Shown here piece by piece: positions 1-43,427 of a stretch of DNA of 43,427 nt. The notes below the pieces were generated by a model. That model made no database searches. It worked only from the letters and a program-made list of their open reading frames with translations, and had not been told where the DNA came from. This DNA is from an uncultured Candidatus Saccharibacteria bacterium. GTDB taxonomy: Bacteria; Patescibacteriota; Minisyncoccia; Phycocordibacterales; UBA9973. How positions within the stretch are numbered: position 1 is the first letter of the stretch; the number at the start of each line of letters is the position of its first letter. The stretch spans positions 1 to 43,427 of the forward strand of contig CAZXCD010000005.1 in assembly GCA_964638985.1 (NCBI GenBank), given 5' to 3'. The translations under genes and the position numbers were made by a program.

Positions 1-2
1 TG

Positions 3-73
3 TGCGGCCAGAGAGAATCGAACTCTCGTCTCATCCTTGGCAAGGACGTGTTCTACCACTAAACCATGACCGC
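3..73 (-). tRNA. tRNA-Gly (anticodon GCC)
   Basis: The reverse complement folds as a cloverleaf: acceptor GCGGTCA/TGGCCGC, anticodon loop TTGCCAA, T-arm GAGAG-TTCGATT-CTCTC. CCA is not encoded. Confidence 0.9.
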
Positions 74-168
74 GCGTTATTACTTAATAAATCTATTTTA
101 ACCCTTTAATTATATATTATATTTAACATATTGCAATTTTGTTTTTTAGCTTATAAAATAACGATATT

Positions 169-196
169 TTGATTATTTCTTTAAATAATGTATAAT
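169..196 (+). promoter_or_regulatory. sigma70-like promoter for tRNA-Arg
   Basis: TTGATT (169-174), 16-nt spacer, TATAAT (191-196), ending about 10 nt before the tRNA 5' end. Confidence 0.5.
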
Positions 197-206
197 TATT
201 CATACT

Positions 207-278
207 GCACCCGTAGTGAAATGGATATCACAACAGTCTTCGGAACTGTCGTTGGGGGTTCGAATCCCTCCGGGTGCA
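207..278 (+). tRNA. tRNA-Arg (anticodon TCG)
   Basis: Acceptor GCACCCG/CGGGTGC, D-stem GTGA/TCAC, anticodon loop CTTCGGA, T-arm GGGGG-TTCGAAT-CCCTC. Confidence 0.9.
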
Positions 279-343
279 CATAAGATTAGAAATCCAGTGT
301 GTCCAATAGTAATGCCTTATAAATTAAGCATTTTGTGCAAAAA

Positions 344-352
344 TGTGGATAA
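344..352 (-). promoter_or_regulatory. isolated perfect DnaA box (TGTGGATAA = TTATCCACA on the minus strand)
   Basis: Exact 9-mer match to the bacterial DnaA-box consensus, in the tRNA-Arg/yraN spacer. Confidence 0.4.
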
Positions 353-469
353 TTATGTTAGTAATGTTTATAAAGGACATATTTTAAAGTTGTCTTTTGG
401 GGCCGTTTTTGTGAAAAATACGTTGAAAAATAAGGATTTTATGATAAAAGACACTAAAATTTAGCCAAA

Positions 470-485
470 TGTTTCACGTGAAACA
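470..485. repeat. 16-nt perfect palindrome TGTTTCACGTGAAACA (copy 1 of the GTTTCNCGTGAAAC motif)
   Basis: Read directly from the sequence; perfectly self-complementary. Confidence 0.8.
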
Positions 486-496
486 ATATTAATGGT

Positions 497-510
497 GTTA
501 CACGTGTAAC
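497..510. repeat. 14-nt perfect palindrome GTTACACGTGTAAC (copy 2, variant)
   Basis: Read directly; lies 11 nt after copy 1. Confidence 0.75.
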
Positions 511-592
511 TTAAATAAAACCTGTCCCGTACTAAATTTTTGAGCAAAAAATATGACCACTATTATTAATAATTTAAAATTTTAGTACTGGG

Positions 593-1048
593 ATGCCCAA
601 AGTATTCACATCAAAAACACAAAAAATAGGGGAAATTGGAGAAAACATAGCGGTAAGGTTTCTCGTGAAACATGGTTTTTTAATATTAGAAAGAAATTAT
701 ACTAAAAAATGGGGAGAAATAGACATAGTTGCTGAAAAAGCCAACAAACTGTATTTTGTGGAAGTGAAAAGTGTTTCCCGTGAAACATTAAACACGTTCA
801 TTCCAAAATCTTATAATGATTCTGACGAGAGGTATCAGCACAGGCCAGAAGACAATATGCACCCCTGGAAACTAAAAAGATTATCAAGGACAATACAGAC
901 ATATCTTTTATCCAAAAGAATCCCCCTCGGCCATAGCCCTACGGGCGAGGCAGATGAAAAAGAGTGGCAGGTAGATCTGCTTGTTGTTTATCTGTGTCAA
1001 AAAGAAAAAAAAGCAAGAGTAAAAGTAGTCAGCGACATCATTTTATGA
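593..1048 (+). CDS. yraN: YraN/UPF0102 family endonuclease-like protein
   Basis: The N-terminal pattern GEIGENIAVRFLVKHGF..ILERNY...GEIDIVA....YFVEVKS is typical of the family. At 151 aa it is longer than I expect for this family. Confidence 0.7.
   Translation: MPKVFTSKTQKIGEIGENIAVRFLVKHGFLILERNYTKKWGEIDIVAEKANKLYFVEVKSVSRETLNTFIPKSYNDSDERYQHRPEDNMHPWKLKRLSRTIQTYLLSKRIPLGHSPTGEADEKEWQVDLLVVYLCQKEKKARVKVVSDIIL
658..671. repeat. GTTTCTCGTGAAAC (copy 3 of the palindromic motif, inside yraN)
   Basis: Read directly; one central mismatch from a perfect palindrome. Confidence 0.7.
772..787. repeat. TGTTTCCCGTGAAACA (copy 4 of the palindromic motif, inside yraN)
   Basis: Read directly; one central mismatch from a perfect palindrome. 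Confidence 0.7.
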
Positions 1049-1074
1049 TATACTCATTTAGTTTTTAGTTAGTC

Positions 1075-1145
1075 CGGGCCGTAGTATACCGGTAGTACAA
1101 GTGCTTTGGGAGCATTTAGACTGGGTTCAATTCCCAGCGGCCCGA
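1075..1145 (+). tRNA. tRNA-Pro (anticodon TGG)
   Basis: Acceptor CGGGCCG/CGGCCCG, anticodon loop TTTGGGA, T-arm CTGGG-TTCAATT-CCCAG. Confidence 0.9.
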
Positions 1146-1147
1146 CA

Positions 1148-2077
1148 ATGGTAAATAACATCTTTATCTTTACGGTAGCGCTGTTTATGGTAATAAAAGG
1201 CGCCACAATGGCCACGAAATACGCCGCTCAACTGGCGGAAAGTTTCAGGCTGTCCAAATATACCGTCGGATTCATCATCGTCGCTGTTATTTCCATTTTA
1301 CCCGAAACTTTCGTAGCTATAAATTCCGCCCTGGAGGGGATTCCTTCTTTCGGACTTGGTGTCCTTTTCGGTTCAAACGTGGCAGACCTAACTTTGATTT
1401 TTGCTCTGTTAATTTTATTTACGGGTAGGGGATTGAAAATTGAAAGTAAAATTCTTAAAAATTATAATATCTATCCGTTTTTACTTTTGTTACCGCTTGT
1501 ATTGGGGCTGGATGGATATTTCTCTCGTCTTGAAGGCATCGCGCTCATCATCGCCGGGGGAATATTTTATTATCTGGCTTTGAAAAATGGCGTTGATGGA
1601 GAAATTCCTATGAGCAAAAACACCAACTATCGTAGAAATTCGTTGATGCTGATTTTCAGTATGGCTATCTTGTTGGTGGGTTCGCACTTCACGGTATCCT
1701 CAGCGACATCGCTCGCTTATTACTTGGGAATAAGCCCGATACTGGTTGGAATGTTCATCGTGGGACTAGGAACCACTATGCCGGAATTTTTCTTTTCTCT
1801 AAAATCTGCGCGGGGAGATGACGATTCTCTGGCGGTCGGAGATATGCTGGGCACAGTCCTCGCGGATGCGACCATCGTGGTCGGAATCCTCGCTTTGGTA
1901 AATCCATTTTTCTTTCCACAAAAAATAATCTATGTGACTGGAATATTTATGGTAGTCGCCTCGTTTATTTTGTTCCGATTTATGCGTTCGGGCCGGACCA
2001 TTTCAAAAAAGGAGGGATACCTGCTCTTTATTTTCTGGCTGGTATTTGCTCTGGTGGAATTTATTGTGAATAAATAA
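1148..2077 (+). CDS. Ca2+/cation antiporter (CaCA, YrbG-like sodium:calcium exchanger family)
   Basis: Polytopic membrane protein with two alpha-repeat-like motifs (GSNVADLTLIFAL; GDMLGTVLADATIVVG). The start is moved to ATG 1148 because ORF-track codons 1106-1147 overlap tRNA-Pro. Confidence 0.75.
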   Translation: MVNNIFIFTVALFMVIKGATMATKYAAQLAESFRLSKYTVGFIIVAVISILPETFVAINSALEGIPSFGLGVLFGSNVADLTLIFALLILFTGRGLKIESKILKNYNIYPFLLLLPLVLGLDGYFSRLEGIALIIAGGIFYYLALKNGVDGEIPMSKNTNYRRNSLMLIFSMAILLVGSHFTVSSATSLAYYLGISPILVGMFIVGLGTTMPEFFFSLKSARGDDDSLAVGDMLGTVLADATIVVGILALVNPFFFPQKIIYVTGIFMVVASFILFRFMRSGRTISKKEGYLLFIFWLVFALVEFIVNK

Positions 2078-2101
2078 AGGGAAAACTTAAAATGAAATTG
2101 G

Positions 2102-2130
2102 TTGAAAAAATATAGAATAAAAGATATAGT
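2102..2130 (+). promoter_or_regulatory. sigma70-like promoter for tRNA-Gly(TCC)
   Basis: TTGAAA (2102-2107), 17-nt spacer, TATAGT (2125-2130), 12 nt before the tRNA start. Confidence 0.5.
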
Positions 2131-2142
2131 TAAAAAGCAAAA

Positions 2143-2213
2143 GCGGGATTAGTTTAATGGTAAAACGTCAGTTTTCCAAACTGAGGTTGGGAGTTCGATT
2201 CTCCCATCCCGCA
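2143..2213 (+). tRNA. tRNA-Gly (anticodon TCC)
   Basis: Acceptor GCGGGAT/ATCCCGC, anticodon loop TTTCCAA, T-arm GGGAG-TTCGATT-CTCCC. Confidence 0.9.
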
Positions 2214-2227
2214 CAAAAAATCTATCC

Positions 2228-2255
2228 TTGACAAAAGGCGTTTTAGTTGTAGTAT
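2228..2255 (+). promoter_or_regulatory. sigma70-like promoter of the high-GC micro-island
   Basis: Consensus TTGACA (2228-2233), 16-nt spacer, TAGTAT (2250-2255). Confidence 0.5.
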
Positions 2256-2278
2256 AAAAAACGAAAGGAGACCCGTTC

Positions 2279-2374
2279 TTGAAGTCAAACAAGTGGTTCC
2301 CGCTGGTGGTGTCGATAGTAAGCCTTCTGAGCGTACTCGTCATCACCGGACTGATGATCAACTACTACGGATAG
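2279..2374 (+). CDS. 31-aa single-pass membrane peptide (TTG start): MKSNKWFPLVVSIVSLLSVLVITGLMINYYG
   Basis: SD AAAGGAG lies 8 nt upstream. It has one clear hydrophobic helix. 23 of 30 third codon positions are G/C, against the AT-rich host. It is below the ORF-track size cutoff. Confidence 0.45.
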   Translation: MKSNKWFPLVVSIVSLLSVLVITGLMINYYG

Positions 2375-2387
2375 AAAGGGAGAACGT

Positions 2388-2561
2388 ATGGGATATCTCG
2401 GACTAAACGACTCGCCCACCCCAGAGGAACGGTGGGCTCCGGTAACGATGTTCGTGATCGTCGTCTTCCTCGCCGCAGCCGCGTATGGCACGTACGTTTC
2501 CCGACACGGGAACGCACCGGCCACCAAGGCCCCCGCGACAACCAGCGCGCCGGCCAAGTAA
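2388..2561 (+). CDS. 57-aa single-pass membrane protein: MGYLGLNDSPTPEERWAPVTMFVIVVFLAAAAYGTYVSRHGNAPATKAPATTSAPAK
   Basis: SD GGGAG lies 5 nt upstream of the ATG. It has one TM helix and an Ala/Pro/Thr-rich tail, with GC-rich codon usage. A terminator follows directly. Confidence 0.45.
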   Translation: MGYLGLNDSPTPEERWAPVTMFVIVVFLAAAAYGTYVSRHGNAPATKAPATTSAPAK

Positions 2562-2585
2562 GGGCCCAACGCGCGAACCGCCATC

Positions 2586-2623
2586 GGGGCGGGGAGTCGG
2601 TCTATCGACTTCCCGCCCCTTTT
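2586..2623 (+). terminator. rho-independent terminator
   Basis: 14-bp GC-rich stem GGGGCGGGGAGTCG/CGACTTCCCGCCCC (one G-U), 6-nt loop, then TTTT. The T-tract is present only on the plus strand. Confidence 0.7.
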
Positions 2624-2679
2624 CAATTTCTATCTAATTTTTTTTGCAAAATATTTCCATTTAATATACGATAAGAAAC

Positions 2680-3423
2680 ATGATTACTACTTATATTTAT
2701 TCTTTCATCAGCGTAATAATAGTGAGTTTGATTTCTTTGATTGGGGCTTTCGCGCTTTCCATCAGAGAAGACCTTTTGCGCAAATATATTTTTGTTTTTA
2801 TTTCTCTGGCCGTCGGCGCGCTCTTGGGAGACGCTTTCATTCACCTCATTCCTGAAGCATTTGAACATGTCGGCAATGCTACTCACGTGAGTTTGCTCAT
2901 AATAGTAGGGGTTTTAATCTTTTTTATAATGGAAAAGTTCCTGCACTGGCACCACCACGGCGAAGACACGGAAGAAGTCCATCCGGTGGGGAAGTTGATT
3001 CTTTTTTCCGATGGGGTACACAATTTTATAGATGGCGTCATCATCGGAGTGAGCTTCCTCGTAAGCGTACCCGTGGGCATAGCCACCACGATAGCCGTCA
3101 TTCTACACGAGATTCCGCAAGAAATAGGGGATTTCGCCGTTTTACTTCATTCCGGCTACACCAAATCACACGCACTCTTCCTCAACTTTCTTTCAGCCCT
3201 TTGCGCCATCTTGGGAATGATTTTGGCTTTTGTCTTGGGAGAAGCGGGAGAAGCTTTTAGTTTATGGATTCTACCCATTGCCGCCGGAGGATTCATCTAT
3301 GTTGCCGTCGCTGATTTGATACCCGAACTGCATAAAACAAAAAAGGCAAAGCATTCCGCTTTGCAAATTGTGGCTGTCATTGCTGGAGTCCTCGCGATGG
3401 TCGCCCTGCTTTATTTAGAATAA
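2680..3423 (+). CDS. zupT: ZIP family divalent metal (zinc) transporter, ZupT-like
   Basis: HEIPQEIGDF motif, His-rich loop HWHHHGEDTEEVH, about 8 TM segments. Confidence 0.8.
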   Translation: MITTYIYSFISVIIVSLISLIGAFALSIREDLLRKYIFVFISLAVGALLGDAFIHLIPEAFEHVGNATHVSLLIIVGVLIFFIMEKFLHWHHHGEDTEEVHPVGKLILFSDGVHNFIDGVIIGVSFLVSVPVGIATTIAVILHEIPQEIGDFAVLLHSGYTKSHALFLNFLSALCAILGMILAFVLGEAGEAFSLWILPIAAGGFIYVAVADLIPELHKTKKAKHSALQIVAVIAGVLAMVALLYLE

Positions 3424-3430
3424 AAATCTT

Positions 3431-4570
3431 TTATTGTTTCCAGGATTTATCTGCTCCGGGATTTTTCGCGCCGTAAACTTCAAAGTGTAGGTGAGCGCCG
3501 TTGCCTCCTTTGGCGGCCCTGACTCTTCCTGAATTTCCGACATAACCTATGACGTCTCCCTGAGAAACATTTTGTCCTGTTGTGCTTGCAAGTTTGGACA
3601 AGTGACTATAAAGGGTCCTCGTGCCGTTCGGATGTTGAATGATCACCATATTTCCGTAAGCGCCGTTCCACCCCATACGAGCCAAGGTGACTGTTCCTGA
3701 AGCGGCTGCGCGTATTGGTGTGCCTATCGGAGCAGCCAGGTCAACGGCATTCTTGCCATGCAACCCTTGGGTTTTAATATATCCGGGAACCGGGTTTATA
3801 AAATATCCGGCAATATTTTTCAATGGAGTTTTTGGAGCGCTTGAGGTGCTAGACTTTTTCGAGGTACTGGAGGCAACACTGCTTGATACTTCGGCCCCGG
3901 GAACGAAGATTTCTTCACCCACAGCAAGCTTACAGCCAGCTTCAATTCCGTTATAGTTGATTATATCTTTCACATCAACCTGATATTTATTGGCGATGCT
4001 TTGACAAGTCTGCCCTTTCTCTACCTTGTGTCCTTTACCGGAAATAGGGGGTATCAACAATACTTCTCCCGCCACAAGCTTGTCGGTTTTTACTCTTTCA
4101 TTCTCCCAAAGCACGGTATTTATAGAAACCTCATGAATATCGGCTATTCCAGACCAGGTATCCCCTGGACGAACCGTGTAAACAGTATAAAAATTTGCCT
4201 CATAATCTGATCCATCTACATCGTCAGTCCCCAGACTGGCAGTCGGGATTAGGGCGCTGTTGGAATCATCAAAAGCGATGGATGCGCTGGAATCAGAACC
4301 TATGGACGACAGGGAAACAGCCGAAGAAAGAGCGTTCTGGTTGTCTTGAAGGTTGGTGCTGTCTGGCTGGACTGGTTGAAGCATACTTGCACCAGACTCT
4401 GCATATACCTGGTCTCCAAAGATAGAGGAAAGGGAAGATAGGAAACTGGCCTCCACGTCGTGTGTTGGCACAAAAATAGCCCAGAATAACAGGGAATAGG
4501 TCAAAATAGACCTTAATATTTTACTAGCTGTTTTTTTTGTGGGTTTTATAAAACAAACTAAATGTCGCAA
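3431..4570 (-). CDS. secreted LysM-domain M23 family peptidoglycan metalloendopeptidase
   Basis: N-terminal signal-anchor. Two LysM repeats (YTVRPGDTWSGIA.., HKVEKGQTCQSIANKY..). M23 signatures GNMVIIQHPNG..TLYSHL and HLHFEV. Confidence 0.85.
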   Translation of the reverse strand: MRHLVCFIKPTKKTASKILRSILTYSLLFWAIFVPTHDVEASFLSSLSSIFGDQVYAESGASMLQPVQPDSTNLQDNQNALSSAVSLSSIGSDSSASIAFDDSNSALIPTASLGTDDVDGSDYEANFYTVYTVRPGDTWSGIADIHEVSINTVLWENERVKTDKLVAGEVLLIPPISGKGHKVEKGQTCQSIANKYQVDVKDIINYNGIEAGCKLAVGEEIFVPGAEVSSSVASSTSKKSSTSSAPKTPLKNIAGYFINPVPGYIKTQGLHGKNAVDLAAPIGTPIRAAASGTVTLARMGWNGAYGNMVIIQHPNGTRTLYSHLSKLASTTGQNVSQGDVIGYVGNSGRVRAAKGGNGAHLHFEVYGAKNPGADKSWKQ

Positions 4571-4769
4571 GATTTCCTTTTCTAGCCCAAATTAACTAAT
4601 GAAAATAAGGCTAGAATCACAGGACGACCAATAGGTTCTGCAAACAAAAGGTTCTCACGATGGTTACTGTCTTCTCTATCTTCCGGTCAGTTCGCGCCCA
4701 ACTTCTATCCAGGACTACAAAAACAGAATAGCTCAAAAATGGTCAAAAGTCAATTTGGGAAGGGAGGTC

Positions 4770-4778
4770 TGTGGATAA
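4770..4778 (-). promoter_or_regulatory. isolated perfect DnaA box (TGTGGATAA)
   Basis: Exact 9-mer in the 272-nt divergent spacer between the M23 peptidase and PP2C genes. Confidence 0.35.
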
Positions 4779-4842
4779 CTAATTAGGGGTTAAAATTAGT
4801 CTAAAAATATAAAAAGTCATATAATAGAACCAATAAAAAAAC

Positions 4843-5874
4843 ATGAAAGAAGGAATGCTAAACACAATAAAGGGAAAACTGGAACGATTAATCAAATCTC
4901 CGAACAAGATAGAGCAGAAAAAAGAATTACACTTAAAATGCGTGTCAGATACTAAAGCAAATGAAAAACACCCAAAAAGGAACGGGGATTCTTTCTTGGT
5001 TAATGAACAAGAAAGGGCAGCTGCTGTATTTGACGGATTAAGTGAACCCTATGGAGATGAGATAGCGTCGAGAACATGTAAGCAATATGCCTCTGACAAT
5101 TTGCCTAGGATTAAAAATGGAATGAGCGTCAGAGAAGCCTTAAATATCTTAAAAAAGATATTTATTGAGGCAGATGAAGTCGTCGCTCAGTCTGAAGAAC
5201 TAGCAGAAGAGAGAGAGTTTTTGCAATCCATGGGTGAAATTCGTGGACACAATAAACCAGGAACGACAGCAACTTTGTTTAAAATACATACTGACAGTGA
5301 TGGTGAAAATTGGGGATTGGTTGCCACTGTAGGTAATAGTAGGTTATACAAAATTGAAGAAAAGGGAAACTTAACCCAAATAACTGAAGATGACGATTAT
5401 TTAGTTATGATGTATCCGGACGAAAACGAACGGGCTCGTGTATCCAGAAAAATTTCAAATGTTAAACAAGTAAAGGAACTCGACGCAAACGAACAACTAT
5501 TTCTAAAAGAAAAGAGCCATGTACTGACCATGACAATAGGAGGCAAAGACGCCGACCCTTCTGTGCATAATTTTAAAATAAAAAAAGGTGATCGTTTTCT
5601 TTTACTTACAGATGGAATTCACAGCAATCTAACCACTGACGAGATAGAACAAATAATAAAAGAATCAAAAACTATTGAAGAAGCAAAGAAAAAACTTATG
5701 GAAAAAGCGCTTTTACATAGTCGACCCGGAAGTGGCGGAGGAATTCGCACTCACCCAGACGATATGACCGTAGTAATAGTCGAAGTAGAAGCAAAAAATC
5801 CGGAAACTGCGAAAGAGGCGGAAGAAAAAAGAGTGGAAAATATACGAGAAAAACTACGCCAGGCTTTGGGGTAA
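4843..5874 (+). CDS. PP2C/PPM-family Ser/Thr protein phosphatase-like protein
   Basis: PPM-like blocks: AAVFDGLSEPYGDE, GTTATLF, VGNSRLY, LLLTDGIHSNL, DDMTVVIVEV. It has a Lys/Glu-rich C-terminal tail. Confidence 0.65.
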   Translation: MKEGMLNTIKGKLERLIKSPNKIEQKKELHLKCVSDTKANEKHPKRNGDSFLVNEQERAAAVFDGLSEPYGDEIASRTCKQYASDNLPRIKNGMSVREALNILKKIFIEADEVVAQSEELAEEREFLQSMGEIRGHNKPGTTATLFKIHTDSDGENWGLVATVGNSRLYKIEEKGNLTQITEDDDYLVMMYPDENERARVSRKISNVKQVKELDANEQLFLKEKSHVLTMTIGGKDADPSVHNFKIKKGDRFLLLTDGIHSNLTTDEIEQIIKESKTIEEAKKKLMEKALLHSRPGSGGGIRTHPDDMTVVIVEVEAKNPETAKEAEEKRVENIREKLRQALG

Positions 5875-5910
5875 ATATAAATTTATAGGGTGTTATAATG
5901 AAACAACATT

Positions 5911-6756
5911 ATGGGAGAAACAAAAATAAAAACATCGGAACAAGAGAGTTTATCTACGGAACGATTGCTTGGATTTGATAAAATAACTAGAAAGTATTTT
6001 AGCGTTTTAGACAATATGGAGAAAGCATTGTTCGGAAACGATAATACAATCACCAAAGAAATCATAGAGAAATTAACAAAAGAAAATACAGGAATGTATG
6101 AAAAACTGGAACCATACGCTGATATGGGCACCAAGTATTTGGAATTTAAAAAAATTATCGCCACCAAAATACGTCGCATAAACAGATTAATTGAAGAAAG
6201 AAAAATAAAAAATGGAAAAGAGTCACCCGTAGACATCACGGCCCCAAAAGCTATCCAAAACGAACCAAGACAAGAATCGGAAATAGAATTACCTAAATTA
6301 AAAAAATTTGTTGACGGTTTAATTGATGAAGAACTGGCTAAAATAAATGTAGGGCTGGAAAAAATTGAAAATAAGAACGACCCGAGAATGATTGAATTTT
6401 TAAATAATAAAAAAACATTATTAGAAACTAACCCTATTGAATATTTTACGAGAGAAAAAGAGAAAAACCAGATTCAATTAGACGACATTGTTAATAATAA
6501 AACATATACAAAGGAGCAAAAAGAGGACAGGGGAGATATATTGAAATATAAAATGAAAGAGTTACATAGAGCAATCATTGGACTGAAAGAACTCTCCGGC
6601 AAAAAAAGGACAACTCGGGCTGAGATGTTAAAAGAAAAAATAACAGCACAAATAGATGCTGGAGAAAAGAAATCAGAGCCTGATGTGATGAAAGAACCAT
6701 TACCAAAACCTGAAAAAAATAAATCCTGGTGGAAAAAATTATTTTCCAAAAATTAA
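5911..6756 (+). CDS. hypothetical Lys/Glu-rich coiled-coil protein
   Basis: Long ORF co-directional with its neighbours; no recognisable motif. Confidence 0.5.
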   Translation: MGETKIKTSEQESLSTERLLGFDKITRKYFSVLDNMEKALFGNDNTITKEIIEKLTKENTGMYEKLEPYADMGTKYLEFKKIIATKIRRINRLIEERKIKNGKESPVDITAPKAIQNEPRQESEIELPKLKKFVDGLIDEELAKINVGLEKIENKNDPRMIEFLNNKKTLLETNPIEYFTREKEKNQIQLDDIVNNKTYTKEQKEDRGDILKYKMKELHRAIIGLKELSGKKRTTRAEMLKEKITAQIDAGEKKSEPDVMKEPLPKPEKNKSWWKKLFSKN

Positions 6757-6783
6757 TCTCAAATTCTGTGCTATATTTGATTA

Positions 6784-8820
6784 ATGCAACATCTGGCAGG
6801 GCTAAATAAAGAACAAAGAGAGGCGGCGCTTCATATGGAAGGTCCGCTTCTTATTGTCGCCGGAGCAGGAGCGGGGAAAACCAAGACTATTACGCACAGA
6901 ATAGTAAATTTGATAAAAAATGGAGTCGCTCCCGAAAAAATTCTGGCCGTTACTTTCACCAACAAGGCTGCGAAGGAAATGCGGGAAAGAATTATCGCGG
7001 AAATCCAAAAAAATGCCAAGGGGCAGGACAAAATCCCTTTTGTTTCCACTTTTCACTCGCTGGGAGTCTACATAATAAAGGAAAATGCTCGATTACTGGG
7101 ATTGACTAAATATTTCACTATTTTAGATGAGGGCGATGCGACAACTTTAATAAAAAATATATTGAAAGAGCTAGGCATAGACCCAAAACAATACGACCCC
7201 AAGAAAATAAAAAATATAATCTCGCGAGAGAAGGAAAAATTCGTGCATTTGTCCGACTATGCGGAAGGAGCCAGTGACACTTTGGGGAAAATAGTGGCGC
7301 AAGTGTGGAATCTATACGAAAAGCAAAAAATGAAAGAAAACTCCCTGGATTTTGATGATTTGCTCTTAAAAGCGACAAAATTGTTGAAAGAAAATGCGGA
7401 AATAAGGAAAATTTATCAGGAAAAATGGGACTACATACATATAGATGAGTATCAAGACACCAACGAAGTGCAATATTTGATGTCTAAACTGCTTTCGGAA
7501 AACAATAACAACATTTGTGTCGTGGGGGACCCAGATCAGTGTATATATTCATGGCGTCAAGCAGACATGAGAAATATCTTAAACTTCGAAAAAGACTACA
7601 GAGATGCAAAAATAATTTTATTGGAGCAGAATTACCGCTCCACGAAGAACATCCTGGAAGCAGCCAATGAAATAATAAAGAAAAATAAGTACCGTCCGGA
7701 CAAAAATTTATTTACCGACAACGTGGTGGGAGAAAAAATAGGACTCTATGAAGCGCTGGATGAAACCGACGAAGCGGAATTCGTAGCGACAAAAATTCTG
7801 GAAATTATGGATGGTCCACACCCTCCCCAAACCCCTCCCTCCGCGGGGGGGGAGGAATCCTCTCCCCCTGCGAAGGGGGAGTGCCACGACTTGAGTCGAG
7901 GCGAGGGGGTGAATCCCTCCGAAATTGCTCTGTTATACCGCGCGAACTTTCAATCCCGAGCACTGGAAGAAGCGATGCTTCGTTACAACATCCCATATCA
8001 AGTTCTGGGTGTGAAATTTTTTAAAAGAAAAGAAATCAAAGATACCCTTGCGTACCTCCGCGCCGCCTTGAACCCCGACAGCCTTTCGGATATAAAAAGA
8101 ATAATAAATTTCCCTGTACGAGGAATAGGTAAAGTCACCTTGGTGAAAATCTTTGCCAACGAGATTGAGAGTCTGCCGATAAAAGTCCGAATAAAAATTA
8201 ATAACTTTTATCAAATTCTAGAAGAAATAAAGGAAAAAATTAAAACTGCCAAGGCGAGTGAGGTAATAAAGTTCGTGGTAAAGAAGTCCGGGATTGAGCA
8301 AGAACTTCTAAACGGGGGAGAAGAGGATATAGAGAGATTGGAGAACATTAAAGAACTCGCCACTCTAGCGCTCAAATACGACAATCTGGAAAATGGTACA
8401 GGGATAGAAAAGCTTTTAGAAGATGGTGCCCTAGCTTCAGACCAAGATAGCTTAATGATAAATCAAGATAAGTCTGAGCGAGGACTACCCTCGCTCAAAA
8501 ACGGAGTGAAATTGATGACAGTCCACGCCTCAAAAGGTCTTGAATTCAAATACGTTTTTGTCACTGGACTGGAAGACGGACTCTTCCCACACGAAAGACA
8601 AAATGAGAGACAGGCAGGCGAAGACCGAGAAGAAGAGCGCCGACTTTTCTATGTAGCACTCACTCGCGCCAAAGAAAAATTATTTTTATCCTTTGCGAAT
8701 TTCCGCACTATTTTCGGCTCCCGCCAAATAAATGCTCCATCAGAATTCATCTCTGACATCCCAGCAGATTTATTAGAAAAGGAAGGCGAAACTAGCGGAA
8801 TAAAGACGATTTATCTATAA
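6784..8820 (+). CDS. pcrA: ATP-dependent DNA helicase PcrA/UvrD (SF1)
   Basis: Walker A AGAGAGKTKT, DEYQDTN, VVGDPDQCIYSWRQA, NYRST, VHASKGLEF, RRLFYVALTRAK. Confidence 0.9.
   Translation: MQHLAGLNKEQREAALHMEGPLLIVAGAGAGKTKTITHRIVNLIKNGVAPEKILAVTFTNKAAKEMRERIIAEIQKNAKGQDKIPFVSTFHSLGVYIIKENARLLGLTKYFTILDEGDATTLIKNILKELGIDPKQYDPKKIKNIISREKEKFVHLSDYAEGASDTLGKIVAQVWNLYEKQKMKENSLDFDDLLLKATKLLKENAEIRKIYQEKWDYIHIDEYQDTNEVQYLMSKLLSENNNNICVVGDPDQCIYSWRQADMRNILNFEKDYRDAKIILLEQNYRSTKNILEAANEIIKKNKYRPDKNLFTDNVVGEKIGLYEALDETDEAEFVATKILEIMDGPHPPQTPPSAGGEESSPPAKGECHDLSRGEGVNPSEIALLYRANFQSRALEEAMLRYNIPYQVLGVKFFKRKEIKDTLAYLRAALNPDSLSDIKRIINFPVRGIGKVTLVKIFANEIESLPIKVRIKINNFYQILEEIKEKIKTAKASEVIKFVVKKSGIEQELLNGGEEDIERLENIKELATLALKYDNLENGTGIEKLLEDGALASDQDSLMINQDKSERGLPSLKNGVKLMTVHASKGLEFKYVFVTGLEDGLFPHERQNERQAGEDREEERRLFYVALTRAKEKLFLSFANFRTIFGSRQINAPSEFISDIPADLLEKEGETSGIKTIYL
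7817..7911 (+). repeat. GC-rich multi-hairpin element, family A, in-frame in pcrA
   Basis: Ends CACACCCTCCCC...GAGGGGGTG. Internal hairpins include CTCCCCC-TGCGAA-GGGGGAG and CGAC-TTGA-GTCG. Encodes PHPPQTPPSAGGEESSPPAKGECHDLSRGEGV. Confidence 0.8.
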
Positions 8821-8835
8821 TGAAAGGAATATTAT

Positions 8836-10377
8836 ATGAAAATTTTTAACAAACAAGCACTCTATGTATTAAGCTCCTTTCTGGCCGGATTTTCTGTGCT
8901 GGTCGTTGAATTAATTTCAAGCAGAATTGTGGCCCCAATCATCGGTTCCTCAGTCTTCACTTGGACATCGGTCATAGGCATAACCCTGCTCGGACTGGCT
9001 GTAGGTAGCTATTTCGGCGGGCAAATAGCGGACAAAACAGATGCGGAAAAGTCTCTTCCTTTAGCATTTCTCATCTCGGCAATATTAGTTTCTTTAATTC
9101 CCACATTAGCCAGAAATACTGATTTTATTACAAATTCGTCTGATTCCATATTAAAATTAAATTTATATTTATCTTTATATCTCTTTTTACTTCCGACACT
9201 GGCAATAGGACTCATCCAACCGATAATCCTAAAAAGATTTGCTAATGATTTTTCAAAAATCGGTAGCGAGTATGGGACATTGTCCTTCGCCTGGTCGTTT
9301 GGCGGTATCCTTGGTGTATTTTTAACTGGATTTTTTTTCATCTCGTATATTGGAAGCAAAGAAACAATCTGGTTGATGTCTGCCGTGTTGTTCTTGGTGG
9401 GAATAATTTTCGCCTTTAAAAATAAACGGGTCCTTTTGCTTTTTGTTTTGACGATAATTTTCGTGCCAATGATTTTATATTTTACACAGCAAGAAACACC
9501 AAATCCTAAAATAATCTTTCAAAAAGAAACGGATTATTATAATGCAAAAGTTGTTGACACCCATCTTTCTTCATATGGGGATTCCAGAATTTTAGTTCTT
9601 GATTTTGATTTTCACAGCATTGAACCGGAGAAGAAAGTAGAGTATTACCCGGAAATATATCCTGTTTTTGCCAATTTAAAAGAGAATATAAAAGATATTC
9701 TTGTCATTGGCGCCGGAGCATATACAATGCCTAAACATTTTAAAAATTATTATAAAGACACGGATGTCTCAGTCGTTGAGTTGGACCCGGAAATGATCAG
9801 CGTTGGCAACGCTTTTTTTGATTTGGAAAAATATAACATAAAAACAATTGTAGGAGACGCGAAGGTCGTTATAAATAAAAATGAAGAAAAATATGACGTA
9901 ATTTTTGGTGACGCTTATAATTCTTTCATTTCAGTGCCTTGGTATTTATTAACCAAAGAATGGAACGATGAGGTAAAAAACAAATTAAAAGAAAACGGGA
10001 TTTATGCGGTAAATTTTATCGGCTCAATCTCAGAAGCAAAGTCTTTGTTTGCAAACAGTGTATTAAATACATTCAAGATCAGTTTTCCTAATTTTTATGT
10101 ATTCGCTTTTGGCGTTAAACCCGAATACACACAAAATATCGTATTGGTAGGAATCAATGGGGAACTTCCTCTCAGTGATACAGAGCTCCGCCAAAAATTA
10201 TTATTGGGAGAAAATAGTTTTTTGGCAGAAAAAATAATTTCAGCTGAATTTTTTAAGGGACCAGCTCCTGTAATCCTCACAGATAACTTTTCCCCTGTGG
10301 AAAAGTTAATGGAGCCGACAATAAAAAGTTTTTTCCCAAAAAACTTATCGGAGATAAAAGATATTCTGTCTTTATGA
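8836..10377 (+). CDS. fused polytopic membrane domain / spermidine synthase-like methyltransferase-fold protein
   Basis: About 7 N-terminal TM helices, then a SpeE-like fold (VIGAGAYT, VVELDPEM, GDAKVV, IFGDAYNS). Confidence 0.65.
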   Translation: MKIFNKQALYVLSSFLAGFSVLVVELISSRIVAPIIGSSVFTWTSVIGITLLGLAVGSYFGGQIADKTDAEKSLPLAFLISAILVSLIPTLARNTDFITNSSDSILKLNLYLSLYLFLLPTLAIGLIQPIILKRFANDFSKIGSEYGTLSFAWSFGGILGVFLTGFFFISYIGSKETIWLMSAVLFLVGIIFAFKNKRVLLLFVLTIIFVPMILYFTQQETPNPKIIFQKETDYYNAKVVDTHLSSYGDSRILVLDFDFHSIEPEKKVEYYPEIYPVFANLKENIKDILVIGAGAYTMPKHFKNYYKDTDVSVVELDPEMISVGNAFFDLEKYNIKTIVGDAKVVINKNEEKYDVIFGDAYNSFISVPWYLLTKEWNDEVKNKLKENGIYAVNFIGSISEAKSLFANSVLNTFKISFPNFYVFAFGVKPEYTQNIVLVGINGELPLSDTELRQKLLLGENSFLAEKIISAEFFKGPAPVILTDNFSPVEKLMEPTIKSFFPKNLSEIKDILSL

Positions 10378-11222
10378 AAGCAAAAAAATCATTGGGGCAA
10401 AATTTTTTAAAGTCGGAGATTGCGCTCAAGAAGATTGTTGAAGCGGGAGAAATAAAAAAGAGCGACGTGATTTTGGAAATCGGCCCAGGGAAAGGAGCGC
10501 TCACAGAAAAACTGTTAGCTTCTGGCTGTCAGCTTGTAGCTGTGGAGAAAGATCGAGATTTATATGAATTATTGAAAGATAAATTTCAGAAAGAAATTGC
10601 GGAAGGAAAATTAGTTTTGTTAAACGAAGACATACTTAAATTTCAAATTTCCAATTTCAAATTTCCAAAATATAAAATCATCGCCAACATTCCTTACAAC
10701 ATCACCGGCGCGATTTTAAAAAAATTTTTAACAGAAAAAAATCAGCCGGAAAGAATGATTTTGATGGTCCAGCGCGAAGTGGCGGGGAGAATAATCGCCC
10801 GCGATGGGAAGGAAAGCATTCTTTCAATGTCAGTCAAGGCTTACGGGGAACCAAAAATGATAATGAAGGTAAATAAAAGATATTTCTCTCCAGCGCCCAA
10901 AGTTGATTCCGCGATAATTGAAATAAAAAATATTTCGAGAAAAAATTTTCCTCCCCTCCTTGTGGAGGAGGGGGCAGGGGGTGGTGATTCAAAGAGATTA
11001 CCACCTCGCCCTTCGGGCACTCCTCCTCAAAAAAGAGGAGAGGGGACATTCGAGGAAAAATTTTGGGAAATAGTAAAAACCGGCTTTGCGCACAAACGTA
11101 AAAAACTTTCTTCAAACCTAAAAGGATTAATTTCTCCCCAAAAACTGTCTTCGGTAAACCTAGGTGACAAAAGGGCGGAAGATTTGGCTCTTTCAGACTG
11201 GATAAACCTAGCTAAAAACTAG
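10374..11222 (+). CDS. rsmA: 16S rRNA (adenine1518/1519-N6)-dimethyltransferase RsmA/KsgA
   Basis: LGQNFL, EIGPGKGALT, ANIPYNIT, and C-terminal FAHKRKKL. The ATGA start overlaps the upstream stop. Confidence 0.9.
   Translation: MKAKKSLGQNFLKSEIALKKIVEAGEIKKSDVILEIGPGKGALTEKLLASGCQLVAVEKDRDLYELLKDKFQKEIAEGKLVLLNEDILKFQISNFKFPKYKIIANIPYNITGAILKKFLTEKNQPERMILMVQREVAGRIIARDGKESILSMSVKAYGEPKMIMKVNKRYFSPAPKVDSAIIEIKNISRKNFPPLLVEEGAGGGDSKRLPPRPSGTPPQKRGEGTFEEKFWEIVKTGFAHKRKKLSSNLKGLISPQKLSSVNLGDKRAEDLALSDWINLAKN
10950..11046 (+). repeat. GC-rich multi-hairpin element, family B, in-frame in rsmA
   Basis: CCTCC-TTGT-GGAGG, GGTGG..CCACC and CCTCCTC-A6-GAGGAG hairpins. Encodes PLLVEEGAGGGDSKRLPPRPSGTPPQKRGEG. 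About 80% identical by eye to the copy at 24122-24216. Confidence 0.8.
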
Positions 11223-11308
11223 TTTACTTTCAAAATAGGTGGTACAATAAAAGCATAATTAAAGAAATTTGGTTAAAACACAAAAGAGTAATTCTCATCT
11301 GCTCGGCG

Positions 11309-12190
11309 GTGCTGTTTCTTGTTGTTCTTTTTTTACTAAAAAACACTTCAATACTTAAAAACACAGTCAATTTTGTAAGGGGTGGAGGGGAAGGATTGAC
11401 TTATAATACCGTAGCGATAGGGGACCTGGTGAACAAAGACACAGACAAGGATGGAATCTTGGATTGGGAGGAGCCTCTGTGGGGTCTTGACCCGACAAAA
11501 ATAGAAACCACTCCAGGAGTTCCGGATAGTTCTGTAATAAAAAAATTAAGAGCTGAACAAGGTTTTGAAATAAGCACCACAGAAGGAATCGTTGAAAATT
11601 ATTCAGAAAATCTTACGGAGACAGAGAAATTTTCTAGGGAATTTTTTTCAACTGCAGCCGCCCTAAGCCAAAGCGGGGTTACTGACCAGGAAACAATGGA
11701 CCAAATTGGTGTCGCTTTGGCAGAAAAAATACAAAATTCCTCTCCAAGAAAAATATTTCAACTTTTGGACATAAAAGCTATAAATAACAACTCTGCCCAA
11801 ACAATAGAAACTTATGCTAGCTCTTTAAATAATGCCTATGTTAAAAATCCAATAAAAGGAAACGTTGTGGACATATTGGAAAAATTCATAATTGATGAAA
11901 ACAACGTTGATGGGAGTGTTTTAGAAGAACTGGATCCAATTATCAAGCAAACACAGAATTTGATAAACGAGGTACTAAAAATAAATGTACCGGAATCCCT
12001 TACCCTGCAACATTTGGACTTTTTAAATGCAATGGAAAGAGTTGTGGAAAATATAAGCAATATAAGGCTTTATAACAGTGACGTTGTTTTAGCGTTGGGG
12101 GGAATAAGCCAATATGACAAAAATACTATTCTTTTGGAATCTGCTCTAAAAAATCTTTCAGACGCAATTAGCCAAAAATTGAATAGTTAA
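11309..12190 (+). CDS. hypothetical envelope protein with a thrombospondin type-3-like Ca-binding motif
   Basis: Hydrophobic N-terminus and DTDKDGILDWEE motif. The GTG start is doubtful (see findings). Confidence 0.55.
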   Translation: MLFLVVLFLLKNTSILKNTVNFVRGGGEGLTYNTVAIGDLVNKDTDKDGILDWEEPLWGLDPTKIETTPGVPDSSVIKKLRAEQGFEISTTEGIVENYSENLTETEKFSREFFSTAAALSQSGVTDQETMDQIGVALAEKIQNSSPRKIFQLLDIKAINNNSAQTIETYASSLNNAYVKNPIKGNVVDILEKFIIDENNVDGSVLEELDPIIKQTQNLINEVLKINVPESLTLQHLDFLNAMERVVENISNIRLYNSDVVLALGGISQYDKNTILLESALKNLSDAISQKLNS

Positions 12191-12230
12191 ACAAAAAATC
12201 GTATAATAAAGTGGTAAAAATACAAAAAAA

Positions 12231-14708
12231 ATGATTTTCAAAAATAAAAAAAGTCAAAAAGTTATATCTGGTATTCTTATCATTTTAATATTATTACCAG
12301 CTGTTTTATTTTCCGATCCCAAAAAGGTAGAAGCAGCTTGGTGGTCTACTTTTTTGACAGATATTGAGACAGCAATTACATCGACATTTGGTGGAGTAAC
12401 AGCTGGATCAACCGTAACAAATACAGGCATCTCTATAAAAAATGTGGCAAAAGAAGTTTATAAACAGGTTCTTATGGCTATTGCCAGAAGAGCATTACAA
12501 GAAGTAACTAAAGGTGTTGTGGGCTGGATTAATTCCGGCTTTCATGGGAGTCCACTTTTCCTAGAAAATCCAGGTTCTTTCTTTGAAGATATAGTAAAAT
12601 CTGAGGTGAAAACAGTAATAGATATGGTCGGATATGATTCTGTCAGATTCCCTTATGGAAAAGATTTTGCCATAAACACGATTATGGCTTATAAACAAAC
12701 CACTGAAAACAATTTGGCATATTCTATGAGCAAAGTTATGTCAGACCCCGTGCAACTAAATAATTATCGGAACAATTTCAATGTCGGTGGGTGGAACGCA
12801 TTTTTGGTAAATACACAATATCCTCAAAATAATTATTTGGGTTTCCAGATGCTCATGAATGAAACTCTTGCAGAGAAAATATTATCATCACCTTCAGCCA
12901 ACAATGCAATAACAAAAGTAAAAGAAACACTCCAGCAAGGACAGGGTTTCTTGTCTCCGGAAAAGTGTATGGATCCTGGTACAAAGTATAATGACACCAT
13001 GGCAAATGCGTGGCAGAGACCAAGTTTTAATACTACCGAATTACAAAAATGGTACGCCGAGGAAGGAAAAAAGATTGCAAATTCAAACAAAGATGACAAA
13101 ACAAAACAAACAGAAATGAGGCTTTTGGCCGAACAATATGAAATACAAGTTAAGAAACAAAAAGCTGAGTGGGCAAAAAATAACACTTGTAAAAACTTAG
13201 TCGCCACAACTCCAGGTTCTGTGGTAGCAGATCAAATAAAAATTAATTTGGGCTCAAGTGTGCGCCAACAAGAACTTGCCGCTGCGCTGGGTAATAGCCT
13301 TTCTGCTATTTTTGATGCTTTAATAAATAAATTTATTGATGAGGGATTGAATGCTTTGGCAAGTAATAAAAACTCAAAACCAGTGGAAGATGAGTGGAGT
13401 TATGACGGTTTGAAACTTGGTAGCCCTGCCGACGGAAATAATTCATCTTGGGACTCTGGGCCTGATGAAGAAATTATTTTGGATAAATTTAAAAAACAGT
13501 TGCATGGTAAAACCATTGTCACGAAAGTTAATTTGGAGACTGGTGAAGAAAAAACCACCGAAGAAGTAGGAAACACCAACACCAAAGAAATTACCAAAGG
13601 CACATACATTCCCGGCGACATCGCGAACACAGAAACTGAAATAATACTATTGGAGTTGATTCCAAAAATAATCAACGATAGAGGCGATACAGGCCCTGGT
13701 ATTGTGCAATTGACACAAACACTTGATCAGTGCATGCCTGGACCAGACAAAAATTGGGAAAATAGATTGAAAGATGAGGAATCCAGAGTAGGCAAGTCCC
13801 TTTTAATGGAAAATAACGTAGATAGCGACGAACTTAAAGCAAAAGCGGCTGCTGATGCATTACGTGAATTAAAATTTGCAGCAAGCTCCTTTAAAGACTG
13901 GCTAACCACAAAAATAATAAACGAACTCCCCGGCTCAATACTTTATTTGGATGCTATAAAATCCATAGATGATTTTCCTCAGCAAACGAAAGAAGCTATA
14001 GACAGAAGGTCTGCAAAACTTCAAACACTTGCAAGACTAAAAGCTATAGCCGGAGACGAAAAAAGTATCCAAAAAACAGGGCTAGCGGCAATATCATCTC
14101 AACCAATATCTGGATCCAATGAAGAGAAAACTCTAGTTTTATTAAAAAAACAATATAATACACTTGTGGCTTCTATATCTTCCTCGGCTAGTGTGGAAGA
14201 AACAAGGGCTGAGTTAGATTTCTTAAAAGATCGTTCTTCGAATATAAAAAATCTGATTACTCAATGTAAAACTGAAGTAGAAAGCGCCGGTTGGCAAATC
14301 ACAAAAGAAGAAAAAGGGATTTTAGAGAATACCAACGATGATACCTACGGGGCACCTGTAGCAAGAAGAATAGAAAGAGAACAAAACGGCACCACAGAGA
14401 CAGAAAAATTTTGCTCTATTCCTATAGTAAGCGGTTATAGCCATGGAGAAATAATTAGGGAAGATTCTTCAAACAGAGGGAAGGATTTCACGTTTAGAAA
14501 TGAAAACAATAAACTAGGAGACGAGGGATATCAAGACATTCCGATTGTGAACGCAAAAAACGTGTATGGGGATATAACATGCACAGGGACATGTAGCTGG
14601 TTGGGTGGAAGTGGAACAGACAAACGAGTAAGTATTAAAATAGACTGCAACACAATATTCAAATCCAACATAATAGATTATACACACGCCGGAGATCCAG
14701 CAAACTAA
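12231..14708 (+). CDS. large secreted or membrane-anchored hypothetical protein (825 aa), T4SS-like cluster
   Basis: N-terminal signal-anchor (ILIILILLPAVLF..KKVEAA). Long uninterrupted ORF with a Cys-containing C-terminal region. Confidence 0.6.
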   Translation: MIFKNKKSQKVISGILIILILLPAVLFSDPKKVEAAWWSTFLTDIETAITSTFGGVTAGSTVTNTGISIKNVAKEVYKQVLMAIARRALQEVTKGVVGWINSGFHGSPLFLENPGSFFEDIVKSEVKTVIDMVGYDSVRFPYGKDFAINTIMAYKQTTENNLAYSMSKVMSDPVQLNNYRNNFNVGGWNAFLVNTQYPQNNYLGFQMLMNETLAEKILSSPSANNAITKVKETLQQGQGFLSPEKCMDPGTKYNDTMANAWQRPSFNTTELQKWYAEEGKKIANSNKDDKTKQTEMRLLAEQYEIQVKKQKAEWAKNNTCKNLVATTPGSVVADQIKINLGSSVRQQELAAALGNSLSAIFDALINKFIDEGLNALASNKNSKPVEDEWSYDGLKLGSPADGNNSSWDSGPDEEIILDKFKKQLHGKTIVTKVNLETGEEKTTEEVGNTNTKEITKGTYIPGDIANTETEIILLELIPKIINDRGDTGPGIVQLTQTLDQCMPGPDKNWENRLKDEESRVGKSLLMENNVDSDELKAKAAADALRELKFAASSFKDWLTTKIINELPGSILYLDAIKSIDDFPQQTKEAIDRRSAKLQTLARLKAIAGDEKSIQKTGLAAISSQPISGSNEEKTLVLLKKQYNTLVASISSSASVEETRAELDFLKDRSSNIKNLITQCKTEVESAGWQITKEEKGILENTNDDTYGAPVARRIEREQNGTTETEKFCSIPIVSGYSHGEIIREDSSNRGKDFTFRNENNKLGDEGYQDIPIVNAKNVYGDITCTGTCSWLGGSGTDKRVSIKIDCNTIFKSNIIDYTHAGDPAN

Positions 14709-14756
14709 ACCAGAAAGATTCGCGTACCGTGTTAGAGATAGAATTAAACAAGTAAA

Positions 14757-17201
14757 ATGAAAAATTTAGCCAAAAAACTAGTCCCATATTTATTTATACT
14801 CATCGCGCTAGTTGGGTTGTTTGGGTGGGCAGAGAAAGCGGAAGCCGAAAGCCCAGATGACCGGGGAGATTGTAAAATCACTACAGAATCTGCTTCGGGT
14901 AATACACCTCCCAGAATTGAAACTAAGGAAAATATAACAAGAGCGCAATGCACCGCGCTGAAGACTCCAACGGCAAGTACAGTATTTACTTTGAAAGTAG
15001 CAGTAGATGATATTAAAGGGATGTGTACGACTAATACCACAGTAACCGAGGATACAAAAAAACATTGTGAAGACGGCGGGGGGCAGTGGAGGCTAAAAGG
15101 AACTGATAATAATCCAGATGCAGCACCAGAAGCAGAGGATTCGGAAAAATCTGCGTTTGAAAACAAACTAAATTTAACTTGCAAAAACCCAATTAGTAAT
15201 TTTTCAGGATGTTTTCTACAAGTTTTCTATTGGCTTCTTCACGACATCCCAGCGCTTCTACTGGGAATTTCTGGTTATTTTTTTAATATCTTAATATCTG
15301 TGTCACTAGATGGTACTTTATTAAAAAGTGCTTTTGTAGGAGAAGCTTGGGGGGTGGTAAGAGACCTTTCAAACATTTTCTTTATACTTATTCTCCTCTA
15401 TATTGCTGTCAAAATTATTGTGGATTTAGAAGGACACGAGGCAAAACAAATGATAGTAAAAGTTGTAATTATGGCTTTGCTTATAAACTTTTCTATGTTT
15501 TTTACTCAAGTCATCATTGACACATCAAACGTTTTAGCTCTAGTTTTCTACAACAAAATGAAGGTAAGTACCGTAAACCCTGACGGTAACGAAAGACAGT
15601 ATTCTTCAATAAAGAACGAAAAAGATATTTCGGGTGGCTTGGTGGCCTCGTTTGATCCCACGACAAAGATACTGAGCTCGGGCTTTTTTGAACAAATAGA
15701 AAAAAAATATGACGCTAATGGAAAGATTATAGTCATAAATGGACAAGAACAAAGACAGCCCATAGGATTTGGAACAAAACTGGCAATCATTGTTCTTTCT
15801 GGCGCCATTATGATTGTCGCGACTTATGTTCTATTTGTCTCGGGGTTCTTCTTCCTTGGAAGATTGATTGAACTATGGACTTTAATTATTTTCTCTCCAT
15901 TCGCCTTTATGTCTTATACTGTACCTAAACTATCAGAGATGGAAGAATTGGGTTGGAAATCATGGTTTAAACGCTTAATCAGCTCGGCCTTTATGGCGCC
16001 GATTTTTATGTTCTTTTTGTATTTTATATTTATGTTAATAGCCTCTCCATTATTTAAAAATCTTATGCCGGAAAGCACTGAAACAACTGGCGTGGCTGGG
16101 TGGATAAAAATTATATTAAACGTGCTGTTGCCTTTTATATTTATTTGCGTACTTCTTCTGAAAGCAAAAGACTATGCGAAGAAAGGTTCCGGACAATTTG
16201 GGGAGGCGGTGATGAGTGTAGCCAAGGTCGCGGGTGGACTCGCCTTGGGTGCCGCAACGGGCGGGGTTTCAATAATGGGAACTGGAGCGGTTGGAAGTTT
16301 GTCTTCTGGAGTGGCAAGTAGTAAATTCCTAAATGAAAACCAAAATAAAAAAGGGTTGGGGGGTATGGCTGCTAGGGTGGCCCTAAAAACCGCAGACTAT
16401 GGTTCTAAGGCTTCATTTGATGTTAGAAAAATAGCTGGTGTCGGGGCTTTAGCTAAGATGGGCGGAATAAATCTAGAATCAGTAAAAGCAATCGGACTAG
16501 GATCTAAAGATGGTGGATATATACAAAGAAGAAAGGAACAAGTAGCAAGTAGGCAGAAGAGGGCAAAAGAGCTTGAGATAAGAGAAGATGAGCCATTAAA
16601 ACAAGCTTTAAATAAAGCAGAAGCAGACCTGCAAAGTCTTTTGAGTGACAACCATAACGTAATCGAGTCGCTAGATAAAGACATAGAAAAGAAAAGACAA
16701 GAGGTAAGCGATGCAGAGAAAAAATTCAACTCGGCTAAGGGTACTGCTAATGAAGGGGCTGCGAGAACAGCGTTAGATTTAGCAAACACTAAATTAGACT
16801 TCGCAAAAAACAACAAGCAGGATTTCCGAACAGGACAACAGTATAGAACTTATGATAGGGCAGGAAATTTTGTGCTCCAAACTGGAACTGGTCAAAATAT
16901 TAACGACCTAGAGGAAAACAAAAAACATGCGGCTCATGACATACAAAAAGAAAACAGGGCAAGAAAATGGGCTTATGCTGAAAGAATAGTAAAATGGAGT
17001 CCGGGATTTTATAAAGCCGACAGAGAAGCTGCTCATAAAATACGAATGGAAGCAAAAATAGAAGATACAGGAAAAGATCATGGAGGTGGTGGTGGAGGGC
17101 ATGCCCCAGCGGCAGCTCACCCTGCACCCCCGGCTCATGGCCCAGCTCCAGCAGTTGCACCTGCCGCCCCAGCTCATGGTCCCGCCCCCCACCAACCATA
17201 A
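14757..17201 (+). CDS. VirB6/TrbL-like polytopic membrane protein with coiled-coil and His/Pro/Ala-rich tail
   Basis: Signal peptide, Cys-pair N-terminal module, multi-TM block (about aa 150-500), K/E-rich coiled coil, and tail GGGGGGHAPAAAHPAPPAHGPAPAVAPAAPAHGPAPHQP. It lies next to the VirB3/VirB4-like genes. Confidence 0.55.
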   Translation: MKNLAKKLVPYLFILIALVGLFGWAEKAEAESPDDRGDCKITTESASGNTPPRIETKENITRAQCTALKTPTASTVFTLKVAVDDIKGMCTTNTTVTEDTKKHCEDGGGQWRLKGTDNNPDAAPEAEDSEKSAFENKLNLTCKNPISNFSGCFLQVFYWLLHDIPALLLGISGYFFNILISVSLDGTLLKSAFVGEAWGVVRDLSNIFFILILLYIAVKIIVDLEGHEAKQMIVKVVIMALLINFSMFFTQVIIDTSNVLALVFYNKMKVSTVNPDGNERQYSSIKNEKDISGGLVASFDPTTKILSSGFFEQIEKKYDANGKIIVINGQEQRQPIGFGTKLAIIVLSGAIMIVATYVLFVSGFFFLGRLIELWTLIIFSPFAFMSYTVPKLSEMEELGWKSWFKRLISSAFMAPIFMFFLYFIFMLIASPLFKNLMPESTETTGVAGWIKIILNVLLPFIFICVLLLKAKDYAKKGSGQFGEAVMSVAKVAGGLALGAATGGVSIMGTGAVGSLSSGVASSKFLNENQNKKGLGGMAARVALKTADYGSKASFDVRKIAGVGALAKMGGINLESVKAIGLGSKDGGYIQRRKEQVASRQKRAKELEIREDEPLKQALNKAEADLQSLLSDNHNVIESLDKDIEKKRQEVSDAEKKFNSAKGTANEGAARTALDLANTKLDFAKNNKQDFRTGQQYRTYDRAGNFVLQTGTGQNINDLEENKKHAAHDIQKENRARKWAYAERIVKWSPGFYKADREAAHKIRMEAKIEDTGKDHGGGGGGHAPAAAHPAPPAHGPAPAVAPAAPAHGPAPHQP

Positions 17202-17214
17202 TAGTTAAAAACTT

Positions 17215-17715
17215 ATGACAGAAAAATTACAAAAAATAATTAAAGAAGAAATTACGAAACTGCCTAAAGAAAATCAAGAAGTGATTAATGCTTTTGATTG
17301 GGTAAAAATAACGGAAGAAATTGGTAAAAAGTATCTTCTTGATGAAAATGAGATAAATGATTTACAAGTAGAAACGCTTTTGGTTTTGGTTGGGCTAGAA
17401 GAACCTGATTCTTTCGCAAAAAACATTGAAGACGAGGTGGGGACAAGTAAAGGAGAAGCGGATAAAATAACAGAGGAAATTTTACAAAAAATATTTATTC
17501 CGATAAATGATATCCTTATAGAGAACATTAAGAAAAGCGAAAAAATGAAAGACTCAAAATGGAATCAAAACCTTGATTTCATCCTCTCTGGTGGAAATTA
17601 TTCCAGTTTCTTGGAGAAAAGAGACAATATAGTTAATACAACCCCCACTTCCCCCTTGTCAGGGGGAACCACTTCTCCTCGCCCTGATAAGGGAGAGGTT
17701 GGGAGAGGGTTTTAG
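17215..17715 (+). CDS. hypothetical acidic protein (paralog of the next ORF)
   Basis: Shares the pattern LP.EN...INA..W....ET.L.L..L..P with ORF 17727. The C-terminal 25 aa derive from a repeat element. Confidence 0.5.
   Translation: MTEKLQKIIKEEITKLPKENQEVINAFDWVKITEEIGKKYLLDENEINDLQVETLLVLVGLEEPDSFAKNIEDEVGTSKGEADKITEEILQKIFIPINDILIENIKKSEKMKDSKWNQNLDFILSGGNYSSFLEKRDNIVNTTPTSPLSGGTTSPRPDKGEVGRGF
17640..17712 (+). repeat. GC-rich hairpin element (family B-like) forming the C-terminus of ORF 17215
   Basis: TTCCCCC-TTGTCA-GGGGGAA and CCTCGCCC-TGATAA-GGGAGAGG hairpins. Encodes TPTSPLSGGTTSPRPDKGEVGRGF, followed by the stop. Confidence 0.7.
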
Positions 17716-17726
17716 TAAAAAACAAT

Positions 17727-18479
17727 ATGGAAAACACAACTGATTTATTACAAATAAAAATTGAAAAAGCAAAAGCACAGTTGCCAGAGAATACATTGAA
17801 TGCTATCAATGCCGTCCCTTGGCAAGCCATCATATTACAGATGAGGGAGACAAAAGGATATAGCTTTGAACAATTAGGCGAATTAGAGACTGAAACAGAA
17901 TTATTACTCTGTGACCTTTTAAATCCGGAAAATTACCAAAAAGAATTGAAGGACCGCATGAAACTTTCAGACTCTCAGGTGAATGAATTAGTAAATGAAA
18001 TGAATAAACTTGTTTTTGTGAAAATAAAAGAAGAATTAATTAGAGGCACTGGAAATAAAAAAGTCTCCACAAACGAAACCAAAAATGCTCAGAATATCCC
18101 TATTAAAACCGCGCTAAGTGACAAAGAGCAAGAAAGAGACACCCAGATCCTAAAATCCGCCGGGATTGAGATTATTCCGGACCTGCCCGCAGCACCTTCA
18201 GCACAGCTGATGCAGGCGGGAAAGTTGGAAATAAGTTCTCCTCTTGAGGAGTACTCCACCCATAAAGTGGAGGGAGGTGGAAATGCATCCACCCCGGCTA
18301 AGGCCACCCCTCAAGAGGGGAATATTCATCCAATCTTGACTCAAAAATTGTCCGGCTTTGTGAAGAATAGTGTCGTGGAGACAGACCATTCTTTGCATAA
18401 TATTTCTCCAAAAGAATCCGAGAACACTCCCGGTGGTAATGTAAAAAAAATAGACCCCTATCGCGAGATTCCAGAATAA
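17727..18479 (+). CDS. hypothetical protein (paralog of ORF 17215)
   Basis: N-terminal similarity to the preceding ORF; carries a four-hairpin GC-rich insert. Confidence 0.5.
   Translation: MENTTDLLQIKIEKAKAQLPENTLNAINAVPWQAIILQMRETKGYSFEQLGELETETELLLCDLLNPENYQKELKDRMKLSDSQVNELVNEMNKLVFVKIKEELIRGTGNKKVSTNETKNAQNIPIKTALSDKEQERDTQILKSAGIEIIPDLPAAPSAQLMQAGKLEISSPLEEYSTHKVEGGGNASTPAKATPQEGNIHPILTQKLSGFVKNSVVETDHSLHNISPKESENTPGGNVKKIDPYREIPE
18238..18320 (+). repeat. four consecutive short GC-rich hairpins, in-frame in ORF 17727
   Basis: CTCCTC..GAGGAG, CTCCAC-N7-GTGGAG, GGTGG-N8-CCACC, CCCCTC..GAGGGG. Encodes SPLEEYSTHKVEGGGNASTPAKATPQEG. Confidence 0.7.
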
Positions 18480-18493
18480 GTTATAATTAACAA

Positions 18494-18919
18494 ATGCAGT
18501 TCAAGGTACCTCAATTTTTAGACATAGAGGACAAAATATTCGGCCCCTTTACTTTTAGGGAGTTTGCTTATTTGGCCGGTGGCGCAGGTCTGTGCTTCGT
18601 CCTTTACAAATTGCTTGGGCTTATTTTCGGAGCCATCCCTATTTTAATTATCGCCGGGTTTTCCATCGCCCTGACTTTCTACAAACCAAACAACAAACCC
18701 TTCATCAATATGATAGAGGCGGGATTTAAATATTTTACCCAAAACAAGCTTTATATTTGGAAAAAGCATGCGGGCAAAACCTCACCTCCAGCCCCTCTCC
18801 CGAGAGGAGAGAGTGGCGAAAAGCCGGGTGAGGTGGGTTCAAAATTAAACGGGAGCAGACTCCGAGACTTGGCGTGGAGTCTGGACGTTTTGGATTTAAG
18901 TAAACAAAAAAAGAGTTAA
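18494..18919 (+). CDS. PrgI-like (VirB3-analogue) T4SS membrane protein
   Basis: N-terminus MQFKVPQFLDIEDKIFGPFTFREF followed by two TM helices, as I recall for the PrgI family. It sits immediately upstream of the VirB4-like genes. Confidence 0.6.
   Translation: MQFKVPQFLDIEDKIFGPFTFREFAYLAGGAGLCFVLYKLLGLIFGAIPILIIAGFSIALTFYKPNNKPFINMIEAGFKYFTQNKLYIWKKHAGKTSPPAPLPRGESGEKPGEVGSKLNGSRLRDLAWSLDVLDLSKQKKS
18779..18834 (+). repeat. GC-rich hairpin element, family C, in-frame in the prgI-like gene
   Basis: Terminal inverted repeat ACCTCACC...GGTGAGGT encloses CCTCTCC-CGAGA-GGAGAGA. Encodes TSPPAPLPRGESGEKPGEV. Confidence 0.75.
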
Positions 18920-18923
18920 TTTT

Positions 18924-19562
18924 ATGGCCTTAAACGCAAAAGCAACACAAGAATTCATACCAATCAAAGAAATACGCGATGGAATCATCGTACTAAAAGG
19001 GGGCGAACTCCGAGCAATTGTGCTTGCCAACTCGGTCAACCTATCCTTAAAATCGTCCGATGAACAAAAGGCAACCATTCTTCAATTCCAGAATTTTTTA
19101 AACACTTTGGATTTCCCTGTACAAATCTCGGTCCAGTCCAGAAGGCTAGACATCAGGCCGTACCTTCTGCTTTTGGAAAACAGAATCAAAGTGCAAAGCG
19201 AGCCCTTGATTAAACTGCAGACGAAAGAGTATATAGAATTCATCAGAAACTTTACCGAATCGGTAGCCATCATGACAAAAAGTTTCTTTATCGTGATACC
19301 ATATTCTCACACTGTGTTTAAATCCGATTCTGGGATATTGGGGAGATTGTTTTCTAAAAAAAGCAAACAAGAGGCGCAAGCGCTAAAACAAATAGACTTT
19401 GAGGAAAAGAGATCTCAGTTGGAAGAAAGAGTGGCGGTCATCCAGCAAGGATTGTCCCGTTGCGGTATAAATTCTGCTCAGTTGGACACAGAAGAGGTAG
19501 TGGAAGTATTTTATAAAGTTTTCAACCCGGGAGAATTGGAGGGGAAAATTAAGATAGAGTAA
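18924..19562 (+). CDS. VirB4 N-terminal-domain-like protein (separate ORF)
   Basis: ATQEFIPIKEIRDGIIVLKGGELRAIVLANSVNLSLKSSDEQKATILQFQNFLNTL...FYKVFNPG resembles, from memory, the first ~200 aa of Gram-positive VirB4-class ATPases (Tn916 Orf16 / PrgJ type). Confidence 0.5.
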   Translation: MALNAKATQEFIPIKEIRDGIIVLKGGELRAIVLANSVNLSLKSSDEQKATILQFQNFLNTLDFPVQISVQSRRLDIRPYLLLLENRIKVQSEPLIKLQTKEYIEFIRNFTESVAIMTKSFFIVIPYSHTVFKSDSGILGRLFSKKSKQEAQALKQIDFEEKRSQLEERVAVIQQGLSRCGINSAQLDTEEVVEVFYKVFNPGELEGKIKIE

Positions 19563-19566
19563 TATT

Positions 19567-21417
19567 ATGGACTTTTTTAAAAAATTATTAGGTGGGAAAA
19601 AAGCGACGGAAGAAAAGGAAGTGAGAGCTTCTGTCTTGGCGGTGATGCCAGAAGAAATTTATCAGTCCGCCACCCTGGAACTCCAAGATGTCATCGCACC
19701 ATCAGCTTTAAAAATCGCCTCCAAATCCATAAGTCTGGGAGATAAAATTGCTCGCACTTTTTTTATTATTTCTTACCCTAGATTCCTGACGGACAATTGG
19801 TTTTCTCCCATAATCAACTTAGATAAGGTTTTTGATATTTCCATTTTCATCCATCCGATAGACACCTCCCTAGTACTCCGACAATTCCAGAAAAAAGTCG
19901 CCGAAGTACAGAGCCAGATAAGTGTGCGCGAAGCGAAGGGAATGGTGCGCGACCCGATGCTTGATACCGCTTATCAAGATTTGGAAGGGCTCCGCAACAA
20001 TTTGATTCAAGCGCAAGAAAAAATGTTTGACGTGGGCATTTACATTACAATTTATGCCGACAACGAACTGGAACTTTTCAAAATAGAAAATGAGATAAAA
20101 TCAATCCTGGAATCAAAGCTCATCTACATCAAACCGGCGCTCTTCCAACAGGAAGATGGTTTCAAGAGCGTTATCCCCATAAACACAGACCTGCTCGGCA
20201 TTCATCAGAAGTTGAATTCTGAACCGCTTAGTAGCGTCTTCCCATTTATCTCCTTTGACCTGACCTCCGACAAAGGTATACTCTACGGCATCAACAGACA
20301 CAACTCCAGTCTGGTCATCTTTGACAGATTTTCTTTGGAAAATTACAACTCAGTAACCTTCGCCAAGTCCGGCTCCGGAAAATCTTACGCAACAAAATTG
20401 GAAATCTTAAGATCGCTAATGTTTGACGTGGATGTCATTGTGATAGACCCGGAGAGGGAATATGAATTCTTGTCGGAGGCCGTGGGGGGAAGATATTTTA
20501 ATATTTCTCTTTCTTCAGACCACCACATCAATCCTTTTGACCTGCCCATCCCGCACGAAGATGAAACAGCCGAGGATGTTTTGCGTTCAAACATAATAAA
20601 CTTGGTAGGACTTTTCAGATTGATGTTGGGCGGACTGACTCCCGAAGAAGATTCAATGGTGGACCGAGCTATTTCCGAAACTTACGCCATGAAAGATATC
20701 ACTCCCGAGTCTGATTTCTCAAACATTGAGCCTCCGCTTCTCTCAGACTTTGAGTTGGTGCTCGGAGGAATGGACGGAAGCGATTCAATAGTCACCAGGT
20801 TGGCGAAATATACGCGCGGTTCTTGGGCGACATTCTTAAACAGACCATCCAATGTGGATATCAACAAAAAATTCGTGGTATTTTCCGTCCGTGACATGGA
20901 GGACGAACTGAAACCAGTAGCCATGTACATCATTATGCATTACATCTGGAATACGATAAGAAAAAATCTAAAAAAACGCTTACTGGTCGTAGACGAGGCC
21001 TGGTGGATGATGAAATCCGAAGACACCGCGTCATTCTTGTACTCTATCGCCAAGAGAGGCAGAAAATATTACCTGGGTCTTTCCACCATCACCCAAGACG
21101 CGGCAGACTTTATGAAGTCTCCATATGGTGTGCCTATCATTACCAACTCTTCCATTCAGCTTCTCCTCAAACAATCGCCCACTACTATAGATATTTTGCA
21201 AAAAACCTTCAACCTTACAGATGAAGAAAAATATTTGCTCTTGGAATCCGGACTCGGGGAGGGCATCTTCTTCGCGGGGTTAAAACACGTCGCCATAAAG
21301 GTTATTTCTTCTTACACAGAAGACCAGATAATCACCTCAGACCCTTCACAGATACTTTCAAATAGAAAAGCCAAGGAAGAGCAGGAACGGGCGGAGACTG
21401 AAAGAACCTCACCCTAG
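19567..21417 (+). CDS. virB4: VirB4-like T4SS ATPase (central and C-terminal ATPase part)
   Basis: Walker A FAKSGSGKSYATK, Walker B LLVVDEAWWMM, and the IAPSALK....FFIISYPRFL pattern typical of VirB4/TraC-like proteins. Confidence 0.85.
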   Translation: MDFFKKLLGGKKATEEKEVRASVLAVMPEEIYQSATLELQDVIAPSALKIASKSISLGDKIARTFFIISYPRFLTDNWFSPIINLDKVFDISIFIHPIDTSLVLRQFQKKVAEVQSQISVREAKGMVRDPMLDTAYQDLEGLRNNLIQAQEKMFDVGIYITIYADNELELFKIENEIKSILESKLIYIKPALFQQEDGFKSVIPINTDLLGIHQKLNSEPLSSVFPFISFDLTSDKGILYGINRHNSSLVIFDRFSLENYNSVTFAKSGSGKSYATKLEILRSLMFDVDVIVIDPEREYEFLSEAVGGRYFNISLSSDHHINPFDLPIPHEDETAEDVLRSNIINLVGLFRLMLGGLTPEEDSMVDRAISETYAMKDITPESDFSNIEPPLLSDFELVLGGMDGSDSIVTRLAKYTRGSWATFLNRPSNVDINKKFVVFSVRDMEDELKPVAMYIIMHYIWNTIRKNLKKRLLVVDEAWWMMKSEDTASFLYSIAKRGRKYYLGLSTITQDAADFMKSPYGVPIITNSSIQLLLKQSPTTIDILQKTFNLTDEEKYLLLESGLGEGIFFAGLKHVAIKVISSYTEDQIITSDPSQILSNRKAKEEQERAETERTSP

Positions 21418-21484
21418 CCCTCTCCTGGAAGGAGAGGGGGAAATTAGTCCCTTCCCATTCCAGGGGAAGGCGGGGGATGAGGTT
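21405..21484 (+). repeat. GC-rich hairpin element, family C (full copy), overlapping the virB4 stop codon
   Basis: Perfect terminal inverted repeat AACCTCA...TGAGGTT. Inner hairpins CCCTCTCC-TGGAA-GGAGAGGG and CCTTCCC-N7-GGGAAGG. The virB4 TAG lies inside the element. Confidence 0.8.
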
Positions 21485-21516
21485 AGCATTAGGAAATGCT
21501 ATAATAATCACAAGTT

Positions 21517-22503
21517 ATGCAATTCAGATTTTTACCTTCATATTTAATAGCAATGCTTTTGTTGCTAGGAATCTTTTTACCTTCTAGCGCACTGGCTGTT
21601 TCTTCCAGTAGTATTTTGGTTGATGTGGTCCCAGAAAACCCGGCTCCAAATGAAAATGTAAGCATAAGCCTAAGCAGCTATGCCAGCAATCTAGACAGTG
21701 TTTTAATAAATTGGTCGGTAAATGGCAAGACCATGCTGTCTGGAATCGGCAAAAAATCTTTTTCCCTTAAAGCTCCAGATGCCGGAGGAGAAACAAGCAT
21801 CGTAGCTTCTATTTCTTTGCCGGATGGCACCATGGACAAGAGAATAATGATCCGGCCGTCTGTGATGGCGCTTCTTTGGCAAGCCAATGACTCTTATGTT
21901 CCGCCATTTTATCGTGGCAAGGCCATGCCGACAGTGGGAAGTGAAATAAAAATAGTGGCAATTCCGGAAATTAAAAACGGTAATCAAACGGTAAATCCTA
22001 AAAACATTGTCTATGCCTGGAAAAGAGATTATACCAACAAGCAAGACAGCTCTGGCTATGGCAAGAGTTCTTTTACTTATGTGGATGACTACTTAGAAGA
22101 CTCCAGCACCATAGGAGTGACCGCCACCACCACAGACCAAAAGTATTCTTCTTCCGCAAGCATCAATGTGCAGGCGGGGGAACCAAAAATTTTATTTTAT
22201 ACGAAGGATGCAACTTTGGGAACACTTTGGGAAAAATCTCTCTCTGACGGACACCAAATACAAGGCAATGAAATTATTGAAGCTGCGCCATATTTTATTT
22301 CCCCTAAAGAAATCAGAATCCCGACCCTCGTATTCAACTGGTTCATTAATGATTACCAAATCGCCGTCCCTTCTTATAAGAAGAATATTATGCCACTCGC
22401 GGTACAATCTGGAACATCGGGAACGTCAATAATAAAACTGAAAATTGAGGACACTTATAAAATATTCGTAGACGCAAGTAAGGAGCTTAAGGTAGAATTT
22501 TAA
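21517..22503 (+). CDS. secreted hypothetical protein (beta-rich), T4SS-like cluster
   Basis: Signal peptide (LLLLGIFLPSSALA). TATAAT lies just upstream, after an AGCATT/AATGCT hairpin. Confidence 0.55.
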   Translation: MQFRFLPSYLIAMLLLLGIFLPSSALAVSSSSILVDVVPENPAPNENVSISLSSYASNLDSVLINWSVNGKTMLSGIGKKSFSLKAPDAGGETSIVASISLPDGTMDKRIMIRPSVMALLWQANDSYVPPFYRGKAMPTVGSEIKIVAIPEIKNGNQTVNPKNIVYAWKRDYTNKQDSSGYGKSSFTYVDDYLEDSSTIGVTATTTDQKYSSSASINVQAGEPKILFYTKDATLGTLWEKSLSDGHQIQGNEIIEAAPYFISPKEIRIPTLVFNWFINDYQIAVPSYKKNIMPLAVQSGTSGTSIIKLKIEDTYKIFVDASKELKVEF

Positions 22504-22511
22504 TACCCAGT

Positions 22512-23804
22512 ATGATTTTATTAAATCAAATGAAAAAACTTTTTATTTACATTTCAATACTAATAGTAATAACCGGAATATTTAGTCCAATATTTAAAAC
22601 AGAAGCGGCAGATCCTCAGATGGGGACTTGTACCTACACGTATGAATCCTATGGTAAACCTGTTATTGAAAAAACTCGTACCATAAAAGATAATTGTAAA
22701 GGACCAGATAGGGTGTGGGAACCGGATACTGCTCCATCAGCAGACACAGCACTAGGAACTTGTACCTACACGTATGAATCCTATGGTACTCAAAAATTTG
22801 AACTTACTCGCACCTTTAAAACTAATTGCACTGGAGCAGACAGAACCTGGAAGGAATCAACGCTGGCAGAATTTCAAGCAGAAAAAGCTGCCAAGGAAGG
22901 CACTGGCGGTGAAAAAGATGATGGTTTTGTGGGACCTCCAGATCCATATTATCATTTTTTAGCCCCATTACCTTGCGAACCAGGAACTCCCGATTGTGAC
23001 AGCAGTGGAAAACTTATAACCTTTGATCCTAGTGGAGAAAACAAAATAGGTGGGTATTTGAATGTAATGATACGAATATTCATTGGTATGTGCGCCGTGT
23101 TGGCGGTGATAATGATTGTCGTGGGGGGCATAGAATATATGACGAGTGAGTTGATATCAAATAAAGAAAATGGCAAACACCGGATTACCGGCGCAATCTT
23201 CGGACTTGTACTGGCCTTAGGAGCCTGGACGCTTCTAAATACAATCAATCCTGATTTATTGAAGACAGATTTAACAAGTTTGCAAAATGTAGAGGTGGTA
23301 GTAGATCTAGGTGGTGAAGGAAATACTCCACTCAATGAAACAACGATCCAAAATGATTTAAAAGGTGTCGGCATTGTTTGCCCTAAAGATGGTGGGGCTG
23401 GAGCACTTTCTGGAATTGCCCAATCTTATGTTGGACACTCAACTTATAGTATGGAAAAAAGAAATACCACAAGTGGAGGGATAGCTTATGTTGATTGTTC
23501 TTCTTATTTGAGTCAGGTCTATGTATGTGCGGGGCTTAGAAACCCTGGAGGTACCTCTCTTGGAATATTTGGCTCAGGAAGTACCCCTGTCACAAGCATT
23601 AGTACAGACGGAACAACAATAAATGGTGTGGCTCTAAAAATTGGTGACTTAATCGGATGGACCGCGGGTGGAAAAGAAAAATATGGCCATGTTATGATGT
23701 ATGTGGGTGGCGGAAAAATGATTGACGCACAAGGACAAGGTGGTGTAGCAATAAGGGCGGTAAGTTCCTACGCAGCAAGAATAAAATTTGTTAAAAAACT
23801 TTAA
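22512..23804 (+). CDS. fusion protein: tandem Cys modules + TrbC/VirB2-like pilin hairpin + NlpC/P60 cell-wall hydrolase
   Basis: Signal peptide. Two 44-aa repeats (GTCTYTYESYG...NC.G.DR.W). Two TM helices (IGGYLNVMIRIFIGMCAVLAVIMIVVGG / ITGAIFGLVLALGAWTLL). NlpC/P60 Cys (VDCSSYLSQVY) and His (GHVMMYVGGGKMIDA). Confidence 0.7.
   Translation: MILLNQMKKLFIYISILIVITGIFSPIFKTEAADPQMGTCTYTYESYGKPVIEKTRTIKDNCKGPDRVWEPDTAPSADTALGTCTYTYESYGTQKFELTRTFKTNCTGADRTWKESTLAEFQAEKAAKEGTGGEKDDGFVGPPDPYYHFLAPLPCEPGTPDCDSSGKLITFDPSGENKIGGYLNVMIRIFIGMCAVLAVIMIVVGGIEYMTSELISNKENGKHRITGAIFGLVLALGAWTLLNTINPDLLKTDLTSLQNVEVVVDLGGEGNTPLNETTIQNDLKGVGIVCPKDGGAGALSGIAQSYVGHSTYSMEKRNTTSGGIAYVDCSSYLSQVYVCAGLRNPGGTSLGIFGSGSTPVTSISTDGTTINGVALKIGDLIGWTAGGKEKYGHVMMYVGGGKMIDAQGQGGVAIRAVSSYAARIKFVKKL
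22626..22788 (+). repeat. intragenic tandem duplication (exact 31-mer ACTTGTACCTACACGTATGAATCCTATGGTA at 22626 and 22758, period 132 nt)
   Basis: Read directly. Corresponds to the duplicated 44-aa Cys module. Confidence 0.85.
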
Positions 23805-23808
23805 TTTT

Positions 23809-25191
23809 ATGTCAAAAAGAAACTTTATACTTTTAACAATAATCTTAACCATCATCGTGCTAGCAGTATTGGGATTTTTGTATTCACAGCGCAACGTGAC
23901 GACCCCCGGGGAAGACAGCTCCGGCACAAATTTCATTTCGCAATTTAACCCATTCGGGAGCGATAAGCCCACCCCCACTCCACCTGGAACAACCCCCACC
24001 GATGTTTCTGGTTACGAGCCTGGACCAGAACAAGAAGAAGTGAAGTTAAAAAAAGTTTCCAGTATGCCTGTAGCCGGTTTCACTGTCTATCCTAAAGAAA
24101 GATTGAAAGAGGTAGCAGTAGCTCCCCTCCTTGTGGAGGAGGGGGTTGGGGGTGGTGCTAGCTCTACAACACCACCTCCCCCTTCGGGTACTCCTCCTCA
24201 GAAAGGAGGAGAGGGATCCAAACCCACCCCACCAGCAACAGAGTTTGCATCTGCTCTCCGATATGTAGATAGGGTCACAGGAAATATTTACCAAACTTTC
24301 GCGGATAAAATAGAAGAGAGGAGGTTTTCAACCACAACGATACCTAAAGTATATGAAGCATTCTTTGGCAACAAAGGGACTTCTGTGGTGATGCGATATT
24401 TGAAAGAAGATAGTACAACCATTACGACTTTTGTCGGCAATCTCCCGAAAGAGCTACTCGGAGGGGACTCTACCGAGGACAATGAAATAAAGGGGGTGTT
24501 CTTACCGGAAGATGTGCGGGATGTAAGTCTATCCCAAGATGCCGGAAGCATTTTTTATCTGTTTAATGTTGGAGAAAACATCGTGGGTACGACTTTAGGC
24601 TTAACCACCAATAAAAAATCCCAAATTTTTGATTCACCTTTTACCGAATGGCTGTCCCGGTGGCCGAATAACAAACTAATCACTCTCACCACCAAACCCG
24701 CCTCCGGAGTTCCCGGATACGTGTATGGGATAGACCTGCTAAACAACAAAAATTTACGCCAAATCTTCGGTAATATAAACGGGTTGACTACACTCACGAG
24801 CCCTAATGGCAAATTGATTCTTTATGGAAATGATGGTTTATCTCTAGGTATTTATCACACGGACACAAAAGTATCGGAATCGCTTGGAATAAAAACTCTG
24901 CCGGAAAAATGTGTTTGGGGAATGGCTAGTGATGTAGTTTATTGTGGAGTACCTGGATCCATAGCTGGGGCGGGTTATCCTGATGCCTGGTATCGCGGAG
25001 AAGTATCTTTCGTAGATCAAATTTGGAAAATAGATATAACTTCCGGAAATGCCACCCTCCTTGTAGACCCGATGACAACAGAAGGAGGGGAGGAAGTGGA
25101 TAGTATAAAACTTGCGCTAGATGCAGACGAAAATTATTTATTTTTTGTAAACAAAAAAGATTCCTTTCTTTGGGAACTTAAATTAAAATAA
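23809..25191 (+). CDS. membrane-anchored hypothetical protein, possibly beta-propeller-like
   Basis: ATG 23809 gives a signal-anchor (MSKRNFILLTIILTIIVLAVLGF). The ORF-track TTG start at 23788 overlaps the upstream gene. Carries a family B insert. Confidence 0.55.
   Translation: MSKRNFILLTIILTIIVLAVLGFLYSQRNVTTPGEDSSGTNFISQFNPFGSDKPTPTPPGTTPTDVSGYEPGPEQEEVKLKKVSSMPVAGFTVYPKERLKEVAVAPLLVEEGVGGGASSTTPPPPSGTPPQKGGEGSKPTPPATEFASALRYVDRVTGNIYQTFADKIEERRFSTTTIPKVYEAFFGNKGTSVVMRYLKEDSTTITTFVGNLPKELLGGDSTEDNEIKGVFLPEDVRDVSLSQDAGSIFYLFNVGENIVGTTLGLTTNKKSQIFDSPFTEWLSRWPNNKLITLTTKPASGVPGYVYGIDLLNNKNLRQIFGNINGLTTLTSPNGKLILYGNDGLSLGIYHTDTKVSESLGIKTLPEKCVWGMASDVVYCGVPGSIAGAGYPDAWYRGEVSFVDQIWKIDITSGNATLLVDPMTTEGGEEVDSIKLALDADENYLFFVNKKDSFLWELKLK
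24122..24216 (+). repeat. GC-rich multi-hairpin element, family B, in-frame in ORF 23809
   Basis: Collinear with the rsmA copy. Encodes PLLVEEGVGGGASSTTPPPPSGTPPQKGGEG. Confidence 0.8.
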
Positions 25192-25192
25192 A

Positions 25193-25282
25193 TTCACCCT
25201 CCCCACTCCCTCCCTTCGCAGGGAGGGGACCTTCTCCCCCTGCGAAGGGAGGGAGTGCCTGAAAGGCAAGGGGGTGTTTGAA
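25193..25282 (+). repeat. GC-rich multi-hairpin element, family A, intergenic copy
   Basis: TTCACCCTCCCC...GGGGGTG ends, with CCCTCCC-TTCGCA-GGGAGGG and CTCCCCC-TGCGAA-GGGAGGGAG hairpins. Fills the whole 92-nt gap between the convergent ORF 23809 and jag. Confidence 0.8.
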
Positions 25283-25283
25283 T

Positions 25284-25817
25284 TTAAATAACCCCGACGT
25301 ATTTAATAACCACTCGGCGATCGCGCCCCATACCCATGGATTCGGTTTTGAGATCCGTCGCATCGGATAAAAACTCATGTACAATCCTGCGTTCAAAAGC
25401 GGACATCGGATCAACCTCTATGTTGGATTTGAAATATCTTGCTCTCTCGGACATCATATGCGCCACTGCGCGAACATTCTCCACGTGTTTTTTCTGAAAA
25501 CCATTTATGTCTATAATAATAGACCCTCCCCCCGCCCCTCCCTTCGCAGGGAGGGGAGACTCTTCTCCCCCTGCTAAGGGGGAGTGCTCCGACTCAGGTC
25601 GGAGTGAGGGGGTCTTGGCCTCAAGAATCCTATGCACAATATGATTTAACGCTTGTAATCCCTCGCCGTCATGCGAAATAAAAAAGTGCGGTTCATTTAC
25701 TTCCACTGAAATCCATATGTTTTTGGGTCCATCTTCCACCACCGAGACTTCATTTAGTTTCACTGTGGTTTTCTCAATTAATTCTTTTATTAACTTTTGT
25801 ATTTCTTCTTTATTCAT
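25284..25817 (-). CDS. jag: Jag/KhpB-like RNA-binding protein (KH + R3H)
   Basis: C-terminal R3H region (AFERRIVHEFL...DRRVVIKYV). Lies downstream of yidC. Confidence 0.8.
   Translation of the reverse strand: MNKEEIQKLIKELIEKTTVKLNEVSVVEDGPKNIWISVEVNEPHFFISHDGEGLQALNHIVHRILEAKTPSLRPESEHSPLAGGEESPLPAKGGAGGGSIIIDINGFQKKHVENVRAVAHMMSERARYFKSNIEVDPMSAFERRIVHEFLSDATDLKTESMGMGRDRRVVIKYVGVI
25522..25614 (+). repeat. GC-rich multi-hairpin element, family A, inside jag and read antisense to the pcrA copy
   Basis: 93 nt, ends GACCCTCCCC...GAGGGGGTC. Same hairpin order as 7817-7911 on the plus strand, but the host gene is on the minus strand. Encodes TPSLRPESEHSPLAGGEESPLPAKGGAGGGS. Confidence 0.8.
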
Positions 25818-25832
25818 ATTTATCTTAATCCT

Positions 25833-26567
25833 CTATTTAGAGACCACCGCTGTAAACTCCTTTTTCTTAACATAAATCTGTTGTCCCACCATAAATAGAT
25901 TACTCGTAATCCAATATAATGCAACCGCGCCGGAAATACTATAAGCAATGAAGGCGACGATGAATGGAAAAACATATTTCATCTGCATACTCATGCTCTT
26001 GGCAAAACTATCGGAGAAAGATGGAGCGCCACCGGTTTTTGTCGGAGAGACCGACGGTTGCGGCATAAAGTGAGCTTGTAAGTATTGGGAAACGCCTGCT
26101 AAAATAGCCAAAATTAAACTCTTTTGGGTAATATCAAGGAGCCCCAAGAAAAGCATATTGCTGTGTTCTGGTATATGAATGAAGGAATAGAGAAGTCCGC
26201 TTTCAAAATTTATTCCTTTTAAAAAGACATAATACAAGGCGAAAATAATGGGAATCTGAATTAAAACCAAGAGACACCCTGAAAACGGGTTGGTTTTGTG
26301 TTCTTTATAGAGTTCAAAGGTTAGCCTGGCTTGTTCTTCTTTGCTTGCCCCACTTGCCTTAATTTTATTAAGCTCGGGGGTCAAAATACTCATTTGGGCC
26401 TGACTTTCTATGGATTTTTGAGAAAGGGGAAAGAGAACCACTTTGACGAGAATAGTAAGTATTATAACGGCAATCCCCACATCTCCACCGGGGATAACTG
26501 AAACCAGGAAGGCTAGAGCGTTTAATAGTGGCTGATATAAAACAACGTTCCAAATATTGCTGAGCAT
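25833..26567 (-). CDS. yidC: membrane protein insertase YidC
   Basis: Short Gram-positive-type YidC (LLVLIQIPIIFALY, GAVALYWITSNLF). Conserved position in the rpmH operon. Confidence 0.85.
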   Translation of the reverse strand: MLSNIWNVVLYQPLLNALAFLVSVIPGGDVGIAVIILTILVKVVLFPLSQKSIESQAQMSILTPELNKIKASGASKEEQARLTFELYKEHKTNPFSGCLLVLIQIPIIFALYYVFLKGINFESGLLYSFIHIPEHSNMLFLGLLDITQKSLILAILAGVSQYLQAHFMPQPSVSPTKTGGAPSFSDSFAKSMSMQMKYVFPFIVAFIAYSISGAVALYWITSNLFMVGQQIYVKKKEFTAVVSK

Positions 26568-26597
26568 TAGCCCATTCTATATTAAAATGCCAAAAAA

Positions 26598-26819
26598 TCA
26601 AAGCACAGGATCAATATGATTTTTTTGCCAGGGGTGACATCGTAAAATACGTAAAAATCCCAAATAGGTTCCTTTTAGGAAACCATACTTTTCTATCGCT
26701 TGTTTTGTATATTCCGAGCAAGTCGGATAGAAAACACAACTTGGTTTTTTAAAAACTGAAATATATTTTTGATAAAAATTAATTAATTTTTGAGAGAATG
26801 TTTTTAATTTCATTTTCAA
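26598..26819 (-). CDS. yidD: membrane protein insertion efficiency factor YidD
   Basis: [19 protein letters not shown]...RILRCHPW motif. Confidence 0.85.
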
Positions 26820-27102
26820 GCGTTAAAGTATCTTCTTGATACTTTTTAAAAACAAAAACCCCCATAATTCCGGGAGGGAAGTCCGAAATGTGCTTTTCCA
26901 GAGCTTTGTATCCCAAACGCCTCAATAAATTCCTTTTTACCGCCAGTTTTGTCACGCTTTTGGGGACTATAACGGAGATTTTTTTGCCAGCTTGGGGGGT
27001 TTTAAAAAATTTAAAGGTCAAATTCAAAGAATTAAGAAATCTCCCTTCTTTAAATATCTTTTCCACCGTCTTCTTGTCGGCCCTATTTATTTTTTTAAGC
27101 AT
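26779..27102 (-). CDS. rnpA: ribonuclease P protein component
   Basis: Basic 107-aa protein between rpmH and yidD (RNLLRRLGY motif region). Confidence 0.8.
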
Positions 27103-27125
27103 AACTTGTCCCGCCGTGGCGTGGG

Positions 27126-27260
27126 CTAAACAGTAAGTTTGGCGCGCCCCTTTCTCCTTCTCCTTACCAGAACTTTTTGGCCTGTTTTGGTCCTGGATCT
27201 AACCAGAAAACCGTGGGCCTTTGCTCTTTTTCTCTTTTTGGGTTGATATGTTTGTGACAT
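27126..27260 (-). CDS. rpmH: 50S ribosomal protein L34
   Basis: [44 protein letters not shown]. The start is trimmed from the ORF-track position 27317 to the conserved 44-aa form. Confidence 0.9.
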
Positions 27261-27277
27261 ACGGGTAGTATATAACA

Positions 27278-27297
27278 TTATCCACATCTTATCAACA
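27278..27297 (+). promoter_or_regulatory. paired DnaA boxes TTATCCACA-tc-TTATCAACA in the rpmH/dnaA divergent region
   Basis: One perfect box and one box with a single mismatch, read directly. Confidence 0.7.
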
Positions 27298-27354
27298 TAG
27301 TTAATAAGATATTGCATATACCCTCTAATTTATAAATAGTGTAAGATACAAACA

Positions 27355-28698
27355 ATGAATACAAAAGAGTTGTGGAAAAATTGTTTAATGGAAATAGAGT
27401 CCGGTATATCAAAGGCAAATTTCAGCACCTGGTTTAAAAATACTTCCATCATAAAAGAAGACACTGGCATTGTCTATATAGGGGTGCCCAACGAATTTGT
27501 CCGCGATTGGCTTATAAATAAATACCACAAGCTTATCACTAAGACCATTGCGGACGCATACGAAAATATGCGCGCTGTGGAGTACGTTATTGTGAAAACC
27601 GAAAATTTAAAACAAGAACCAGCGGTAACCACCGAAATAACCATAGAAAAGGAGCTACCTTTGAAAGATTTATACATAAATCAAGAAGACAACTTAAATC
27701 CACGCTATCAATTCAATTCTTTTATCGTGGGAACCTTCAACGAGCTCGCTTATGCCGCGGCGCAAGCGATAATAGATTCCCCGGGAACAAAATACAATCC
27801 ATTTTTTATTTATGGAGGCACCGGGCTCGGCAAAACTCACTTGATTCAAGCGGTGGGGAACTCAATAAAAGAAAAATACCCGAACAAAAAGGTGCATTAT
27901 ATGACTTTGGAGAAATTCGCCACGGATTTTGTTAATTCTCTGCAAAACAACAAGGCAAATTCTTTTAAAGAAAAATATCGCAAGTATGACTTGTTAATCA
28001 TAGACGATATTCAATTTATCGGTAAAATGGAGAAAATTCAAGAAGAGCTTTTCCACACCTTCAATACCTTTCATGAGAACAACAAACAAATTATCTTCTC
28101 CTCGGACAAACACCCCAACTATATCCCCGAGCTGGCGGATAGGCTAAAGTCGCGTTTTGCCGCTGGAATGATTGTTGATATCTCAGAGCCGGAATATGAG
28201 TCCCGCCTTGCCATTTTAAAAGTGAAACTACGCGAACTTAATGTTGATTTAGCGGAAGAATTGGTGGAATACGTGGCTGGATCCGTCCAGGGCAACATTA
28301 GAGAGCTTGAGGGAAGCCTCAACCTCATAGTTTGCCAATATCGCTTAAAAAACAAGCCCTTAACGCTTATGGAGGTGAAGAACCTGCTAAAAAACAACAT
28401 GAAGCCGAAGAAAAATATGGCCATAAAGGATGTGGTAAAGATAGTAAGCGAATACTATAAATTGGAAGAGGCTTCGGTTTATGAAAAAACAAGAAAAAAA
28501 GAGATTGTAAAAGCCAGACAAATCGTAATGTATCTGCTTCGGGAAGATTTTAACGTCTCGTATCCTTTAATTGGACAAAAGTTGGGAGGAAAGGATCACA
28601 CCACGGTAATCCACTCCTGTTTGAAAATAAAAGCGGACCTAAAAAACGATTCACAACTACTGCAAGAGCTGGAACAAATAAGAATTATGTTTAAATAG
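27355..28698 (+). CDS. dnaA: chromosomal replication initiator protein DnaA
   Basis: Walker A GGTGLGKTHL, Walker B LLIIDDIQF, and C-terminal DNA-binding region (GGKDHTTVIHSC). Confidence 0.95.
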   Translation: MNTKELWKNCLMEIESGISKANFSTWFKNTSIIKEDTGIVYIGVPNEFVRDWLINKYHKLITKTIADAYENMRAVEYVIVKTENLKQEPAVTTEITIEKELPLKDLYINQEDNLNPRYQFNSFIVGTFNELAYAAAQAIIDSPGTKYNPFFIYGGTGLGKTHLIQAVGNSIKEKYPNKKVHYMTLEKFATDFVNSLQNNKANSFKEKYRKYDLLIIDDIQFIGKMEKIQEELFHTFNTFHENNKQIIFSSDKHPNYIPELADRLKSRFAAGMIVDISEPEYESRLAILKVKLRELNVDLAEELVEYVAGSVQGNIRELEGSLNLIVCQYRLKNKPLTLMEVKNLLKNNMKPKKNMAIKDVVKIVSEYYKLEEASVYEKTRKKEIVKARQIVMYLLREDFNVSYPLIGQKLGGKDHTTVIHSCLKIKADLKNDSQLLQELEQIRIMFK

Positions 28699-28937
28699 TT
28701 GTTTATAAGTGGTTTAAAAGTTTATAACAACCCAAACAAAAACTGTTAACAAAAAATATTAAAAACATAAATTAAAAAGGAGAAAAATTTTATAAACAAA
28801 AAATAAAAAGTTATCAGACTTAATCACAATAAAAAAACTATAAAATAACCAGGTAGACAAAAACAAAAAATACTTATCCACTTATCAACACCACTAGTAT
28901 TATTAGTAATTTATATAAAGAAGATATAAACAAATAT
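28699..28937 (+). promoter_or_regulatory. putative oriC (dnaA-dnaN intergenic region)
   Basis: Abutting boxes TTATCCACT (28874-28882) and TTATCAACA (28882-28890). Degenerate boxes TTATAACAA and TTATAAACA. An extremely A-rich tract at 28740-28870 is a candidate unwinding element. Confidence 0.6.
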
Positions 28938-30035
28938 ATGAAAATAGAATGCTCTGTAGAAAAAATCAAAAATGCCATTTCTCAAGTGGAGAGAATAACC
29001 GGCAAAAACCTAACTCTGCCGATTTTGAGCTCCATTCTATTAATTGCCTCGGGTAAATCTTTAAAATTAAGATCTACCAACCTGAGTTTGGGTATTGAGG
29101 TTGAAATTTCTGCTAAAATTGAAGAAGAAGGCACTCTAGCCATTTCCGGTTCGGTGTTGAACGCTATTTTTTCCAATGTTTCTCAAAACGAAAATGTGCA
29201 TCTTGAAGACAAGGATGGAAATCTTATGATTAAGACTAAGAAGAGTCAAATAAAGTTGAAAAGCCAGCCCCACGATGATTTTCCAACAATTCCCACCGTA
29301 TCGGGAACCACTTTTGAGATAGAAGCTAAAAAGTTTATTGATGGTATAAAGTCTGTTTACTACAGCTCTTCTGTTTCAGATATAAAGCCGGAGATTTCAA
29401 GCGTTTTTATGTATACCAACTCGGATAATCTAGTCTTTGTGTCCACTGACTCTTTTAGATTGGCGGAAAAGAAAGTGAAAGTAAAAGGAATTGAAGAAAT
29501 TTCCGGCATTCTTATCCCGTTTAAAAATGTGGCCGAAATACTGAAGATCTTCGGAGAATTCCAGGGTGTTATAAAAGTTTGTTTCAATAAAAATCAGATT
29601 TCATTTTCTTCCGACAACACCTACCTAACATCGCGAATAATTGACGGAATTTTCCCCGACTATCGCCAAATTATTCCCAAAAGCACGTCTACGGATGTGG
29701 TGGTGCTTAAACAAGACTTATTGAATGCCCTTAAACTATCAAACATCTTTTCGGATAAATTTAATCAAGTTAATTTAAGAATTGCGCCCAATGAAAAAGT
29801 ATTAGAGCTTTCCTCCGCCAACAACGATGTCGGGGAAAACAAAACATACTTGGATGCTGTCATTAATGGGGAAAATATTGAATTATCTTTCAATTATAAA
29901 TACTTTTTGGATTGCTTCCAGTCAATCACCACCGACAGTGTTTCTATAAAGCTTTCCGGCACGGGAAGCCCAATGGCTATATCTCCTGTTTCCGACGTTT
30001 CGTTCACCTATCTCATTATGCCGATGAATAGATAA
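28938..30035 (+). CDS. dnaN: DNA polymerase III beta sliding clamp
   Basis: 365 aa immediately after dnaA. Typical start MKIECSVEKIKNAISQVERITGKN.LPILS and end YLIMPMN. Confidence 0.9.
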   Translation: MKIECSVEKIKNAISQVERITGKNLTLPILSSILLIASGKSLKLRSTNLSLGIEVEISAKIEEEGTLAISGSVLNAIFSNVSQNENVHLEDKDGNLMIKTKKSQIKLKSQPHDDFPTIPTVSGTTFEIEAKKFIDGIKSVYYSSSVSDIKPEISSVFMYTNSDNLVFVSTDSFRLAEKKVKVKGIEEISGILIPFKNVAEILKIFGEFQGVIKVCFNKNQISFSSDNTYLTSRIIDGIFPDYRQIIPKSTSTDVVVLKQDLLNALKLSNIFSDKFNQVNLRIAPNEKVLELSSANNDVGENKTYLDAVINGENIELSFNYKYFLDCFQSITTDSVSIKLSGTGSPMAISPVSDVSFTYLIMPMNR

Positions 30036-30070
30036 ACCTCACCCCAACCCTCTCCTGAAAGGAGAGGGGA
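30036..30070 (+). repeat. GC-rich hairpin element, family C (half copy)
   Basis: AACCTCACCCCAA + CCCTCTCC-TGAAA-GGAGAGGG. Collinear with the left half of 21405-21484. Ends 5 nt before the next start codon. Confidence 0.7.
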
Positions 30071-30075
30071 AAGTT

Positions 30076-30333
30076 ATGATTGAAATTAAAGATTTATTGG
30101 TCAGGTTTCAAAACATCCTTCTTTCCGAGAAGGGGAAAAAGGAAGTTGTCAGGAAAATAATCTCCGAGGTTATTAAAACAGAAATAAATTCTGAAGATAT
30201 TGAAATAAAAAATAACACAATATATTTAAATATAAAACCGATTTATAAAAACGAGATTTTTTTAAAGCGAGAACAAATTTTTTCAAAATTGGAAGAATCT
30301 CTAGGGAAAAAAGCTCCCCAAGACATACGATAA
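30076..30333 (+). CDS. DUF721 (DciA-like) small protein
   Basis: 85 aa just after dnaN. The pattern VV..I.SEVI...I...DIEIKNNTIYLNI.P....EI.L....I..KLEE.LG.....DIR resembles DUF721 as I recall it. Confidence 0.45.
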   Translation: MIEIKDLLVRFQNILLSEKGKKEVVRKIISEVIKTEINSEDIEIKNNTIYLNIKPIYKNEIFLKREQIFSKLEESLGKKAPQDIR

Positions 30334-32856
30334 TTATAAATCTACCCGAAAGACGACAACAGTTTCGTTGCGGTTGAAGGCTGTGTCGTAAGAAATTACC
30401 TTTAGCTCGTTTCTATTTTCTAGATTTTCCACTTCTTTGGGCAGGAAAGAGAAGTTGAAAGGAGATTCTAGGGTTTCAAAATATATGTCGTTTATGAAGA
30501 CTTCTATTTTCTGCAAAGGAAACAGGCCCGAACTGGAAAGTTTTAGGTTTATTTTTTGGTCAGGAGAATAAATTTTTGTTTCATTTGGTTCAGTGATGAA
30601 AACCGAAGGGACAGATAACTCCGTGTGTATGTCGTCCGACAGCCGCGGTTTTTCACTCCAGGTTGTTATTGGATATTTGCTCTTGTTTTGTGCCCACCAA
30701 TTTTGTACGGGCGTTTCCCAGTGGTTGAACTGCACTGGATTATCTTTGCCGAGCGGGGGTGCACCCACGATATCATCTCTATCCACCCAGTATAAAATCG
30801 AGTGCACGTTGGTAACGACTTTTTCCAGCAAAGTTTCTTTAGGGGTGAATTCCGTGGCTAATTTCCCGGAAATTTTATCAATAAAGTAATTTTCATTACC
30901 CATCCAAGACCCGCGCAAGACGGGCTTCACTTGGGTCGGGTCCACTTCCAGGTTTGGTTTTTCAAAGCTTTCGTTTGGCAAGTTCTTTAACGCCTCGGTT
31001 ATGAATTTATTCCAAATAGGTCCTGCCATCGCGGCACCTCCTTTTTTCATTGGAGTATTGTCATTGTTGCCCGCCCAGACACCCACCGCGATAGATGGGG
31101 AATATCCCACAATCCAGGCGTCCTTGTTGTTGTTTGTGGTTCCCGTTTTCACTGCCACGCTTTTGTTTGGAATATAAAGAACCGAGTGCGCGCCAAAGGT
31201 TGGGACACGGGATTTGTCATCGGATAAAATATCCGAAATAGTTAGGGCAACATTTTTAGGTAGTACCTCTTGCGCGCTAGGCTTGAATTCTTCTAAAATA
31301 TTTCCGTTTAAATCTTCAATTTTTAAAATTCCGGTGTGTTGGTTTTTTATTCCATCATTAGCAAAAACTCCATAAGCGGAAGTCATATCCAGGAGGGAAA
31401 CCTCCCCGCCTCCGATAACGAGAGTAAGTCCATATTGGCCCACATCTCCCAGGGTGCTGATGCCCATACTTTCAGCTGTTTTCAATGAATCAGAGAGTCC
31501 GGATAAATAAAGAAGCTTCACGGCCGGAATGTTGATGGATTGGGCTAAAGCATCTCTCAAACTCATCGGGCCACGAAACTTTCCGTCATAGTTGTCCGGC
31601 ATGTAACAATTACTTTGACTGCGTCCAGGCAGGGCCTTGCCTGAGGCGTCACAGGTGGTCTGAAATTCTGTTGGTAAGTCAAATAGTACAGTATCCGGGG
31701 TAAAGCCCTTGTTGAAGGCTGTGGCGTAAATAAAAGGCTTAAAAGAGGACCCTGGCTGTCTGTTGGCTGTGGCTATGTTGAAATTACCATCAATTTCTTT
31801 GTCAAAATAATCTCTTGATCCGACCATAGTTAAGATTTGTCCTGTTTTGGGATCTATGGCGACCAACCCGGCATTTTTACCATTCCAATCTTTTTCATTT
31901 TTGAGCGCACCCTCTTTCACAAATTCTTCCGCCTTGGCTTGCAGGTCGGCATCAAGCGTCGTGGTTACCTTGAGTCCGCCTCCGGTGGACAGCTGTCCGT
32001 ATTTTTGTTCTATATAATCTTTGATATAAAAAACAAAATGCGGAGCCCGGATGCCCATCGTCGCCTGCGGGATGAAAGCCACTACTTCGCTTTTGGCTTT
32101 ATTGTATTCTTCTTCGGAAATAAATTTAAGCTCATACATTCTTCCGAGTACCAAGTTTTTCCTGGTTTCCAACCTCTCTTTGTTTTTTCCATAAGGAGAG
32201 AGGACGGTCGGAGATTGGGGAATGGCTGCCAAATAGGCCGCCTCCGCCATGGTCAGGCCCTCTGCGTTTTTATTGAAATAAGTTTTGCTGGCAGCTTGGA
32301 TTCCATAAATATTTCCCCCATAAGGAATTTCATTTAGATAAGCTTCCAGAATTTTTTCTTTTGGGATAGAGCTATCTATTTTGACTGCTAGGAACCACTC
32401 TTTTATTTTTCTGACGTATCTGCCGAGGCCACTACTCTGCGTCAGGAGAGTGTTTTTTACCAACTGCTGGGTGATAGTTGATCCGCCTCCGCCTATGCCG
32501 ACGCCAAATAGATTGGAAAGAACCGCGCGGACGATGGAAGTTATGCGTATTCCGCTATGGTTGTAAAATTCCGAGTCCTCAATGGCCACGGTGGCGTTTT
32601 TGATATTTATACCCATCTCTCCAAAAGAGATAGCCGTCCTCTTTACATCTTGGTGAATGTCAAAAAGCAATACTTCTCCAGTACGATCAAAAATCTGAGT
32701 GGAATTCTCTACTCGTCTTTCCTCAATGGAATGAAAATCCGGGATTTTTAGAGAGAAAAGCAAAACGAGCACCATTCCGGAAGCCAAAACGAAAAGACTA
32801 ACCAACAACATGGCCAGGTTTTTTAATAATTTTTTGTTTTGAAATATTTTAAACAC
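30334..32856 (-). CDS. class A penicillin-binding protein (PBP1A; transglycosylase + transpeptidase)
   Basis: GT51 motifs AIEDSEFYNHSGI and GGSTITQQL. Transpeptidase motifs SSFKP and KTGTT. N-terminal membrane anchor. Confidence 0.9.
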   Translation of the reverse strand: MFKIFQNKKLLKNLAMLLVSLFVLASGMVLVLLFSLKIPDFHSIEERRVENSTQIFDRTGEVLLFDIHQDVKRTAISFGEMGINIKNATVAIEDSEFYNHSGIRITSIVRAVLSNLFGVGIGGGGSTITQQLVKNTLLTQSSGLGRYVRKIKEWFLAVKIDSSIPKEKILEAYLNEIPYGGNIYGIQAASKTYFNKNAEGLTMAEAAYLAAIPQSPTVLSPYGKNKERLETRKNLVLGRMYELKFISEEEYNKAKSEVVAFIPQATMGIRAPHFVFYIKDYIEQKYGQLSTGGGLKVTTTLDADLQAKAEEFVKEGALKNEKDWNGKNAGLVAIDPKTGQILTMVGSRDYFDKEIDGNFNIATANRQPGSSFKPFIYATAFNKGFTPDTVLFDLPTEFQTTCDASGKALPGRSQSNCYMPDNYDGKFRGPMSLRDALAQSINIPAVKLLYLSGLSDSLKTAESMGISTLGDVGQYGLTLVIGGGEVSLLDMTSAYGVFANDGIKNQHTGILKIEDLNGNILEEFKPSAQEVLPKNVALTISDILSDDKSRVPTFGAHSVLYIPNKSVAVKTGTTNNNKDAWIVGYSPSIAVGVWAGNNDNTPMKKGGAAMAGPIWNKFITEALKNLPNESFEKPNLEVDPTQVKPVLRGSWMGNENYFIDKISGKLATEFTPKETLLEKVVTNVHSILYWVDRDDIVGAPPLGKDNPVQFNHWETPVQNWWAQNKSKYPITTWSEKPRLSDDIHTELSVPSVFITEPNETKIYSPDQKINLKLSSSGLFPLQKIEVFINDIYFETLESPFNFSFLPKEVENLENRNELKVISYDTAFNRNETVVVFRVDL

Positions 32857-32895
32857 TAATAGAATTATAGCAGAAAATGTGGTATTATTCTATTT

Positions 32896-34098
32896 ATGAA
32901 AGTGATAACGGATGAGAAAAAAATAGATGAAGTTTTAAGCCGAGGGGTGATAACCAGCGTTTTGCCGATCAAAGAAGATTTTAAAAAACTTCTTATGTCT
33001 GGCAAAAGAATAAAGATTTATATTGGTTTTGATGCCACTGCAGACACACTTCACTTAAGTCACGCCAAGAACATAATTCTTCTAGAAGAGTTTAGAAAAC
33101 TAGGACATGAAGCAATACTGCTTTTTGGGGATTTTACGGCACGCATAGGAGATCCTTCTGATCAAGCGGGTACTCGTAAAATTCTTACAGCGAGAGAAGT
33201 TTTAGACAATGTTAAAAGTTGGAAAAACCAGATTAAAAACTTGATGGATTTTAATAATAAAGAAAATCCACCAAAAGTACTTTTTAATAGTAAGTGGTTG
33301 GCAAAGATGACTATGGAAGAAGTTTTAGAACTGGCTTCAAACATTACTGTTGGTCAAATGATTGAAAGAGATATGTTTCAAAAAAGAATGAAAGAAGGCA
33401 AACACATATTTTTGCACGAATTTTTATATCCATTAATGCAGGGATACGACAGCGTCGCCATGGAGGTTGACGCTGAGCTATGTGGAACTGATCAGATTTT
33501 TAATGCTCTTATGGGACGCACACTTTTGCGTAAACTTAAAAATAAAGAAAAATTTGTTGTGGCTGTTAATTTAATGGAAAACCCAAAGACCGGAGAATTA
33601 ATGTCAAAAAGCAGGGGGACAGGAGTGTTTTTAAACACAACAGCAACAGAAATGTTTGGTTCAATTATGGCTCAGCCGGATGAAATGATTGAAGTTTTAC
33701 TTATAAATTGTACCAGGGTTTCTAAAGAAGAAATAAAAGAAATAATTAAACAGGGTCCTCTTGAAGCAAAAAAGAAAACTGCTACAGAAATTATAAAAAT
33801 AATTTTTAGTGAAAAGAAAGCAAAAGAGGCTGAAGAGAATTTTGTGAAAACTTTTCAGAAAAAAGAAATTCCGGATGAAATGGAAGAGATAAAAGCCGGT
33901 ACGGGTGAACTGCTGAGTGAAATTTTAGTAAAAAATAAAATATTGTCTTCAAAAGGGGAATGGCGCAGACTGGTTTTAGAAAATGCCATTCACAATTTAG
34001 GAAACAATAATAATATTACAGATGTAAATTTAAAAGTTTTAGAAAACCTAACACTTAAAATCGGCAAGAAAAGATTTGTGAAAATTTTAACTAACTAG
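32896..34098 (+). CDS. tyrS: tyrosine--tRNA ligase
   Basis: HIGH-type motif TLHLSHAK, GDFTARIGDPS, a KMSKS-type motif LMSKSRG, and a C-terminal S4-like region. Confidence 0.85.
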   Translation: MKVITDEKKIDEVLSRGVITSVLPIKEDFKKLLMSGKRIKIYIGFDATADTLHLSHAKNIILLEEFRKLGHEAILLFGDFTARIGDPSDQAGTRKILTAREVLDNVKSWKNQIKNLMDFNNKENPPKVLFNSKWLAKMTMEEVLELASNITVGQMIERDMFQKRMKEGKHIFLHEFLYPLMQGYDSVAMEVDAELCGTDQIFNALMGRTLLRKLKNKEKFVVAVNLMENPKTGELMSKSRGTGVFLNTTATEMFGSIMAQPDEMIEVLLINCTRVSKEEIKEIIKQGPLEAKKKTATEIIKIIFSEKKAKEAEENFVKTFQKKEIPDEMEEIKAGTGELLSEILVKNKILSSKGEWRRLVLENAIHNLGNNNNITDVNLKVLENLTLKIGKKRFVKILTN

Positions 34099-34136
34099 CA
34101 ACAAAAAAAGGAAGCAAGGCTTCCTTTTTTTGTTGC
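34098..34136. terminator. bidirectional terminator hairpin between convergent genes
   Basis: Perfect 18-bp stem GCAACAAAAAAAGGAAGC / GCTTCCTTTTTTTGTTGC with a 3-nt loop. The A7/T7 runs supply U-tracts on both strands. Confidence 0.7.
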
Positions 34137-34137
34137 T

Positions 34138-34266
34138 CTATCTGTCTTTATCTGGGTCTTCTTCCCCCAATCCAAAATCATCCAATCCTTCAGGAGGTAA
34201 ATCAAGTTCTTCCTCGTCTCCTATTTTGAAACCCTCTTCTTCTACTTCCTCATCTTCATCGTGCAT
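34138..34266 (-). CDS. 42-aa highly acidic peptide (MHDEDEEVEEEGFKIGDEEELDLPPEGLDDFGLGEEDPDKDR)
   Basis: ATG-to-TAG ORF below the track cutoff. It sits between ruvC and the bidirectional terminator on the same strand as ruvC. No homology is recognisable. Confidence 0.3.
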   Translation of the reverse strand: MHDEDEEVEEEGFKIGDEEELDLPPEGLDDFGLGEEDPDKDR

Positions 34267-34329
34267 ATAAGATATATTTTACTAAATACTCTATTAATGT
34301 CTCTTTTGTATCAAAATACAAAAAGCTTG

Positions 34330-34809
34330 TCAACACTTTAAGTGTGCAAAGGCGGTGAGGGCTATGGCAATAGCATCCAATTCATCATCAGAGGTTTTAG
34401 AATTATCCATTTTCACCAGCATTTTCACCATTTTGATTATTTGCGCCTTGTCCGATTTGCCGTATCCTGTGGTGGCTATTTTAATTTGTGGGGGAGAAGC
34501 TTCAAATATTTCATGTCCTGCGCGCGAAGCTTCATAAACCACCACTCCGCGCGCTTCAGCCACGCGTATTACTGTTTTGTGGTTGGTATTTAAAAATAAA
34601 GTCTCAATAGAGAGAATTTCCGGCTTATATTCTTTTATTTTTTTTCTGATTTCTTCCCCGATTAAATTTAAACGCTCCGAAAATTCTAACTTTGCGGAAG
34701 TTTTAAAACATTCCGAAAAAAGCACTTTTTCTTTTTGGTCGCCTTTATTTTTTTCCAAGACAGCCACCCCCAACCTCTCATATCCAGGGTCTATTCCTAA
34801 AATAATCAT
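34330..34809 (-). CDS. ruvC: crossover junction endodeoxyribonuclease RuvC
   Basis: MIILGIDPGYERLGVAVLE start, with the conserved acidic residues and layout of RuvC. Confidence 0.9.
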   Translation of the reverse strand: MIILGIDPGYERLGVAVLEKNKGDQKEKVLFSECFKTSAKLEFSERLNLIGEEIRKKIKEYKPEILSIETLFLNTNHKTVIRVAEARGVVVYEASRAGHEIFEASPPQIKIATTGYGKSDKAQIIKMVKMLVKMDNSKTSDDELDAIAIALTAFAHLKC

Positions 34810-34847
34810 ATTGTTATTTTAGCACTTCTATTCCGCGTTAGTATAAA

Positions 34848-34879
34848 CCCCAAACGAAAGCCTTCGGCTTCGTACGGGG
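34848..34879 (-). terminator. possible yebC terminator hairpin
   Basis: CCCC..ACGAA.GCC-TTC-GGC.TTCGT..GGGG imperfect stem-loop about 20 nt after the yebC stop, followed on the minus strand by TTTATAC. Confidence 0.35.
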
Positions 34880-34899
34880 CAGGCTTCTTGCACATTTAG

Positions 34900-35457
34900 T
34901 TACTCCGCGTTTGTATAGATTTCTTGGACATCATCCATCTCTTCGAGTTCTTCCACGAGTTTATCTAAAAGTTCCAAGTCCGCATCTGAAAGAGAAATAG
35001 TGCTAGTCGGTATCCAAACAAGTCCTTCAGGGGTTCTTGCCCCGCCCTGGCGTGGGTTTTGCTTGGTGAATGCCCAAGTGACGGAGCCGATGCCTCCTAA
35101 AGCAAAACCATTTTTTGTAAGTATGTGTTTTATATCTTGCGCTGTTCTGTTTTTACTGTCTGTAAGTGTTTCAATAATTATACCCACTCCTCCCGGTCCA
35201 TGAGTTTCATAAGTAATGGCATCCATATGCGCTCCTGGCTCACTCGCTTTTTTTACCGCTCTCTCTATAACATCTCCAGACATATTTACTTTTTTTGCTT
35301 TTTCAATCGCGGCGCGGAGCCCGGGGGACTCTTTTCCGCCGGAGAGTTTCGCTTCTACAGAAATGAAACGCACCAGTTTAGAAAAGATTTTGCTTTTCTT
35401 GGCATCAGTGATGGCCTTTTGTCTTTTGATTTGTGTCCAACGATTATGACCTGACAT
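34900..35457 (-). CDS. yebC: YebC/PmpR family DNA-binding regulator
   Basis: MSGHNRWTQIKRQKA...KSKIFSKL start and GGIGSVTWAF region. Shorter than typical at 185 aa. Confidence 0.85.
   Translation of the reverse strand: MSGHNRWTQIKRQKAITDAKKSKIFSKLVRFISVEAKLSGGKESPGLRAAIEKAKKVNMSGDVIERAVKKASEPGAHMDAITYETHGPGGVGIIIETLTDSKNRTAQDIKHILTKNGFALGGIGSVTWAFTKQNPRQGGARTPEGLVWIPTSTISLSDADLELLDKLVEELEEMDDVQEIYTNAE
35036..35052 (-). repeat. 17-nt GC hairpin CGCCAGGGCGGGGCAAG (family D), in-frame in yebC
   Basis: The exact reverse-complement match to polA 40947-40963. Encodes NPRQGGA in both genes. Confidence 0.7.
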
Positions 35458-35506
35458 ATTATATTGATGTTATCAAAACGTGACGGCCGTTCAAAAGTGA
35501 TAACTT

Positions 35507-36526
35507 TTACAAAAGCTTTTCTTGACCTTTTTTCATATCAAAACCCAGGTGCTCGTACGCTTTTTGTGTAGCGACACGTCCGCGCGGGGAGCGTTCAAGT
35601 AGTCCGAGCTGGATTAAATATGGCTCCACTACTTCTTCCACTGTGGCTTCTTCTTCCGACATCGCCGCAGCTATCGTCTTCAAGCCTACCGGCCCGCCGT
35701 TGAATTTATCTATCAAAATTTCCAAGAATTTTCTGTCAGAAGGGTTCAGCCCGATGTCATCTATTGCGAGCATATTCAGAGCTTCTTTTACTATTTTTTG
35801 ATTCAAAAGTTTTTTTTCGTCTTTTTTATACACCTGAGCAAAGTCTCTACAGCGTTTCAAAAAATAATTTGCGGTACGCGGGGTGAACCGGCTTCTCTTG
35901 GCGATTTCTTTCAATGCTTCTTCCTCTAACTCTATAGATAGTAATTTACTTGATCGTTCAATAATTTTTGAGATTTCTTCGTTGGAGTAGAATTCTAAGC
36001 GGAAGACTCCACCAGAGAAACGGGAACGAAGCGGGGAAGAGACGAGGGCTACACGAGTGGTTGCTGCAATCAAAGTAAAGGGTGGCAAATCAAGCTGGAT
36101 AGTGCGCGCCGAAGGTCCTTTGCCGATGATGATATCCAATACCCCAGACTCCATAGCAGGATAAAGTATTTCTTCAACCATCTTATTGAGTCTGTGAATT
36201 TCGTCTATAAAAAGAATGTCGCCGGGCGCTAGGTTGGTAAGGATAGAAGCCAAGTCGCCGACTTTCTCTATCGCCGGACCGGAAGTTACCTTCATCTGTC
36301 TGCTGGTTTCTTTCGCAATCAAGTGCGCGAGGGTTGTTTTCCCTAATCCTGGAGGGCCATAAAATAAAATGTGTTCAGGGATATGTCCGCGTTCTTCGGC
36401 TGCTCTTAACAAGATTTTCACATTGTCTTTTATGTGTTTTTGGCCAATATACTCTTCCCAGCTACTAGGGCGCAGGGTTTGGTCTAAAACAGATTCTTCT
36501 ATTTTTTCGTTTTGTTCGCTTGACAT
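35507..36526 (-). CDS. ruvB: Holliday junction branch migration ATPase RuvB
   Basis: Walker A GPPGLGKTTLA, Walker B ILFIDEIHRL, and C-terminal winged helix (GLLERSPRGR). Confidence 0.95.
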   Translation of the reverse strand: MSSEQNEKIEESVLDQTLRPSSWEEYIGQKHIKDNVKILLRAAEERGHIPEHILFYGPPGLGKTTLAHLIAKETSRQMKVTSGPAIEKVGDLASILTNLAPGDILFIDEIHRLNKMVEEILYPAMESGVLDIIIGKGPSARTIQLDLPPFTLIAATTRVALVSSPLRSRFSGGVFRLEFYSNEEISKIIERSSKLLSIELEEEALKEIAKRSRFTPRTANYFLKRCRDFAQVYKKDEKKLLNQKIVKEALNMLAIDDIGLNPSDRKFLEILIDKFNGGPVGLKTIAAAMSEEEATVEEVVEPYLIQLGLLERSPRGRVATQKAYEHLGFDMKKGQEKLL

Positions 36527-36667
36527 TGTATTTATATTATGCTATACTGTACTTACGGTGCATTTATCAACAGGGTATACACATACCTATCAACATTATA
36601 GCACTGGCGCTCTTTTACATATAGTATAATTCTCTCAGAGTTTTTTTTGGGGGGTTTAAATAGGAAG

Positions 36668-36817
36668 GCATTAATCTCTAAGCAATCAGCCACAGGTTAT
36701 ACGAATTTGCATAGGACGTTCTGGTACTTTTATTAGTTCACTGGTACTATCCTATAATACTTTGTTACTTTGGGGGCTTAGCCCCGAAAGGATTGTTTAG
36801 AGATTAATGCTTTTTTT
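36668..36817 (+). other. unclassified 143-nt element bounded by 20-bp inverted repeats, followed by T7 (candidate small RNA or MITE)
   Basis: GCATTAATCTCTAAGCAATC (36668-36687) pairs with GATTGTTTAGAGATTAATGC (36791-36810): 19 Watson-Crick pairs plus 1 G-U. Internal hairpins ATAGGA/TCCTAT and GGGGC-TTA-GCCCC. The T7 tract occurs only on the plus strand. Confidence 0.35.
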
Positions 36818-36853
36818 ATTTGATTTTTAATTTTTCACTCTTGCCTTTGATAT

Positions 36854-36986
36854 TTCACCCCTCAGGCATTTCTATGCCAGCTCCCCTTCGCAGGGGAGCA
36901 AAAATCCAATACTAATATGAATCTTGATTACAGAGAATTTTTCCTCCCCTGCGAAGGGGAGGTGCCCGTTAGGGCGGAGGGGTGAA
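36854..36986 (+). repeat. GC-rich element, family A long form (two halves split by a 44-nt AT-rich spacer)
   Basis: TTCACCCCT...AGGGGTGAA termini. Hairpins GGCAT-N4-ATGCC, CTCCCC-TTCGCA-GGGGAG, CCTCCCC-TGCGAA-GGGGAGG. The right half encodes the C-terminal 18 aa of the DUF559 ORF. Confidence 0.75.
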
Positions 36987-37326
36987 TACAATCTTTTATT
37001 TTTTGCAGTACATTTTTTATATTTTTATCTATTTCACTATTCCAAAGTCTCAATACCTTTATTCCCAAGGTTTCTATATAGCTGTCTCTTTCTTTGTCGT
37101 ATTCTTTTTCATCTTTATGTTGAGCGCCGTCCAATTCAATTATTAAATTGTGTTCTTTGCAATAAAAATCAACAACGTACGGGCCTATCCCATGTTGTCT
37201 CCTAAATTTTACGCCCAATTTTTTATTTCTTAAAAAATGCCAAAGTTTAAGTTCTTGTGGAGTTGAAAATTTTCTCAATTCTTTTCTGCGAGGTAGAAAT
37301 TTAGATTTGTTAAATACTTCATACAT
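36928..37326 (-). CDS. DUF559 (Vsr-like / PD-(D/E)xK fold) endonuclease-domain protein
   Basis: STPQELKLWHFLRN...FRRQHGIGPYVVDFYC....LIIELDG.QH.....YD..RD.YIE..G..VLR is the classic DUF559 pattern. The longer ORF-track start at 37371 runs into a repeat terminus, so ATG 37326 is preferred. Confidence 0.8.
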   Translation of the reverse strand: MYEVFNKSKFLPRRKELRKFSTPQELKLWHFLRNKKLGVKFRRQHGIGPYVVDFYCKEHNLIIELDGAQHKDEKEYDKERDSYIETLGIKVLRLWNSEIDKNIKNVLQKIKDCIHPSALTGTSPSQGRKNSL

Positions 37327-37339
37327 ATATTTTAGTATA

Positions 37340-37478
37340 TCACCCCTCTGTTTTTTGATTACAAAAAACACCTCCCCTTCGCAGGGGAGGAAAAACCGCT
37401 AATCATATGTTTAGGGAGTATTTGCCTTTCCTGCGAAGGAAAGGTGGCTCTGTGTAATCACAGAGACGGAAAGGTGAA
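37340..37478 (+). repeat. GC-rich element, family A long form (degenerate)
   Basis: TCACCCCTC...AAGGTGAA termini. Hairpins TGTTTTTT-N6-AAAAAACA, CCTCCCC-TTCGCA-GGGGAGG, CCTTTCC-TGCGAA-GGAAAGG, CTCTGTG-TAAT-CACAGAG. Confidence 0.65.
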
Positions 37479-37503
37479 AGAATTTAGTATTTTTTATTCC
37501 TCA

Positions 37504-37531
37504 TTCACCCTTCGCAGGGGGAATTAGGTGG
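37504..37531 (+). repeat. solo hairpin TTCACCC-TTCGCA-GGGGGAA (family A fragment) downstream of pilB
   Basis: Read directly. About 20 nt beyond the pilB stop, so it could double as a terminator. Confidence 0.55.
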
Positions 37532-37551
37532 AAAAGAATAAGTTAGTAAAC

Positions 37552-39249
37552 TTATTCTTCGCTCAAGTCCACCACGCTTTGCACTTCTACGAAGGAAGTA
37601 ACTCCATTTAATATTTTTATCAATCCGTCCTGCCTCATAGAGAGGACGCCTTGAGTTCTTGCCACTTTTTTGATTTCACGTTCACTAGGATTTTCTGGAA
37701 TTATTTTTTCTATTTCTTCGTCTGTTTTTATCGCTTCAAATAACCCGATGCGTCCTTTAAAGCCGGTTTTGTTGCATTTGTCACAGCCGACGGCTTCAAA
37801 AGTTTTAAAAGGTCCATCAGGGTTCAAATTATAATTTGAAATTTGTTTTCCTTCCGCTGTCATTCCGTCAATGATTAATTTCATTGTTTTTATTTCTTCT
37901 GGAGTCAGCTCTCTTTCTTTTTTACAAGAAGCGCAAAGTTTGCGTACCAAGCGTTGAGCCAGGGAGATAGACAGAGCGGATACCAGAATTTTGGGGTTGA
38001 CTCCGAGGTCAATCAAGCGGGGGATGACTCCGGCCGCGTTGTTGGTATGCAGAGTGGAGAAGACCATGTGTCCGGTCAAAGCCGATTGCACGGCGATAGA
38101 GGCTGTATCTCCGTCGCGGATTTCCCCGACCATTATTACGTCCGGGTCTTGGCGGAGCGCGGAACGCAGTCCTTCAGGGAAAGTATAACCTCTCTCCATG
38201 TTTACTTGAGTCTGGGTTATGCCCGTCAAGTGATACTCCACCGGGTCTTCAATGGTGATTATTTTTATTTCTGGTGAATATATTCTTCGCAAGAAAGAAT
38301 AGAGAGTGGTGGTTTTTCCGGAGCCGGTAGGTCCGGTGACCAGGATTAAGCCGTTCGGTTTCGCTATTTCTTCTTTTATTATTTCAAAGAGTCGGTTTTC
38401 AATTCCCAGCTCCTCCATCTCCACTTGCAAGGATTTCGGGTCCAAGATACGCATCACAATTGATTCGCCGTAGGAGCCGGGGATAAGGGAACAGCGAATA
38501 CTGATTTCTTCCTCTCCTTCTATAATATTAAAGCGTCCGTCTTGCGCTACCGTGGAAGTCAATTTCATTCCCGACAAGAGCTTGATGCGGGAATTAAGCA
38601 ATTTATATACATCTGTTCCAAAAAAATTCACATCTTGCAATACACCGTCCAAACGCAGTCGCAACCTACCCCTGTCCTTTTCCGGTTCTATGTGGATGTC
38701 GGAAGCTTTGATGGCGATAGCGCCGGCTAAAATAATTTCAAGCAGACGAGAAATTTTATGGATTTTGTTTCCCTCCAAGGCTTCTTTTACCAACTTCTCT
38801 ATGTCTTCCATTTTTTCTATTTGTTTAGCCGTATCTCGGAGAACTTCTCCAGAGATGTCCAAGCCCCCGATTCTTGAACTTTCCGCCATGGAAATTTCCT
38901 TGTACCTGTCCCAAACTTTATTCAAGCTGGCGGCGGAGGCCATATAGAAAACAGGGACAAGACTTTTCCTTTCCATATCCTCTTTTAGTCTGGCAAAAAG
39001 GCTGTCCGTGGGAGCGCGCACCGCTATGAAAATATTTTTTCCAAAAAGCTTAAAAGGTGCCACATTCATTTCTCTAGCGTCCTGTTCGGAAATTGCTCGC
39101 AGGGCTTCGTTGTCTACGCCCAGACGATATAAATTGATATAAGGAATGCCATACTTGGATTCCGCCAAAGTAGCCACCAGTTGCTCTTCCTCCTGTTTGT
39201 GTAATTCATCCAGTTGCTTATTTTGTTTTTCTTCATCAAAGGAAGCCAT
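37552..39249 (-). CDS. pilB: GspE/PilB-family type IV pilus (T2SS-like) assembly ATPase
   Basis: Walker A GPTGSGKTTT, the Asp and His boxes, and the tetracysteine motif CASC...CDKC. Confidence 0.9.
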   Translation of the reverse strand: MASFDEEKQNKQLDELHKQEEEQLVATLAESKYGIPYINLYRLGVDNEALRAISEQDAREMNVAPFKLFGKNIFIAVRAPTDSLFARLKEDMERKSLVPVFYMASAASLNKVWDRYKEISMAESSRIGGLDISGEVLRDTAKQIEKMEDIEKLVKEALEGNKIHKISRLLEIILAGAIAIKASDIHIEPEKDRGRLRLRLDGVLQDVNFFGTDVYKLLNSRIKLLSGMKLTSTVAQDGRFNIIEGEEEISIRCSLIPGSYGESIVMRILDPKSLQVEMEELGIENRLFEIIKEEIAKPNGLILVTGPTGSGKTTTLYSFLRRIYSPEIKIITIEDPVEYHLTGITQTQVNMERGYTFPEGLRSALRQDPDVIMVGEIRDGDTASIAVQSALTGHMVFSTLHTNNAAGVIPRLIDLGVNPKILVSALSISLAQRLVRKLCASCKKERELTPEEIKTMKLIIDGMTAEGKQISNYNLNPDGPFKTFEAVGCDKCNKTGFKGRIGLFEAIKTDEEIEKIIPENPSEREIKKVARTQGVLSMRQDGLIKILNGVTSFVEVQSVVDLSEE

Positions 39250-39270
39250 TTATGGTAAAGTATAACCTAT

Positions 39271-39726
39271 ATGCTTAAAAATGCCACAAAAATTTCAAAA
39301 AATGTCAAAGAAACCAAAGAAATAGCGAAGATGTTTCTGGATAAAATACTCGGAGAAAAAAAGAAGCAGAAGGGGGCGCTGGTGGTTGGTCTCTCGGGGG
39401 ATTTAGGCGCAGGGAAGACGACCTTCGTCCAGGCTATAGCCCAGCATCTCGGTGTAAAAAATAAAGTAAACAGTCCGACCTTTGTGATAATAAAAAAGTA
39501 CTCTCTTAAAAATAAAAAACACAAGTTTTTATTTCATCTAGATGCGTACCGTCTCAAAAATGAAAACGAACTGTTGCATCTCGGATGGGAAGACATAATC
39601 AACAATGAAGAGCACCTCGTATTCATTGAATGGCCGGAAAATGTATCGGGGGCTATGCCTTCACACGCCAAAACCGTTCATATTTTGACCGACAAAAACA
39701 GGCACAAACATTTTAAACTGCTATAA
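39271..39726 (+). CDS. tsaE: tRNA t6A37 biosynthesis ATPase TsaE
   Basis: GDLGAGKTTFVQ Walker A, SPTFVII, HLDAYRL. Confidence 0.85.
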   Translation: MLKNATKISKNVKETKEIAKMFLDKILGEKKKQKGALVVGLSGDLGAGKTTFVQAIAQHLGVKNKVNSPTFVIIKKYSLKNKKHKFLFHLDAYRLKNENELLHLGWEDIINNEEHLVFIEWPENVSGAMPSHAKTVHILTDKNRHKHFKLL

Positions 39727-39734
39727 TTAATCCA

Positions 39735-42227
39735 ATGTCTAAAGATAATAAAAGAGTAGTCTTATTGGATGCTCACGCCATAATACATCGCGCTTATCAT
39801 GCGTTGCCGGAGTTTTTGTCTTCAAAGGGTGAGCCGACGGGGGCGCTCTATGGTCTTTCTAGTATGTTGATGAAGATAGTTACTGATCTAAAACCGGACT
39901 ATATCGTCGCTTGTTATGATTTACCGCAAAAGACCTTCAGACACGAAGCTTATGACGCGTATAAAGCCGGACGAGCAAAGGTTGACGAGGCTCTAATTGT
40001 CCAGTTGCAGAATTCTCGGCAAATTTTTGAAGCTTTTAACATTCCCATTTACGATGCGCCGGGCTTTGAAGCGGATGATGTTTTGGGGACGATAGTAAGA
40101 CAATTTTACCCCCACCCAGCCTCCCCCTATGTAGGGGGAGGGGCTGAAAGCGGAGGGGGGATAGATATTATCATCGCTTCCGGAGATATGGATACGATGC
40201 AGTTGGTGGATGACAAAAAGGTCCAAGTTTATACCTTAAAAAAAGGAATTAACGATACTATTCTATACGACGAAGATGCTGTAGTGAAGCGTTTTCATTT
40301 CAAGCCGAAGCTTTTGCCGGACTATAAAGGTTTGCGCGGAGATCCTTCAGACAACATTATCGGCATCAAGGGTATAGGTGAAAAAACAGCAGAAACCTTG
40401 ATTATAAATTTTGGCACCATAGAAGAAATATACAAACAATTACGAATGGACAATTACGAATTACGATTTAAAGAGGCGGGTATTAGCCCTAGAATGATTG
40501 AGTTGCTAAAAAATAACGAAGAAGAAGCTTTGTTTTCAAAGACGTTGGCAACTATCCGCACGGATGCGCCGATAAATTTTTCTTTGCCGTCAAAAACTTT
40601 TTGGGAAAATGCGGATTTGAAGAAAATTGAAGAAGTTTTCGCGACGTTTGAATTTAGGAGCTTGCTCGGACGACTAAAAAACTTCTTTGAGAACAATGGG
40701 AAGGCAAATCTAGCAGAATTTTCTCAGGTCCTCGGTTCTCCGGGGCCCCAAACCCCGGCCAGACCATTCAAAAATTCTCTAGATTTACCGTCCCCAGAGA
40801 AAATCCAAGAAGCCAGTATTGCTCTATGGGTTATCAATTCCGAGATGTCCAATCCGAAACTGGAAGACATTTTGCTTTTTGCTCACACTGAATCTTTTGA
40901 GACGGCGTATAATTTTATTTTTACAAAACTGAAAGAGAAAAATCCCCGCCAGGGCGGGGCAAGCTTAGAAAAAGTATATGAGGAGATAGAAAAGCCGATA
41001 ATCCCCGTCGTAAAAGAAATGGAAAATCACGGTATTTTGGTAGATAAAAAATATTTTGAAAAATTATCGGAAGAGTATCATAAAGAGTTGGATATTTTAA
41101 CAAAAAAGATATACAGCCAGGCCGGCACCGAATTCAATATCAATTCCCCGAAGCAATTGGGTGAAATACTTTTTGGAAAATTAGGGATGAAGTCACCAGG
41201 AAAAAATAAAGCAAAAAAGAATGCCAGTGGCGCGTTTTCTACCAAGATTTCCGTTCTAGAAGAACTGGAAGGAGAGAATGAAATAATAAAAGAAATAATG
41301 GCTTATCGGGAACTGCAGAAACTGCTATCAACGTACATTGATGTTATCCCTAAAATGGCGGGAGAAGATGGTCGTCTTCACGCCAAATTTATCCAAAACG
41401 GTTCCACTACTGGAAGGTTCTCTTCCCAAGACCCGAATTTACAGAACTTGCCGATAAAAACGGAATTGGGTAAGAAAATTCGCAACGGCTTTGTCGCGCA
41501 AAAGGGACACAAGCTCACCGCTTTTGATTACAGCCAGATTGAACTGCGGGCGGCGGCGATGCTTTCAGGAGACAAAAAAATGACCCAAGTTTTCCGAGAG
41601 AGGAAAGATATTCACGCTGGGGTGGCCTCGTTTGTTTTTGGAGTGCCGATAGAGAAAGTGGATAGTGAAATGCGTCGCCAGGCGAAAGTGATAAACTTCG
41701 GAATTATTTATGGTATGGGGGTTTCCGCTTTGCGGAAAAATCTCGGAGGCACTCGTGAGGAAGCGCAGAAATTTTATGATAATTATTTTACTCAATTTTC
41801 CGGTGTGCGAGATTATCTGGAGGGGGTGAAAGTTTTCGCTGGGGAACATTCTTATACGGAAACCTTGTTTGGTCGTAGGCGATATTTCCCGAATATAAAT
41901 TCCAGAATTCCTTTTTTAAAAAATATGGCTGAACGTACCGCTACAAATGCCCCCATCCAAGGAACCGCCGCTGACATTATCAAGCTTGCCATCAGATACG
42001 CGGAAGAGGATTTGGAAAAGGCGGGGTTGTTGGGCAAGGTTCATCTGGTACTTCAAATTCACGACGAGTTGGTTTATGAGGTAGAAGAAAAAGTTTTGCC
42101 AGAAGCCGATAAAATAATAAAAGAAGCCATGGAAGGAGTGCTTTTGCGGTCATATTTGCGTTATAAAACGGATGTTCCACTCCTCGTACATTCTGGGTCA
42201 GGAGACAATTTAGGGGAAGTAAAATAA
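39735..42227 (+). CDS. polA: DNA polymerase I (5'-nuclease + family A polymerase domains)
   Basis: N-terminal 5'-3' exonuclease motifs (LLDAHAIIHRAYHA, GFEADDVLGT, SGDMDTMQL, GIKGIGEKTA). Pol A motifs (DYSQIELR, RRQAKVINFGIIYG, QIHDELV). Confidence 0.95.
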   Translation: MSKDNKRVVLLDAHAIIHRAYHALPEFLSSKGEPTGALYGLSSMLMKIVTDLKPDYIVACYDLPQKTFRHEAYDAYKAGRAKVDEALIVQLQNSRQIFEAFNIPIYDAPGFEADDVLGTIVRQFYPHPASPYVGGGAESGGGIDIIIASGDMDTMQLVDDKKVQVYTLKKGINDTILYDEDAVVKRFHFKPKLLPDYKGLRGDPSDNIIGIKGIGEKTAETLIINFGTIEEIYKQLRMDNYELRFKEAGISPRMIELLKNNEEEALFSKTLATIRTDAPINFSLPSKTFWENADLKKIEEVFATFEFRSLLGRLKNFFENNGKANLAEFSQVLGSPGPQTPARPFKNSLDLPSPEKIQEASIALWVINSEMSNPKLEDILLFAHTESFETAYNFIFTKLKEKNPRQGGASLEKVYEEIEKPIIPVVKEMENHGILVDKKYFEKLSEEYHKELDILTKKIYSQAGTEFNINSPKQLGEILFGKLGMKSPGKNKAKKNASGAFSTKISVLEELEGENEIIKEIMAYRELQKLLSTYIDVIPKMAGEDGRLHAKFIQNGSTTGRFSSQDPNLQNLPIKTELGKKIRNGFVAQKGHKLTAFDYSQIELRAAAMLSGDKKMTQVFRERKDIHAGVASFVFGVPIEKVDSEMRRQAKVINFGIIYGMGVSALRKNLGGTREEAQKFYDNYFTQFSGVRDYLEGVKVFAGEHSYTETLFGRRRYFPNINSRIPFLKNMAERTATNAPIQGTAADIIKLAIRYAEEDLEKAGLLGKVHLVLQIHDELVYEVEEKVLPEADKIIKEAMEGVLLRSYLRYKTDVPLLVHSGSGDNLGEVK
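40109..40160 (+). repeat. GC-rich hairpin element in-frame in the polA 5'-nuclease domain
   Basis: CCCCC...GGGGG outer arms and CAGCCTCCCCC-TATGTA-GGGGGAGG(GG)CTG hairpin. Encodes PHPASPYVGGGAESGGG. Confidence 0.75.
40947..40963 (+). repeat. 17-nt GC hairpin CGCCAGGGCGGGGCAAG (family D), in-frame in polA
   Basis: Exact match (opposite strand) to yebC 35036-35052. CCCCGC-CAGG-GCGGGG hairpin. Encodes NPRQGGA. Confidence 0.7.
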
Positions 42228-42250
42228 CGAATTTGTGGTATAATGTAAAA

Positions 42251-42721
42251 ATGGGAGATTTTAATACAACCAATCCTCCGAAGCAAAGTGTGCATAAAAT
42301 TCTGGCGCATTCATACGTCGCTTATCTGCTTTTTTTCTTGATTGGCGTTTGTTTGGACTTCATTTTTGATTTCGGAATTTTTAATAATTCTTTTATTACC
42401 CAAACCGGGATAGTGTCTTTGATTTTCGGAACTTTTCTGATTGTGTGGGCGCAGTACACCTCACGCAATCTTAATAAAGAAAATATAACCATAGACACTT
42501 TCCGCCATGGGCCGTATCATTTTACCAGGATGCCCACTAATTTCGGTCTTTTCTTTCTGACTCTCGGGTTTGGAATTATCGTCAACGCTTTTTTTGTAAT
42601 TTTATCTTCTTTTATCTCTCTTATTTTTGCTAAACTGGTTTTTATTTCAAAACAGGAAAAAGTTTTAGCGGAAAAATACGGCCAGCCGTATTTGGAATAT
42701 GAAGAATCAGTTAAATTTTAA
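42251..42721 (+). CDS. ICMT/PEMT-like membrane methyltransferase family protein
   Basis: GPYHFTRMPTNFG...QEKVLAEKYGQPYLEYEESV matches the GPY..RHP.Y / EE..L...FG..Y..Y pattern. ATG 42251 is preferred over the TTG at 42233. Confidence 0.6.
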   Translation: MGDFNTTNPPKQSVHKILAHSYVAYLLFFLIGVCLDFIFDFGIFNNSFITQTGIVSLIFGTFLIVWAQYTSRNLNKENITIDTFRHGPYHFTRMPTNFGLFFLTLGFGIIVNAFFVILSSFISLIFAKLVFISKQEKVLAEKYGQPYLEYEESVKF

Positions 42722-42724
42722 ACT

Positions 42725-43372
42725 ATGCTCTATCTCTTTTCGGGTGATGACGCAAAAAGTAAAATAATAAACTATGAAAAGTTTATAAAATCCCTGCCGA
42801 AAGAGGTGGAGGTTTTTCCCGTAAACAGAAACGATTTTGACCAGGTTCAGATTGAAAGTTTCTACTCCGGCTCCAGTCTTTTTTCCGCGAAGTCGGCGGT
42901 AATTTTTTCCGGCATTCTTGAATACGAAGAAACACGCGAATTTATTTTAGAAAAGTTGGAACCGATGGGGAAGTCCGGCAACACCTTCGTGTTTTTGGAA
43001 GGAAGATTAAATAAGCCGATATTGGATGCTTTCAGGAAAGCGCGCGCAGAACTCAATGTCTTTGAACTGCCCAAAGAAAAAAAGGAGAAATTTGATAATT
43101 TTTTAGTGGCGAACGCTTTTGCTAATAAAGATAAATTGAATACTTGGATTTATTTCTGCCAGGCGGTGGATGTGGGAGTGGTGATGGAGGAGCTTATCGG
43201 GGTGCTTTTTTGGAAAATCAAGGATATGCTGTTGAAAAAAAATTTCAGCAAATTTTCCGAGGAACAATTAAAGGATTATGTTTCCAAAATTTCTTACCTT
43301 CTGCCGGAAGCCCGCAAAAAAGGTCTGGACGCTGAATCGGCCTTTGAACAATTTTTACTTGAAGCTTTCTAA
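42725..43372 (+). CDS. holA: DNA polymerase III delta subunit (HolA)-like protein, short form
   Basis: The N-terminal pattern YLFSGDD......F............D.......SLFS.K..V resembles HolA. At 215 aa it is short. Confidence 0.45.
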   Translation: MLYLFSGDDAKSKIINYEKFIKSLPKEVEVFPVNRNDFDQVQIESFYSGSSLFSAKSAVIFSGILEYEETREFILEKLEPMGKSGNTFVFLEGRLNKPILDAFRKARAELNVFELPKEKKEKFDNFLVANAFANKDKLNTWIYFCQAVDVGVVMEELIGVLFWKIKDMLLKKNFSKFSEEQLKDYVSKISYLLPEARKKGLDAESAFEQFLLEAF

Positions 43373-43375
43373 TTG

Positions 43376-43427
43376 TGCGCCCGCTCGGGATCGAACCGAG
43401 GACCTTATCCTTAAAAGGGATCTGCTC
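43376..43427 (-). tRNA. tRNA-Lys (anticodon TTT), 3' part only (truncated by the window end)
   Basis: Reverse complement shows anticodon loop CTTTTAA, variable loop AGGTC, T-arm CTCGG-TTCGATC-CCGAG, and acceptor 3' strand CGGGCGC+A. Confidence 0.75.

Follow-up and report, generated by a model that had tools for sequence, protein, structure and literature searches.

A GC-rich unit with strong Shine-Dalgarno sites, predicted to encode two small membrane peptides, precedes a ZIP transporter gene in a subgroup of Nomurabacteria

Introduction

Several small single-pass membrane proteins of model bacteria, among them KdpF, MgtS, MgtR, AcrZ and MntS, accompany or regulate transporters. The unit described here resembles them in that its predicted peptides of ~30–60 aa have one helix each and strong translation signals of their own, and in that it lies next to a metal-transporter gene. 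It differs from them in sharing no sequence similarity, in not being co-transcribed with the transporter gene, as the unit has a terminator and the ZIP gene appears to have its own promoter, and in that hypervariable peptides stand beside a transporter that is 87-98% conserved, in a unit whose composition and Shine-Dalgarno (SD) use are atypical for the genome.

For the translation signals, the closest described case is rpsU, encoding bS21, in the Bacteroidia, an SD-poor lineage in which a strong SD on this one gene has a regulatory role. The two cases are alike in that an SD-poor genome keeps a conserved strong SD on very few genes. They concern different phyla and different genes, and nothing seen here suggests autoregulation.

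The reading preferred here, at a probability of about 0.75, is that the unit is a bicistronic operon, native to the genome and transcribed on its own, for two tiny single-pass membrane peptides, belonging to a clade-restricted family and vertically inherited. The family is confined to a subgroup of Nomurabacteria (Parcubacteria/CPR), and since gene callers miss the sense ORFs or, in the window species, take an antisense ORF of 99 or 113 aa in their place, this clade-specific CPR small-protein family had gone unannotated.

Organization of the unit

The window, that is, the whole stretch of DNA analysed (43,427 nt), carries the unit near its start, and the features of the region are as follows.

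2143..2214, + strand: tRNA-Gly(TCC), upstream neighbour outside the unit (ARAGORN; Rfam tRNA, 73.7 bits)
2228..2255, + strand: predicted sigma-70-type promoter, TTGACA-16-TAGTAT, 10 of 12 consensus matches
2265..2270, + strand: Shine-Dalgarno site 1, AAGGAG, 8 nt ahead of the ORF1 TTG, in a short A-rich 5'UTR
2279..2374, + strand: ORF1, 31 aa, TTG start, MKSNKWFPLVVSIVSLLSVLVITGLMINYYG, predicted single-helix membrane peptide
2377..2382, + strand: Shine-Dalgarno site 2, AGGGAG, 5 nt ahead of the ORF2 ATG
2388..2561, + strand: ORF2, 57 aa, ATG start, MGYLGLNDSPTPEERWAPVTMFVIVVFLAAAAYGTYVSRHGNAPATKAPATTSAPAK, predicted membrane peptide with one helix
2562..2585, + strand: GC-rich 3'UTR, GC 0.75
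2586..2629, + strand: intrinsic terminator, made up of a hairpin (2586-2619) and the TTTTCAATTT after it
2644..2672, + strand: putative ZIP promoter, TTGCAA-17-TACGAT, ending 7 nt ahead of the ZIP ATG
2680..3423, + strand: ZIP-family metal transporter gene, downstream neighbour (Pfam Zip, E 4.9e-51)
2285..2626, - strand: antisense 113-aa ORF, spurious, a shadow ORF arising from high GC

The island of 400 nt carries just two small ORFs, and its neighbours are a gene of the Na/Ca exchanger family, the tRNA gene and the ZIP gene. The promoter, the start of transcription, the translation of the ORFs and the insertion of the peptides in the membrane are predictions from the sequence. Transcription probably starts at ~2262, which implies an A-rich 5'UTR of ~16 nt. 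The Kyte-Doolittle maximum (15-aa window) is 2.81 for ORF1 and 2.52 for ORF2, with one hydrophobic stretch in each. ORF2 consists of an acidic N-terminus, one predicted membrane helix and a basic tail rich in Pro, Thr and Ala, and this distribution of charge suggests an N-out/C-in topology. The terminator scan called a hairpin of 15 pairs (11 G-C) with a 4-nt loop. The putative ZIP promoter has 8 of 12 consensus matches by reading and scores below the scan threshold, so that what supports its assignment is its conservation, together with the leaderless pattern of the genome as a whole described below.

Much of this layout had been proposed in a sequence-only reading of the same DNA. Both neighbours between which it placed the unit, tRNA-Gly(TCC) (2143-2214) and the ZIP gene (2680-3423), were confirmed, and its promoter TTGACA-16-TAGTAT was recovered by the scan with 10 of 12 consensus matches. 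The ORFs of 31 and 57 aa, to each of which it had given one TM helix, were found with one hydrophobic stretch each, and its GC-rich terminator with a T-tract corresponds to the hairpin at 2586-2619, with 11 G-C pairs, and the TTTTCAATTT that follows. The strong SD sites it had claimed for both ORFs are AAGGAG and AGGGAG, 8 and 5 nt before the respective starts.

In the proposed model, transcription would proceed from the near-consensus -35/-10 promoter, with a start at ~2262, and the strong SD in the short A-rich leader would recruit the ribosome to the TTG of ORF1, while the second SD, placed right after the ORF1 stop, would drive ORF2. The long G+C-rich hairpin with its T-tract would end the transcript ~60 nt ahead of the ZIP gene, which would be expressed from its own promoter, placed for a leaderless or near-leaderless mRNA. 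Lying upstream of the ZIP promoter, so strong a terminator would also shield it from read-through. A plausible reason for the upkeep of high GC and SD dependence is that a GC-rich, structure-prone mRNA needs SD pairing for internal and leadered initiation, the default of the organism being leaderless or A-rich.

Base composition and translation signals

The 100-nt GC peak of the entire 43-kb window, 0.75, falls at 2500-2599, ~4.4 sd above the window mean of 0.398 (sd 0.079). GC by codon position in ORF1 is 0.42/0.29/0.77 (GC3 24/31 with the start codon included) and GC3 in ORF2 is 43/57 (0.75), against 0.39 +/- 0.07 in the native genes, with a maximum of 0.51. As the 3'UTR also has a GC of 0.75, the excess is not restricted to codons. 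The G+C counts made by hand in the sequence-only reading for single 60-nt lines (40/60, 44/60 and 11/60) were reproduced exactly, and its 23 of 30 G/C third positions in ORF1 agree with the 24 of 31 obtained when the start codon is counted.

Further GC-rich patches of the window, at 7786-7947, 17059-17214 and 25509-25637 (GC 0.69-0.74), differ in kind, being in-frame GC-rich repeat elements and a protein tail rich in Gly, Ala and Pro.

Among the 36 native ORFs of the window, a weak SD-like tetramer at most was present in 3, which bears out the earlier claim that nearly all other genes lack an SD, and a TAnnnT box ending 6-7 nt ahead of the start codon was present in 15. When the window was scanned for a strong SD hexamer followed by a start codon, true gene starts were obtained at ORF1 and ORF2 only; all other matches sit within a long ORF or a repeat. 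The remaining genes of the window look leaderless. According to a published survey (PMC9297842), just 48% of the 16S genes of Parcubacteria carry the anti-SD motif; if the present lineage lacks it, conserved SD-like motifs could not act canonically. The 0.8 Mb of sequence searched for a 16S 3' end contained none.

A natural contrast within one genome is thereby offered, with nearly all genes seemingly leaderless, AT-rich and SD-free, and one tiny GC-rich operon with SD sites, and these sites, together with a GC3 of 0.62-0.81, persist across lineages at synonymous saturation. From this contrast it becomes testable whether Parcubacteria ribosomes still use SD pairing, and what maintains local GC. 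The locus raises the question of what holds local GC against the genome-wide AT bias, for which RNA-level selection, biased gene conversion and recurrent replacement are candidate forces.

Homologous units in related genomes

The unit segment was identical in 8 independently assembled contigs from several samples, the sole SNP among these same-species contigs falling in the terminator loop. An assembly chimera, a concern of the sequence-only reading, is excluded by this identity.

Homologous units were found in at least 9 other related lineages (loci L009/L101, L010, L013, L100, L103, L104, L105, L106/L107 and L108-110), whose ZIP proteins are 70-98% identical to that of the window. Common to these units are the promoter motif, the 5'UTR with its SD, the terminator stem and the downstream ZIP promoter. 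The promoter stretch 2224-2255 is identical in L009 at 32 of 32 nt, against 67% identity at ZIP third codon positions in the same comparison, and the family promoter motif TTGACWAAA-N10/11-RTTGTAGTAT is present in L103, L104, L105, L106, L108 and L010. The 5'UTR motif AAAAAAYGRAAAGGAG is kept in L103, L104, L105 and L010, and counterparts of the internal SD are AAAGGAG in L106 and GGGAGG in L105. The terminator stem GGGGCGGG...CCCGCCCC is shared by L100 and L103-L108, whose inner stems and loops differ, and the ZIP promoter is conserved in L009, L100, L103-L108 and L011. As homologous units with shared signals occur upstream of ZIP in relatives, the unit is old and inherited within the clade.

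The downstream neighbour was ZIP for 10 of the 11 distinct units found, though the upstream neighbour changes: tRNA-Gly(TCC) is also found there in L013, L103, L104 and L105, and not in L009, L010 and L106. The exception is L111, one low-coverage contig, in which the unit precedes an aminotransferase gene instead of ZIP. Several close relatives (L102, L012, L016, L018 and L021) have ZIP and lack the unit.

In the nine units measured, ORF GC3 was 0.62-0.81 and body GC 0.50-0.58; outside the unit, the same nine loci had a GC of 0.35-0.50 and a ZIP GC3 of 0.31-0.59. Where alignable, the units have diverged to a dS of ~1 or more, yet all are GC-rich, which is the opposite of a recent import undergoing amelioration. 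The description of composition and translation signals as foreign therefore stands insofar as they are atypical for this genome; a recent import is contradicted by the GC-rich units of the relatives. On the preferred reading, the high GC and the dependence on SD would be kept up over time and not be left over from an import, and their persistence suggests selection for GC.

Coding capacity and evolution of the peptides

The + strand of 8 of the 9 species carries an ORF of 25 aa or more that is preceded by an SD and includes a membrane-like hydrophobic stretch; the window, L105 and L106 have two such ORFs each. In each of the 8 positive species such an ORF arose in 0 of 1000 dinucleotide shuffles, and none was found on the - strand in any of the 9 species. 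Family hydrophobicity maxima (15 aa) were 2.4-3.4 in 8 of the 9 species; the ORF of L013 failed the scan.

The peptides of L009 and L104 are 69% identical, and their genes differ at synonymous sites, by conservative replacements and by a single 3-nt indel; for ORF2 of this pair dN is 0.26 and dS 0.49, with 7/1/7 differences by codon position in the ungapped block. Homologues of ORF1 are MLKKNRFGHGVWVIPTLVATLLVAVALWRS in L106 and MKNKWFHLVV... in L105, the latter differing from the ORF1 of the window, as read by eye, mostly by synonymous changes and one codon indel. ORF2 homologues were found in L106, L103, L105, L104, L009 and L100. Sense small ORFs were called independently by gene callers in L101, L104, L105 and L108-110. 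ORF1 and ORF2 are accordingly read as coding from these comparisons.

The 113-aa antisense ORF was rejected as a real gene, since it would start within the terminator and has no Pfam match. Antisense stretches without a stop are present in every species, but relative to the sense ORF they fall in three different frames. In the window species it is the antisense ORF (113 or 99 aa) that gene callers annotate instead of the sense ORFs, and an exact-product database look-up returned a record of neither ORF1 nor ORF2.

The peptides change far faster than the flanks and are less well conserved than the expression signals. Cistrons number 1 to 3 per species, peptide similarity does not follow the ZIP phylogeny, and peptide dN/dS is ~0.4-1, the alignments being unreliable beyond the closest pair.

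Database searches

When 5.8 billion proteins were searched by word index with ORF2, no candidate emerged, and a profile search with 7 family peptides, run against these same proteins, retrieved only three loci that were already known. The sole phmmer match among 1.84 billion representatives was a 1325-aa repeat protein, reached through weak per-repeat matches summing up, and was judged a chance match, as this protein lacks a membrane helix where it aligns. Searches of phage and plasmid DNA, and tblastn against phages, yielded nothing or short chance matches of 26-76 nt. Peptide homologues beyond the clade, and with them the high-GC source envisaged in the sequence-only reading, were thus not found by protein, phage and plasmid searches; small ORFs being sparse in protein databases, this is only moderately informative. 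A metagenome scan with the promoter motif, over a collection that does not include the window organism, found only a multi-copy small-RNA-like locus of an unrelated organism (L089-L099).

With Pfam, NCBIfam, PHROGs and PADLOC, the best matches of 10 family peptides had E 0.007-0.4 and 11-18 bits, below the cut-off. In the window and 8 related loci only tRNAs reached an Rfam gathering score; with the limit relaxed to E 10 over 2100-2750, the top matches other than tRNAs that overlap the unit had 10-21 bits, far under their gathering scores. RNase P, SRP, tmRNA, 6S and riboswitches were rejected for want of an Rfam match, and ARAGORN called no tmRNA. Targeted mutagenesis of the DGR type was likewise discarded, the window holding no template-repeat copy of the island.

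Descent and possible function

The conserved signals and position are consistent with a unit that was already in the common ancestor of the sampled lineages and descended vertically; cistrons are gained, lost or fused, while the signals are conserved and the peptides turn over very fast.

As to function, our best guess, held tentatively, is that the peptides are small membrane proteins, present in abundance, which would modulate either the membrane itself or some transporter. Given the persistent adjacency, ZIP is the obvious partner candidate. Against such a linkage, the unit and ZIP appear to be separate transcription units, L111 breaks the adjacency and many relatives have ZIP but not the unit; moreover, the peptides are so poorly conserved that it is doubtful whether they would partner specifically with ZIP, itself a highly conserved protein.

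A different and rather unlikely proposal is that the locus is a hypervariable expression slot, in which conserved signals (a strong promoter, SD sites and a terminator) frame a GC-rich body that is rapidly diversified, or swapped among lineages, and encodes ever-changing membrane peptides for the symbiont-host or phage interface of an episymbiotic CPR cell. ORF1 and ORF2 would be the sole SD-dependent genes of a lineage whose translation otherwise starts on leaderless mRNAs, with a selected, separate translation channel. Were this so, high GC and SD dependence would themselves be that selected channel, not a historical accident. Conserved signals around hypervariable peptides make the locus a candidate for a role in symbiont-host or phage interaction, and such leads are few in CPR.

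Alternative explanations

The coding body could have been imported long ago, or replaced again and again under conserved resident expression signals, from an unseen GC-rich pool, be it a mobile element, phage or host; the locus would then be a hot spot of recombination at which lineages swap alleles. Several observations fit: the flanks of the window and L100 are 92-93% identical (third positions 79%) while the 3' part of ORF2 is ~57% identical at the DNA level; the ORF2 of the window is closest to that of L106 (ZIP 87%), not L100 (98%) or L009 (95%); between L009 and L104 the ORF2 dS of 0.49 is below the ZIP dS of 0.85; and the GC excess survives divergence. No member of such a pool was met in protein, phage or plasmid searches, however, and a weak family resemblance is kept in the N-terminal motif M-LGL-N/E-D..P and the ...PK C-terminus, which fits fast divergence of one family. 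We regard ancient import or replacement as unlikely.

Some features of the unit may be likened to type I toxin-antitoxin systems (Hok, Fst, Ldr, TisB, AapA1), in which a hydrophobic peptide damages the membrane, the mRNA is stable and structured, and an antisense RNA restrains it. The peptides are small, hydrophobic and single-helix, with polar or charged tails, they are clade-restricted and fast evolving with variable copy number, and they would be made from a GC-rich mRNA at an intergenic site that is tRNA- or IS-adjacent; in the window, the ribosome-binding region of ORF2 and the 3' end of the transcript are also 71% complementary over 24 nt. Known type I toxin mRNAs keep their SD sequestered, whereas here the predicted A-rich 5'UTR of ~16 nt is not a long structured one, its strong SD appears exposed, and the surroundings of SD site 1 are unpaired in the MFE fold. 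A consensus scan found no promoter-like site for an antisense RNA on the minus strand in 2000-2800, though a weak or atypical promoter could escape it, no toxin family of NCBIfam, Pfam or PADLOC was matched, and the syntenic position beside a housekeeping transporter gene has been inherited stably across many lineages of reduced genome. A toxin of this type is accordingly considered improbable.

The GC of tRNA and rRNA genes in AT-rich genomes is high through RNA structure, and the unit could by the same token be a structured non-coding or dual-function small RNA with incidental ORFs. The GC excess that reaches into the 3'UTR, a promoter and terminator better conserved than the ORF sequences, and folding z-scores of -2.7 (+ strand) and -2.4 (- strand) all agree with this, but a z of -2.7 corresponds to ~16 kcal/mol, which the terminator hairpin alone could plausibly supply, and no Rfam family was matched even at E up to 10. 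This alternative, which the sequence-only reading had itself named, was checked in the relatives: the sequence is unconserved between species, whereas 8 of the 9 keep the SD, the start codon, an open frame and a hydrophobic helix, a combination met in 0 of 1000 shuffles for each, and close pairs show synonymous or conservative substitutions and codon-sized indels. Coding is favoured, and an RNA with incidental ORFs is very improbable.

No more probable is a cis-regulatory leader or arrest peptide that would control ZIP, either by attenuation or by letting transcription pass the terminator when a ribosome stalls. The unit and ZIP keep together in the same orientation, the terminator sits between the ORFs and ZIP, and the small membrane-helix peptides have Pro-rich C-termini, several ending in ...PK-stop. 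Yet ZIP lacks an SD, and its own putative promoter, conserved and 7 nt from the ATG, is placed for a leaderless mRNA, so a read-through transcript would offer only an internal, SD-less AUG; in contrast to SecM, MifM and TnaC, there is no occluded expression signal of ZIP for a stalled ribosome to open. The distance from the ORF2 stop to the terminator stem, 24 nt in the window and ~33 nt in L009 (read by eye), is too great for a terminating ribosome to melt the stem, and on this geometry an arrest peptide or attenuator was rejected. No alternative antiterminator pairing was seen, and relatives without the unit have ZIP directly after tRNA-Gly or a Fur-family gene.

The least probable account is the one put forward in the sequence-only reading, a recent acquisition from a high-GC organism, for instance a host, integrated beside tRNA-Gly: the deviant base composition (GC3 0.75-0.77 against 0.39 +/- 0.07), the SD sites absent from native genes and the position directly 3' of a tRNA recall tRNA-adjacent islets and remnants of integrated elements, but GC-rich homologous units in at least 9 related lineages, at the same position down to 70% ZIP identity, contradict it, homologues outside the clade were not found in protein, phage and plasmid searches, and the unit promoter is of the same -35/-10 type as a promoter-like site before the neighbouring tRNA. 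The hallmarks of integration were looked for as well: there is no integrase or recombinase in or beside the island and no flanking direct repeat that could serve as att in 2100-2720, and the last 17 nt of the tRNA do not recur elsewhere in the window, even with up to 3 mismatches. Deviant composition beside a tRNA alone does not, then, show recent transfer. Unlike tRNA-adjacent islets, the unit of the preferred reading, a vertically inherited operon, is present clade-wide and linked to ZIP rather than to the tRNA, and it stays with ZIP in L009, L010 and L106, where the tRNA is not its neighbour.

Anatomy and composition of the unit

The segment between tRNA-Gly(TCC) and the gene for a ZIP-family transporter was found to contain the promoter, the two ORFs led by Shine-Dalgarno (SD) sites and the terminator, all as described in the sequence-only reading.

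Features of the unit and its neighbours (window coordinates)
2143-2214: tRNA-Gly(TCC), upstream neighbour
2228-2255: promoter, TTGACA-16-TAGTAT
2279-2374, + strand: ORF1, 31 aa, TTG start, AAGGAG 8 nt before the start
2388-2561, + strand: ORF2, 57 aa, ATG start, AGGGAG 5 nt before the start
2586-2619: terminator hairpin, 15 pairs called (11 G-C), then a T-tract
2680-3423: ZIP-family transporter gene, downstream neighbour (Pfam Zip, E 4.9e-51)

The earlier hand counts of G+C (40/60, 44/60 and 11/60) were reproduced exactly, and the high G+C at third codon positions (GC3) was confirmed, being 24/31 in ORF1 and 43/57 in ORF2; the 36 long native ORFs of the window average 0.39 ± 0.07, with a maximum of 0.51. 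The island holds the 100-nt GC maximum of the entire 43-kb window (0.75; window mean 0.398, sd 0.079), and the untranslated 24 nt from the ORF2 stop to the terminator share the excess (GC 0.75). The ZIP protein is encoded on eight independently assembled contigs from at least six groundwater samples and differing pipelines. All eight have the same island junctions, which rules out an assembly chimera, and across the island they differ by one SNP only, located in the terminator loop.

Homologous units in relatives

Relatives were found with the ZIP protein as anchor (one genome per species), followed by graded ZIP homologues and their contigs. Homologous units lie immediately 5' of the ZIP gene in the following lineages.

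Units in related loci (ZIP identity to the window; small ORFs; upstream context)
L100: 98%; partial; contig begins within the unit
L009/L101: 95%/94%; one 55-aa ORF; transposase
L104: 92%; one 55-aa ORF; tRNA-Gly(TCC)
L103: 91%; one fused 68-aa ORF; tRNA-Gly(TCC)
L105: 87%; three ORFs; tRNA-Gly(TCC)
L106/L107: 87%; two ORFs, window-like; tRNA-Gly not the direct neighbour
L108-110: 81%; one 38-aa ORF; not tRNA-Gly
L010: 78%; one 32-aa ORF; tRNA-Pro on the opposite strand
L013: 70%; one 49-aa ORF; tRNA-Gly(TCC)

Common to most units are the promoter TTGACWAAA-N10/11-RTTGTAGTAT, an A-rich leader bearing AAAGGAG(G), a recognisable terminator outer stem (GGGGCGGG...CCCGCCCC) and a ZIP promoter TTGCAAA...TACGAT that stops about 7 nt 5' of the ZIP ATG. 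L013 shows no more than a diverged promoter, and L009 is without the A-rich leader. The window and L009 match at all 32 nt of the stretch that spans the promoter, a pair in which the third codon positions of ZIP are just 67% identical.

The unit is missing in the more distant L012, L016 and L018, in which 1-3 nt separate the end of tRNA-Gly(TCC) from the ZIP ATG, and in L021, with a gap of 6 nt. This near abutment (L016 3928-4003, and likewise in the other three) suggests that ZIP is co-transcribed there with the tRNA and made leaderless by tRNA 3' processing. The unit is also absent from L102 (ZIP 92% identical), where a Fur-family gene, likely Zur, abuts ZIP (L102 1-470); it is preceded by a promoter like that of ZIP, with the inverted repeat TGCAA-N5-TTGCA. 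Since units stand upstream of ZIP across these lineages and are missing in more distant ones, the unit is an old inherited feature of the subclade and no strain-specific insertion.

A transposase with a DDE/integrase-core-like C-terminus lies directly 5' of the small-ORF promoter (L009 900-1160, L101 1-50), replacing tRNA-Gly. In L111 (1-420) the unit is that of L106, but the sequence departs from it immediately 3' of TTTTTTGCA, and the gene that follows is one for an aminotransferase and not ZIP; as the contig has 1.26x coverage, either a rearrangement or an assembly error may be the cause.

Coding evidence

The unit codes on the + strand. The transcript body of each of nine species was compared with 1000 dinucleotide-preserving shuffles, counting ORFs of at least 25 aa with GGAG or GAGG 4-11 nt ahead and a 15-aa Kyte-Doolittle mean of at least 2.4. 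Eight of the nine species had qualifying ORFs, one or two each, which were confined to the + strand, with no case on the opposite one, and the observed count was reached by 0/1000 shuffles in each of the eight. The peptides of the closest pair, L009 and L104, are 69% identical; among the DNA differences are numerous synonymous substitutions, exchanges between Val, Leu and Ile, and a single 3-nt indel (dN 0.26, dS 0.49; codon-position differences 7/1/7). Read by eye, ORF1 and its L105 counterpart (MKSNKWFPLVV and MK-NKWFHLVV) are likewise set apart by synonymous substitutions and an indel of one codon.

A 113-aa antisense ORF that gene callers annotate in this species was rejected as a gene and put down to the high GC content. 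All species have a long antisense stretch free of stops, yet in three different frames relative to the sense ORF, and the start of the window's antisense ORF would fall within the terminator.

That the unit is instead a non-coding RNA is very improbable. It folds about 16 kcal/mol better than its shuffles, an amount that the terminator hairpin alone could plausibly supply, and folding against shuffles did not demonstrate any structure excess beyond the terminator. In the window and eight related loci Rfam returned tRNAs only, at gathering score and at E up to 10, and ARAGORN found no tmRNA.

Translation signals

SD sites are otherwise rare in the window, as had been noticed: even a weak SD-like tetramer precedes only 3/36 long ORFs, and a scan of the window for a strong SD hexamer plus start codon yielded genuine gene starts at ORF1 and ORF2 only. 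Of the 36 native ORFs, 15 have a TAnnnT box, often TGnTAnnnT, with its end 6-7 nt 5' of the start codon, a signature of leaderless mRNAs that the ZIP gene matches, and the regions upstream of operon-internal genes are A-rich and SD-free. The organism seems to depend mostly on initiation that is leaderless or A-rich. In a published survey, the share of Parcubacteria 16S genes with an anti-SD motif is reported to be only 48% (PMC9297842). Every cistron found in the unit-bearing lineages has an SD motif ahead, which argues, from sequence conservation, that these motifs are functional, and the lineage is therefore predicted to retain the anti-SD.

The 3'UTR of L103, L104, L105 and L106/L107, from the last stop to the terminator, also contains a conserved, perfect SD-like AGGAGGTGA (AGGAGGTGG in L106/L107) with no ORF behind it; this is absent from the window 3'UTR.

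Evolution of the peptides and maintained GC

Peptide evolution far outpaces that of the flanking sequence: between L009 and L104, dN is 0.26 for the small ORF and 0.04 for ZIP; other pairs gave dN/dS of about 0.4-1, values that are indicative only, alignments being unreliable beyond the closest pairs. Between the window and L100, ZIP and the next gene are 92-93% identical (third positions 79%) and the segment of 3'UTR, terminator and ZIP promoter 83%, with just ~57%, gapped, for the 3' part of ORF2. Units comprise 1 to 3 cistrons, and L103 looks like a deletion joining the N-terminus of the first cistron to an ORF2-type cistron at its SD. A weak family signature is left: M(x)LGL-N/E-D/E..P.P at the N-terminus, a single helix rich in Val/Leu/Ala/Gly in the middle and a basic tail, often with PK at the end. 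In the terminator (window 2586-2619, L100 133-165) the stem is kept and the 6-nt loop is reverse-complemented (GTCTAT vs ATAGAC), as would result if the two arms had recombined and so inverted the hairpin.

All measured units are GC-rich (body GC 0.50-0.58, ORF GC3 0.62-0.81) compared with the remainder of each locus (GC 0.35-0.50) and with ZIP (GC3 0.31-0.59). As sequences diverged to saturation are all still GC-rich, the excess is maintained and no fading trace of import. The route to such maintenance would be selection acting on the RNA or the DNA, GC-biased conversion if the locus recombines, or repeated replacement from a GC-rich pool.

An import long ago, or an exchange of alleles with some unseen pool, draws support from the incongruence between peptide similarity and ZIP identity (the window ORF2 is most similar to that of L106, with ZIP at 87%), but no donor was found and such an origin is unlikely. 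The recent transfer from a high-GC organism, with the host as a possible source, that headed the sequence-only reading fails and is hardly credible, given an old inherited unit, a GC excess maintained despite saturation and no homologues found outside the clade; the puzzles that are left are genuine and can be tested.

Ten peptides from the family gave no significant match in Pfam, NCBIfam, PHROGs or PADLOC, and phage and plasmid collections gave short chance matches only. Neither a recombinase nor a copy of the tRNA 3' end flanking the island was found. Profile and exhaustive searches with the family peptides returned members from the loci already found only, in protein databases where small ORFs are under-represented. 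The unit would work in the manner of a small-membrane-protein operon. It fits no family described so far, and its own, new and clade-restricted, is distinguished by conserved signals round hypervariable peptides and by GC and SD use kept in a leaderless, AT-rich CPR genome.

Proposed mechanism and function

The strong -35/-10 promoter, whose type recurs in the promoter-like site before the neighbouring tRNA, would give a transcript of about 365 nt, on which ribosomes would load at the SD sites of ORF1 and ORF2 to make two peptides. Each is predicted to enter the membrane as a single helix, ORF2 probably N-out/C-in by its charge distribution, and the strong terminator would close the transcript and keep read-through off the leaderless ZIP promoter.

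The peptides are tentatively read as small modulators in the membrane, perhaps acting on ZIP or on metal homeostasis (probability roughly 0.3). The adjacency to ZIP survives three kinds of upstream rearrangement; against the link, unit and ZIP are separate transcription units, the low-coverage L111 has the aminotransferase gene downstream, and the extreme peptide turnover speaks against peptides tailored to one conserved partner. A rapidly diversifying interface peptide is a more doubtful proposal. A type I toxin is improbable, as no antisense promoter was found and the SD appears exposed, and a leader or arrest peptide for ZIP, for which the geometry is wrong, can be largely discounted.

Other repeats and elements

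The window has further GC-rich patches (7786-7947, 17059-17214, 25509-25637), a different phenomenon from the unit. A dispersed GC-rich palindromic family (core ...CTCCCCCTGCGAAGGGGGAG...) has copies at 7786-7947, in ORF 6784-8820 (UvrD-type helicase), and at 25509-25637, in ORF 25284-25817, with related copies near 25184-25257 and 36933-36966/37369-37395. Two copies of ~90 nt (79% identical) are in frame within long ORFs, adding Pro/Gly/Glu/Ser-rich loops, and resemble the in-frame palindromic elements of Rickettsia.

Two more GC-rich hairpin families (CTCCCCTCCTTGTGGAGGAGGGG... and AACCTCACCC..CCCTCTCCTGGAAGGAGAGGG) have copies at 10951-11044 (in ORF 10374-11222), 24122-24215 (in ORF 23788-25191), 21405-21482 and 30035-30076, some within reading frames, some at the ends of genes with a possible role as terminators.

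The promoter pattern was also matched in metagenome contigs of an unrelated organism (L089-L099), in which TTGACTAAATTC(C/T)TTTTTGTTGTAGAATA drives a conserved ~170-nt unit ending in a terminator; found in several genomic contexts and without an Rfam match, it looks like a multi-copy small RNA. Finally, a GC-rich repeat (...AGACCCCTTTCTGCGGGCGG...TTTTGCAAAATCCTTT(T)CCCCAGAAAATAGTTT...) common to L015 3130-3480 and L108/L109, two species, lies upstream of the ZIP region and looks like a MITE-type element.

Follow-up and report, generated by a model that had tools for sequence, protein, structure and literature searches.

In-frame palindromic repeats in genes of a candidate phyla radiation bacterium, and a nuclease gene bracketed by one of their families

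How do short hairpin-forming segments come to lie inside the genes of a bacterium without breaking their reading frames? The question is raised by the DNA analysed here, an entire contig of 43.4 kb with 40% GC (the window), in which an earlier note, made from the letters alone, had located 16 G+C-rich copies in four families, twelve of them within open reading frames, and had likened them to Rickettsia palindromic elements (RPEs). The likeness of behaviour holds: the palindromes are dispersed, with many copies per genome, and those within genes leave the host frame intact.

The islands stand out as the earlier note had described. Perfect hairpins, called at a stem of at least 7 bp with a stem GC of at least 0.6, number 38 in the window (about 20 distinct), against 0-5 in mononucleotide shuffles, and about 15 G+C-rich multi-hairpin elements are present, far above the shuffle level. 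Their 5′ arms are pyrimidine runs (pure C/T in nearly all hairpins) and their 3′ arms purine runs; the loops TTCGCA/TGCGAA, TTGT.. and TGAAA recur. An element measures 35-135 nt at 60-70% GC and comprises one to three hairpins enclosed by a closing inverted repeat. Terminal inverted repeats surround most copies, as CACCC(C/T)TC...GAGGGGTG and ACCTCACC...GGTGAGGT, with CACCCCTC/GAGGGGTG and ACCACCTC/GAGGTGGT as further pairs and, at the related locus L173, a perfect 10-bp CACCCCTCAG, a terminal repeat of the kind that characterizes MITEs. When 15 element segments were folded as DNA, 14 gave z between -2.1 and -10.3 relative to dinucleotide shuffles. The enrichment extends to related genomes: the window together with 81 related loci (1.5 Mb) gives 197 hairpins, against 7 in block shuffles. 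The same elements are found in independent assemblies (L002, L014, and the Pol I and PcrA orthologues of other samples) and are therefore not assembly artefacts.

The four families turn out to share one common architecture: a covariance model from family A also matches the copies of B, C and D, and over 1.55 Mb of related genomes its matches fall at about 70 distinct sites. The consensus fold is a four-way junction. Stems covary around a fixed loop, with 98% of cells paired and 40 double changes, and three outer pairs that were not used in selecting the sequences are paired in 26-29 of 29; the hairpin is conserved in its T-GCGA-A loop and in a TG that follows the 3′ arm. An 18-mer of the family A hairpin has four matches in viral contigs, which are single terminator-like hairpins in contigs of 50-59% GC and were judged unrelated.

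In three proteins, solved homologues lack such segments. The compact family A element of pcrA (7817..7910, plus strand) has a closing stem and three hairpins, scores 104 bits with the covariance model, folds with z = -2.96 and lies in frame at about aa 345-376, directly before ...EIALLYRAN, with a host/insert junction that reads ILEIMDGPHPPQTPPSAGGEESSPPAK; Geobacillus PcrA (1pjr) has 6 residues opposite the 35 residues 344-378 of the query. A family B element in rsmA/ksgA (10949..11046, plus strand, z = -2.84) sits in frame at the border between the methyltransferase and C-terminal domains, and there Coxiella KsgA (3tqs) has 7 residues opposite query residues 196-230. The element in the 5′-nuclease domain of Pol I (40108..40164, plus strand, z = -3.14) encodes in frame aa 125-143, YPHPASPYVGGGAESGGG, before IIIASGDMD, with the junction YPHPASPYVGGGAESGGGIDIIIASGDMD; 13 residues are missing from Taq Pol I. 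Homologues from other phyla thus do without the residues, and, judged by these alignments, the segments in PcrA, RsmA and Pol I are insertions, as had been claimed. The three checks that the earlier note had set for itself (residues in other phyla, enrichment, assembly artefacts) all favoured it. The alignments put the RsmA and Pol I inserts in linkers or loops. In an AF2 model of PcrA, which at a mean pLDDT of 63.6 is too poor for mapping surface exposure, a helix is followed by the insert (346-373, coil, pLDDT <50) and then by a strand. Of the two polA elements first proposed, the second is an imperfect palindrome in the inter-domain linker (40697..40775, plus strand, in frame, NLAEFSQVLGPPGPQTPARPF) that folds weakly here (z = -1.24), although a widespread element family occupies this site in orthologues.

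Simple insertion fails for same-length replacements between close relatives. In the PrgI-like gene a family C element (18780..18838, plus strand, z = -3.48, ends ACCTCACC/GGTGAGGT) fills a variable linker and, contrary to the earlier note, is such a replacement relative to L002. ORF 17727-18479, credited at first with one element, contains two, both on the plus strand and in frame: a 39-nt hairpin (18182..18220, z = -3.28), a clean presence/absence difference from L002, and a multi-hairpin element with closing stem and three hairpins (18240..18325, z = -4.64), 91% identical in L002. A two-hairpin element of family D (17640..17705, plus strand) forms the C-terminus of ORF 17215-17715; it is 94% identical in L002, and the C-termini of orthologues are variable. 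At the 3′ end of virB4, a family C element (21405..21485, plus strand, z = -3.68), absent in L002, supplies the last codons and the TAG stop and extends into the intergenic spacer.

Copies are dispersed at unlinked sites and polymorphic between close relatives, and within genes they always keep the frame. The family B copies of rsmA and of ORF 23788-25191 (24119..24217, plus strand, in frame, z = -3.37) are 91-94% identical as DNA; the closest relatives have no B at either site, and the rsmA site in L001 and the ORF23788 site in L002 each hold a different element. Compact family A copies occur in pcrA, in the jag/R3H gene (25520..25613, plus strand with the gene on the minus strand, in frame at about aa 69-99, 119 bits, z = -5.0), where the reading orientation is opposite to that in pcrA, and in the spacer between the convergent ORF23788 and jag (25194..25268, z = -6.7). 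This last site is empty in L009, L059, L037, L011 and L066, and other genomes have other palindromes there. The PcrA site is empty in about 12 of 118 orthologues, L001 among them, and the Pol I 5′-nuclease site is contiguous in about 85 of 120 close orthologues, with several other families at the same position. Unrelated palindromic families, sometimes two in tandem, are found at the same sites in related genomes; those at the PcrA position are strong palindromes too, AT-richer and with quite different peptides. The insertion sites are hot spots, reused across the clade by many unrelated families. A metagenome scan with PcrA gave about six close relatives, too few for covariation of the commonest PcrA insert family. 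At clean presence/absence sites no convincing target-site duplication was found, flank divergence limiting the search, and no transposition event was directly seen.

Frame is the rule at coding sites. There, 468 of 513 length differences (91%) are multiples of 3, against 184 of 592 (31%) at intergenic sites; the window's ten internal copies all keep it, and every host ORF is continuous. No intragenic copy has a stop in the host frame. The difference between coding and intergenic sites argues for read-through translation, by which elements within genes apparently add P/G/S/E-rich peptides to their hosts. Could the segments instead remain untranslated, excised from the mRNA or bypassed by the ribosome like the mobile bypass elements of yeast mitochondria? 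Strong local structure and the essential nature of the host genes would suit such removal, but it should impose no constraint on frame, the intragenic copies are free of stops, and an Rfam scan of the whole window placed no family at any element and gave no intron or ribozyme match; we find this reading scarcely credible. Pfam detected no intein in the genes of the window, and the inserts are merely 8-35 aa long. A notion that the pyrimidine/purine arms serve to keep the elements free of stops in all six frames was dropped: shuffled elements leave 55.3 +/- 4.5 of 102 frames open and the real ones 59, for which composition suffices.

A second reading starts from the protein. Pro/Gly-rich linkers favoured by selection might yield hairpins as a by-product of complementary CCN and GGN codons, with no mobile DNA involved; the inserts do lie in linkers, their peptides are of the right composition, and linkers such as those of jag and prgI differ in every orthologue. 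This is largely refuted by the same elements in intergenic DNA (25194, 30036 and the DUF559 flanks), and it sits badly with the opposite orientations of family A in pcrA and jag, the near identity of family B DNA in unrelated genes, the covarying stems with their invariant loop, and the AT-richer palindromes that encode quite different peptides at the same positions. We consider it very improbable.

The explanation that we regard as probable is that the elements are short, structure-defined selfish repeats, MITE- or REPIN-like palindromes that were non-coding by origin and have spread within Ca. Nomurabacteria. Copies would land anywhere; inside genes, the survivors would be those with a multiple of three bases and no stop, in tolerant places such as inter-domain linkers, loops and C-termini, where transcription and translation would yield peptides that are rich in Pro/Gly/Ser/Glu/Ala and probably disordered. 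Tolerant places would in this way turn into hot spots, with gain, replacement and erosion much faster than change in the surrounding gene. Some intergenic copies may be co-opted, either to terminate transcription where genes converge or to hold a ribosome-binding site in a hairpin.

Such co-option borders on a further alternative, in which the elements are functional modules under selection (terminators, mRNA stabilisers, ribosome-binding-site hairpins or pause sites) and not selfish. Between close relatives, shared elements are 84-94% identical against 80-88% in their flanks, which could reflect function or gene conversion and not neutrality. The copy at 25194, alone in having A-rich and T-rich flanks and standing where other genomes hold other palindromes, is possibly a bidirectional terminator. 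A single family C hairpin that follows the dnaN stop and precedes ORF30076 (30036..30070, plus strand, 94% identical in L002) has its purine arm at the position expected of a ribosome-binding site, with GGAGAGGGG 6-14 nt before the ATG, and intragenic copies lie at domain boundaries. Most close orthologues nonetheless work without elements, hairpin density among related genomes ranges from 0 to 0.64 per kb, and unrelated families occupy one site. Intragenic copies also have no T-run after the hairpin, as an intrinsic terminator would, and the orientation of GNRA/UUCG loops relative to host genes (5 against 3) gives no signal of selection at the RNA level. As a general account, functional modules appear quite unlikely, and selfish repeats remain the preferred reading.

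For family A, a candidate partner enzyme is encoded in the window. The DUF559 gene (OGI46096.1; 36928..37326, minus strand), a Vsr-like PD-(D/E)xK nuclease of PF04480 whose nearest solved relative is the endonuclease-like protein 3hrl, stands between two family A composites. The one 3′ of the gene (36854..36986, z = -10.3) is made of an L end, a 43-nt AT-rich spacer and an R end, and the one upstream (37340..37475, z = -7.5) of an L end and an R end with a 28-nt spacer between its two hairpins. The right half of the former encodes the last ~19 codons of DUF559, as it does in L004; in the gene as annotated (132 aa) the C-terminus alone overlaps an element. At nine of the nine genomic places examined (the window, L004, L162, L164, L167, L169, L171, L173 and L174), DUF559 is bracketed by ends of family A, with their TTCGCA/TGCGAA loops and CACCCCTC termini. 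These places represent at least five contexts (pilB-ruvB, NUDIX-ruvB, NUDIX-ruvC, PIF1-adjacent and a ribosomal-protein operon). Among 162 other sequences, which amount to 2.05 Mb, only 5 contain the family A loop motif. Two more distant DUF559 genes adjoin B-like or other hairpin types. Cassettes at other ruvB-pilB junctions, considered as further nuclease cassettes, proved to be unrelated genes in other genomes.

By analogy with RAYT and REPIN, this bracketing suggests a partnership of nuclease and repeat. The compact in-gene copies look like fused ends of the elements that flank DUF559, and on that resemblance we propose that the nuclease would recognise the TGCGAA-loop hairpin and drive the spread or maintenance of family A, as a RAYT does for REP/REPIN; we would give this at most an even chance, and perhaps rather less. 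In L014 there is a family A copy in jag and no DUF559 at the pilB-ruvB junction; L004 has the cassette, and its 19 kb of available sequence contain no dispersed A copy. In L173 and L167, DUF559 lies exactly between the TTCGCA and TGCGAA hairpins that are neighbours in compact copies, as a unit of L end, gene and R end that was not itself seen to move, and DUF559 is not known as a transposase. The association could equally come from a homing-type nuclease gene, itself independent of the elements, that inserted into the centre of family A or prefers such elements for landing, with another enzyme or recombination spreading the repeats. The protein clusters with Vsr and a group I intron homing endonuclease, and its cassette is present or absent at one fixed site; however, DUF559 adjoins ruvB in most genomes examined, at 63-85% identity, and so looks vertically inherited and not itself mobile. 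Compact copies in coding regions show no invasion, and the arrangements differ among genomes (R-gene-L, L-gene-R, added composites). Homing of this kind seems to us unlikely. Returning to the proposed partnership, a wider version is a tentative one, on the doubtful side: DUF559 might be the dedicated partner of a CPR hairpin superfamily, with the gene between the ends of its own element, clades matched to hairpin families, and compact derivatives that remodel the linkers of essential proteins. If true, a nuclease-repeat system comparable to RAYT-REPIN would have evolved a second time, independently, and the large orphan family DUF559 would gain its first function. The bracketing at any rate suggests a function for this widespread domain and offers a first concrete handle on how the elements might move.

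To our knowledge, selfish palindromes that keep the frame have until now been regarded as peculiar to Rickettsia, from which RPEs were reportedly described by Ogata et al. in 2000 and 2002. The summary in PMC10969869 presents RPEs as dispersed palindromes, a large share of them in frame within genes, that add peptides to housekeeping proteins, each RPE encoding one conserved peptide; the Rickettsia genome is reduced and no transposase is known. The present elements agree in being dispersed within genes with the frame kept, in having no known transposase and in their reduced-genome host. They differ in lineage (the CPR), in being much more G+C-rich than the host genome, in pyrimidine-arm/purine-arm hairpins that form a multi-way junction over 35-135 nt, and in Pro/Gly/Ser/Glu-rich stretches in place of a conserved peptide. 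Unrelated families at the same codon-level hot spots, a much greater turnover and the tie of one family to a nuclease gene set them further apart. The comparison is with RPEs as described; homology to the RPE-1 to RPE-10 consensus is unlikely by composition.

REP/REPIN-RAYT systems ('REPtrons') offer a different set of parallels: hairpin repeats, inverted doublets with a short spacer that form one long hairpin (36854-36986 and 37340-37475 here), a nuclease gene found once per locus examined with repeats on both sides and apparently inherited vertically, and different gene clades that adjoin different hairpin types (one example each here). The enzyme is not an HUH/Y1 (IS200/IS605-like) transposase, as it is there, and the GTAG/CGTC tag at the hairpin foot is absent. 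REPs are extragenic, whereas here many copies lie within genes and keep the frame. With bacterial MITEs such as Correia, ERIC, BOX and SPRITE the elements share their small size, terminal inverted repeats and lack of coding capacity; MITEs, too, at times form in-frame fusions or behave like terminators. The present elements have no detected target-site duplication or parent IS with a DDE transposase, and a far larger share of them lies inside genes (in related loci, 55 of the 90 hairpin islands that were classified). The G+C-rich clusters, double-hairpin elements and bypass elements of fungal mitochondria are hairpin repeats that stand out from an A+T-rich genome and invade its genes, coding regions among them; here the setting is a bacterial chromosome, and a strict multiple-of-three rule replaces the freedom of bypass elements from any need of frame.

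Literature searches gave no earlier description of such elements in CPR, Patescibacteria or Nomurabacteria, nor of DUF559 linked to repeats. The lineage is new for RPE-like behaviour, and the architecture differs; the behaviour recurs on a larger scale and with many families in an unrelated lineage of ultra-small genomes. Dozens of species reuse the same linker positions in PcrA, Pol I, RsmA, Jag and secretion-system proteins, and turnover there outpaces that of the genes around them; nature thus offers an experiment on where proteins tolerate insertions. Such inserts probably contribute to the variation of protein length in these bacteria, and alignments, gene calls and phylogenies can be led astray by them. 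A last case is the G+C-rich segment of yebC (35038..35061, minus strand), which is not a hairpin and does not fold (z = +0.27) and whose membership among the elements is doubtful; its eight residues, QNPRQGGA, are a true insertion relative to more than 25 orthologues.

Islands of 60-70% G+C with sharp borders stand inside the window, whose 43,427 bases average 40% G+C. By exact protein matches, the window is an entire contig of Candidatus Nomurabacteria bacterium GWB1_40_6 (Paceibacteria, candidate phyla radiation). A scan for perfect hairpins (stem of at least 7 bp, loop of 3-8, stem GC of at least 0.6) made 38 calls, about 20 of them distinct, against 0-5 in mononucleotide shuffles; in nearly all, the 5' arm is pure C/T and the 3' arm pure G/A. 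Sequence reading and a folding-energy scan show that these hairpins make up about 15 elements, each 35-137 nt long. Terminal inverted repeats close most of them, as the earlier note described, and the loops it listed (TTCGCA/TGCGAA, TTGT.. and TGAAA) are all present. Folded as DNA, 14 of 15 tested segments reach z-scores of -2.1 to -10.3 relative to dinucleotide shuffles, and an Rfam scan placed no family at any element of the window. The note's list of elements needs some amendment: the yebC segment, although an insertion, is not a hairpin, and the second polA site folds weakly in the window.

The family A copies align to a four-way junction, with a closing stem and three hairpins. A covariance model built from six of them and searched, as that note had suggested, against 1.55 Mb in 88 related sequences (the data comprise 43 kb of the window genome and ~20-kb slices of relatives) returned 131 matches at about 70 distinct sites. 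The same model also matches the window's copies of families B (rsmA, 10949-11046; ORF23788, 24119-24217), C (the PrgI-like gene, the end of virB4 and 30036) and D (17640-17705); thus the four proposed families have one common architecture instead of separate plans. The T-GCGA-A loop hardly varies across 29 distinct hairpins of family A, while the stem covaries (98% of cells paired, 40 double changes), and three outer pairs not used in sequence selection are paired in 26-29 of the 29. Stem changes are almost exclusively C:G to T:A, so that the 5' arm stays pyrimidine. Matches pile up at orthologous positions, namely ORF23788, jag, the virB4 end, ORF17727 and directly upstream of dnaA. Hairpin density among relatives ranges from 0 to 0.64 per kb, with the window among the richest and several low-GC (30-35%) genomes at zero.

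Alignment of the host proteins bears out the claim that the segments are insertions, with homologues or orthologues lacking them for PcrA, RsmA and Pol I. Residues 344-378 of PcrA (35 residues; element 7817-7910) lie opposite 6 residues of the solved Geobacillus PcrA, residues 196-230 of RsmA opposite 7 of Coxiella KsgA, and Pol I carries 13 residues more than Taq polymerase directly ahead of the conserved ...SGDMD strand. Among 120 orthologues (75-89% identical), this Pol I 5'-nuclease site is contiguous in about 85; the others have 3-19 additional residues of several unrelated kinds. The PcrA site is empty in about 12 of 118 orthologues (FVATKILEILD-SGLSEIAVLYRAN), and at the DNA level in loci L001 and L085. 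The filled sites hold at least eight unrelated peptide families, at times two in tandem, and the other insert families are also strong palindromes in DNA (minimum free energy -62 to -124 kcal/mol). The Pol I inter-domain linker, the jag linker and the rsmA and ORF23788 sites behave as hot spots in the same way, and a given element family can occupy hot spots in more than one gene, in separate genomes: FSQVLGSPGP... and F(G/E)(A/N)GLAG(V/I)G... are common to PcrA and Pol I, and KTSPPAPL...GEV to PrgI and Pol I. A poor AlphaFold model of PcrA, with a mean pLDDT of 63.6, shows the insert as coil (pLDDT <50). Two close PcrA orthologues of more than 1000 aa (P0005, P0078) contain an intein domain (PF14890), so that inteins as well as palindromic inserts occur in the PcrA of this clade.

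When the flanks of hairpin islands were matched between loci and pairwise length differences scored, 468 of 513 differences at coding sites (91%) were multiples of three, against 184 of 592 (31%, the chance value) in intergenic DNA. All ten internal copies in the window are in frame and without a stop. From this frame keeping we infer read-through translation rather than splicing or ribosomal bypass. The sequences are best read as a population of selfish palindromic DNA elements, which would survive in genes only where in-frame, stop-free insertion is tolerated. The same behavior has been described for Rickettsia palindromic elements (PMC10969869), a likeness rightly anticipated as regards in-frame copies inside genes; here the lineage and architecture are new, and hot spots are reused far more intensively. 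Within a literature search of incomplete journal coverage, no earlier account of elements of this kind in these bacteria was found.

Turnover can be judged against the closest relative, L002 (Nomurabacteria RIFOXYB1_FULL_39_16; DnaA 98% identical). Five elements common to both are 84-94% identical, versus 80-88% in surrounding DNA. The two differ cleanly by the presence or absence of a 39-nt hairpin in ORF17727, L002 lacks the virB4-end element, and its ORF23788 site holds a different multi-hairpin element. At the PrgI-like linker (window 18775-18840, L002 ~1130-1195), flanks about 95% identical enclose unrelated sequence of the same length. These differences show that hot-spot turnover is fast and not always simple insertion. 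The L002 linker carries short repeats of the ATGACGA/ATGACAA type.

A further question is what moves the repeats. On either side of the DUF559 gene (36928-37326, minus strand) is a family A composite (36854-36986 and 37340-37475), each made of an L end (CACCCCTC, small hairpin, hairpin with loop TTCGCA), an AT-rich spacer and an R end (hairpin with loop TGCGAA, small hairpin, GAGGGGTG), and each folding as one long hairpin (z = -10.3 and -7.5). In the compact copies (pcrA; jag, 25520-25613; intergenic 25194-25268) these same two ends are joined with nothing between them. About 35 related genomes lack the ~720-bp cassette at the ruvB-pilB junction; L004 has it, with the same flanks as in the window. 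Family A ends bracket DUF559 in every close homologue compared, whether between pilB and ruvB (L162, L164 and L167, 76-85% identity to the window gene), NUDIX and ruvB (L169, 74%) or NUDIX and ruvC (L171, 68%), or beside a PIF1 helicase (L173, 63%) or ribosomal protein genes (L174, 61%); of 162 other sequences (2.05 Mb in total), only 5 contain the family A loop motif. Next to two more diverged homologues (51% and 57%) are B-like and other hairpin elements of the pyrimidine/purine type. In L173 and L167 an L end is followed by DUF559 and then by an R end (the terminal repeat of L173 is perfect over 10 bp), so the gene is nested in an element. This recalls the RAYT gene flanked by REP/REPIN repeats, although DUF559 has a different nuclease fold: it is a Vsr-like PD-(D/E)xK nuclease whose closest solved relative is 3hrl, and it has been grouped alongside Vsr and a homing endonuclease of a group I intron (PMC3424549). 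DUF559 may move the repeats, which we consider less likely than not, or may only have lodged in one of them. No DUF559-repeat link was found in the literature, again with incomplete journal coverage. The ruvB-pilB gap holds unrelated small gene cassettes of 0.7-2.2 kb in L008, L036, L059, L068, L074, L078 and L081, and judged from these Nomurabacteria loci the junction is a general insertion hot spot. In L176 (1619-2670) a B-like hairpin composite and a tRNA gene enclose a distant homologue of DUF559, with a large serine recombinase gene coming next; the region is possibly a mobile element that has integrated.

Some of the copies between genes may have acquired a use. The copy at 25194 lies between convergent genes, where other genomes have other palindromes, and the copy ahead of ORF30076 places its purine arm at the ribosome-binding position. 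Pfam annotation identifies the window as an origin-proximal region (pcrA, rsmA, a type IV secretion-like cluster with PrgI-like, VirB4-like and pilin/NlpC genes, jag, yidC, rnpA, dnaA, dnaN, a PBP, tyrS, ruvC, yebC, ruvB, DUF559, pilB, tsaE and polA), and no transposase is present. The spacer directly upstream of dnaA, the likely origin region, has a hairpin element in many relatives (~9.75-9.93 kb in L047, L071, L053, L056, L032 and L062) and none in the window. A sub-threshold Rfam match to AsdA, the dnaA mRNA antisense RNA (27811-27891, minus strand; 33.5 bits versus a gathering score of 52), probably reflects no more than conservation of the dnaA coding sequence, and a partial tRNA gene (43376-43427, minus strand) is cut by the contig end.

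Other G+C-rich stretches deserve mention. Outside the range covered by the earlier note, a short in-frame segment at 918-954 (RIPLGHSPTGEAD) lies in a UPF0102/YraN-like gene, where, judging by the Pfam match, there are about 24 additional residues and the fold is weak (z = -1.7). The Pro/Ala/Gly-rich C-terminal tail of ORF 14757-17201 (17081-17198) is low-complexity and is no hairpin element. An island of ~350 bp and ~70% G+C at 2285-2630 differs from the hairpin elements; no Pfam family matches its overlapping ORFs on the two strands, and it may have come in as foreign DNA next to tRNA-Gly (2143-2214).

Follow-up and report, generated by a model that had tools for sequence, protein, structure and literature searches.

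The window analysed here, a stretch of 43,427 nucleotides from a groundwater bacterium of the Candidatus Nomurabacteria (genome of 0.67 Mb, 40% GC), raises the question of why two genes with otherwise unrelated products contain segments of about 95 nt that encode nearly the same 31-residue peptide. The preliminary description had located these segments, judged them by eye to be about 80% identical and collinear, noted that they open with an identical 24-nt block and read both in the same frame. All of this holds: the coordinates are correct (Table 1), a blastn-short search of the whole 666-kb genome aligns the segments over 94 nt at 82.98% identity (E = 5e-11) and without gaps within the element, the block CTCCCCTCCTTGTGGAGGAGGGGG is exact in both (10951-10974 and 24122-24145), and the quoted peptides, encoded in the same frame of the element, are identical in 24 of the 31 residues. 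Furthermore, the two segments belong to one repeat family (hereinafter family B), with additional copies in this genome and elsewhere in the genus, both inside other ORFs and between genes, in either orientation.

It had further been proposed that the differences cluster in the loop of a central hairpin (GGTGGTG...CACCACC) with the stems preserved, and that this pattern reflects selection on DNA or RNA structure rather than on the peptide. The differences between the two copies indeed fall in the central loop, which is the part that varies most between paralogs, and in hairpin loops and spacers. However, the suggested scoring of compensatory stem changes found none in the pairwise alignment, and one difference that falls in the small GCCC/GGGC hairpin, G...C to C...T, is non-compensatory; the two copies alone are therefore unable to prove structural selection. 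Moreover, the central GGTGGTG...CACCACC is not an independent stem, and the structure is a pair of triplex-type units rather than three plain hairpins.

The building block of the element is a unit of about 33-47 nt that consists of a pyrimidine arm, a loop of 3-9 nt, the complementary purine arm, a spacer of 2-4 nt or, alternatively, a GC mini-hairpin of 12-14 nt, and, last, a G/T strand in which the purine arm is repeated in exact mirror order, with G opposite G and T or A opposite A. Family B combines two such units, X and Y, in inverted orientation, head-to-head in the window and tail-to-tail elsewhere. Because the window units are head-to-head, their mirror ('third') strands, GGTGGTG and CACCACC, face each other across a loop of 10-13 nt. 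The tail-to-tail arrangement resembles a circular permutation of the head-to-head one; an origin from an excision circle was considered and rejected in favor of the simpler explanation that two units can be joined either way.

Table 1. Features of the two family B copies and their host genes (positions in the window)
Feature	Position	Strand	Details
Host gene 1, rsmA/ksgA (16S rRNA dimethyladenosine transferase)	10374..11222	+	RrnaAD, Pfam PF00398, 185 bits
Family B copy 1	10950..11046	+	Two triplex-type units joined head-to-head within the rsmA reading frame; peptide PPLLVEEGAGGGDSKRLPPRPSGTPPQKRGEG
Unit X, copy 1	10953..10985	+	Found by the strict unit detector
Pyrimidine arm, X copy 1	10953..10960	+	CCCCTCCT; followed by loop TGTGG
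Purine arm, X copy 1	10966..10973	+	AGGAGGGG; followed by spacer GCAG
Mirror strand, X copy 1	10978..10985	+	GGGGTGGT
AT-rich central loop, copy 1	10987..10999	.	ATTCAAAGAGATT; between the two facing mirror strands
Unit Y, copy 1	11000..11045	-	Reads as a unit on the minus strand; perfect stem of 6 bp, under the 7-bp cut of the strict detector
Mirror-strand complement, Y copy 1	11000..11007	+	ACCACCTC (plus strand)
Mini-hairpin, Y copy 1	11008..11018	+	GCCC-TTC-GGGC (plus strand)
Arms, Y copy 1	11020..11028 / 11035..11045	+	CTCCTCCTC / GAGGAGAGGGG (plus strand)
Host gene 2, predicted conserved membrane-anchored protein (ORF 23788)	23788..25191	+	ATG at 23809
Family B copy 2	24122..24216	+	Head-to-head pair as in copy 1, in frame in ORF 23788; encodes PLLVEEGVGGGASSTTPPPPSGTPPQKGGEG
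Unit X, copy 2	24124..24156	+	CCCCTCCT / AGGAGGGG / GGGGTGGT; found by the strict unit detector
Unit Y, copy 2	24171..24211	-	Minus strand: CTCCTCCT TTCTG AGGAGGAG, spacer TACCCGAAGGGG, mirror strand GAGGTGGT; found by the strict unit detector

The mirror relationship is a property of the entire genome. Perfect GC-rich pyrimidine/purine hairpins yield 158 strand-readings genome-wide, 66-68 of which have, no more than 40 nt 3' of the purine arm, a strand that mirrors the whole arm exactly, compared to 12 for a direct (non-mirror) copy, 2 for the upstream side and a mean of 13 for shuffled partners (standard deviation 3.2, maximum of 24 among 500 shuffles). More than 20 arm types are represented, each with its own mirror strand; the covariation is far above the controls. 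A sliding sub-window version of the mirror versus direct comparison that allowed one mismatch was uninformative (96 vs 82), and the exact full-arm test was used instead. Of the 68 strict units in the genome, 43 lie within open frames 150 aa or longer. Among the three possible frames, nearly all coding copies use the only open one, which is probably read through as a loop rich in Pro, Gly and Glu, as judged from the conservation of the frame; it follows that translation filters the insertions that survive. The possibility that the C4 copies mark a replication origin was discarded: the TGTGGATAA boxes are scattered, with 27 genome-wide, and the locus is a pilus/pilin cluster.

The unit resembles BoxC/PIT/TMECO, the intrastrand triplex motifs of E. 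coli and other bacteria (Bergler 1992; Hoyne et al. 2000; Holder et al. 2015, PMC4666352). Both follow the class II purine motif, namely pyrimidine arm, loop, purine arm, loop and G-rich mirror strand, and both are GC-rich and dispersed in many copies, often as inverted pairs of two slightly different units, with stems that are more conserved than the loops and loci that are often rearranged between relatives. When compared to the ITxF definitions (Holder et al. 2015), in which class II stems are 6-15 nt long with at most one mismatch and loops are 1-6 nt, unit X has a stem of 8 bp and loops of 5 and 4 nt, whereas unit Y has a stem of 8 bp (copy 2) or 6 bp (copy 1) and a second loop of 12-14 nt that holds the GC mini-hairpin and is longer than published triplex definitions. 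A strand that would give the antiparallel reverse-Hoogsteen triads (G*G-C, A/T*A-T) lies 3' of the purine arm in both units, GGGGTGGT mirroring AGGAGGGG and GAGGTGGT mirroring AGGAGGAG. The 8-nt family B arms (CCCCTCCT/AGGAGGGG/GGGGTGGT) lie outside the TMECO consensus, CCCTCNCCC N3-6 GGGNGAGGG N3 GGGNGAGGG, but other families of this genome, such as AGGAGAGGG/GGGTGAGGT and GGGGGAGGG/GGGTGGGGG, come closer to it. TMECO is reported to be always intergenic and to lack a mobility gene, whereas in this 0.67-Mb patescibacterial genome most copies interrupt genes without shifting the frame, and there is a cognate nuclease gene (see below). The family B segments are very probably copies of one composite GC-rich DNA repeat made of triplex-type units and constrained at the DNA level, as their architecture and divergence suggest; the mirror rule itself could instead reflect recognition by a protein.

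In RsmA, the insert occupies the linker that joins the Rossmann domain to the C-terminal helical domain, at the break in the alignment to PDB 3tqs_A (residues ~193/201). The comparison with RsmA orthologs that had been recommended shows that most of these lack the insert, the empty site being a constant segment of 30 aa; the RsmA of genomes G000 and G049 carries a net addition of 28 codons at this site, free of stops, and in G022, G020, G006 and G013, a different unit follows the same Phe codon. The second host, ORF 23788, is conserved in 95 of the 101 genomes of the genus and has no match in Pfam or NCBIfam. Its assignment as a membrane-anchored envelope protein is plausible given the N-terminal TM helix and the P/T-rich stalk. 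The insert falls within this hypervariable stalk, after the TM helix; in a sister species, this exact site holds another pair of units, and other orthologs contain other units or none. Units come and go, and take each other's place, at fixed permissive positions within genes. No target-site duplication was seen at either copy. A 16-nt near-repeat that flanks the rsmA copy (TTCGAGAAAAAATTTT / TTCGAGGAAAAATTTT) was rejected as such a duplication, with its halves in different frames (offset 115); both halves are present in insert-free orthologs (the SRKxF and EEKFW codons) and are therefore native sequence.

Rickettsia palindromic elements (RPEs) are short palindromic repeats that are inserted in frame in ORFs, including housekeeping genes, where they add surface loops, and that also occur between genes. 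Family B shares with them the in-frame insertion that is probably read through in one frame without a stop, as in rsmA, but differs in composition and architecture, RPEs being about 100-150 bp long, AT-richer and limited to Rickettsia and relatives. To our knowledge, RPEs have neither a mirror (third) strand nor a partner enzyme.

The distribution of family B extends far beyond Patescibacteria, to Bacteroidota, Alphaproteobacteria and viral contigs (10 stretches on 8 contigs), with at least 119 loci that fit a pattern specifying 24 bases, against about 0.1 expected by chance. In other phyla, the unit is mostly intergenic, with 14 of 54 in long frames as opposed to 7 of 9 in Patescibacteria. 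Genes for DUF559, a Vsr-like PD-(D/E)XK nuclease, are bracketed by units, and the arm type matches the nuclease subtype. All five DUF559 genes of G000 are flanked by units when inspected by eye, and the strict detector finds units on both sides of three of the five, compared to 0.12% at random. For the genus, 19 of 30 DUF559 genes have a strict unit within 150 nt; all five C2-like DUF559 genes are accompanied by family B arms as opposed to none of the other 15 (Fisher p ~6e-5). Every one of the six cross-phylum loci that hold a DUF559 homolog has it directly bracketed by the unit, and in E. coli, the only DUF559 gene, ycjD, has TMECO in the adjoining spacer. The D...ExDGxxH motif is intact in all five DUF559 proteins, and the nearest solved relatives are 3hrl (E = 2.6e-18) and, weakly, 3r3p (E = 0.035). 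Among the papers searched, we found none that links DUF559 to triplex-type repeats or describes in-frame repeats in Patescibacteria.

The gene-less and gene-carrying elements share their ends. Tail-to-tail copies terminate in (A)TCACCACC...GGTGGTGA(T), similarly to the Y-[DUF559]-X arrangement of G021 (L185/L216) and to the C2 locus of G000, and a Bacteroidetes MAG (L078) contains a head-to-head version with the DUF559 gene inside. Terminal inverted repeats common to gene-less copies and a gene-carrying parent are also typical of MITEs, although here the parent encodes a nuclease rather than a known transposase. The G021 element is flanked by one 9-bp direct repeat (AATTTATTT), with no consistent target-site duplication across loci. 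We searched G049, G021, G009 and G022 for an orthologous empty site of the C2 DUF559 locus; the flank had no match in any of the four, so this locus is an accessory region. In being a small PD-(D/E)XK nuclease, DUF559 resembles the Vsr-like homing endonuclease I-Bth0305I (3r3p), a relative that is a proven mobile-element nuclease. Unlike homing endonucleases, DUF559 is encoded outside introns and inteins, has no known homing site and shows no co-conversion of flanks.

DUF559 belongs to the Vsr-like group of PD-(D/E)XK nucleases (PMC3424549), and it could alternatively be a sequence-specific mismatch-repair enzyme that protects its cognate GC-rich units from AT-biased mutation, or could simply be carried between units moved by another agent. 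This explanation would account for GC-rich elements that stay unchanged in a genome of 40% GC, and for the persistence of units in genomes that lack the gene: 27 of 61 genomes of the genus lack a DUF559 gene at E <= 1e-10, and one of these, G070, still has family B copies. However, T:G mismatch repair would neither protect AT-rich loops nor explain the replacement of a whole element at one site, and the way gene subtype and arm type travel together from phylum to phylum is consistent with a mobile module. We consider this explanation unlikely, even if it fares best among the alternatives.

The constraint on the element becomes apparent from orthologous copies. In four orthologous loci, there are 3 differences in 387 positions within the elements and 988 in 6688 in the flanks; at four-fold degenerate sites, 1 of 80 differs from the sister species in the four copies, compared to 195 of 489 (40%) elsewhere in these genes (p = 5e-15). 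In the distant orthologs of G094 and G044, the arms and mirror strands show 0/61 and 3/61 changes, whereas the loops and spacers show 6/30 and 7/30, near the flank level (22-36%). Thus, arms and mirror strands are nearly invariant at the DNA level, whatever the codon position, and, given the four-fold sites and the drift of only the loops, the constraint is on the nucleic acid and not on the peptide. The earlier proposal of structural selection accordingly stands with respect to the constraint, on evidence from orthologs rather than from the two paralogs, but the peptide is not wholly irrelevant.

The near-identity of these copies could instead stem from recent transfer or recombination between populations, or from parallel insertion, the element being a neutral recent passenger. 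Family B is clearly mobile between lineages, and between G000 and G049 even the loops and spacers are nearly identical (3 of ~110 sites), tighter than a structure-only constraint predicts, although the loops of paralogs differ. On the other side, at four independent loci, identity stops precisely at the edges of the element, and the adjoining 15 nt of flank are already 14% divergent, with no gradient around any of the four; homing-type co-conversion was rejected for the same lack of a gradient. Furthermore, in G094 and G044 the loops, but not the arms and mirror strands, have drifted to flank-like levels, a pattern diagnostic of constraint, which makes recent transfer quite improbable.

Another possibility, to which we give even less weight, is that the element acts in RNA, as a stable mRNA structure involved in pausing, stability or processing, with the DNA triplex irrelevant. 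Most copies are transcribed as parts of genes, and strong folds are predicted, with energies of -53 to -56 kcal/mol that are more stable than those of shuffled sequences (-55.7 kcal/mol, z -4.1; -53.1 kcal/mol, z -2.3). Nevertheless, the units show no strand bias relative to the host gene (17 in the same and 26 in the opposite orientation, p = 0.22), and an Rfam search of the window returned tRNAs only, with no match for the family B element. Furthermore, Watson-Crick pairing cannot produce the mirror relation, which is kept in partnerless solo and tail-to-tail units. Finally, purine-motif triplexes do not form in RNA (PMC4666352).

REPs are hairpins that lack target duplications, and a REP/BIME-type repeat moved by RAYT (IS200/IS605-like Y1) transposases, with DUF559 as a bystander, would agree with this feature and with the presence of ten Y1_Tnp (PF01797) genes in 0.67 Mb. 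Like REPtrons, the repeats described here are short hairpins that fall into several private families, each of which flanks a cognate enzyme gene of its own, with many gene-less copies and no target duplication. Unlike REPtrons, they bracket a DUF559 Vsr-like nuclease rather than an HUH/Y1 transposase, directly and with subtype-specific arm types, and include a mirror strand that is absent from REPs. Because the nearest strict unit lies 814-12607 nt from each of the ten Y1_Tnp genes, we rejected the RAYT link, which is very improbable. The least credible alternative is a protein module, that is, a linker peptide rich in Pro and Gly that the proteins have in common through descent or convergence and that is retained for its amino-acid sequence: nearly all coding head-to-head copies use one frame, and the peptide is hydrophilic, flexible and inserted in linkers, but copies are also intergenic and on either strand, where they would yield different peptides, four-fold sites are conserved, the loop-encoded residues vary freely in distant orthologs whereas the arms do not, and most orthologs lack the insert.

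Taken together, we favor as likely the reading that family B is a pair of triplex-type repeats that is constrained at the DNA level and travels with DUF559. Under a mechanism driven by DUF559, the gene-less copies would be non-autonomous derivatives of a selfish element that consists of the nuclease gene and its units; the nuclease may recognize or nick its cognate folded unit, repair synthesis may then copy units into new or occupied sites without target duplication, and selection would keep only in-frame insertions in linkers. This mobilization scheme is a serious candidate, with a chance that we put slightly short of even; DUF559 could also ride along with the units as a passenger, or target them, rather than drive them.

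BoxC/PIT/TMECO have been known since the 1990s, between genes only according to the surveys, with no known function, origin or means of spread. To this picture, the present analysis adds clean mirror-strand covariation, seen in over 20 sequence variants; proof from orthologs of DNA-level constraint on arms and mirror strands, silent codon positions of essential genes included; a unit common to Patescibacteria, Bacteroidota, Alphaproteobacteria and viral contigs; and DUF559 as a specific candidate partner, with the subtype matching the repeat type. Since ycjD adjoins TMECO in E. coli, the link between DUF559 and the repeats is testable in a laboratory strain. It is quite possible, though somewhat less likely than not, that DUF559 nucleases and their cognate triplex-type units form an unrecognized kind of selfish DNA that spans phyla and parallels REP/RAYT with a nuclease in place of the transposase, with BoxC/TMECO (together with ycjD) and family B as members. 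In that case, the gene-less copies of the gene-dense Patescibacteria would insert into coding DNA and endure there as DNA-constrained, in-frame loops that reshape even essential proteins. For genome annotation, the element accounts for many otherwise puzzling insertions rich in Pro and Gly, and for many differences in length, among the proteins of ultra-small bacteria.

The two copies of the family B repeat in the window lie where the preliminary description had placed them, one within rsmA and the other within ORF 23788 (ATG at 23809). As described, they are collinear and have an identical block of 24 nt in common; no gaps interrupt the element, and the overall identity is 83% over 94 nt (E = 5e-11 in a search of the whole genome of 666 kb). 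Both are in the same element frame within long open reading frames, and the two peptides, which had been read correctly, are identical in 24 of 31 residues. The first host is RsmA/KsgA (PF00398, 185 bits); the second contains a transmembrane helix at the N-terminus, is retained in 95 of the 101 genomes of the genus and produced zero matches in Pfam and NCBIfam searches.

Additional pieces of family B are present elsewhere in this genome (0.67 Mb, 41 contigs, ~40% GC), in two arrangements that resemble circular permutations of each other; the apparent permutation is resolved because the element divides into two units, X and Y. The final block of each unit (the mirror strand) is the purine arm written backwards, with A either changed to T or kept. 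Both units follow the intrastrand triplex layout of class II (purine motif) by which the BoxC/PIT/TMECO repeats are defined (PMC4666352), and we infer that they could form triplexes. In the window, X and Y are joined head-to-head, and the central stem GGTGGTG...CACCACC noted previously therefore consists of the two facing mirror strands. Two triplex-type units in head-to-head orientation make up family B; X and Y also occur tail-to-tail, for example, on contigs C4, C6 and C12. Two family B copies on C4 are separated by ~165 nt that include an N gap, with a pilin-like gene downstream, and each is followed by a similar 25-nt stretch with TGTGGATAA; a replication origin was considered here and rejected, the TGTGGATAA boxes being scattered, with 27 in the genome.

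Units of family B and associated features (window, or contig of the genome under study unless another source is named)
Feature	Location	Strand	Composition
Unit X		plus	CCCCTCCT - TGTGG - AGGAGGGG - GCAG - GGGGTGGT
Unit Y		read on minus	CTCCTCCT - loop - AGGAGGAG - TGCCCGAAGGGC - GAGGTGGT
Family B copy, rsmA	window 10950-11046		X + Y, head-to-head
Family B copy, ORF 23788	window 24122-24216		X + Y, head-to-head
Tail-to-tail pair of another unit family	window 21406-21482		AGGAGAGGG/GGGTGAGGT on minus strand, then CCCTTCCC...GGGGAAGG...GGGGGATGAGG
UvrD/PcrA-like helicase gene	window 8836-10377; loci L002-L010		insert region, e.g. ...DRPEDSILDGSLSECARSALPLDSS...
DUF559 gene of the window	window 36988-37287	minus
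Family A unit at its 3' end	window 36943-36983 (within 36901-37012)
Orthologous locus, sister species G049	L203 1781-1808
Tail-to-tail X + Y copies	C4 35951; C4 41268; C6 41439; C12 11255
Two neighboring family B copies	C4 35951-36260
Tandem coding repeats	C2 200-880
DUF559 gene (121 aa) between family B units	C2 40494-40850
Element with DUF559 gene, genome G021 (L185/L216)	G021 C4 ~6380-6840		ATCACCACC...Y-[DUF559]-X...GGTGGTGAT
Duplicate of ycjD 3' end, E. coli K-12	L224 3830-3975		GCCGAATATTCTCCAGCACCGTCTCC...

The mirror rule was assessed on all perfect GC-rich pyrimidine/purine hairpins of the genome with stems of at least 7 bp (158 strand-readings, every hairpin counting as pyrimidine-then-purine on both strands). 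An exact full-arm mirror strand was found within 40 nt 3' of the purine arm in 66-68 of the 158, compared with 12 for a direct copy, 2 for a mirror strand sought upstream and 13.0 +/- 3.2 (maximum 24 of 500) when a hairpin was combined with the downstream DNA of another one. More than 20 distinct arm sequences, two of these types from family B, each come with a matching mirror strand of their own, a covariation that is beyond the reach of Watson-Crick pairing. A strict census yielded 68 units, 43 of them in open frames of at least 150 aa, against 82% for random 45-nt segments. Between ORFs 19567-21417 and 21517-22503 of the window, the spacer contains two units of another family joined tail-to-tail, with the same arm types as those flanking the DUF559 gene on C4. 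Amplification of units inside a gene is evidently possible: a 995-aa ORF on C2, in a region with an assembly gap, carries tandem coding repeats of Y-type units, which read SPPSEGGVPEG... on one strand and PSGTPP on the opposite one.

RsmA is present in 40 of 41 related genomes, and most orthologs match residues 2-192 and 226-281 only and therefore lack the insert. Where empty, the site is a constant segment of 30 residues (ISRKxF, six residues, EEKFWEIV), compared with 58 residues in the genome under study and in G049; in G022, G020, G006 and G013, a different single unit (TSPQPSPYKGEG) is located right behind the same Phe codon. Aligned to PDB 3tqs, this position corresponds to the linker that connects the methyltransferase domain with the C-terminal domain. 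Further in-frame inserts are found elsewhere in RsmA orthologs (G006, G009, G010, G013, G018, G019, G021, G026), in particular around residues 93-98, with three extra ones in G006 (L008; e.g. NPASLKLRRA, SPFEGGE); RsmA is a repeated insertion target in this genus. The insert of ORF 23788 resides within a P/T-rich stalk that is hypervariable. Despite 89% identity, the G049 protein carries a different unit pair at exactly the same site, with homology restarting at the element borders, and other orthologs carry other unit families, unit X alone (G018) or none. The polymorphism of these two hosts shows that permissive sites acquire, lose and exchange elements as complete cassettes. No consistent target duplication was found at the insertion sites; a near-repeat around the rsmA copy was rejected as native sequence, and the sole candidate is a 9-bp direct repeat, AATTTATTT, just beyond AATCACCACC...GGTGGTGATT of the G021 element. 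The UvrD/PcrA-like helicase encoded upstream of rsmA contains a hypervariable insert region, different in every ortholog, that probably originated from the same kind of element.

Four family B copies (rsmA, C12 11255, C4 41268 and C3 27296) could be compared with their orthologs in G049. Over all sites, 3 of 387 differ in the elements versus 988 of 6688 in the flanks; at four-fold degenerate sites of the same genes, 1 of 80 differs inside the elements versus 195 of 489 outside (p = 5e-15). Recent recombination tracts could be invoked to explain such identity, but conservation stops at the element borders, with 14% divergence already in the first 15 nt of flank, which speaks against them. The pattern predicted in the preliminary description, structure kept while loops vary, was found once the appropriate comparison was made, with distant orthologs of the C7 copy: in G094 and G044, respectively, 0 and 3 of 61 positions differ in arms and mirror strands, 6 and 7 of 30 in loops and spacers, and the flanks diverge by 22% and 36%. 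The orientation of units relative to their host genes is unbiased (17 versus 26), as expected more of a DNA-level feature than of an mRNA motif. Family B is thus constrained at the DNA level. The peptide still acts as a filter: of the six frames, three are open, and almost every independent coding copy in the genus is read in the frame encoding PLL.EEG.GGG(N/D)S...GTPPQ.GGE rather than in the Trp/Arg/Leu-rich alternatives; the inserts would be translated by read-through. Between the genome under study and G049, the loops are nearly frozen as well (3 of ~110 sites), although paralogs differ chiefly in the loops; this near-freezing exceeds what a constraint on structure alone would predict. The finding is real and, in substance, the earlier interpretation was right; anatomy, mirror covariation, insertion polymorphism and DNA-level constraint are all shown.

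The unit is spread across phyla. A strict pattern of unit Y specifying 24 bases matched 19 of the 101 genomes of the genus (zero for the reversed-pattern control) and, across 185,579 species, at least 119 loci, compared with ~0.1 expected by chance (our own calculation). Among the matches listed are many Bacteroides species, with several copies per genome, Prevotella, Flavobacteriaceae and Muribaculaceae as well as Alphaproteobacteria, Saccharibacteria, Paceibacterota and Minisyncoccia; ten stretches were found on eight viral contigs (IMG/VR). The Bacteroides units are head-to-head too, with a central spacer of ~45 nt. Units reside in long open frames in 7 of 9 cases in Patescibacteria versus 14 of 54 elsewhere. 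By sequence, family B is a new variant among repeats of the BoxC/PIT/TMECO kind and resembles the Rickettsia palindromic element in its in-frame residence inside genes.

RAYT-like genes were dismissed as partners: the genome has ten such Y1_Tnp (RAYT/IS200-like) genes, unusually many for 0.67 Mb, and none of the ten is near units. The units are instead associated, in a cognate manner, with genes of DUF559 nucleases, one of which lies between family B units on C2. All five DUF559 genes of the genome are flanked by triplex-type units, every gene with an arm type of its own; with the strict detector, units are on both sides of three of the five, versus 0.12% expected. In the genus, DUF559 is present in 34 of 61 genomes, and a strict unit lies within 150 nt of the gene in 19 of 30 fetched loci. 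The arm type is predictable from the nuclease subtype: family B arms accompany 5 of 5 C2-like DUF559 genes (at least 60% identity) versus 0 of 15 others (p ~6e-5, our own calculation), C5-like genes are paired with GGGGAGG arms and C4-like genes with GGAGAGG arms. The gene-less tail-to-tail copies look like internal deletions of a Y-[DUF559]-X element such as that of G021. In the window, an additional family A unit is fused to the DUF559 gene at the 3' end. The orthologous G049 locus lacks this unit, which was therefore gained or lost beside the nuclease gene between the sister species.

In a Bacteroidetes MAG, the DUF559 gene is located between head-to-head units, and in all six cross-phylum loci with a DUF559 homolog, the gene directly abuts a unit. 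A 777-nt contig of Ancylomarina sp. (L102) contains two DUF559 copies with a family B-type unit in between, probably a collapsed repeat. For ycjD, the only DUF559 gene of E. coli K-12, the fabI-ycjD spacer contains a TMECO ~165 nt downstream of the gene; a degenerate unit overlies the stop codon of ycjD, and between the TMECO and the gene there is a duplicate of part of the 3' end, left over from either a second DUF559 copy or a rearrangement. No paper in the library searched links DUF559 to these repeats. The D...ExDGxxH motif is retained in all five DUF559 proteins of the genome, with 3hrl as the closest relative of solved structure and a Vsr-like homing endonuclease domain as a weaker match. 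Collectively, these associations suggest that the DUF559 nuclease may move or maintain the units.

Follow-up and report, generated by a model that had tools for sequence, protein, structure and literature searches.

Patescibacteria carry a clade of T4SS derived from the MPF-FATA type, with a separate TrsD, VirB2-like pilins, no relaxase and a location near dnaA/ksgA/rnpA (Quiñonero-Coronel 2025, PMC12102498); VirD4-like genes are present in most Patescibacteria genomes, usually far from virB4 (PMC12102498). In S. epibionticum, the T4SS encoded by SEML1_0006-0019, which is without a recognizable relaxase or coupling protein, is essential for epibiotic growth (Wang 2023, PMC10633639). A FEMS review summarises the same picture (PMC12857230), and according to reviews no T4SS before that of the Patescibacteria had been shown to be indispensable to the bacterium that carries it. 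According to a 2026 preprint, tubular structures at a parasite-host interface 'may be' T4SS pili.

We focus here on a cluster of eleven genes within a stretch of 43,427 nucleotides (the window). We consider it probable that this cluster is a chromosomal T4SS of the Patescibacteria clade in Candidatus Nomurabacteria (class Paceibacteria), that is, a vertically inherited MPF-FATA derivative that no longer conjugates and that works along the lines proposed below. The window adds no new kind of system: the system is already known and our interpretation is essentially that of PMC12102498 and PMC10633639. One new detail is that the pilin gene carries a predicted cell-wall-cutting enzyme, which differs between close relatives.

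Comparison with described systems

First of all, the cluster resembles the Patescibacteria-clade T4SS in having a monoderm-type VirB4 with a TrsD-like gene upstream, a PrgI/VirB3 protein and a VirB2-like pilin beside virB4, no relaxase nearby (within the window and in the gene tables of relatives) and a site near dnaA, dnaN, rnpA, ksgA (rsmA) and rpmH, which has been reported specifically for Paceibacteria. Saccharibacteria, on the other hand, have an array of several short pilins, and their peptidase and lysozyme are encoded by genes of their own, whereas the window has one pilin gene fused to an enzyme; PMC12102498 makes no mention of such a fusion or of domain swapping, and it reports few VirB6 hits, whereas the VirB6-position protein of the window can be tied to Mycoplasma ICE families. 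Second, a CD1110-family VirB4, PrgI, TrsD, an NlpC/P60-type cell-wall hydrolase and the lack of outer-membrane parts are shared with the conjugative MPF-FATA systems of Firmicutes (pCF10 Prg/Pcf, pGO1 Trs, CTn2 CD1110, Tn916/ICEBs1). Unlike these conjugation systems, which are mobile, the cluster is fixed in the chromosome, and the window holds no relaxase, VirD4/TcpA, integrase or recognisable VirB8-like (PrgL/TcpC) protein; conversely, it has a VirB2-like pilin, which the Firmicutes MPF-FATA systems lack (PMC12102498, PMC12857230). Third, three cluster proteins resemble those of Mycoplasma ICEs: the pilin hairpin matches Mbov_0395/MMCAP2_0565 (8.3e-7), the polytopic membrane family matches Mbov_0396/MMCAP2_0566 (up to 7e-9, over nearly the whole model) and the TrsD-like protein hits the Mbov_0397 VirB4 model in its N-terminal portion (3.8e-10), all three under the curated cutoffs and thus indicating remote homology rather than membership. 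Going by their locus-tag numbers alone, the three Mycoplasma genes would be neighbours. These ICEs are mobile, with a coupling protein and a transposase among their products. Finally, archaeal Ced, Bordetella Ptl and Brucella VirB are likewise VirB4-powered and without a relaxase, and Ptl and Brucella VirB are also without a coupling protein (PMC12102498, PMC12857230). The latter two are diderm systems with VirB7/9/10, however, whereas the gene set of the window is of the monoderm conjugation type; for Ced, the window VirB4 gives a partial CedB match but no CedA-type partner is recognised in the window.

Gene order and chromosomal setting

The eleven ORFs, all on the + strand, span 11309-25191 (ORF list), with intergenic gaps of 40, 48, 13, 11, 14, 4, 4, 99, 8 and 4 bp:

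11309..12190, + strand: first cluster gene, 293-aa acidic protein (ORF call)
12231..14708, + strand: protein of 825 aa, N-terminal signal/anchor segment, 8 Cys (ORF call, hydropathy)
14757..17201, + strand: polytopic membrane protein at the VirB6 position, 814 aa (hydropathy, AF2 model, remote profile matches)
17215..17715, + strand: acidic soluble protein, paralog A, 166 aa, pI 4.7 (sequence analysis)
17727..18479, + strand: acidic soluble protein, paralog B, 250 aa, pI 5.2 (BLASTP, family alignment)
18494..18919, + strand: PrgI/VirB3-like small membrane protein, 141 aa (PF12666, hydropathy)
18924..19562, + strand: TrsD/TraC-like protein, 212 aa, the VirB4 N-terminal domain as its own gene (profile matches)
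19567..21417, + strand: VirB4 ATPase, 616 aa (NF045971, PF19044, motifs)
21517..22503, + strand: Ig-like anchored or secreted protein, 328 aa (AF2 model, Foldseek)
22512..23804, + strand: pilin-enzyme fusion, 430 aa (PF18895, NlpC/P60, hydropathy)
23809..25191, + strand: last cluster gene, 460 aa (ORF call, hydropathy)

The make-up is thus PrgI/VirB3, a split VirB4, a VirB2-like pilin-NlpC/P60 fusion, a polytopic membrane protein and six lineage-specific proteins. A first-pass annotation of this DNA had described eleven co-directional genes with tiny gaps, flanked by rsmA and the rpmH-jag/dnaA origin genes and similar to the host in composition, and this description stands. The gaps range from 4 to 99 bp, rsmA lies on one side and jag-yidC-rnpA-rpmH/dnaA-dnaN on the other, and the GC content is 0.36-0.44 in the cluster against 0.35-0.46 in the flanks. 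Adjacent to one another, dnaA and dnaN are accompanied by a perfect DnaA box at 27278 and near-perfect ones at 27289, 27371, 28874 and 28882; these boxes adjoin dnaA, and the cluster is therefore origin-proximal.

Relatives are encoded by 592 candidate stretches, of which the best 80 loci formed the comparison set. All of these best 80 of 592 are in Patescibacteria MAGs, mostly titled Nomurabacteria/Paceibacterota, and their VirB4 proteins are 75-93% identical across species genomes. A synteny comparison, which the first-pass annotation had proposed as a check, shows the same gene order at the same place: pcrA-rsmA-[11 genes]-jag/yidC/rnpA-dnaA-dnaN recurs in the fetched Nomurabacteria/Paceibacteria species genomes as far as the contigs reach, with small local differences in 2 of the 80 loci, and within 10 kb to either side the flanking genes are housekeeping ones. 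Across the 55 loci with a full dnaA, median identity is 86% for VirB4, 79% for DnaA, 72% for TrsD and 70% for DnaN, and by this measure the cluster is as conserved as the replication genes.

Pfam scans of the large ORFs of the 43-kb window found no relaxase, VirD4/FtsK-type ATPase, integrase or Rep, as had been noted at first pass; apart from the cluster, these ORFs are only housekeeping genes and a lone PilB-type ATPase. The gene tables of two close relatives likewise list no relaxase or other mobility gene. The lack of a coupling protein holds for the 43-kb window only; the rest of the genome may encode one. An integrated conjugative element, or a recent remnant of one, would have to keep its relaxase, coupling protein and integrase just outside the window and to use a pair of ~94-nt repeats as attachment sites. 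The components are indeed those of monoderm conjugation channels, and two direct repeats (10951-11044 and 24122-24215, 13,171 bp apart, 91-94% identical in two matched stretches) bracket most of the cluster. These repeats, however, sit inside rsmA and inside the last cluster gene and belong to a dispersed family of GC-rich hairpins that also occurs in pcrA, in jag and beside a DUF559 gene, and the rsmA insert is absent from about 90% of orthologs, where the cluster is still present; as members of a dispersed family missing from most orthologous loci, they were rejected as att sites. The relaxase, coupling ATPase and integrase with att repeats that characterise Tn916-ICEBs1-type elements are thus not found within the 43-kb window. 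Nor is presence variable among relatives, as it is for ICEs: the same cluster occupies the same site, between the same housekeeping flanks, in the fetched genomes, VirB4 is conserved above DnaA, and the GC content is like that of the flanks. We regard a mobile element as highly improbable. Because the gene order is conserved, VirB4 is conserved above DnaA (86% versus 79%) and mobility genes are lacking, the cluster reads as a domesticated chromosomal apparatus rather than a mobile element, in agreement with the first-pass annotation.

VirB4, TrsD and PrgI

Profile searches matched the PrgI, VirB4, T4SS pilin and NlpC/P60 assignments made at first pass, and failed to match only the TrbL/VirB6 one, to which we return below. 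The PrgI ORF matches PF12666 above its gathering score (E 1.1e-8, 35.9 bits, gathering score 27); hydropathy shows a single hydrophobic hairpin region (aa 26-65), and the median identity in relatives is 59%. For the next ORF, 18924-19562, the matches are to VirB4 models in their N-terminal portion (NF045975, 3.8e-10; the CD1110 model NF045971 at positions 1-167) and to the TrsD model NF041427 (6.8e-5), and PF26593, TraC-like, is annotated at the same ORF position (212 aa) on a matching ENA contig. The VirB4 ORF itself exceeds the cutoff of the CD1110-family model NF045971 (E 1.9e-108, 363.7 bits, cutoff 325), matches PF19044 (4.6e-25) and contains both an intact Walker A (GSGKS at aa 269) and an intact Walker B (VVDEAW at aa 474). 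Since it covers CD1110 positions 182-733 and its upstream neighbour positions 1-167, the two ORFs tile one full VirB4, which is what the earlier suggestion of a VirB4 in two ORFs amounts to. A broken virB4 gene was rejected as an explanation of the split: in all 68 testable loci, a TrsD-like ORF of its own immediately precedes virB4, in a different frame in 51 of them, and the two-ORF VirB4 is thus a conserved arrangement. The nearest solved structure is that of a Firmicute protein, Thermoanaerobacter VirB4 (4ag5, 2.2e-38, versus 3.4e-8 for TrwK); together with the NF045971 score and the identities to MAG proteins, this places the protein in the Patescibacteria clade by similarity.

The VirB4 ORF also gives a partial match to the CedB model NF041017 (6.5e-8), which bears on the idea of a Ced-like import machine that takes up host DNA, RNA or other macromolecules and feeds a nucleotide-auxotrophic cell. 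As in Ced, no relaxase or coupling protein was found in the window; T4SS genes stand beside comF/recG/radA in class ABY1 (PMC12102498), the 2026 preprint connects a monophyletic VirB4 with feeding on host RNA and with possible pili of a T4SS, and a wall-cutting enzyme on a pilin would be useful for uptake too. The CedB match, however, involves only ~70 residues of the P-loop region, whereas the full-length match is to conjugative VirB4, and no CedA-like partner is recognised in the window. Furthermore, loss of comEC in S. epibionticum abolished competence but not viability (PMC12857230, reporting PMC10633639), which means that the essential role in that species lies elsewhere than in DNA uptake, and the direction of transport cannot be read from the sequence. 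Import as the function of the cluster thus seems to us rather unlikely.

The protein at the VirB6 position

The first-pass annotation had called the 814-aa protein VirB6/TrbL-like. Its polytopic membrane topology next to VirB3/VirB4 is in keeping with this, but a TrbL/VirB6 profile match is lacking: none of 54 family members (the protein and 53 relatives) matches the TrbL/VirB6 Pfam models at E 0.1. An N-terminal signal/TM segment is followed by a Cys-containing outer segment, a membrane core of ~6-7 helices (aa ~150-480) and a long coiled-coil cytoplasmic domain (a 330-aa C-terminal domain) with a Gly/Pro/Ala-rich tail; the gene holds a conserved position three genes upstream of PrgI. A profile search of PDB sequences gave no match, and Foldseek with the full-length AF2 model (pLDDT 75) returned nothing significant in the PDB, with TrwI/VirB6 (7o3v_F) in 40th place (E 3.6, target TM-score 0.35). 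Matches to Mycoplasma ICE membrane families were obtained at the level of the family: 21 of the 54 members match NF045848 MMCAP2_0566 (best 7e-9) and 10 match NF045889 Mbov_0396, and in one of them, P0043, aa 177-477 align to model positions 7-301 of 322. These scores are far under the curated cutoffs (28.5 versus 90 bits), and against these models the protein of the window stays above E 0.1. The family thus appears remotely homologous to the Mycoplasma ICE transmembrane conjugal transfer protein, and the VirB6 label draws on topology, position and this remote match, with no TrbL match. The link between an unrecognised VirB6-position protein and a Mycoplasma ICE membrane protein is a lead worth following.

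A predicted pilin carrying an exchangeable cell-wall enzyme

In the 430-aa fusion, a signal peptide precedes two Cys-rich repeats (GTCTYTYESYG at aa 38 and 82); these are followed by a VirB2/T4SS_pilin two-helix hairpin (aa ~177-245) and then by an NlpC/P60 domain (aa 326-419, 2.7e-9) with its Cys in DCSS (aa 329) and its His in GHVMMY (aa 393). The hairpin matches T4SS_pilin PF18895 above the gathering score (5.1e-7, aa 191-245), TrbC at 0.013 and the Mbov_0395/MMCAP2_0565 pilin-like family under its cutoff; among 25 family members scanned with Pfam, 22 contain T4SS_pilin and 8 TrbC. With a signal peptide and a hairpin that matches pilin profiles, the product is a predicted VirB2/TrbC-type pilin, and the proposed fusion of a pilin-like protein to an NlpC/P60 hydrolase is upheld. 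The cluster contains no second, bare pilin gene. As a further lead, the VirB2-like pilin may have been inherited from a monoderm (Mollicutes-like) ancestor and not acquired from diderm systems.

The two-helix hairpin stays the same throughout, whereas close relatives have swapped the cell-wall-enzyme domain fused to it. All 71 proteins at the pilin position contain the hairpin, their N-terminal domain is variable, and at least 21 mutually unrelated clusters can be told apart among their C-terminal domains; Pfam finds NlpC/P60, VanY/M15, Amidase_5, YkuD, SLT and CHAP enzyme domains in the 25 members, and GCA_965027055.1 has a bare 147-aa pilin at the same position. Among 124 pairs of genomes with 90-95% identical VirB4, only 19 share the same type of C-terminal domain. 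This exchange weighs against the idea of a housekeeping envelope machine unrelated to host contact, which would remodel the cell's own wall or display surface proteins and lie near the origin for high expression. Such a role would fit the very high conservation and the fixed position beside yidC/jag/dnaA, and a peptidoglycan hydrolase resembles the VirB1-type enzymes with which producer cells open their own wall. Genomes with more than 90% identical VirB4 should share a wall, however, and yet the enzyme class changes among them (endopeptidase, carboxypeptidase, amidase, transglycosylase, L,D-transpeptidase fold); a variable large surface protein and an Ig-like protein also suggest outward contact. 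That the Saccharibacteria counterpart is essential in host co-culture (PMC10633639) fits both ideas. A purely housekeeping role is in our view improbable, and a pilin-attached cell-wall enzyme that changes between near-identical systems bears on the question of T4SS substrates.

Proposed mechanism

For the preferred reading, a non-conjugating Patescibacteria-clade T4SS, we propose that VirB4/TrsD, with PrgI and the VirB6-position protein as its membrane anchors, pulls the pilin hairpin out of the membrane, and that the hairpin is built into a short pilus or stalk through the thin monoderm wall. In VirB2-type pili, as in the F-pilus structure, both pilin termini face outward; the Cys-rich N-terminal domain and the C-terminal enzyme would thus lie outside. 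Since the hairpin is retained but the enzyme domain replaced even between very close relatives, the enzyme would act on the variable wall of the host cell and not on the cell's own wall. Outside the cell, a scaffold or contact part would be made up of three further products: the Ig-like protein, the 825-aa protein and the anchored protein encoded last in the cluster. It may be that a pilin of 430 aa, which has further domains on either side of its hairpin, does not fit into a VirB2-type filament, and the enzyme swapping could instead reflect an arms race with inhibitors or neutral domain shuffling. More tentatively, and with rather low expectation, the apparatus might be a host-envelope-breaching T4SS, in which each Nomurabacteria lineage equips the outer face of its pilus with an enzyme of the class that suits the wall of its host and then feeds through the channel, perhaps on host RNA or nucleotides. 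If so, the host type of uncultured Paceibacteria could be predicted from the enzyme cassette in their genomes.

Remaining proteins of the cluster

Four proteins (11309, 12231, 21517 and 23809) had been annotated as secreted or anchored proteins of unknown function. Queried singly, none matches a family model; the N-terminal hydrophobic segment is clear in three and only short in the 11309 product. In the latter, the C-terminal region has no recognised fold, a profile search of the PDB found no relative, and one thrombospondin-type-3-like Ca-binding motif (DTDKDGILDWEE) lies at aa 44-55; four members of a mixed family set match TSP3_bac (best 7.6e-9) and CglD/MtsD and are assigned to this family because of the shared motif. 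In relatives, its homologue always lies between rsmA and the next gene. The 12231 protein, without a relative in Pfam, NCBIfam or PDB sequences, has a conserved N-terminal part of ~250 aa (e.g. WINSGFHG, PQNN) and a remainder that varies in length and sequence; its relatives are 323-1094 aa long and 19-50% identical, and it is a candidate surface or host-contact component. The 23809 protein, with no PDB relative in a profile search, combines an N-terminal TM anchor, a Pro-rich linker, in whose coding sequence the GC-rich repeat (24122-24215) is inserted, and a conserved Trp/Cys-containing domain of ~320 aa without a recognised fold; its homologue is present in 55 of 55 loci with a full dnaA (median identity 45%).

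By position, the 21517 protein was the best candidate for VirB8. Its AF2 model (pLDDT 76) instead has an N-terminal helix and three tandem Ig/FnIII-like beta-sandwich domains, the top Foldseek matches are multi-Ig/FnIII chains such as Hoc (3shs, 7.8e-8), and no NTF2/VirB8 fold appears among them, which rules out this identity. No VirB8-like protein was recognised in the cluster, judged by fold for 21517 and by PDB profile search for 11309, 12231 and 23809. A homologue of 21517 follows virB4 in 55 of 55 loci with a full dnaA, and the PPFYxGK motif is invariant.

The two acidic proteins are paralogs, as had been proposed: they are 26% identical over 101 aa (BLASTP, E 6e-5) and have in common a helical N-domain of ~105 aa, to which paralog B adds the conserved C-terminal motifs HPILxQKLSG ... 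DPYREIPE. The C-terminal tail of paralog A derives from a GC-rich insert, and its orthologs are without the tail.

A monoderm-type T4SS core beside dnaA

We show that the cluster is a vertically inherited, origin-proximal and strongly conserved monoderm-type T4SS core, with no mobility genes nearby. Its eleven ORFs, named here by their start positions, run on the + strand from 11309 to 25191 with a spacing of 4-99 bp, and four of them have clear matches to Pfam or NCBIfam families, in line with the co-directional T4SS-like set proposed in the first-pass annotation.

Cluster ORFs with clear family matches
18494-18919, +, PrgI/VirB3-like protein: PF12666, E 1.1e-8, above gathering score
18924-19562, +, TrsD-like protein: matches the TrsD family and, within VirB4 models, the N-terminal parts alone
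19567-21417, +, VirB4 ATPase, CD1110 family: NF045971, E 1.9e-108, above cutoff
22512-23804, +, T4SS_pilin hairpin with NlpC/P60 domain: PF18895 above gathering score

VirB4 retains both Walker A and Walker B intact. On the CD1110 VirB4 model the TrsD-like ORF covers positions 1-167 and the ATPase ORF positions 182-733; judged from this alignment, the two jointly tile one VirB4, as the first reading in two ORFs had supposed. The TrsD-like gene has a stop ahead of virB4 in all 68 testable loci and lies in a different frame in 51 of them, and the split is thus a conserved arrangement and not a damaged gene. The nearest solved VirB4 is a Firmicute protein, 4ag5 (2.2e-38), with TrwK of the diderm plasmid R388 scoring 3.4e-8; a profile search with TrsD alone gave nothing credible among PDB sequences. 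The two acidic proteins, 17215 and 17727, are indeed paralogs across ~100 residues.

Conservation and the question of mobility

Scanning one genome per species turned up 592 stretches that encode VirB4 relatives; the best 80 all come from MAGs of Patescibacteria, most of them bearing Candidatus Nomurabacteria or Paceibacterota in their titles, and their VirB4 is 75-93% identical. As far as the contigs reach, these best 80 share the order pcrA-rsmA-[11309 ... 23809]-jag/yidC/rnpA (opposite strand)-dnaA-dnaN, with small local differences in 2 of the 80, so that the placement of the cluster between rsmA and the origin genes, already remarked upon, recurs across relatives. Looking up the exact VirB4 sequence among public assemblies gave no record; the VirB6-position protein (14757-17201) occurs unchanged, with the same neighbouring genes, on the ENA groundwater scaffold ANAN16-1_SAMN03202996 scaffold_1282 (sample SAMN03202996). 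Among the 55 of these 80 loci that hold a full dnaA, VirB4 and its neighbours compare with the window proteins as follows.

Median identity to the window protein (55 loci)
VirB4: 86%
DnaA: 79%
TrsD: 72%
DnaN: 70%
YidC: 66%
PrgI: 59%

Apart from the cluster, the large ORFs of the window encode housekeeping functions (PP2C phosphatase, PcrA, a spermidine-synthase-like membrane protein, RsmA, Jag, YidC, RnpA, DnaA, DnaN, PBP1A, a TyrRS-like protein, RuvC, YebC, RuvB, TsaE and PolA); the exceptions are a DUF559 gene and a lone PilB-type ATPase. The scan of large ORFs thus confirms that the window holds no relaxase, coupling ATPase, integrase or Rep, and GC content does not distinguish the cluster from the rest of the window, as expected of the host-like composition noted earlier. 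Most of the cluster is bracketed by two ~94-nt direct repeats (10951-11044 and 24122-24215), which on an ICE reading would be its attachment sites. We rejected these as att sites: they belong to a dispersed repeat family and lie inside rsmA and the last cluster gene, and the rsmA insert (10951-11044) is absent from about 90% of orthologs. Because gene order is fixed in relatives, VirB4 is conserved and the repeats are not attachment sites, an ICE is very unlikely, indeed close to excluded.

DnaA boxes flank dnaA, one perfect (27278) and four near-perfect (27289, 27371, 28874 and 28882). GC skew has no clear sign change at dnaA within the window, and the origin call thus rests on gene content and DnaA boxes. 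A promoter and terminator scan did no better than shuffles.

That this is a domesticated chromosomal apparatus and not a mobile element is therefore correct, yet it repeats published conclusions. In Southlakia epibionticum the counterpart cluster SEML1_0006-0019 resembles Gram-positive conjugative T4SSs, is without recognisable relaxase and coupling protein, and is essential in co-culture, its pilin genes included (Wang et al. 2023, PMC10633639). A survey of 3,035 Patescibacteria genomes placed most of their VirB4 proteins in one clade nested in MPF-FATA, with TrsD as the commonest partner, usually adjoining virB4, and PrgI and VirB2-like pilins common; relaxases are rare, VirD4-like genes occur in most genomes, though distant from virB4, and dnaA, dnaN, rnpA, ksgA and rpmH are found close to the cluster in Paceibacteria and Microgenomatia (Quiñonero-Coronel et al. 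2025, PMC12102498). A 2025 FEMS review gives the same account (PMC12857230). The window cluster is an instance of this system, described in 2023-2025, and no new kind of system; what we add are incremental leads, namely a Mycoplasma ICE link at the VirB6 position, an Ig-like fold for 21517 and an exchangeable enzyme on the pilin.

The VirB6-position protein and a Mycoplasma ICE link

ORF 14757-17201 encodes a protein of 814 aa that begins with a hydrophobic segment and continues through about 6-7 further membrane helices (aa ~150-480) and a long coiled-coil domain to a tail rich in Gly, Pro and Ala. Its earlier label of VirB6/TrbL was not upheld by Pfam, PDB-sequence or Foldseek searches. The window protein alone gave nothing relevant in Pfam and NCBIfam, the TrbL/VirB6 Pfam models failed to match it or any of 53 relatives, a profile run against PDB sequences returned only coiled-coil noise such as syntaxin, and Foldseek with the predicted model (pLDDT 75) returned nothing significant, TrwI/VirB6 standing at rank 40 (E 3.6). 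With its membrane core as tblastn query, 72,556 plasmids also gave no match. Across the family of 54, NCBIfam matched 21 members to the MMCAP2_0566 conjugal transfer protein family (best 7e-9) and 10 to the Mbov_0396 ICE transmembrane protein family; in one member the alignment takes in the entire membrane core (aa 177-477, on model positions 7-301 of 322). Scores lie far under the curated cutoffs, so the link is one of remote homology and not of membership.

Searches with two further parts of the cluster also led to Mycoplasma ICE families, the pilin hairpin to the pilin-like family Mbov_0395/MMCAP2_0565 (8.3e-7) and TrsD to the VirB4 model Mbov_0397. The three together point to the Mollicutes branch of MPF-FATA. 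PMC12102498 leaves open whether other T4SS classes were the source of the VirB2-like pilins; since the pilin-like family is present in Mycoplasma ICEs, the window pilin may, on these sub-cutoff matches, have come along with a monoderm ancestor.

The C-terminal tail of ORF 14757 (17081-17198) is Gly/His/Pro/Ala low-complexity sequence (HGGGGGGHAPAAAHPAPPAHGPAPAVAPAAPAHGPAPHQP) of 71% GC, modelled at pLDDT below 50.

A pilin with an exchangeable enzyme

The VirB2-like hairpin is kept in all 71 proteins at the pilin position (local HMM), and a bare 147-aa pilin occupies this position in one relative, the loci compared being L001-L080 (the best 80) and L082 (a further relative contig); gene 22512-23804 is thus the pilin of the system. 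Its NlpC/P60 domain keeps the catalytic Cys and His. A further 155-280 residues follow the hairpin in 65 of the 71, and the C-terminal regions of at least 60 residues (68/71) fall into at least 21 clusters without mutual BLAST similarity. A Pfam survey of 25 of these proteins found several classes of enzyme, and some pilin-position proteins carry Ig-like or carbohydrate-binding domains too.

Pfam domains in a sample of 25 pilin-position proteins
T4SS_pilin: 22/25
TrbC/VirB2: 8/25
NlpC/P60: 7/25
VanY: 5/25
Amidase_5: 3/25
Peptidase_M15_4: 2/25
YkuD: 2/25
SLT: 1/25
CHAP: 1/25

Exchange appears fast, in that only 19 of 124 genome pairs with VirB4 90-95% identical share a C-terminal cluster, about the level of distant pairs; the N-terminal domains vary as well. 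A protein search with the hairpin alone as query returned only proteins of at most 193 aa, several on contigs too short for the full gene, and thus gives no survey of fusion architectures. The fusion of pilin and enzyme goes unmentioned in PMC12102498.

Close relatives should share a wall of their own, yet the enzyme class changes fast, which hints at the wall of the host as the enzyme's substrate, though domain shuffling could have other causes. In F-type pili both pilin termini face outward, and the fused domains would thus sit outside any filament.

Other partners and a working model

ORF 21517-22503 follows virB4 in all 55 loci holding a full dnaA. Its model (pLDDT 76) has an N-terminal helix followed by three Ig/FnIII-like domains, and Foldseek returned multi-Ig chains only; with this predicted fold it was rejected as the missing VirB8. 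No VirB8-like protein was recognised in the cluster, which agrees with the literature. ORF 23809 encodes a TM anchor and a Pro-rich linker, and its well-conserved domain has no detectable relatives. In 12231 the N-terminal quarter is conserved and the remainder highly variable (relatives of 323-1094 aa), and the 11309 family carries one thrombospondin-type-3-like calcium-binding motif. Profile searches of PDB sequences with these three gave nothing credible. A mixed set of 73 cluster-family sequences gave one weak TolB-propeller match (1.3e-3), one SleB/PG_binding_1 match and one match to CPR_Pam_pilin_C (6.1e-5). The link to Pam pili was dropped, given this single sequence and a preprint (2026) in which the Pam operon sits with ATP-synthase genes and T4SS appears nowhere in the text.

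We propose that VirB4 and TrsD would dock on PrgI and the polytopic protein and there build, from the pilin, a short pilus or stalk that spans the envelope. This structure would carry the enzyme that cuts the wall and, jointly with the Ig-like protein and the variable surface proteins, would engage a host cell. An import role like that of the archaeal Ced system is an unlikely though serious alternative: a partial CedB match is the one sequence observation in its favour, and the one other is a 2026 preprint on host-RNA feeding, which describes tubular structures at the parasite-host interface that may be T4SS pili. A housekeeping role in the envelope, unrelated to hosts, is less likely still and quite improbable, the outward-facing parts being variable.

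Repeats and other features of the region

In GCA_965027055.1, a close relative, a 122-aa gene matching 23S_rRNA_IVP/bAvd has been inserted into the T4SS cluster, with prgI on one side and the acidic paralogs on the other (L082 3482-3850 and L083 796-1164, both further relative contigs).

At a distance of 12 kb from the T4SS is the gene for the lone PilB/GspE-type assembly ATPase (37552-39249, - strand; T2SSE, E 8e-114). Within the window it has neither pilin nor platform genes as neighbours, and it presumably belongs to the type IV pilus machinery that Patescibacteria are known to have. A 213-nt stretch of 69% GC (2407-2619), between tRNA-Gly (2143-2214) and a ZIP transporter gene, has no Rfam match at gathering thresholds and no annotated function.

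GC-rich multi-hairpin elements of ~75-95 nt (~70% GC in a ~39% GC genome) are dispersed through the window.

Copies of the GC-rich element
7820-7910, in pcrA
10951-11044, in rsmA
24122-24215, in ORF 23809
25184-25257, intergenic
25523-25613, in jag
17640-17715, 18780-18818 and 18289-18321, probable
40108-40164 (polA), probable
35036-35063 (yebC) / 40936-40963 (polA), probable

Their predicted folds reach -52 to -62 kcal/mol, with loops such as TTCG and GCGA. They lie in frame within housekeeping and T4SS genes and encode Pro/Gly/Glu-rich peptides (e.g. PLLVEEGAGGG...PSGTPPQKRGEG); the pcrA and rsmA inserts are absent from most orthologs, and the same peptide signature occurs in another genome (L008) in a different gene. 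An Rfam search of the repeats gave tRNAs only and no family for them. We take their behaviour to resemble that of Rickettsia palindromic elements. A perfect 27-nt inverted repeat (36938-36964 / 37369-37395), itself a copy of the element, brackets a gene for DUF559, a Vsr-like endonuclease fold (36928-37371, - strand, within the region 36878-37446), and further copies lie nearby at 36878-36905 and 37421-37446; the gene and its flanking repeats may form a small mobile cassette.

Follow-up and report, generated by a model that had tools for sequence, protein, structure and literature searches.

How can one stretch of DNA yield nearly the same peptide in two unrelated genes that are read on opposite strands? 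This question is raised by positions 25193 to 25614 and by a matching site in pcrA within the window, that is, the whole 43,427-nt stretch analysed here (contig CAZXCD010000005.1 of assembly GCA_964638985.1, an uncultured Candidatus Saccharibacteria bacterium). The window has a GC content of 40% and harbors the cluster rpmH-rnpA-yidD-yidC-jag by dnaA-dnaN, a type IV secretion-like gene cluster, pcrA, ksgA, polA, ruvB, and four to five tRNA genes. Relatives of its PcrA and DUF559 proteins bear the names Candidatus Nomurabacteria or Paceibacterota, which places the window in a genome of the candidate phyla radiation (CPR, Patescibacteria), and a look-up of ribosomal protein L34 for related origin regions returned the same genome only.

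Three copies of the repeat, hereafter family A, were aligned at positions 7817-7911, 25193-25282, and 25522-25614. They were collinear on the plus strand, as the initial annotation had proposed, and each had the layout given there, in which CACCCTCCCC is followed by two hairpins, the first with TTCGCA and the second with TGCGAA as its loop, and then by a small hairpin and GGGGGTG. The first copy lies in pcrA (6784-8820, plus strand), encoding a UvrD/PcrA helicase (Pfam UvrD-helicase, 1.7e-87; UvrD_C, 5.5e-64); it is translated on the plus strand and makes up most of a 34-residue insert at PcrA residues 344-377 (7813-7914). The copy at 25522-25614 is translated on the minus strand in a jag/khpB-like gene (25284-25817), which is located directly 3' of yidC in the cluster adjoining dnaA, and corresponds to approximately residues 68-99 of Jag, which separate its N-terminal part from the R3H domain. 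The two copies were 79% identical over 91 nt, and the translations agreed with the nearly identical core peptides read initially (PSAGGEESSPPAKGE in PcrA and PLAGGEESPLPAKGG in Jag). The remaining copy fills the gap between two convergent genes; the stop of the upstream open reading frame (ORF 23788-25191) ends at 25191 and jag ends at 25284, leaving exactly 92 nt. Folding z-scores of the three copies as DNA, relative to dinucleotide shuffles, were -3.3, -7.2, and -4.1. A profile built from related copies recovered all three with E-values of 2e-9 to 4e-14 in 0.3 Mb of searched sequence, so their resemblance is not due to chance. Nor is the jag insertion an assembly artefact, since Jag with the insertion was identical residue for residue in six independent assemblies from Rifle-type groundwater, including the metagenome-assembled genome GCA_001786735.1.

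The near-identity of the two peptides arises because the element nearly equals its own reverse complement and the mirrored register is used; the chance that two copies share a register is 1 in 3. The suggestion that the element encodes the same linker in both directions was thus correct as a description, but no special adaptation is involved, as the similarity follows from the near-dyad symmetry. That the element can reside in genes in either orientation was confirmed at the pcrA site, where the window carries it one way and two relatives (P0063/L151 and P0092/L152) carry it inverted in the same register as the window. In contrast, the suggested openness of the element was largely accounted for by base composition. 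In genic copies, 35 of 54 frames were open against 29.9 expected from dinucleotide shuffles, one open frame in each copy being guaranteed by the way in which the copies were found. Intergenic copies had 57 of 96 frames open against 45.3 expected (P = 0.003), but these copies are homologous and not independent, so that the modest excess essentially describes a single consensus. The C-run/G-run hairpins contained no stop codon in any frame; stops stemmed from AT-rich spacers, which were seen only in intergenic copies.

In the census of copies as a whole, both orientations occurred and stop-free frames were close to the expectation from composition, but a preference for register was found. In internal insertions, the TGCGAA hairpin was read as P-A-K-G in all eight cases, and the TTCGCA hairpin mostly as (F/L/S)-A-G. 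Module-encoded C-terminal tails of DUF559 proteins, described below, used all three registers (PAKG, 7; PCEG, 4; PLRRG, about 15; SPSQG, 16). The difference in register between internal and C-terminal copies was significant (Fisher's exact test, P about 3e-4) when sequences were taken as independent of shared ancestry. A second repeat family likewise used one register per orientation although five of its six frames were open, and the unused frames were rich in Cys and Arg. Since internal insertions were almost confined to the mirrored register, these sequences point to a filter that acts on the peptide and not on stop codons.

Family A was represented in the window by six full or partial copies. 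In addition to the three above, one element with a long AT-rich spacer (36856-36986; folding z = -9.6) provides the last 19 codons and the stop of a DUF559 gene, another (37341-37478; z = -7.1) is located 14 nt 5' of the start codon of the same gene, and a partial module (CACCC TTCGCA GGGGG) is found at 37500-37530. Comparison of the copies revealed a module of about 45-50 nt. It comprises the end motif (T)CACCCC, then a small hairpin whose sequence is free, and finally a hairpin of 7-9 bp with a C-run/G-run stem, the loop of the latter being TTCGCA on one strand and hence TGCGAA on the other. A full element consists of two inverted modules around a spacer, in the order CACCCC(T)C, small hairpin, first large hairpin (H1), spacer, second large hairpin (H2), small hairpin, G(A)GGGGTG; the terminal inverted ends CACCCC(T)C and G(A)GGGGTG span 7-9 bp, and the spacer is either a short GC-rich segment or an AT-rich one of at most 75 nt. 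Copies were 80-138 nt in length with near-dyad symmetry, and their folding z-scores ranged from -2.7 to -9.6. Half elements, comprising the end motif, the small hairpin, and one large hairpin, were also found singly, in tandem, and fused end to end (R-L), so the module rather than the doublet is the basic unit.

Other GC-rich hairpin elements were interspersed with family A. Family B elements were located in frame on the plus strand in ksgA/rsmA (10949-11044 in 10374-11222) and in ORF 23788-25191 (24121-24215), small hairpin elements were in frame on the plus strand in a PrgI-like gene (18780-18842 in 18494-18919) and in polA (40106-40166 in 39735-42227), and an intergenic element of a further family was present at 21405-21488 (CTCACCCTAGCC...GGGGGATGAGG). 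Together with pcrA, jag, and the gene for a CCA-adding enzyme in a relative, these genes constitute the in-frame hosts of hairpin elements, and about one third of the copies examined were located inside ORFs. Scans of sequence collections yielded further family A copies at 22 metagenome loci and three genome loci, all with a GC content of 33-45%; the metagenome pattern was too strict and gave these 22 loci only. The first genome-collection scan, which used a 10-bp inverted repeat as its only pattern, was swamped by unrelated repeats of Calothrix, Rahnella, and planctomycetes, but still yielded three loci from the CPR and one from Thiothrix. Neither family A copies nor relatives of the DUF559 protein were detected in viral collections. 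A concatenated six-frame peptide query against a set of 5.8 billion proteins gave 865 candidates, none of which scored, and the 33-residue Jag insert, a short query of low complexity, had one weak match in a representative library. A hammerhead-like motif in the second family (CTGACGAG) was dismissed, as its core, judged by eye, does not fit the ribozyme consensus.

What has to be explained is a family of common structure that turns over among relatives and is tolerated in frame at disordered sites; the finding at jag and pcrA exposes only a small part of something that is general in the clade. With a probability of roughly 0.8, we regard family A as a multi-copy, non-autonomous, modular palindromic DNA repeat of the Nomurabacteria/Paceibacterota, which would have spread selfishly with the DUF559 nuclease as a putative partner. 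Selection would remove all but the harmless in-frame insertions, an outcome as in Rickettsia palindromic elements.

The conservation of the hairpins belongs to this picture of a repeat family and also bears on a different and unlikely reading, according to which the modules are host cis-elements (terminators or attenuators, mRNA stabilisers, or sites for nucleoid or repair proteins) and the genic copies are by-products. In the stems of H1 and H2, 94.9% of cells were paired, and paired changes were found in 57 double-change cells compared to 20.8 in shuffles, none of 500 shuffles reaching 57; controls with slid stem partners collapsed. The stem-preserving changes were of the type C-G to T-A, with few G:T pairs, which fits a constraint at the level of DNA or on both strands, or a mechanical "correction" of quasi-palindromes; template switching of the latter kind could have produced the perfect stems instead of selection. 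Such paired changes would suit a host function, as would the position of all four intergenic copies in the window downstream of a gene 3' end, the exact fit of one of them to a convergent spacer, and the core of the second family, which was 100% identical where the PcrA proteins were only about 80% identical. The copy at 25193-25282 had been suggested to act as a bidirectional terminator, but a scan of both strands from 24900 to 25700 detected no terminator-like site and no T-run after the stems. Moreover, the same elements are found well inside essential genes in either orientation, where a strong terminator would be harmful, and their presence or absence among close relatives speaks against a fixed role. 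An Rfam scan detected tRNAs only and no match to the elements.

Close relatives differed by gain, loss, replacement, and inversion of elements. In jag, the insert was absent from a relative with a 42%-identical Jag (L145), relatives of 69% identity (L139 and L141) had one module only, and the full element was present in relatives of 98% identity (L134, L135, and L142); the copy in L134 contained a stop codon. The intergenic copy at 25193-25282 had an orthologous copy in the 88%-identical relatives L134, L135, and L142, and the convergent spacer of the 68% relatives L139 and L141 held a different module. At the position of the element at 21405-21488, the 88%-identical relative L142 had unrelated AT-rich sequence. 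One site in ORF 23788-25191 was occupied by family B in the window, by a short one-hairpin element in L142, and by family A in L139. The KsgA site was empty in L155 and L153 and held other elements in L150 and L154, and several KsgA sites behaved alike. Further, polA of L136 carried two family A modules as an in-frame R-L fusion without a DUF559 gene.

For PcrA, 120 orthologues of 74-100% identity were collected and 118 were compared at a hotspot between KILEI(L/M)D and LSEIAVLYRAN. This segment comprised 2-7 residues in about 14 of the 118 orthologues, including P0035, P0007, and P0003/4; in about 100 others it spanned 25-65 residues, and the inserts fell into at least 12 types. Of the three relatives with a PcrA of 88-92% identity, P0003 and P0004 had seven residues and P0002 carried a different family. 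The second family (108 nt) occurred at this site in L154 and L155, where a core of 63 identical nt points in opposite directions and the outer stems differ with compensating changes, and a 95% identical copy was found within the CCA-adding enzyme gene of L154.

These patterns allow a reading without mobility, in which each site received one ancient insertion or expandable loop that has since changed by slippage, template switching, or inversion between its own ends. The hotspots could reflect such repeated in-situ change of one old insertion instead of many insertions. In L154 and L155, the outer stems compensate into a Leu codon of the host while the core is flipped, a pattern that inversion between flanking inverted repeats would produce; the low number of G:T pairs in the stems and the lack of detectable target-site duplications are also in keeping with it. 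However, this reading appears quite improbable, given that near-identical family A copies are present in pcrA, jag, and spacers of a single genome, that the second family is shared by pcrA and the CCA-adding enzyme gene of L154, that close relatives have empty sites, and that unrelated families occupy the same site.

Dispersal of a selfish repeat, as preferred above, would be compatible with the protein setting of the inserts. Genic copies were predicted to add about 25-35 residues rich in Pro, Gly, Ala, Ser, and Glu. In the AlphaFold model of the window PcrA, which had a moderate mean pLDDT of 69, insert residues 345-374 were modelled as coil with pLDDT below 50, and the second PcrA hotspot (553-571) as low-confidence coil between regular elements. 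In-gene copies were found only in frame and at few sites, which correspond to loops or linkers predicted to be disordered. Removal of the inserts before (intron-like) or after (intein-like) protein synthesis, which would make the peptide irrelevant, is scarcely credible, because, although insertions in rRNA genes are a known feature of the CPR and two PcrA orthologues carry real inteins elsewhere in the protein, the genic copies are in frame, stop-free, and multiples of three in length in more than 100 orthologues, the register preference is confined to internal copies, the inserts of 25-35 residues lack intein motifs, and no Rfam family matched.

No transposase was detected in the window or the fetched loci among the scanned genes or precomputed Pfam calls, and no consistent direct repeat was found at the junctions of about 20 copies, in-gene junctions varying by 0-8 nt; transposition in the strict sense is therefore not claimed. 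A candidate enzyme is encoded by the DUF559 gene (36928-37326, minus strand), which is bracketed by the full copies of family A at 36856-36986 and 37341-37478 and encodes a Vsr-like PD-(D/E)xK endonuclease (Pfam DUF559, 7.8e-36; PDB 3HRL, 1.6e-20). This nuclease may act as the partner of family A; we conjecture that it could nick at or next to CACCCC on the extruded hairpin, followed by copying or repair synthesis.

Module-flanked DUF559 genes recurred in L035, L136, L144, L156, L158, L160, and L162 and in Thiothrix (L045/L077). Family A modules bracketed DUF559 in every CPR homologue locus examined, an association that draws largely on one conserved neighbourhood (ruvB/ruvC). Four loci fetched via the protein alone represented at least three contexts (NUDIX/ruvB/ruvC, a ribosomal protein operon, and a Pif1 helicase), and in all four, modules lay no more than 60 nt from the gene; of the 11 modules in 23 kb, 7 were located within 100 nt of DUF559 (binomial P = 3e-8). 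Module-encoded tails ended 44 of the 120 DUF559 homologues. Many of them came from contigs only 0.6-3 kb long, a size that flanking repeats would lead one to expect. In L162, DUF559 was located between an L-half and an R-half and hence inside an element, as would be predicted for a parent element; the halves around the gene face the opposite way in L160, L156, and the window. Potential partners of another type, GIY-YIG genes, were also inspected, and one of three was flanked by inverted repeats of its own.

Outside the CPR, Candidatus Thiothrix moscowensis encoded a 42%-identical DUF559 protein with tandem family-A-like arrays on both sides, and this was the only DUF559 homologue among 120 non-CPR loci (loose genome-scan loci and L131). 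Annotated replicons were then compared with respect to the sequence beside their DUF559 genes. CACCCC-type hairpin modules adjoined those of Deinococcus, Azospirillum, PCC 7002, and Synechocystis; the gene of Deinococcus was flanked by an 18-nt inverted repeat (CACCCCCCTCCCAGCCTC) and hairpins, and that of Azospirillum had a full two-hairpin element directly upstream. The surroundings of the E. coli and Neisseria genes were ambiguous, and the annotation table of E. coli K-12 listed no repeat features at ycjD. DUF559 genes have been reported to be enriched among predicted inversion targets, i.e., genes with flanking or overlapping inverted repeats (PMC9881135), and the Vsr/DUF559 clade includes a homing endonuclease (PMC3424549). 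In our literature searches, no paper connected DUF559 with repeats or dealt with in-frame palindromes of CPR genomes. We tentatively raise the possibility, against which the balance still leans, that DUF559 and CACCCC-type modules constitute a widespread, undescribed repeat-plus-nuclease system resembling REPIN-RAYT with a PD-(D/E)xK enzyme, present in CPR, Thiothrix, Deinococcus, Azospirillum, and cyanobacteria, whose modules would in CPR have colonised loops at the surface of core proteins and turned over quickly at hotspots.

Among described systems, the closest in outcome are the Rickettsia palindromic elements RPE-1 to RPE-10 (Ogata et al., 2000, 2002; reviewed in PMC10969869; PMC3767692), for which the choice between "hotspot" and "common origin" was left open in the case of RPE-4/6/7 (PMC3767692). 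Both are short, multi-copy palindromes of small-genome, host-dependent bacteria, inserted in frame in unrelated housekeeping genes that are left undisrupted and gain a peptide loop, and in both, different repeat groups occupy the same locus in orthologues. In contrast to RPEs of 100-150 nt, elements of the family A type are GC-rich islands of 80-130 nt in a genome with 40% GC, Rickettsia genomes being AT-rich. The CPR elements are also built of hairpin modules with a CACCCC end motif, occur in both orientations at one site, and have a nameable candidate partner gene in DUF559. By this descriptive comparison they appear to be an analogue of the RPEs and not a member, set apart by lineage and GC-richness.

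The architecture resembles that of REP/BIME/REPIN sequences and their RAYT genes (PMC2817692, PMC3116915, PMC3337134). The shared features are a short hairpin unit with a conserved end motif, the occurrence of units that stand alone, pair up as inverted doublets with a spacer between them, or form arrays, and one small nuclease-type gene per locus bracketed by cognate units in a mostly conserved neighbourhood. However, the flanked gene in CPR encodes a DUF559/Vsr-like PD-(D/E)xK nuclease and not a Y1 (HUH) transposase, none of which was found in the window or the scanned fetched loci, the end motif is (T)CACCCC / GGGGTG(A) and not GTAG, and many copies lie within genes, a location that the definition of REPs excludes. 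On these three grounds the elements do not belong to REP/REPIN-RAYT, and the RAYT-like bracketing suggests by analogy that DUF559 may be a partner gene. Miniature inverted-repeat elements (MITEs) such as Correia, ERIC, and BOX (PMC10969869) are likewise small and non-autonomous, with terminal inverted repeats, stable folds, and occasional in-frame copies in ORFs, but no target-site duplication or parent insertion sequence with a DDE transposase was found for the CPR elements, and their in-frame copies in core genes are far more frequent. Homing endonucleases of the Vsr fold (I-Bth0305I type; PMC3424549) are also small selfish nuclease genes of the same fold clade, but they reside within inteins or group I introns and their homing is directed at a single allele, whereas the DUF559 genes of CPR are free-standing between repeat modules that are dispersed.

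In-frame palindromes in core genes had been counted as a peculiarity of Rickettsia and Wolbachia, and the CPR provide a second case, which suggests that selfish hairpin DNA generally ends up in this way where genomes are small and host-dependent. Here the elements are GC-rich and probably unrelated to those of Rickettsia, and their turnover is heavy, a single pcrA site having more than a dozen types of insert. They also break metagenome assemblies, inflate the variation in protein length, and create spurious low-complexity "domains" in CPR proteomes. If the link to DUF559 is true, a very common domain of unknown function would gain a testable role, and the REP-RAYT paradigm would gain a second, mechanistically different enzyme class.

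Besides family A, the GC-rich modular palindromic repeat, the window carries an AT-rich element of 82 nt (positions 520-601) with inverted ends CCCGTACTAAATTTT / AAAATTTTAGTACTGGG. Copies of this element were found in L135 (2233-2313) and L142 (6961-7041), two loci from 88%-identical relatives, and the identity between the window element and these copies was 91%. In both loci, the element was located in the rpmH-rnpA spacer, that is, at a site non-orthologous to that in the window. It is a further small mobile element.

Additional inserts and interruptions were identified in several genes. PcrA orthologues contained two more insertion hotspots, one around residues 75-83 and the other around residues 561-565 in the numbering of the window protein, and several of the peptide families found there were common to the main insertion site. 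Besides small inserts, an intein (PF14890) was present in P0005 and P0078, two orthologues of 1032 aa and 1073 aa, respectively. Within the UPF0102/YraN-like gene (593-1048), a GC-rich stretch of 37 nt (918-954) coincided with a break in the Pfam UPF0102 match and may be another small in-frame insert. In the relative L153, a stop divided ksgA (8525-9304) into two ORFs. Further, the family A copy in jag of L134, another 88%-identical relative, read TAG at about 1170-1180, where two other relatives had TCG; Jag would thus end N-terminal of the R3H domain. The L134 allele could be null, or the TAG could stem from an error in sequencing or from some other cause.

A GC-rich island (2285-2626; 69% GC vs 40% genome-wide) was located immediately after tRNA-Gly(tcc) (2143-2214) and looks horizontally acquired. 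It contained a small plus-strand ORF (about 2388-2561), encoding an Ala/Pro-rich product with a hydrophobic stretch, followed by a canonical terminator (2586-2624).

Assemblies are fragmented by family A repeats. Copies were found at the ends of MAG contigs (L003/L148, MFTD01000031.1), and many of the homologues of the DUF559 gene, the candidate partner of family A, lay on contigs of 0.6-3 kb. A hairpin repeat present in dozens of copies in heterocystous cyanobacteria (L007-L125; Calothrix, Tolypothrix, Spirirestis, and Scytonema loci) had the same arms as family A (CCTTCGCAGG / CCTGCGAAGG), but the two repeats were unrelated.

In the locus L154 (7180-7600), a GIY-YIG gene encoding 84 residues was flanked by inverted repeats (CCCCCACACCTTT / AAAGGTGTGGGGG) as well as by a hairpin. 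Comparable repeat flanks were absent at two other GIY-YIG genes checked. The L154 arrangement may represent a second pairing of a nuclease with repeats.

Follow-up and report, generated by a model that had tools for sequence, protein, structure and literature searches.

DUF559 nuclease genes framed by family-specific triplex-type DNA repeats in a 666-kb CPR genome: a possible selfish cassette

Free-standing genes of the DUF559 (Vsr-like) nuclease family were found to be framed by folded DNA repeats, and the tie between gene and repeats, which the first-pass annotation had suspected at a single locus, turned out to be real and general, comprising all five free-standing genes of the source genome (G000, 666 kb) as well as genes of relatives and of other phyla. 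Each gene is paired with its own repeat family, the boundaries of the resulting cassettes are defined, and the copy located between pilB and ruvB has persisted vertically, with local gain and loss of half-units. We tentatively propose, at a probability of roughly 0.45, that the DUF559 gene belongs together with the family A elements in one kind of selfish cassette. The link between enzyme and repeats is an association, from which we infer that the nuclease acts on the repeats. The locus lies within the window, i.e., the whole stretch of 43,427 nt that was analyzed, and is composed of the following features:

36823 to 37551, no strand assigned: whole extra block, missing from at least 17 genomes of the genus according to synteny and the alignment of filled and empty sites
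36854 to 36986, no strand assigned: E1, long-form family A doublet downstream of the DUF559 gene, kept in the orthologous loci L095, L097, and L101
36854 to 36863, 36865 to 36878, and 36880 to 36899: left part of E1, with terminus TTCACCCCTC, small hairpin, and hairpin GCTCCCC-TTCGCA-GGGGAGC, followed by a spacer
36943 to 36962, 36964 to 36975, and 36976 to 36986: right part of E1, with hairpin CCTCCCC-TGCGAA-GGGGAGG, small hairpin, and mirror third strand GGAGGGG plus TGAA
36928 to 37326, minus strand: DUF559 (Vsr-like PD-(D/E)xK) nuclease gene, 132 aa, Pfam E = 8e-36
37340 to 37478, no strand assigned: E2, long-form doublet upstream of the DUF559 gene
37504 to 37523, minus strand: 'solo hairpin', remnant of a single unit with a deletion between purine arm and third strand
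37534 to 37559, minus strand: 11-bp perfect inverted repeat over the pilB stop codon, kept in L095 and L099

The two long-form elements and the solo hairpin were thus present as first described, the DUF559 gene being the only gene of the region, and the outward-facing termini AGGGGTGAA (36978-36986, E1) and TCACCCCTC (37340-37348, E2) were also recovered. E1 and E2 are imperfect palindromes of 133-139 nt, each featuring a pair of inverted hairpins whose loops read TTCGCA / TGCGAA. E1 is delimited by perfect terminal inverted repeats of 10 nt (TTCACCCCTC / GAGGGGTGAA), and the end of E2 at 37478 (GGAAAGGTGAA) was set by symmetry with E1. The first half of E2 has CCTCCCC/GGGGAGG arms and the terminus TCACCCCTC, and its second half CCTTTCC/GGAAAGG arms and the terminus GGAAAGGTGAA, so that the three strands co-vary. 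This composite is kept in L097 and L099, and L095 has a CCCCTCC version at that position. Folded as single-stranded DNA, E1 reached -45.2 kcal/mol (z = -10.8) and E2 a z value of -7.7. The core CCTTCGCAGG occurs nine times in the window, compared to 0.04 expected occurrences, and 22 times in the 666-kb genome. An intact counterpart of the solo hairpin (TTCCCCCTGCGAAGGGGGAA-hairpin-AAGGGGG) stands at the corresponding place in L095 and L099. The inverted repeat at 37534-37559 is likely the pilB terminator stem and would mark the host boundary of the block. A known RNA family was dropped as the identity of E1 and E2, because the Rfam searches (gathering threshold and E ≤ 1) returned only chance matches to miRNA hairpins.

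The DUF559 gene obtained a profile score of 122.7 bits for PF04480 (curated cut-off 20.6) and matched the NCBIfam YcjD model NF007294 with E = 1e-26, which is under the equivalog cut-off of that model. Its start was placed at the ATG at 37326 (MYEVFNKS...), which is common to all orthologues, and not at the GTG at 37371 inside E2; the sequence TATACT is located between the E2 terminus and this ATG. The stop codon occupies 36928-36930 and, as had been noticed before, lies inside E1 together with the final 18 codons. The folded domain extends over approximately residues 10-115 (Pfam match, residues 14-113), and the tail from residue 114 onwards (IHPSALTGTSPSQGRKNSL) is coded by E1, residues 119-132 being predicted to be disordered. 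In agreement with this, the structure model (pLDDT 81) falls below 50 for residues 119-132. The best fold matches obtained with Foldseek were the DUF559 structure 3HRL, followed by the catalytic domain of I-Bth0305I (3R3P; chain 3R3P_B with E = 1.8e-4, probability 1.00, TM 0.77 on target) and then PvuRts1I and Vsr (1VSR); the sequence search of solved structures returned 3HRL alone. The modelled protein has a nuclease fold of the kind present in a known homing family. The catalytic-type residues D53, E64, D66, and H70 are unchanged in 26 homologues, and dN/dS values of 0.09-0.22 against four orthologues show that the gene is under purifying selection. In G000 and in the four orthologous loci, the gene neighbors are pilB and ruvB, and no methylase gene adjoins.

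Alignment of the 22 family A hairpins revealed a constant half-unit, consisting of a pyrimidine arm, a TGCGAA loop, a purine arm, a variable mini-hairpin, and a G-rich terminus, the latter being the mirror of the purine arm (GGGGGAG to GAGGGGG, GGGGAGG to GGAGGGG, and GGAAAGG to GGAAAGG). This segment order is that of the class II intrastrand-triplex motifs (BoxC / PIT / TMECO), and the G000 units may likewise form a triplex. A generic detector built for the layout (pyrimidine arm, loop, purine arm, mirror G-rich third strand) identified 69 loci in the 666 kb of G000, compared to 4-7 in dinucleotide shuffles, with the third strand being an exact mirror 64 times and a direct copy 23 times. At an orthologous position, all three strands co-vary (CCTTTCC/GGAAAGG/GGAAAGG versus CCCCTCC/GGGGAGG/GGAGGGG). 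Family A is one among about five families of BoxC/PIT-type units in G000; its second loop measures 8-23 nt and contains a mini-hairpin, versus 3-5 nt in the other families. In total, 63 loci are gene-less, of which 52 were assignable to one of the five families, and most gene-less family A copies have just the loop and the C-run in common with E1 and E2. Since hardly any exact family A hairpins occur in 40 relatives, co-occurrence with the gene was tested with the generic pattern.

Gene-less units were also encountered within coding regions. In a naive ORF set, which makes the count approximate, 40 of the 63 fall within ORFs of 100 aa or more, whose reading frame continues through them; examples in the window are located in polA (40108-40161), uvrD (7816-7910), and ksgA (10948-11059). 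The polA insert (FYPHPASPYVGGGAESGGG) is absent from the orthologues in L097 and L101, a comparison which shows that gene-less units do insert.

The adjacency of further DUF559 copies to the repeats had been set beforehand as a test of the association, and the other four genes of G000, as well as most copies elsewhere, are framed likewise. G000 contains six DUF559 matches, namely the five free-standing genes and one domain of an 1180-aa protein. Units frame all five free-standing genes on both sides, the two flanks of each gene belonging to one family that is specific for that gene and has gene-less copies elsewhere in the genome. With a strict detector, a unit locus was found at both ends of three of the five DUF559 genes versus 2 of 753 other ORFs (Fisher p = 1.4e-6), i.e., three of the 5 ORFs bracketed at both ends among 758 are DUF559 genes. 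The five gene copies are only ~50% identical to one another, and near-identical gene-bearing copies at different sites were not seen, so there is no sign of recent gene mobility. The 1180-aa protein (C6, 17619-21161) combines a P-loop (GPPGTGKS) with a C-terminal DUF559 domain; owing to its other architecture and the lack of triplex-type units nearby, it was rejected as a member of the cassettes. A similar open frame of 1177 aa with a weak DUF559 match is present in G022 (L035).

Among 41 relatives, the DUF559 copy number ranges from 0 to 6, and 20 of 27 loci have units at a distance of no more than 200 nt from the gene, which corresponds to about 20 times the density in the rest of these loci. 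Most commonly, the order is [C-terminus, hairpin] - gene - [hairpin, G-terminus], the downstream unit beginning 0-10 nt past the DUF559 domain in most cases. A scan of GTDB genomes added 31 loci from Nomurabacteria, Saccharibacteria, and Uhrbacteria (CPR), Bacteroidota, Gammaproteobacteria (Aeromonadaceae), Nitrospirales, Rhodothermales, and others. In 28 of these loci a unit lies close to the gene, the unit density there being 30 times that of the rest of the loci. One homologue, which is from Saccharibacteria and 63% identical, is accompanied by TGCGAA-loop units arranged in the canonical way. The expectation that repeat-rich genomes also carry DUF559 genes held in part. The generic repeat count correlates with the DUF559 count over 41 genomes (rho 0.60), and outside the genus both genomes that have the gene contain repeats (2 of 2), compared to 0 of 14 genomes lacking it, but the correlation within the genus was not significant. 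Moreover, G018 (99% complete) and G024 (86% complete) harbor 10 and 13 repeats, respectively, and no DUF559 gene, so the repeats can persist without it. Protein clade and flank sequence of non-syntenic pairs gave a weak signal (Mantel rho 0.11, p about 0.04). In L028 (G039, C4) and L032 (G010, C43), a unit-framed DUF559 domain resides inside open frames of 556 and 1001 aa, which possibly represent in-frame cassettes within host genes.

The filled and empty sites of two junctions define the cassette boundaries. The pilB-ruvB synteny is kept across the genus, and in at least 17 genomes the gap measures ~330 nt, holds only a conserved RNA-like element, and has the pilB stop abutting the terminator of this element; G000 carries ~730 extra nt there (window 36823-37551). 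The sequence of the metG|tatD junction is TAAaATG in 12 genomes. Two types of DUF559 cassette occupy it in 7 of about 27 genomes (L067-L094), the intergenic junction measuring 1-5 nt. The form TACCCC(C/T)ACCC...gene...GGGGGTA was found in G000, G011, G001, and G020, where its ends coincide exactly with the repeat termini, and the second type fills the site in G022 and G016. The insert of G000 reads TACCCCCACCC...gene...GGGTGGGGGTA. Both sites were either empty or occupied by a whole cassette: a gene-less element was not encountered at metG|tatD in any genome compared, and at neither junction did a gene-less doublet of one genome correspond to a gene-bearing doublet of another. A clear target-site duplication was not found at metG|tatD or in polA. 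In G000, G011, G001, and G020 (L067, L075, L076, and L078), the G-terminus at metG|tatD is followed by TATAAT, which is a possible outward -10 box for the downstream gene. In other members of the genus, the metG|tatD gap is filled by a palindrome of the Y1/RAYT type (tacacaggggaaccctgtgta).

Upstream of ruvB, a candidate structured ncRNA of ~155 nt (36663-36817, plus strand, within 36520-36817) is kept across the genus. It has a strong promoter (TTGACA-17-TG-TATACT, 36520-36548), a T-run terminator, and a 26-bp closing stem, 16 pairs show compensatory changes, and Rfam gave no match to it, even at E ≤ 1.

The closest homologues of the DUF559 protein (74-85% identity) are all located between pilB and ruvB on independent metagenome contigs and are accompanied by the same repeat family, yielding an orthologous series with the following differences:

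L099: G-half alone downstream of the gene
L101: gene placed between direct repeats of identical C-halves
L095: 82-aa ORF within the E2 spacer
L097: further inserted sequence after E1
G000: 'solo hairpin' as the deleted form of the unit that is intact in L095 and L099

L095 has a CCCCTCC / CCTCCCC version in place of the odd half of E2 (CCTTTCC arms and terminus), which means that the three strands change together. The 82-aa ORF (L095, 2150-2420) is of higher G+C content and indicates that doublet spacers can hold other cargo. The locus had alternatively been regarded as a tolerated landing pad within a pile-up of elements. The landing pad was partly right: elsewhere in the genus (L040, L056, L057, L060, L063, and L066) the pilB-ruvB gap is occupied by a RelE/ParE-like pair, a LOG-family gene, or a GtrA-like gene, and such unrelated cargo indicates that the site is also permissive. 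The pile-up was not, since gene and repeats are orthologous in relatives and were rearranged in place; the locus is therefore an old cassette with local turnover of half-units, and not a recent pile-up of independent insertions.

Other candidate mobilizing enzymes were also considered. The reported lack of a transposase was borne out, as Pfam transposase families found no match in a scan of 35 further window ORFs (≥90 aa), from which pilB and the DUF559 ORF were excluded. On other contigs of G000 (C1, C2, C3, C4, C8, C9, C11, C14, and C17), 12 Y1/RAYT-like genes coding for ~220-245 aa were identified, each flanked by its own simple palindrome. Their closest distance to any triplex-type unit is at least 540 nt. 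As they have their own palindromes and none adjoins a unit, they were rejected as mobilizers of the units and appear to form a second, separate repeat-enzyme system.

At the core of the proposed cassette would be a small nuclease gene of the Vsr-like and homing-endonuclease-like kind, with inverted copies of a folded DNA repeat on either side. The long-form elements would be its gene-less counterparts, comparable to REPINs or MITEs, and single units with both termini may be collapsed forms. The nuclease would recognize the folded repeat of its own family and nick or cut at or near it, whereupon host repair (recombination, gene conversion, or template switching) could copy, homogenize, or relocate the repeats, and from time to time the gene as well. 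The enzyme would accordingly act by cut-and-repair like a homing endonuclease, and not by strand transfer like a transposase. Since a hydrolytic Vsr-like nuclease cannot transpose DNA alone, structure-directed nicking or cutting combined with host repair would be the likeliest mechanism. The same property counts against the cut-and-repair reading, because such a nuclease by itself leaves the arrival of repeats at new sites unexplained. This reading is further weakened by the age of the gene copies, the weak Mantel signal, the lack of a gene-less intermediate at an orthologous site, the occurrence of repeats without the gene in G018 and G024, the non-significant correlation within the genus, the limited resemblance of most gene-less family A copies to E1 and E2, and the lack of a clear target-site duplication. 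A wider generalization, which we regard as doubtful, is that DUF559 proteins are structure-specific nucleases for intrastrand hairpin/triplex DNA. Together with the repeats, they would constitute a widespread class of cut-and-repair mobile elements, supply the missing partner of BoxC/PIT, diversify as cognate pairs, and seed in-frame inserts in essential genes, from CPR to Proteobacteria.

Several features of the data would also be expected if the repeats spread otherwise, for instance by slippage or template switching at folded DNA, by host recombination, or by some other enzyme, and the DUF559 gene were captured or flanked cargo that does not act on them. Gene-less loci outnumber gene-bearing ones by ~12 to 1, two genomes maintain repeats without the gene, both the doublet spacers (82-aa ORF in E2 of L095) and the pilB-ruvB gap accept different cargo, and recent gene-bearing duplicates are absent. 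A mere passenger, however, would hardly account for three of the five both-end-bracketed ORFs in G000 being DUF559 genes, for a bracket that is tight, family-specific, and recurring across phyla, for the restriction of repeats outside the genus to the two gene-bearing genomes, or for the purifying selection on the protein, so this explanation is considered unlikely. The remaining possibility that the association is due to chance or to an assembly artefact, with unrelated repeats lying beside an ordinary gene, is favored only by the fact that exact family A copies are few (22 hairpins). It was refuted by the shuffle controls and the Fisher test, and also by orthologous loci recovered from independent metagenome assemblies and by the 28 of 31 loci from other phyla.

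Purifying selection would equally be expected of a horizontally transferred host repair or defence nuclease, i.e., a Vsr-type mismatch nuclease like VsrA of Caulobacter, with the repeats serving as expression signals (terminator, -10 box, or ribosome-site mimic), insulators, or recombination ends. A DUF559 protein has been linked to cytosine methylation and DNA damage (PMC12907096), the E2 hairpin followed by a T-run resembles a terminator upstream of the DUF559 gene, and G-termini are followed by TATAAT or TATACT just ahead of the next ATG. Such a host function is nevertheless improbable in view of the presence of five paralogues, all paired with different repeat families, in only 666 kb of genome, of pilB and ruvB as neighbors without an adjoining methylase gene, and of 63 gene-less loci, 40 of them inside ORFs, where the units cannot be expression signals of DUF559.

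BoxC/PIT "triplex" repeats have been on record for some thirty years, and DUF559 is a very common domain. The literature searched assigned neither an origin nor a mechanism or protein partner to the BoxC/PIT repeats, and among publications on DUF559, BoxC/PIT/ycjD, and Vsr-like homing nucleases no paper was found that describes the pairing of gene and repeat. The nearest published items are the BoxC/TMECO paper (Holder et al. 2015, PMC4666352), the Caulobacter VsrA study (PMC12907096), and a table row in which DUF559 is enriched among predicted inversion targets. If DUF559 and the triplex repeats belong together, the origin of the repeats and the function of the domain both become testable by one purified protein and a few oligonucleotides. 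From the reduced genome of a CPR bacterium, the window contributes five cognate pairs of gene and repeat, exactly defined filled and empty sites, a series of orthologues in which the repeats are rearranged around the gene, and in-frame gene-less insertions in essential genes.

Among known systems, TMECO is a class II intrastrand-triplex motif with 9-nt stems and a second loop of 3 nt that is described as always intergenic, its consensus being CCCTCNCCC-N3-6-GGGNGAGGG-N3-GGGNGAGGG; limits for the second loop are 3 nt for TMECO, ≤6 for ITxF, and ≤10 according to Hoyne et al. 2000 (PMC4666352). The G000 units share with BoxC/PIT/TMECO the sequence of C-rich arm, short loop, G-rich arm, and G/T-rich mirror segment, the 3' segment mirroring the purine arm (G for G, A or T for A). 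They likewise occur singly or as inverted pairs, vary in copy number among close relatives, and are tied to genome rearrangement. Unlike TMECO, their stems measure 6-7 nt, family A (CTCCCCC-TGCGAA-GGGGGAG...GAGGGGG) does not match the consensus and, with a second loop of 8-23 nt including a mini-hairpin, departs from the short second loop of the class, and many copies lie inside ORFs.

In the REP/REPIN-RAYT system, which Nunvar in 2010 and Bertels and Rainey in 2011 are said to have described, an enzyme gene is similarly flanked by its own short palindromic repeat family, with gene-less inverted doublets genome-wide and one family per paralogue. In contrast, the flanked gene of G000 codes for a PD-(D/E)xK Vsr-like hydrolase and not for an HUH Y1 transposase, its repeat bears a mirror third strand, and the Y1/RAYT-like genes of G000 bear other, simple palindromes. 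Like the Rickettsia palindromic elements, reportedly the work of Ogata et al. in 2000, the G000 repeats are inserted in frame in essential genes and translated (polA, uvrD, and ksgA), but sequence and architecture are unrelated, and the G000 repeats are associated with a nuclease gene. E1 and E2 resemble MITEs in having terminal inverted repeats, a length below 200 nt, a long hairpin fold, and a gene-bearing relative, and differ from them in lacking a transposase among the scanned window ORFs and a clear target-site duplication. Unlike Vsr very-short-patch repair, the gene is not linked to a cytosine-5 methylase gene in G000 and the four orthologous loci. Finally, the DUF559 gene is free-standing between repeats, without an intron or intein and without detectable sequence similarity to I-Bth0305I (PMC3239194), whereas it has a catalytic fold similar to that of this homing endonuclease and shows presence/absence polymorphism at conserved sites with precise ends.
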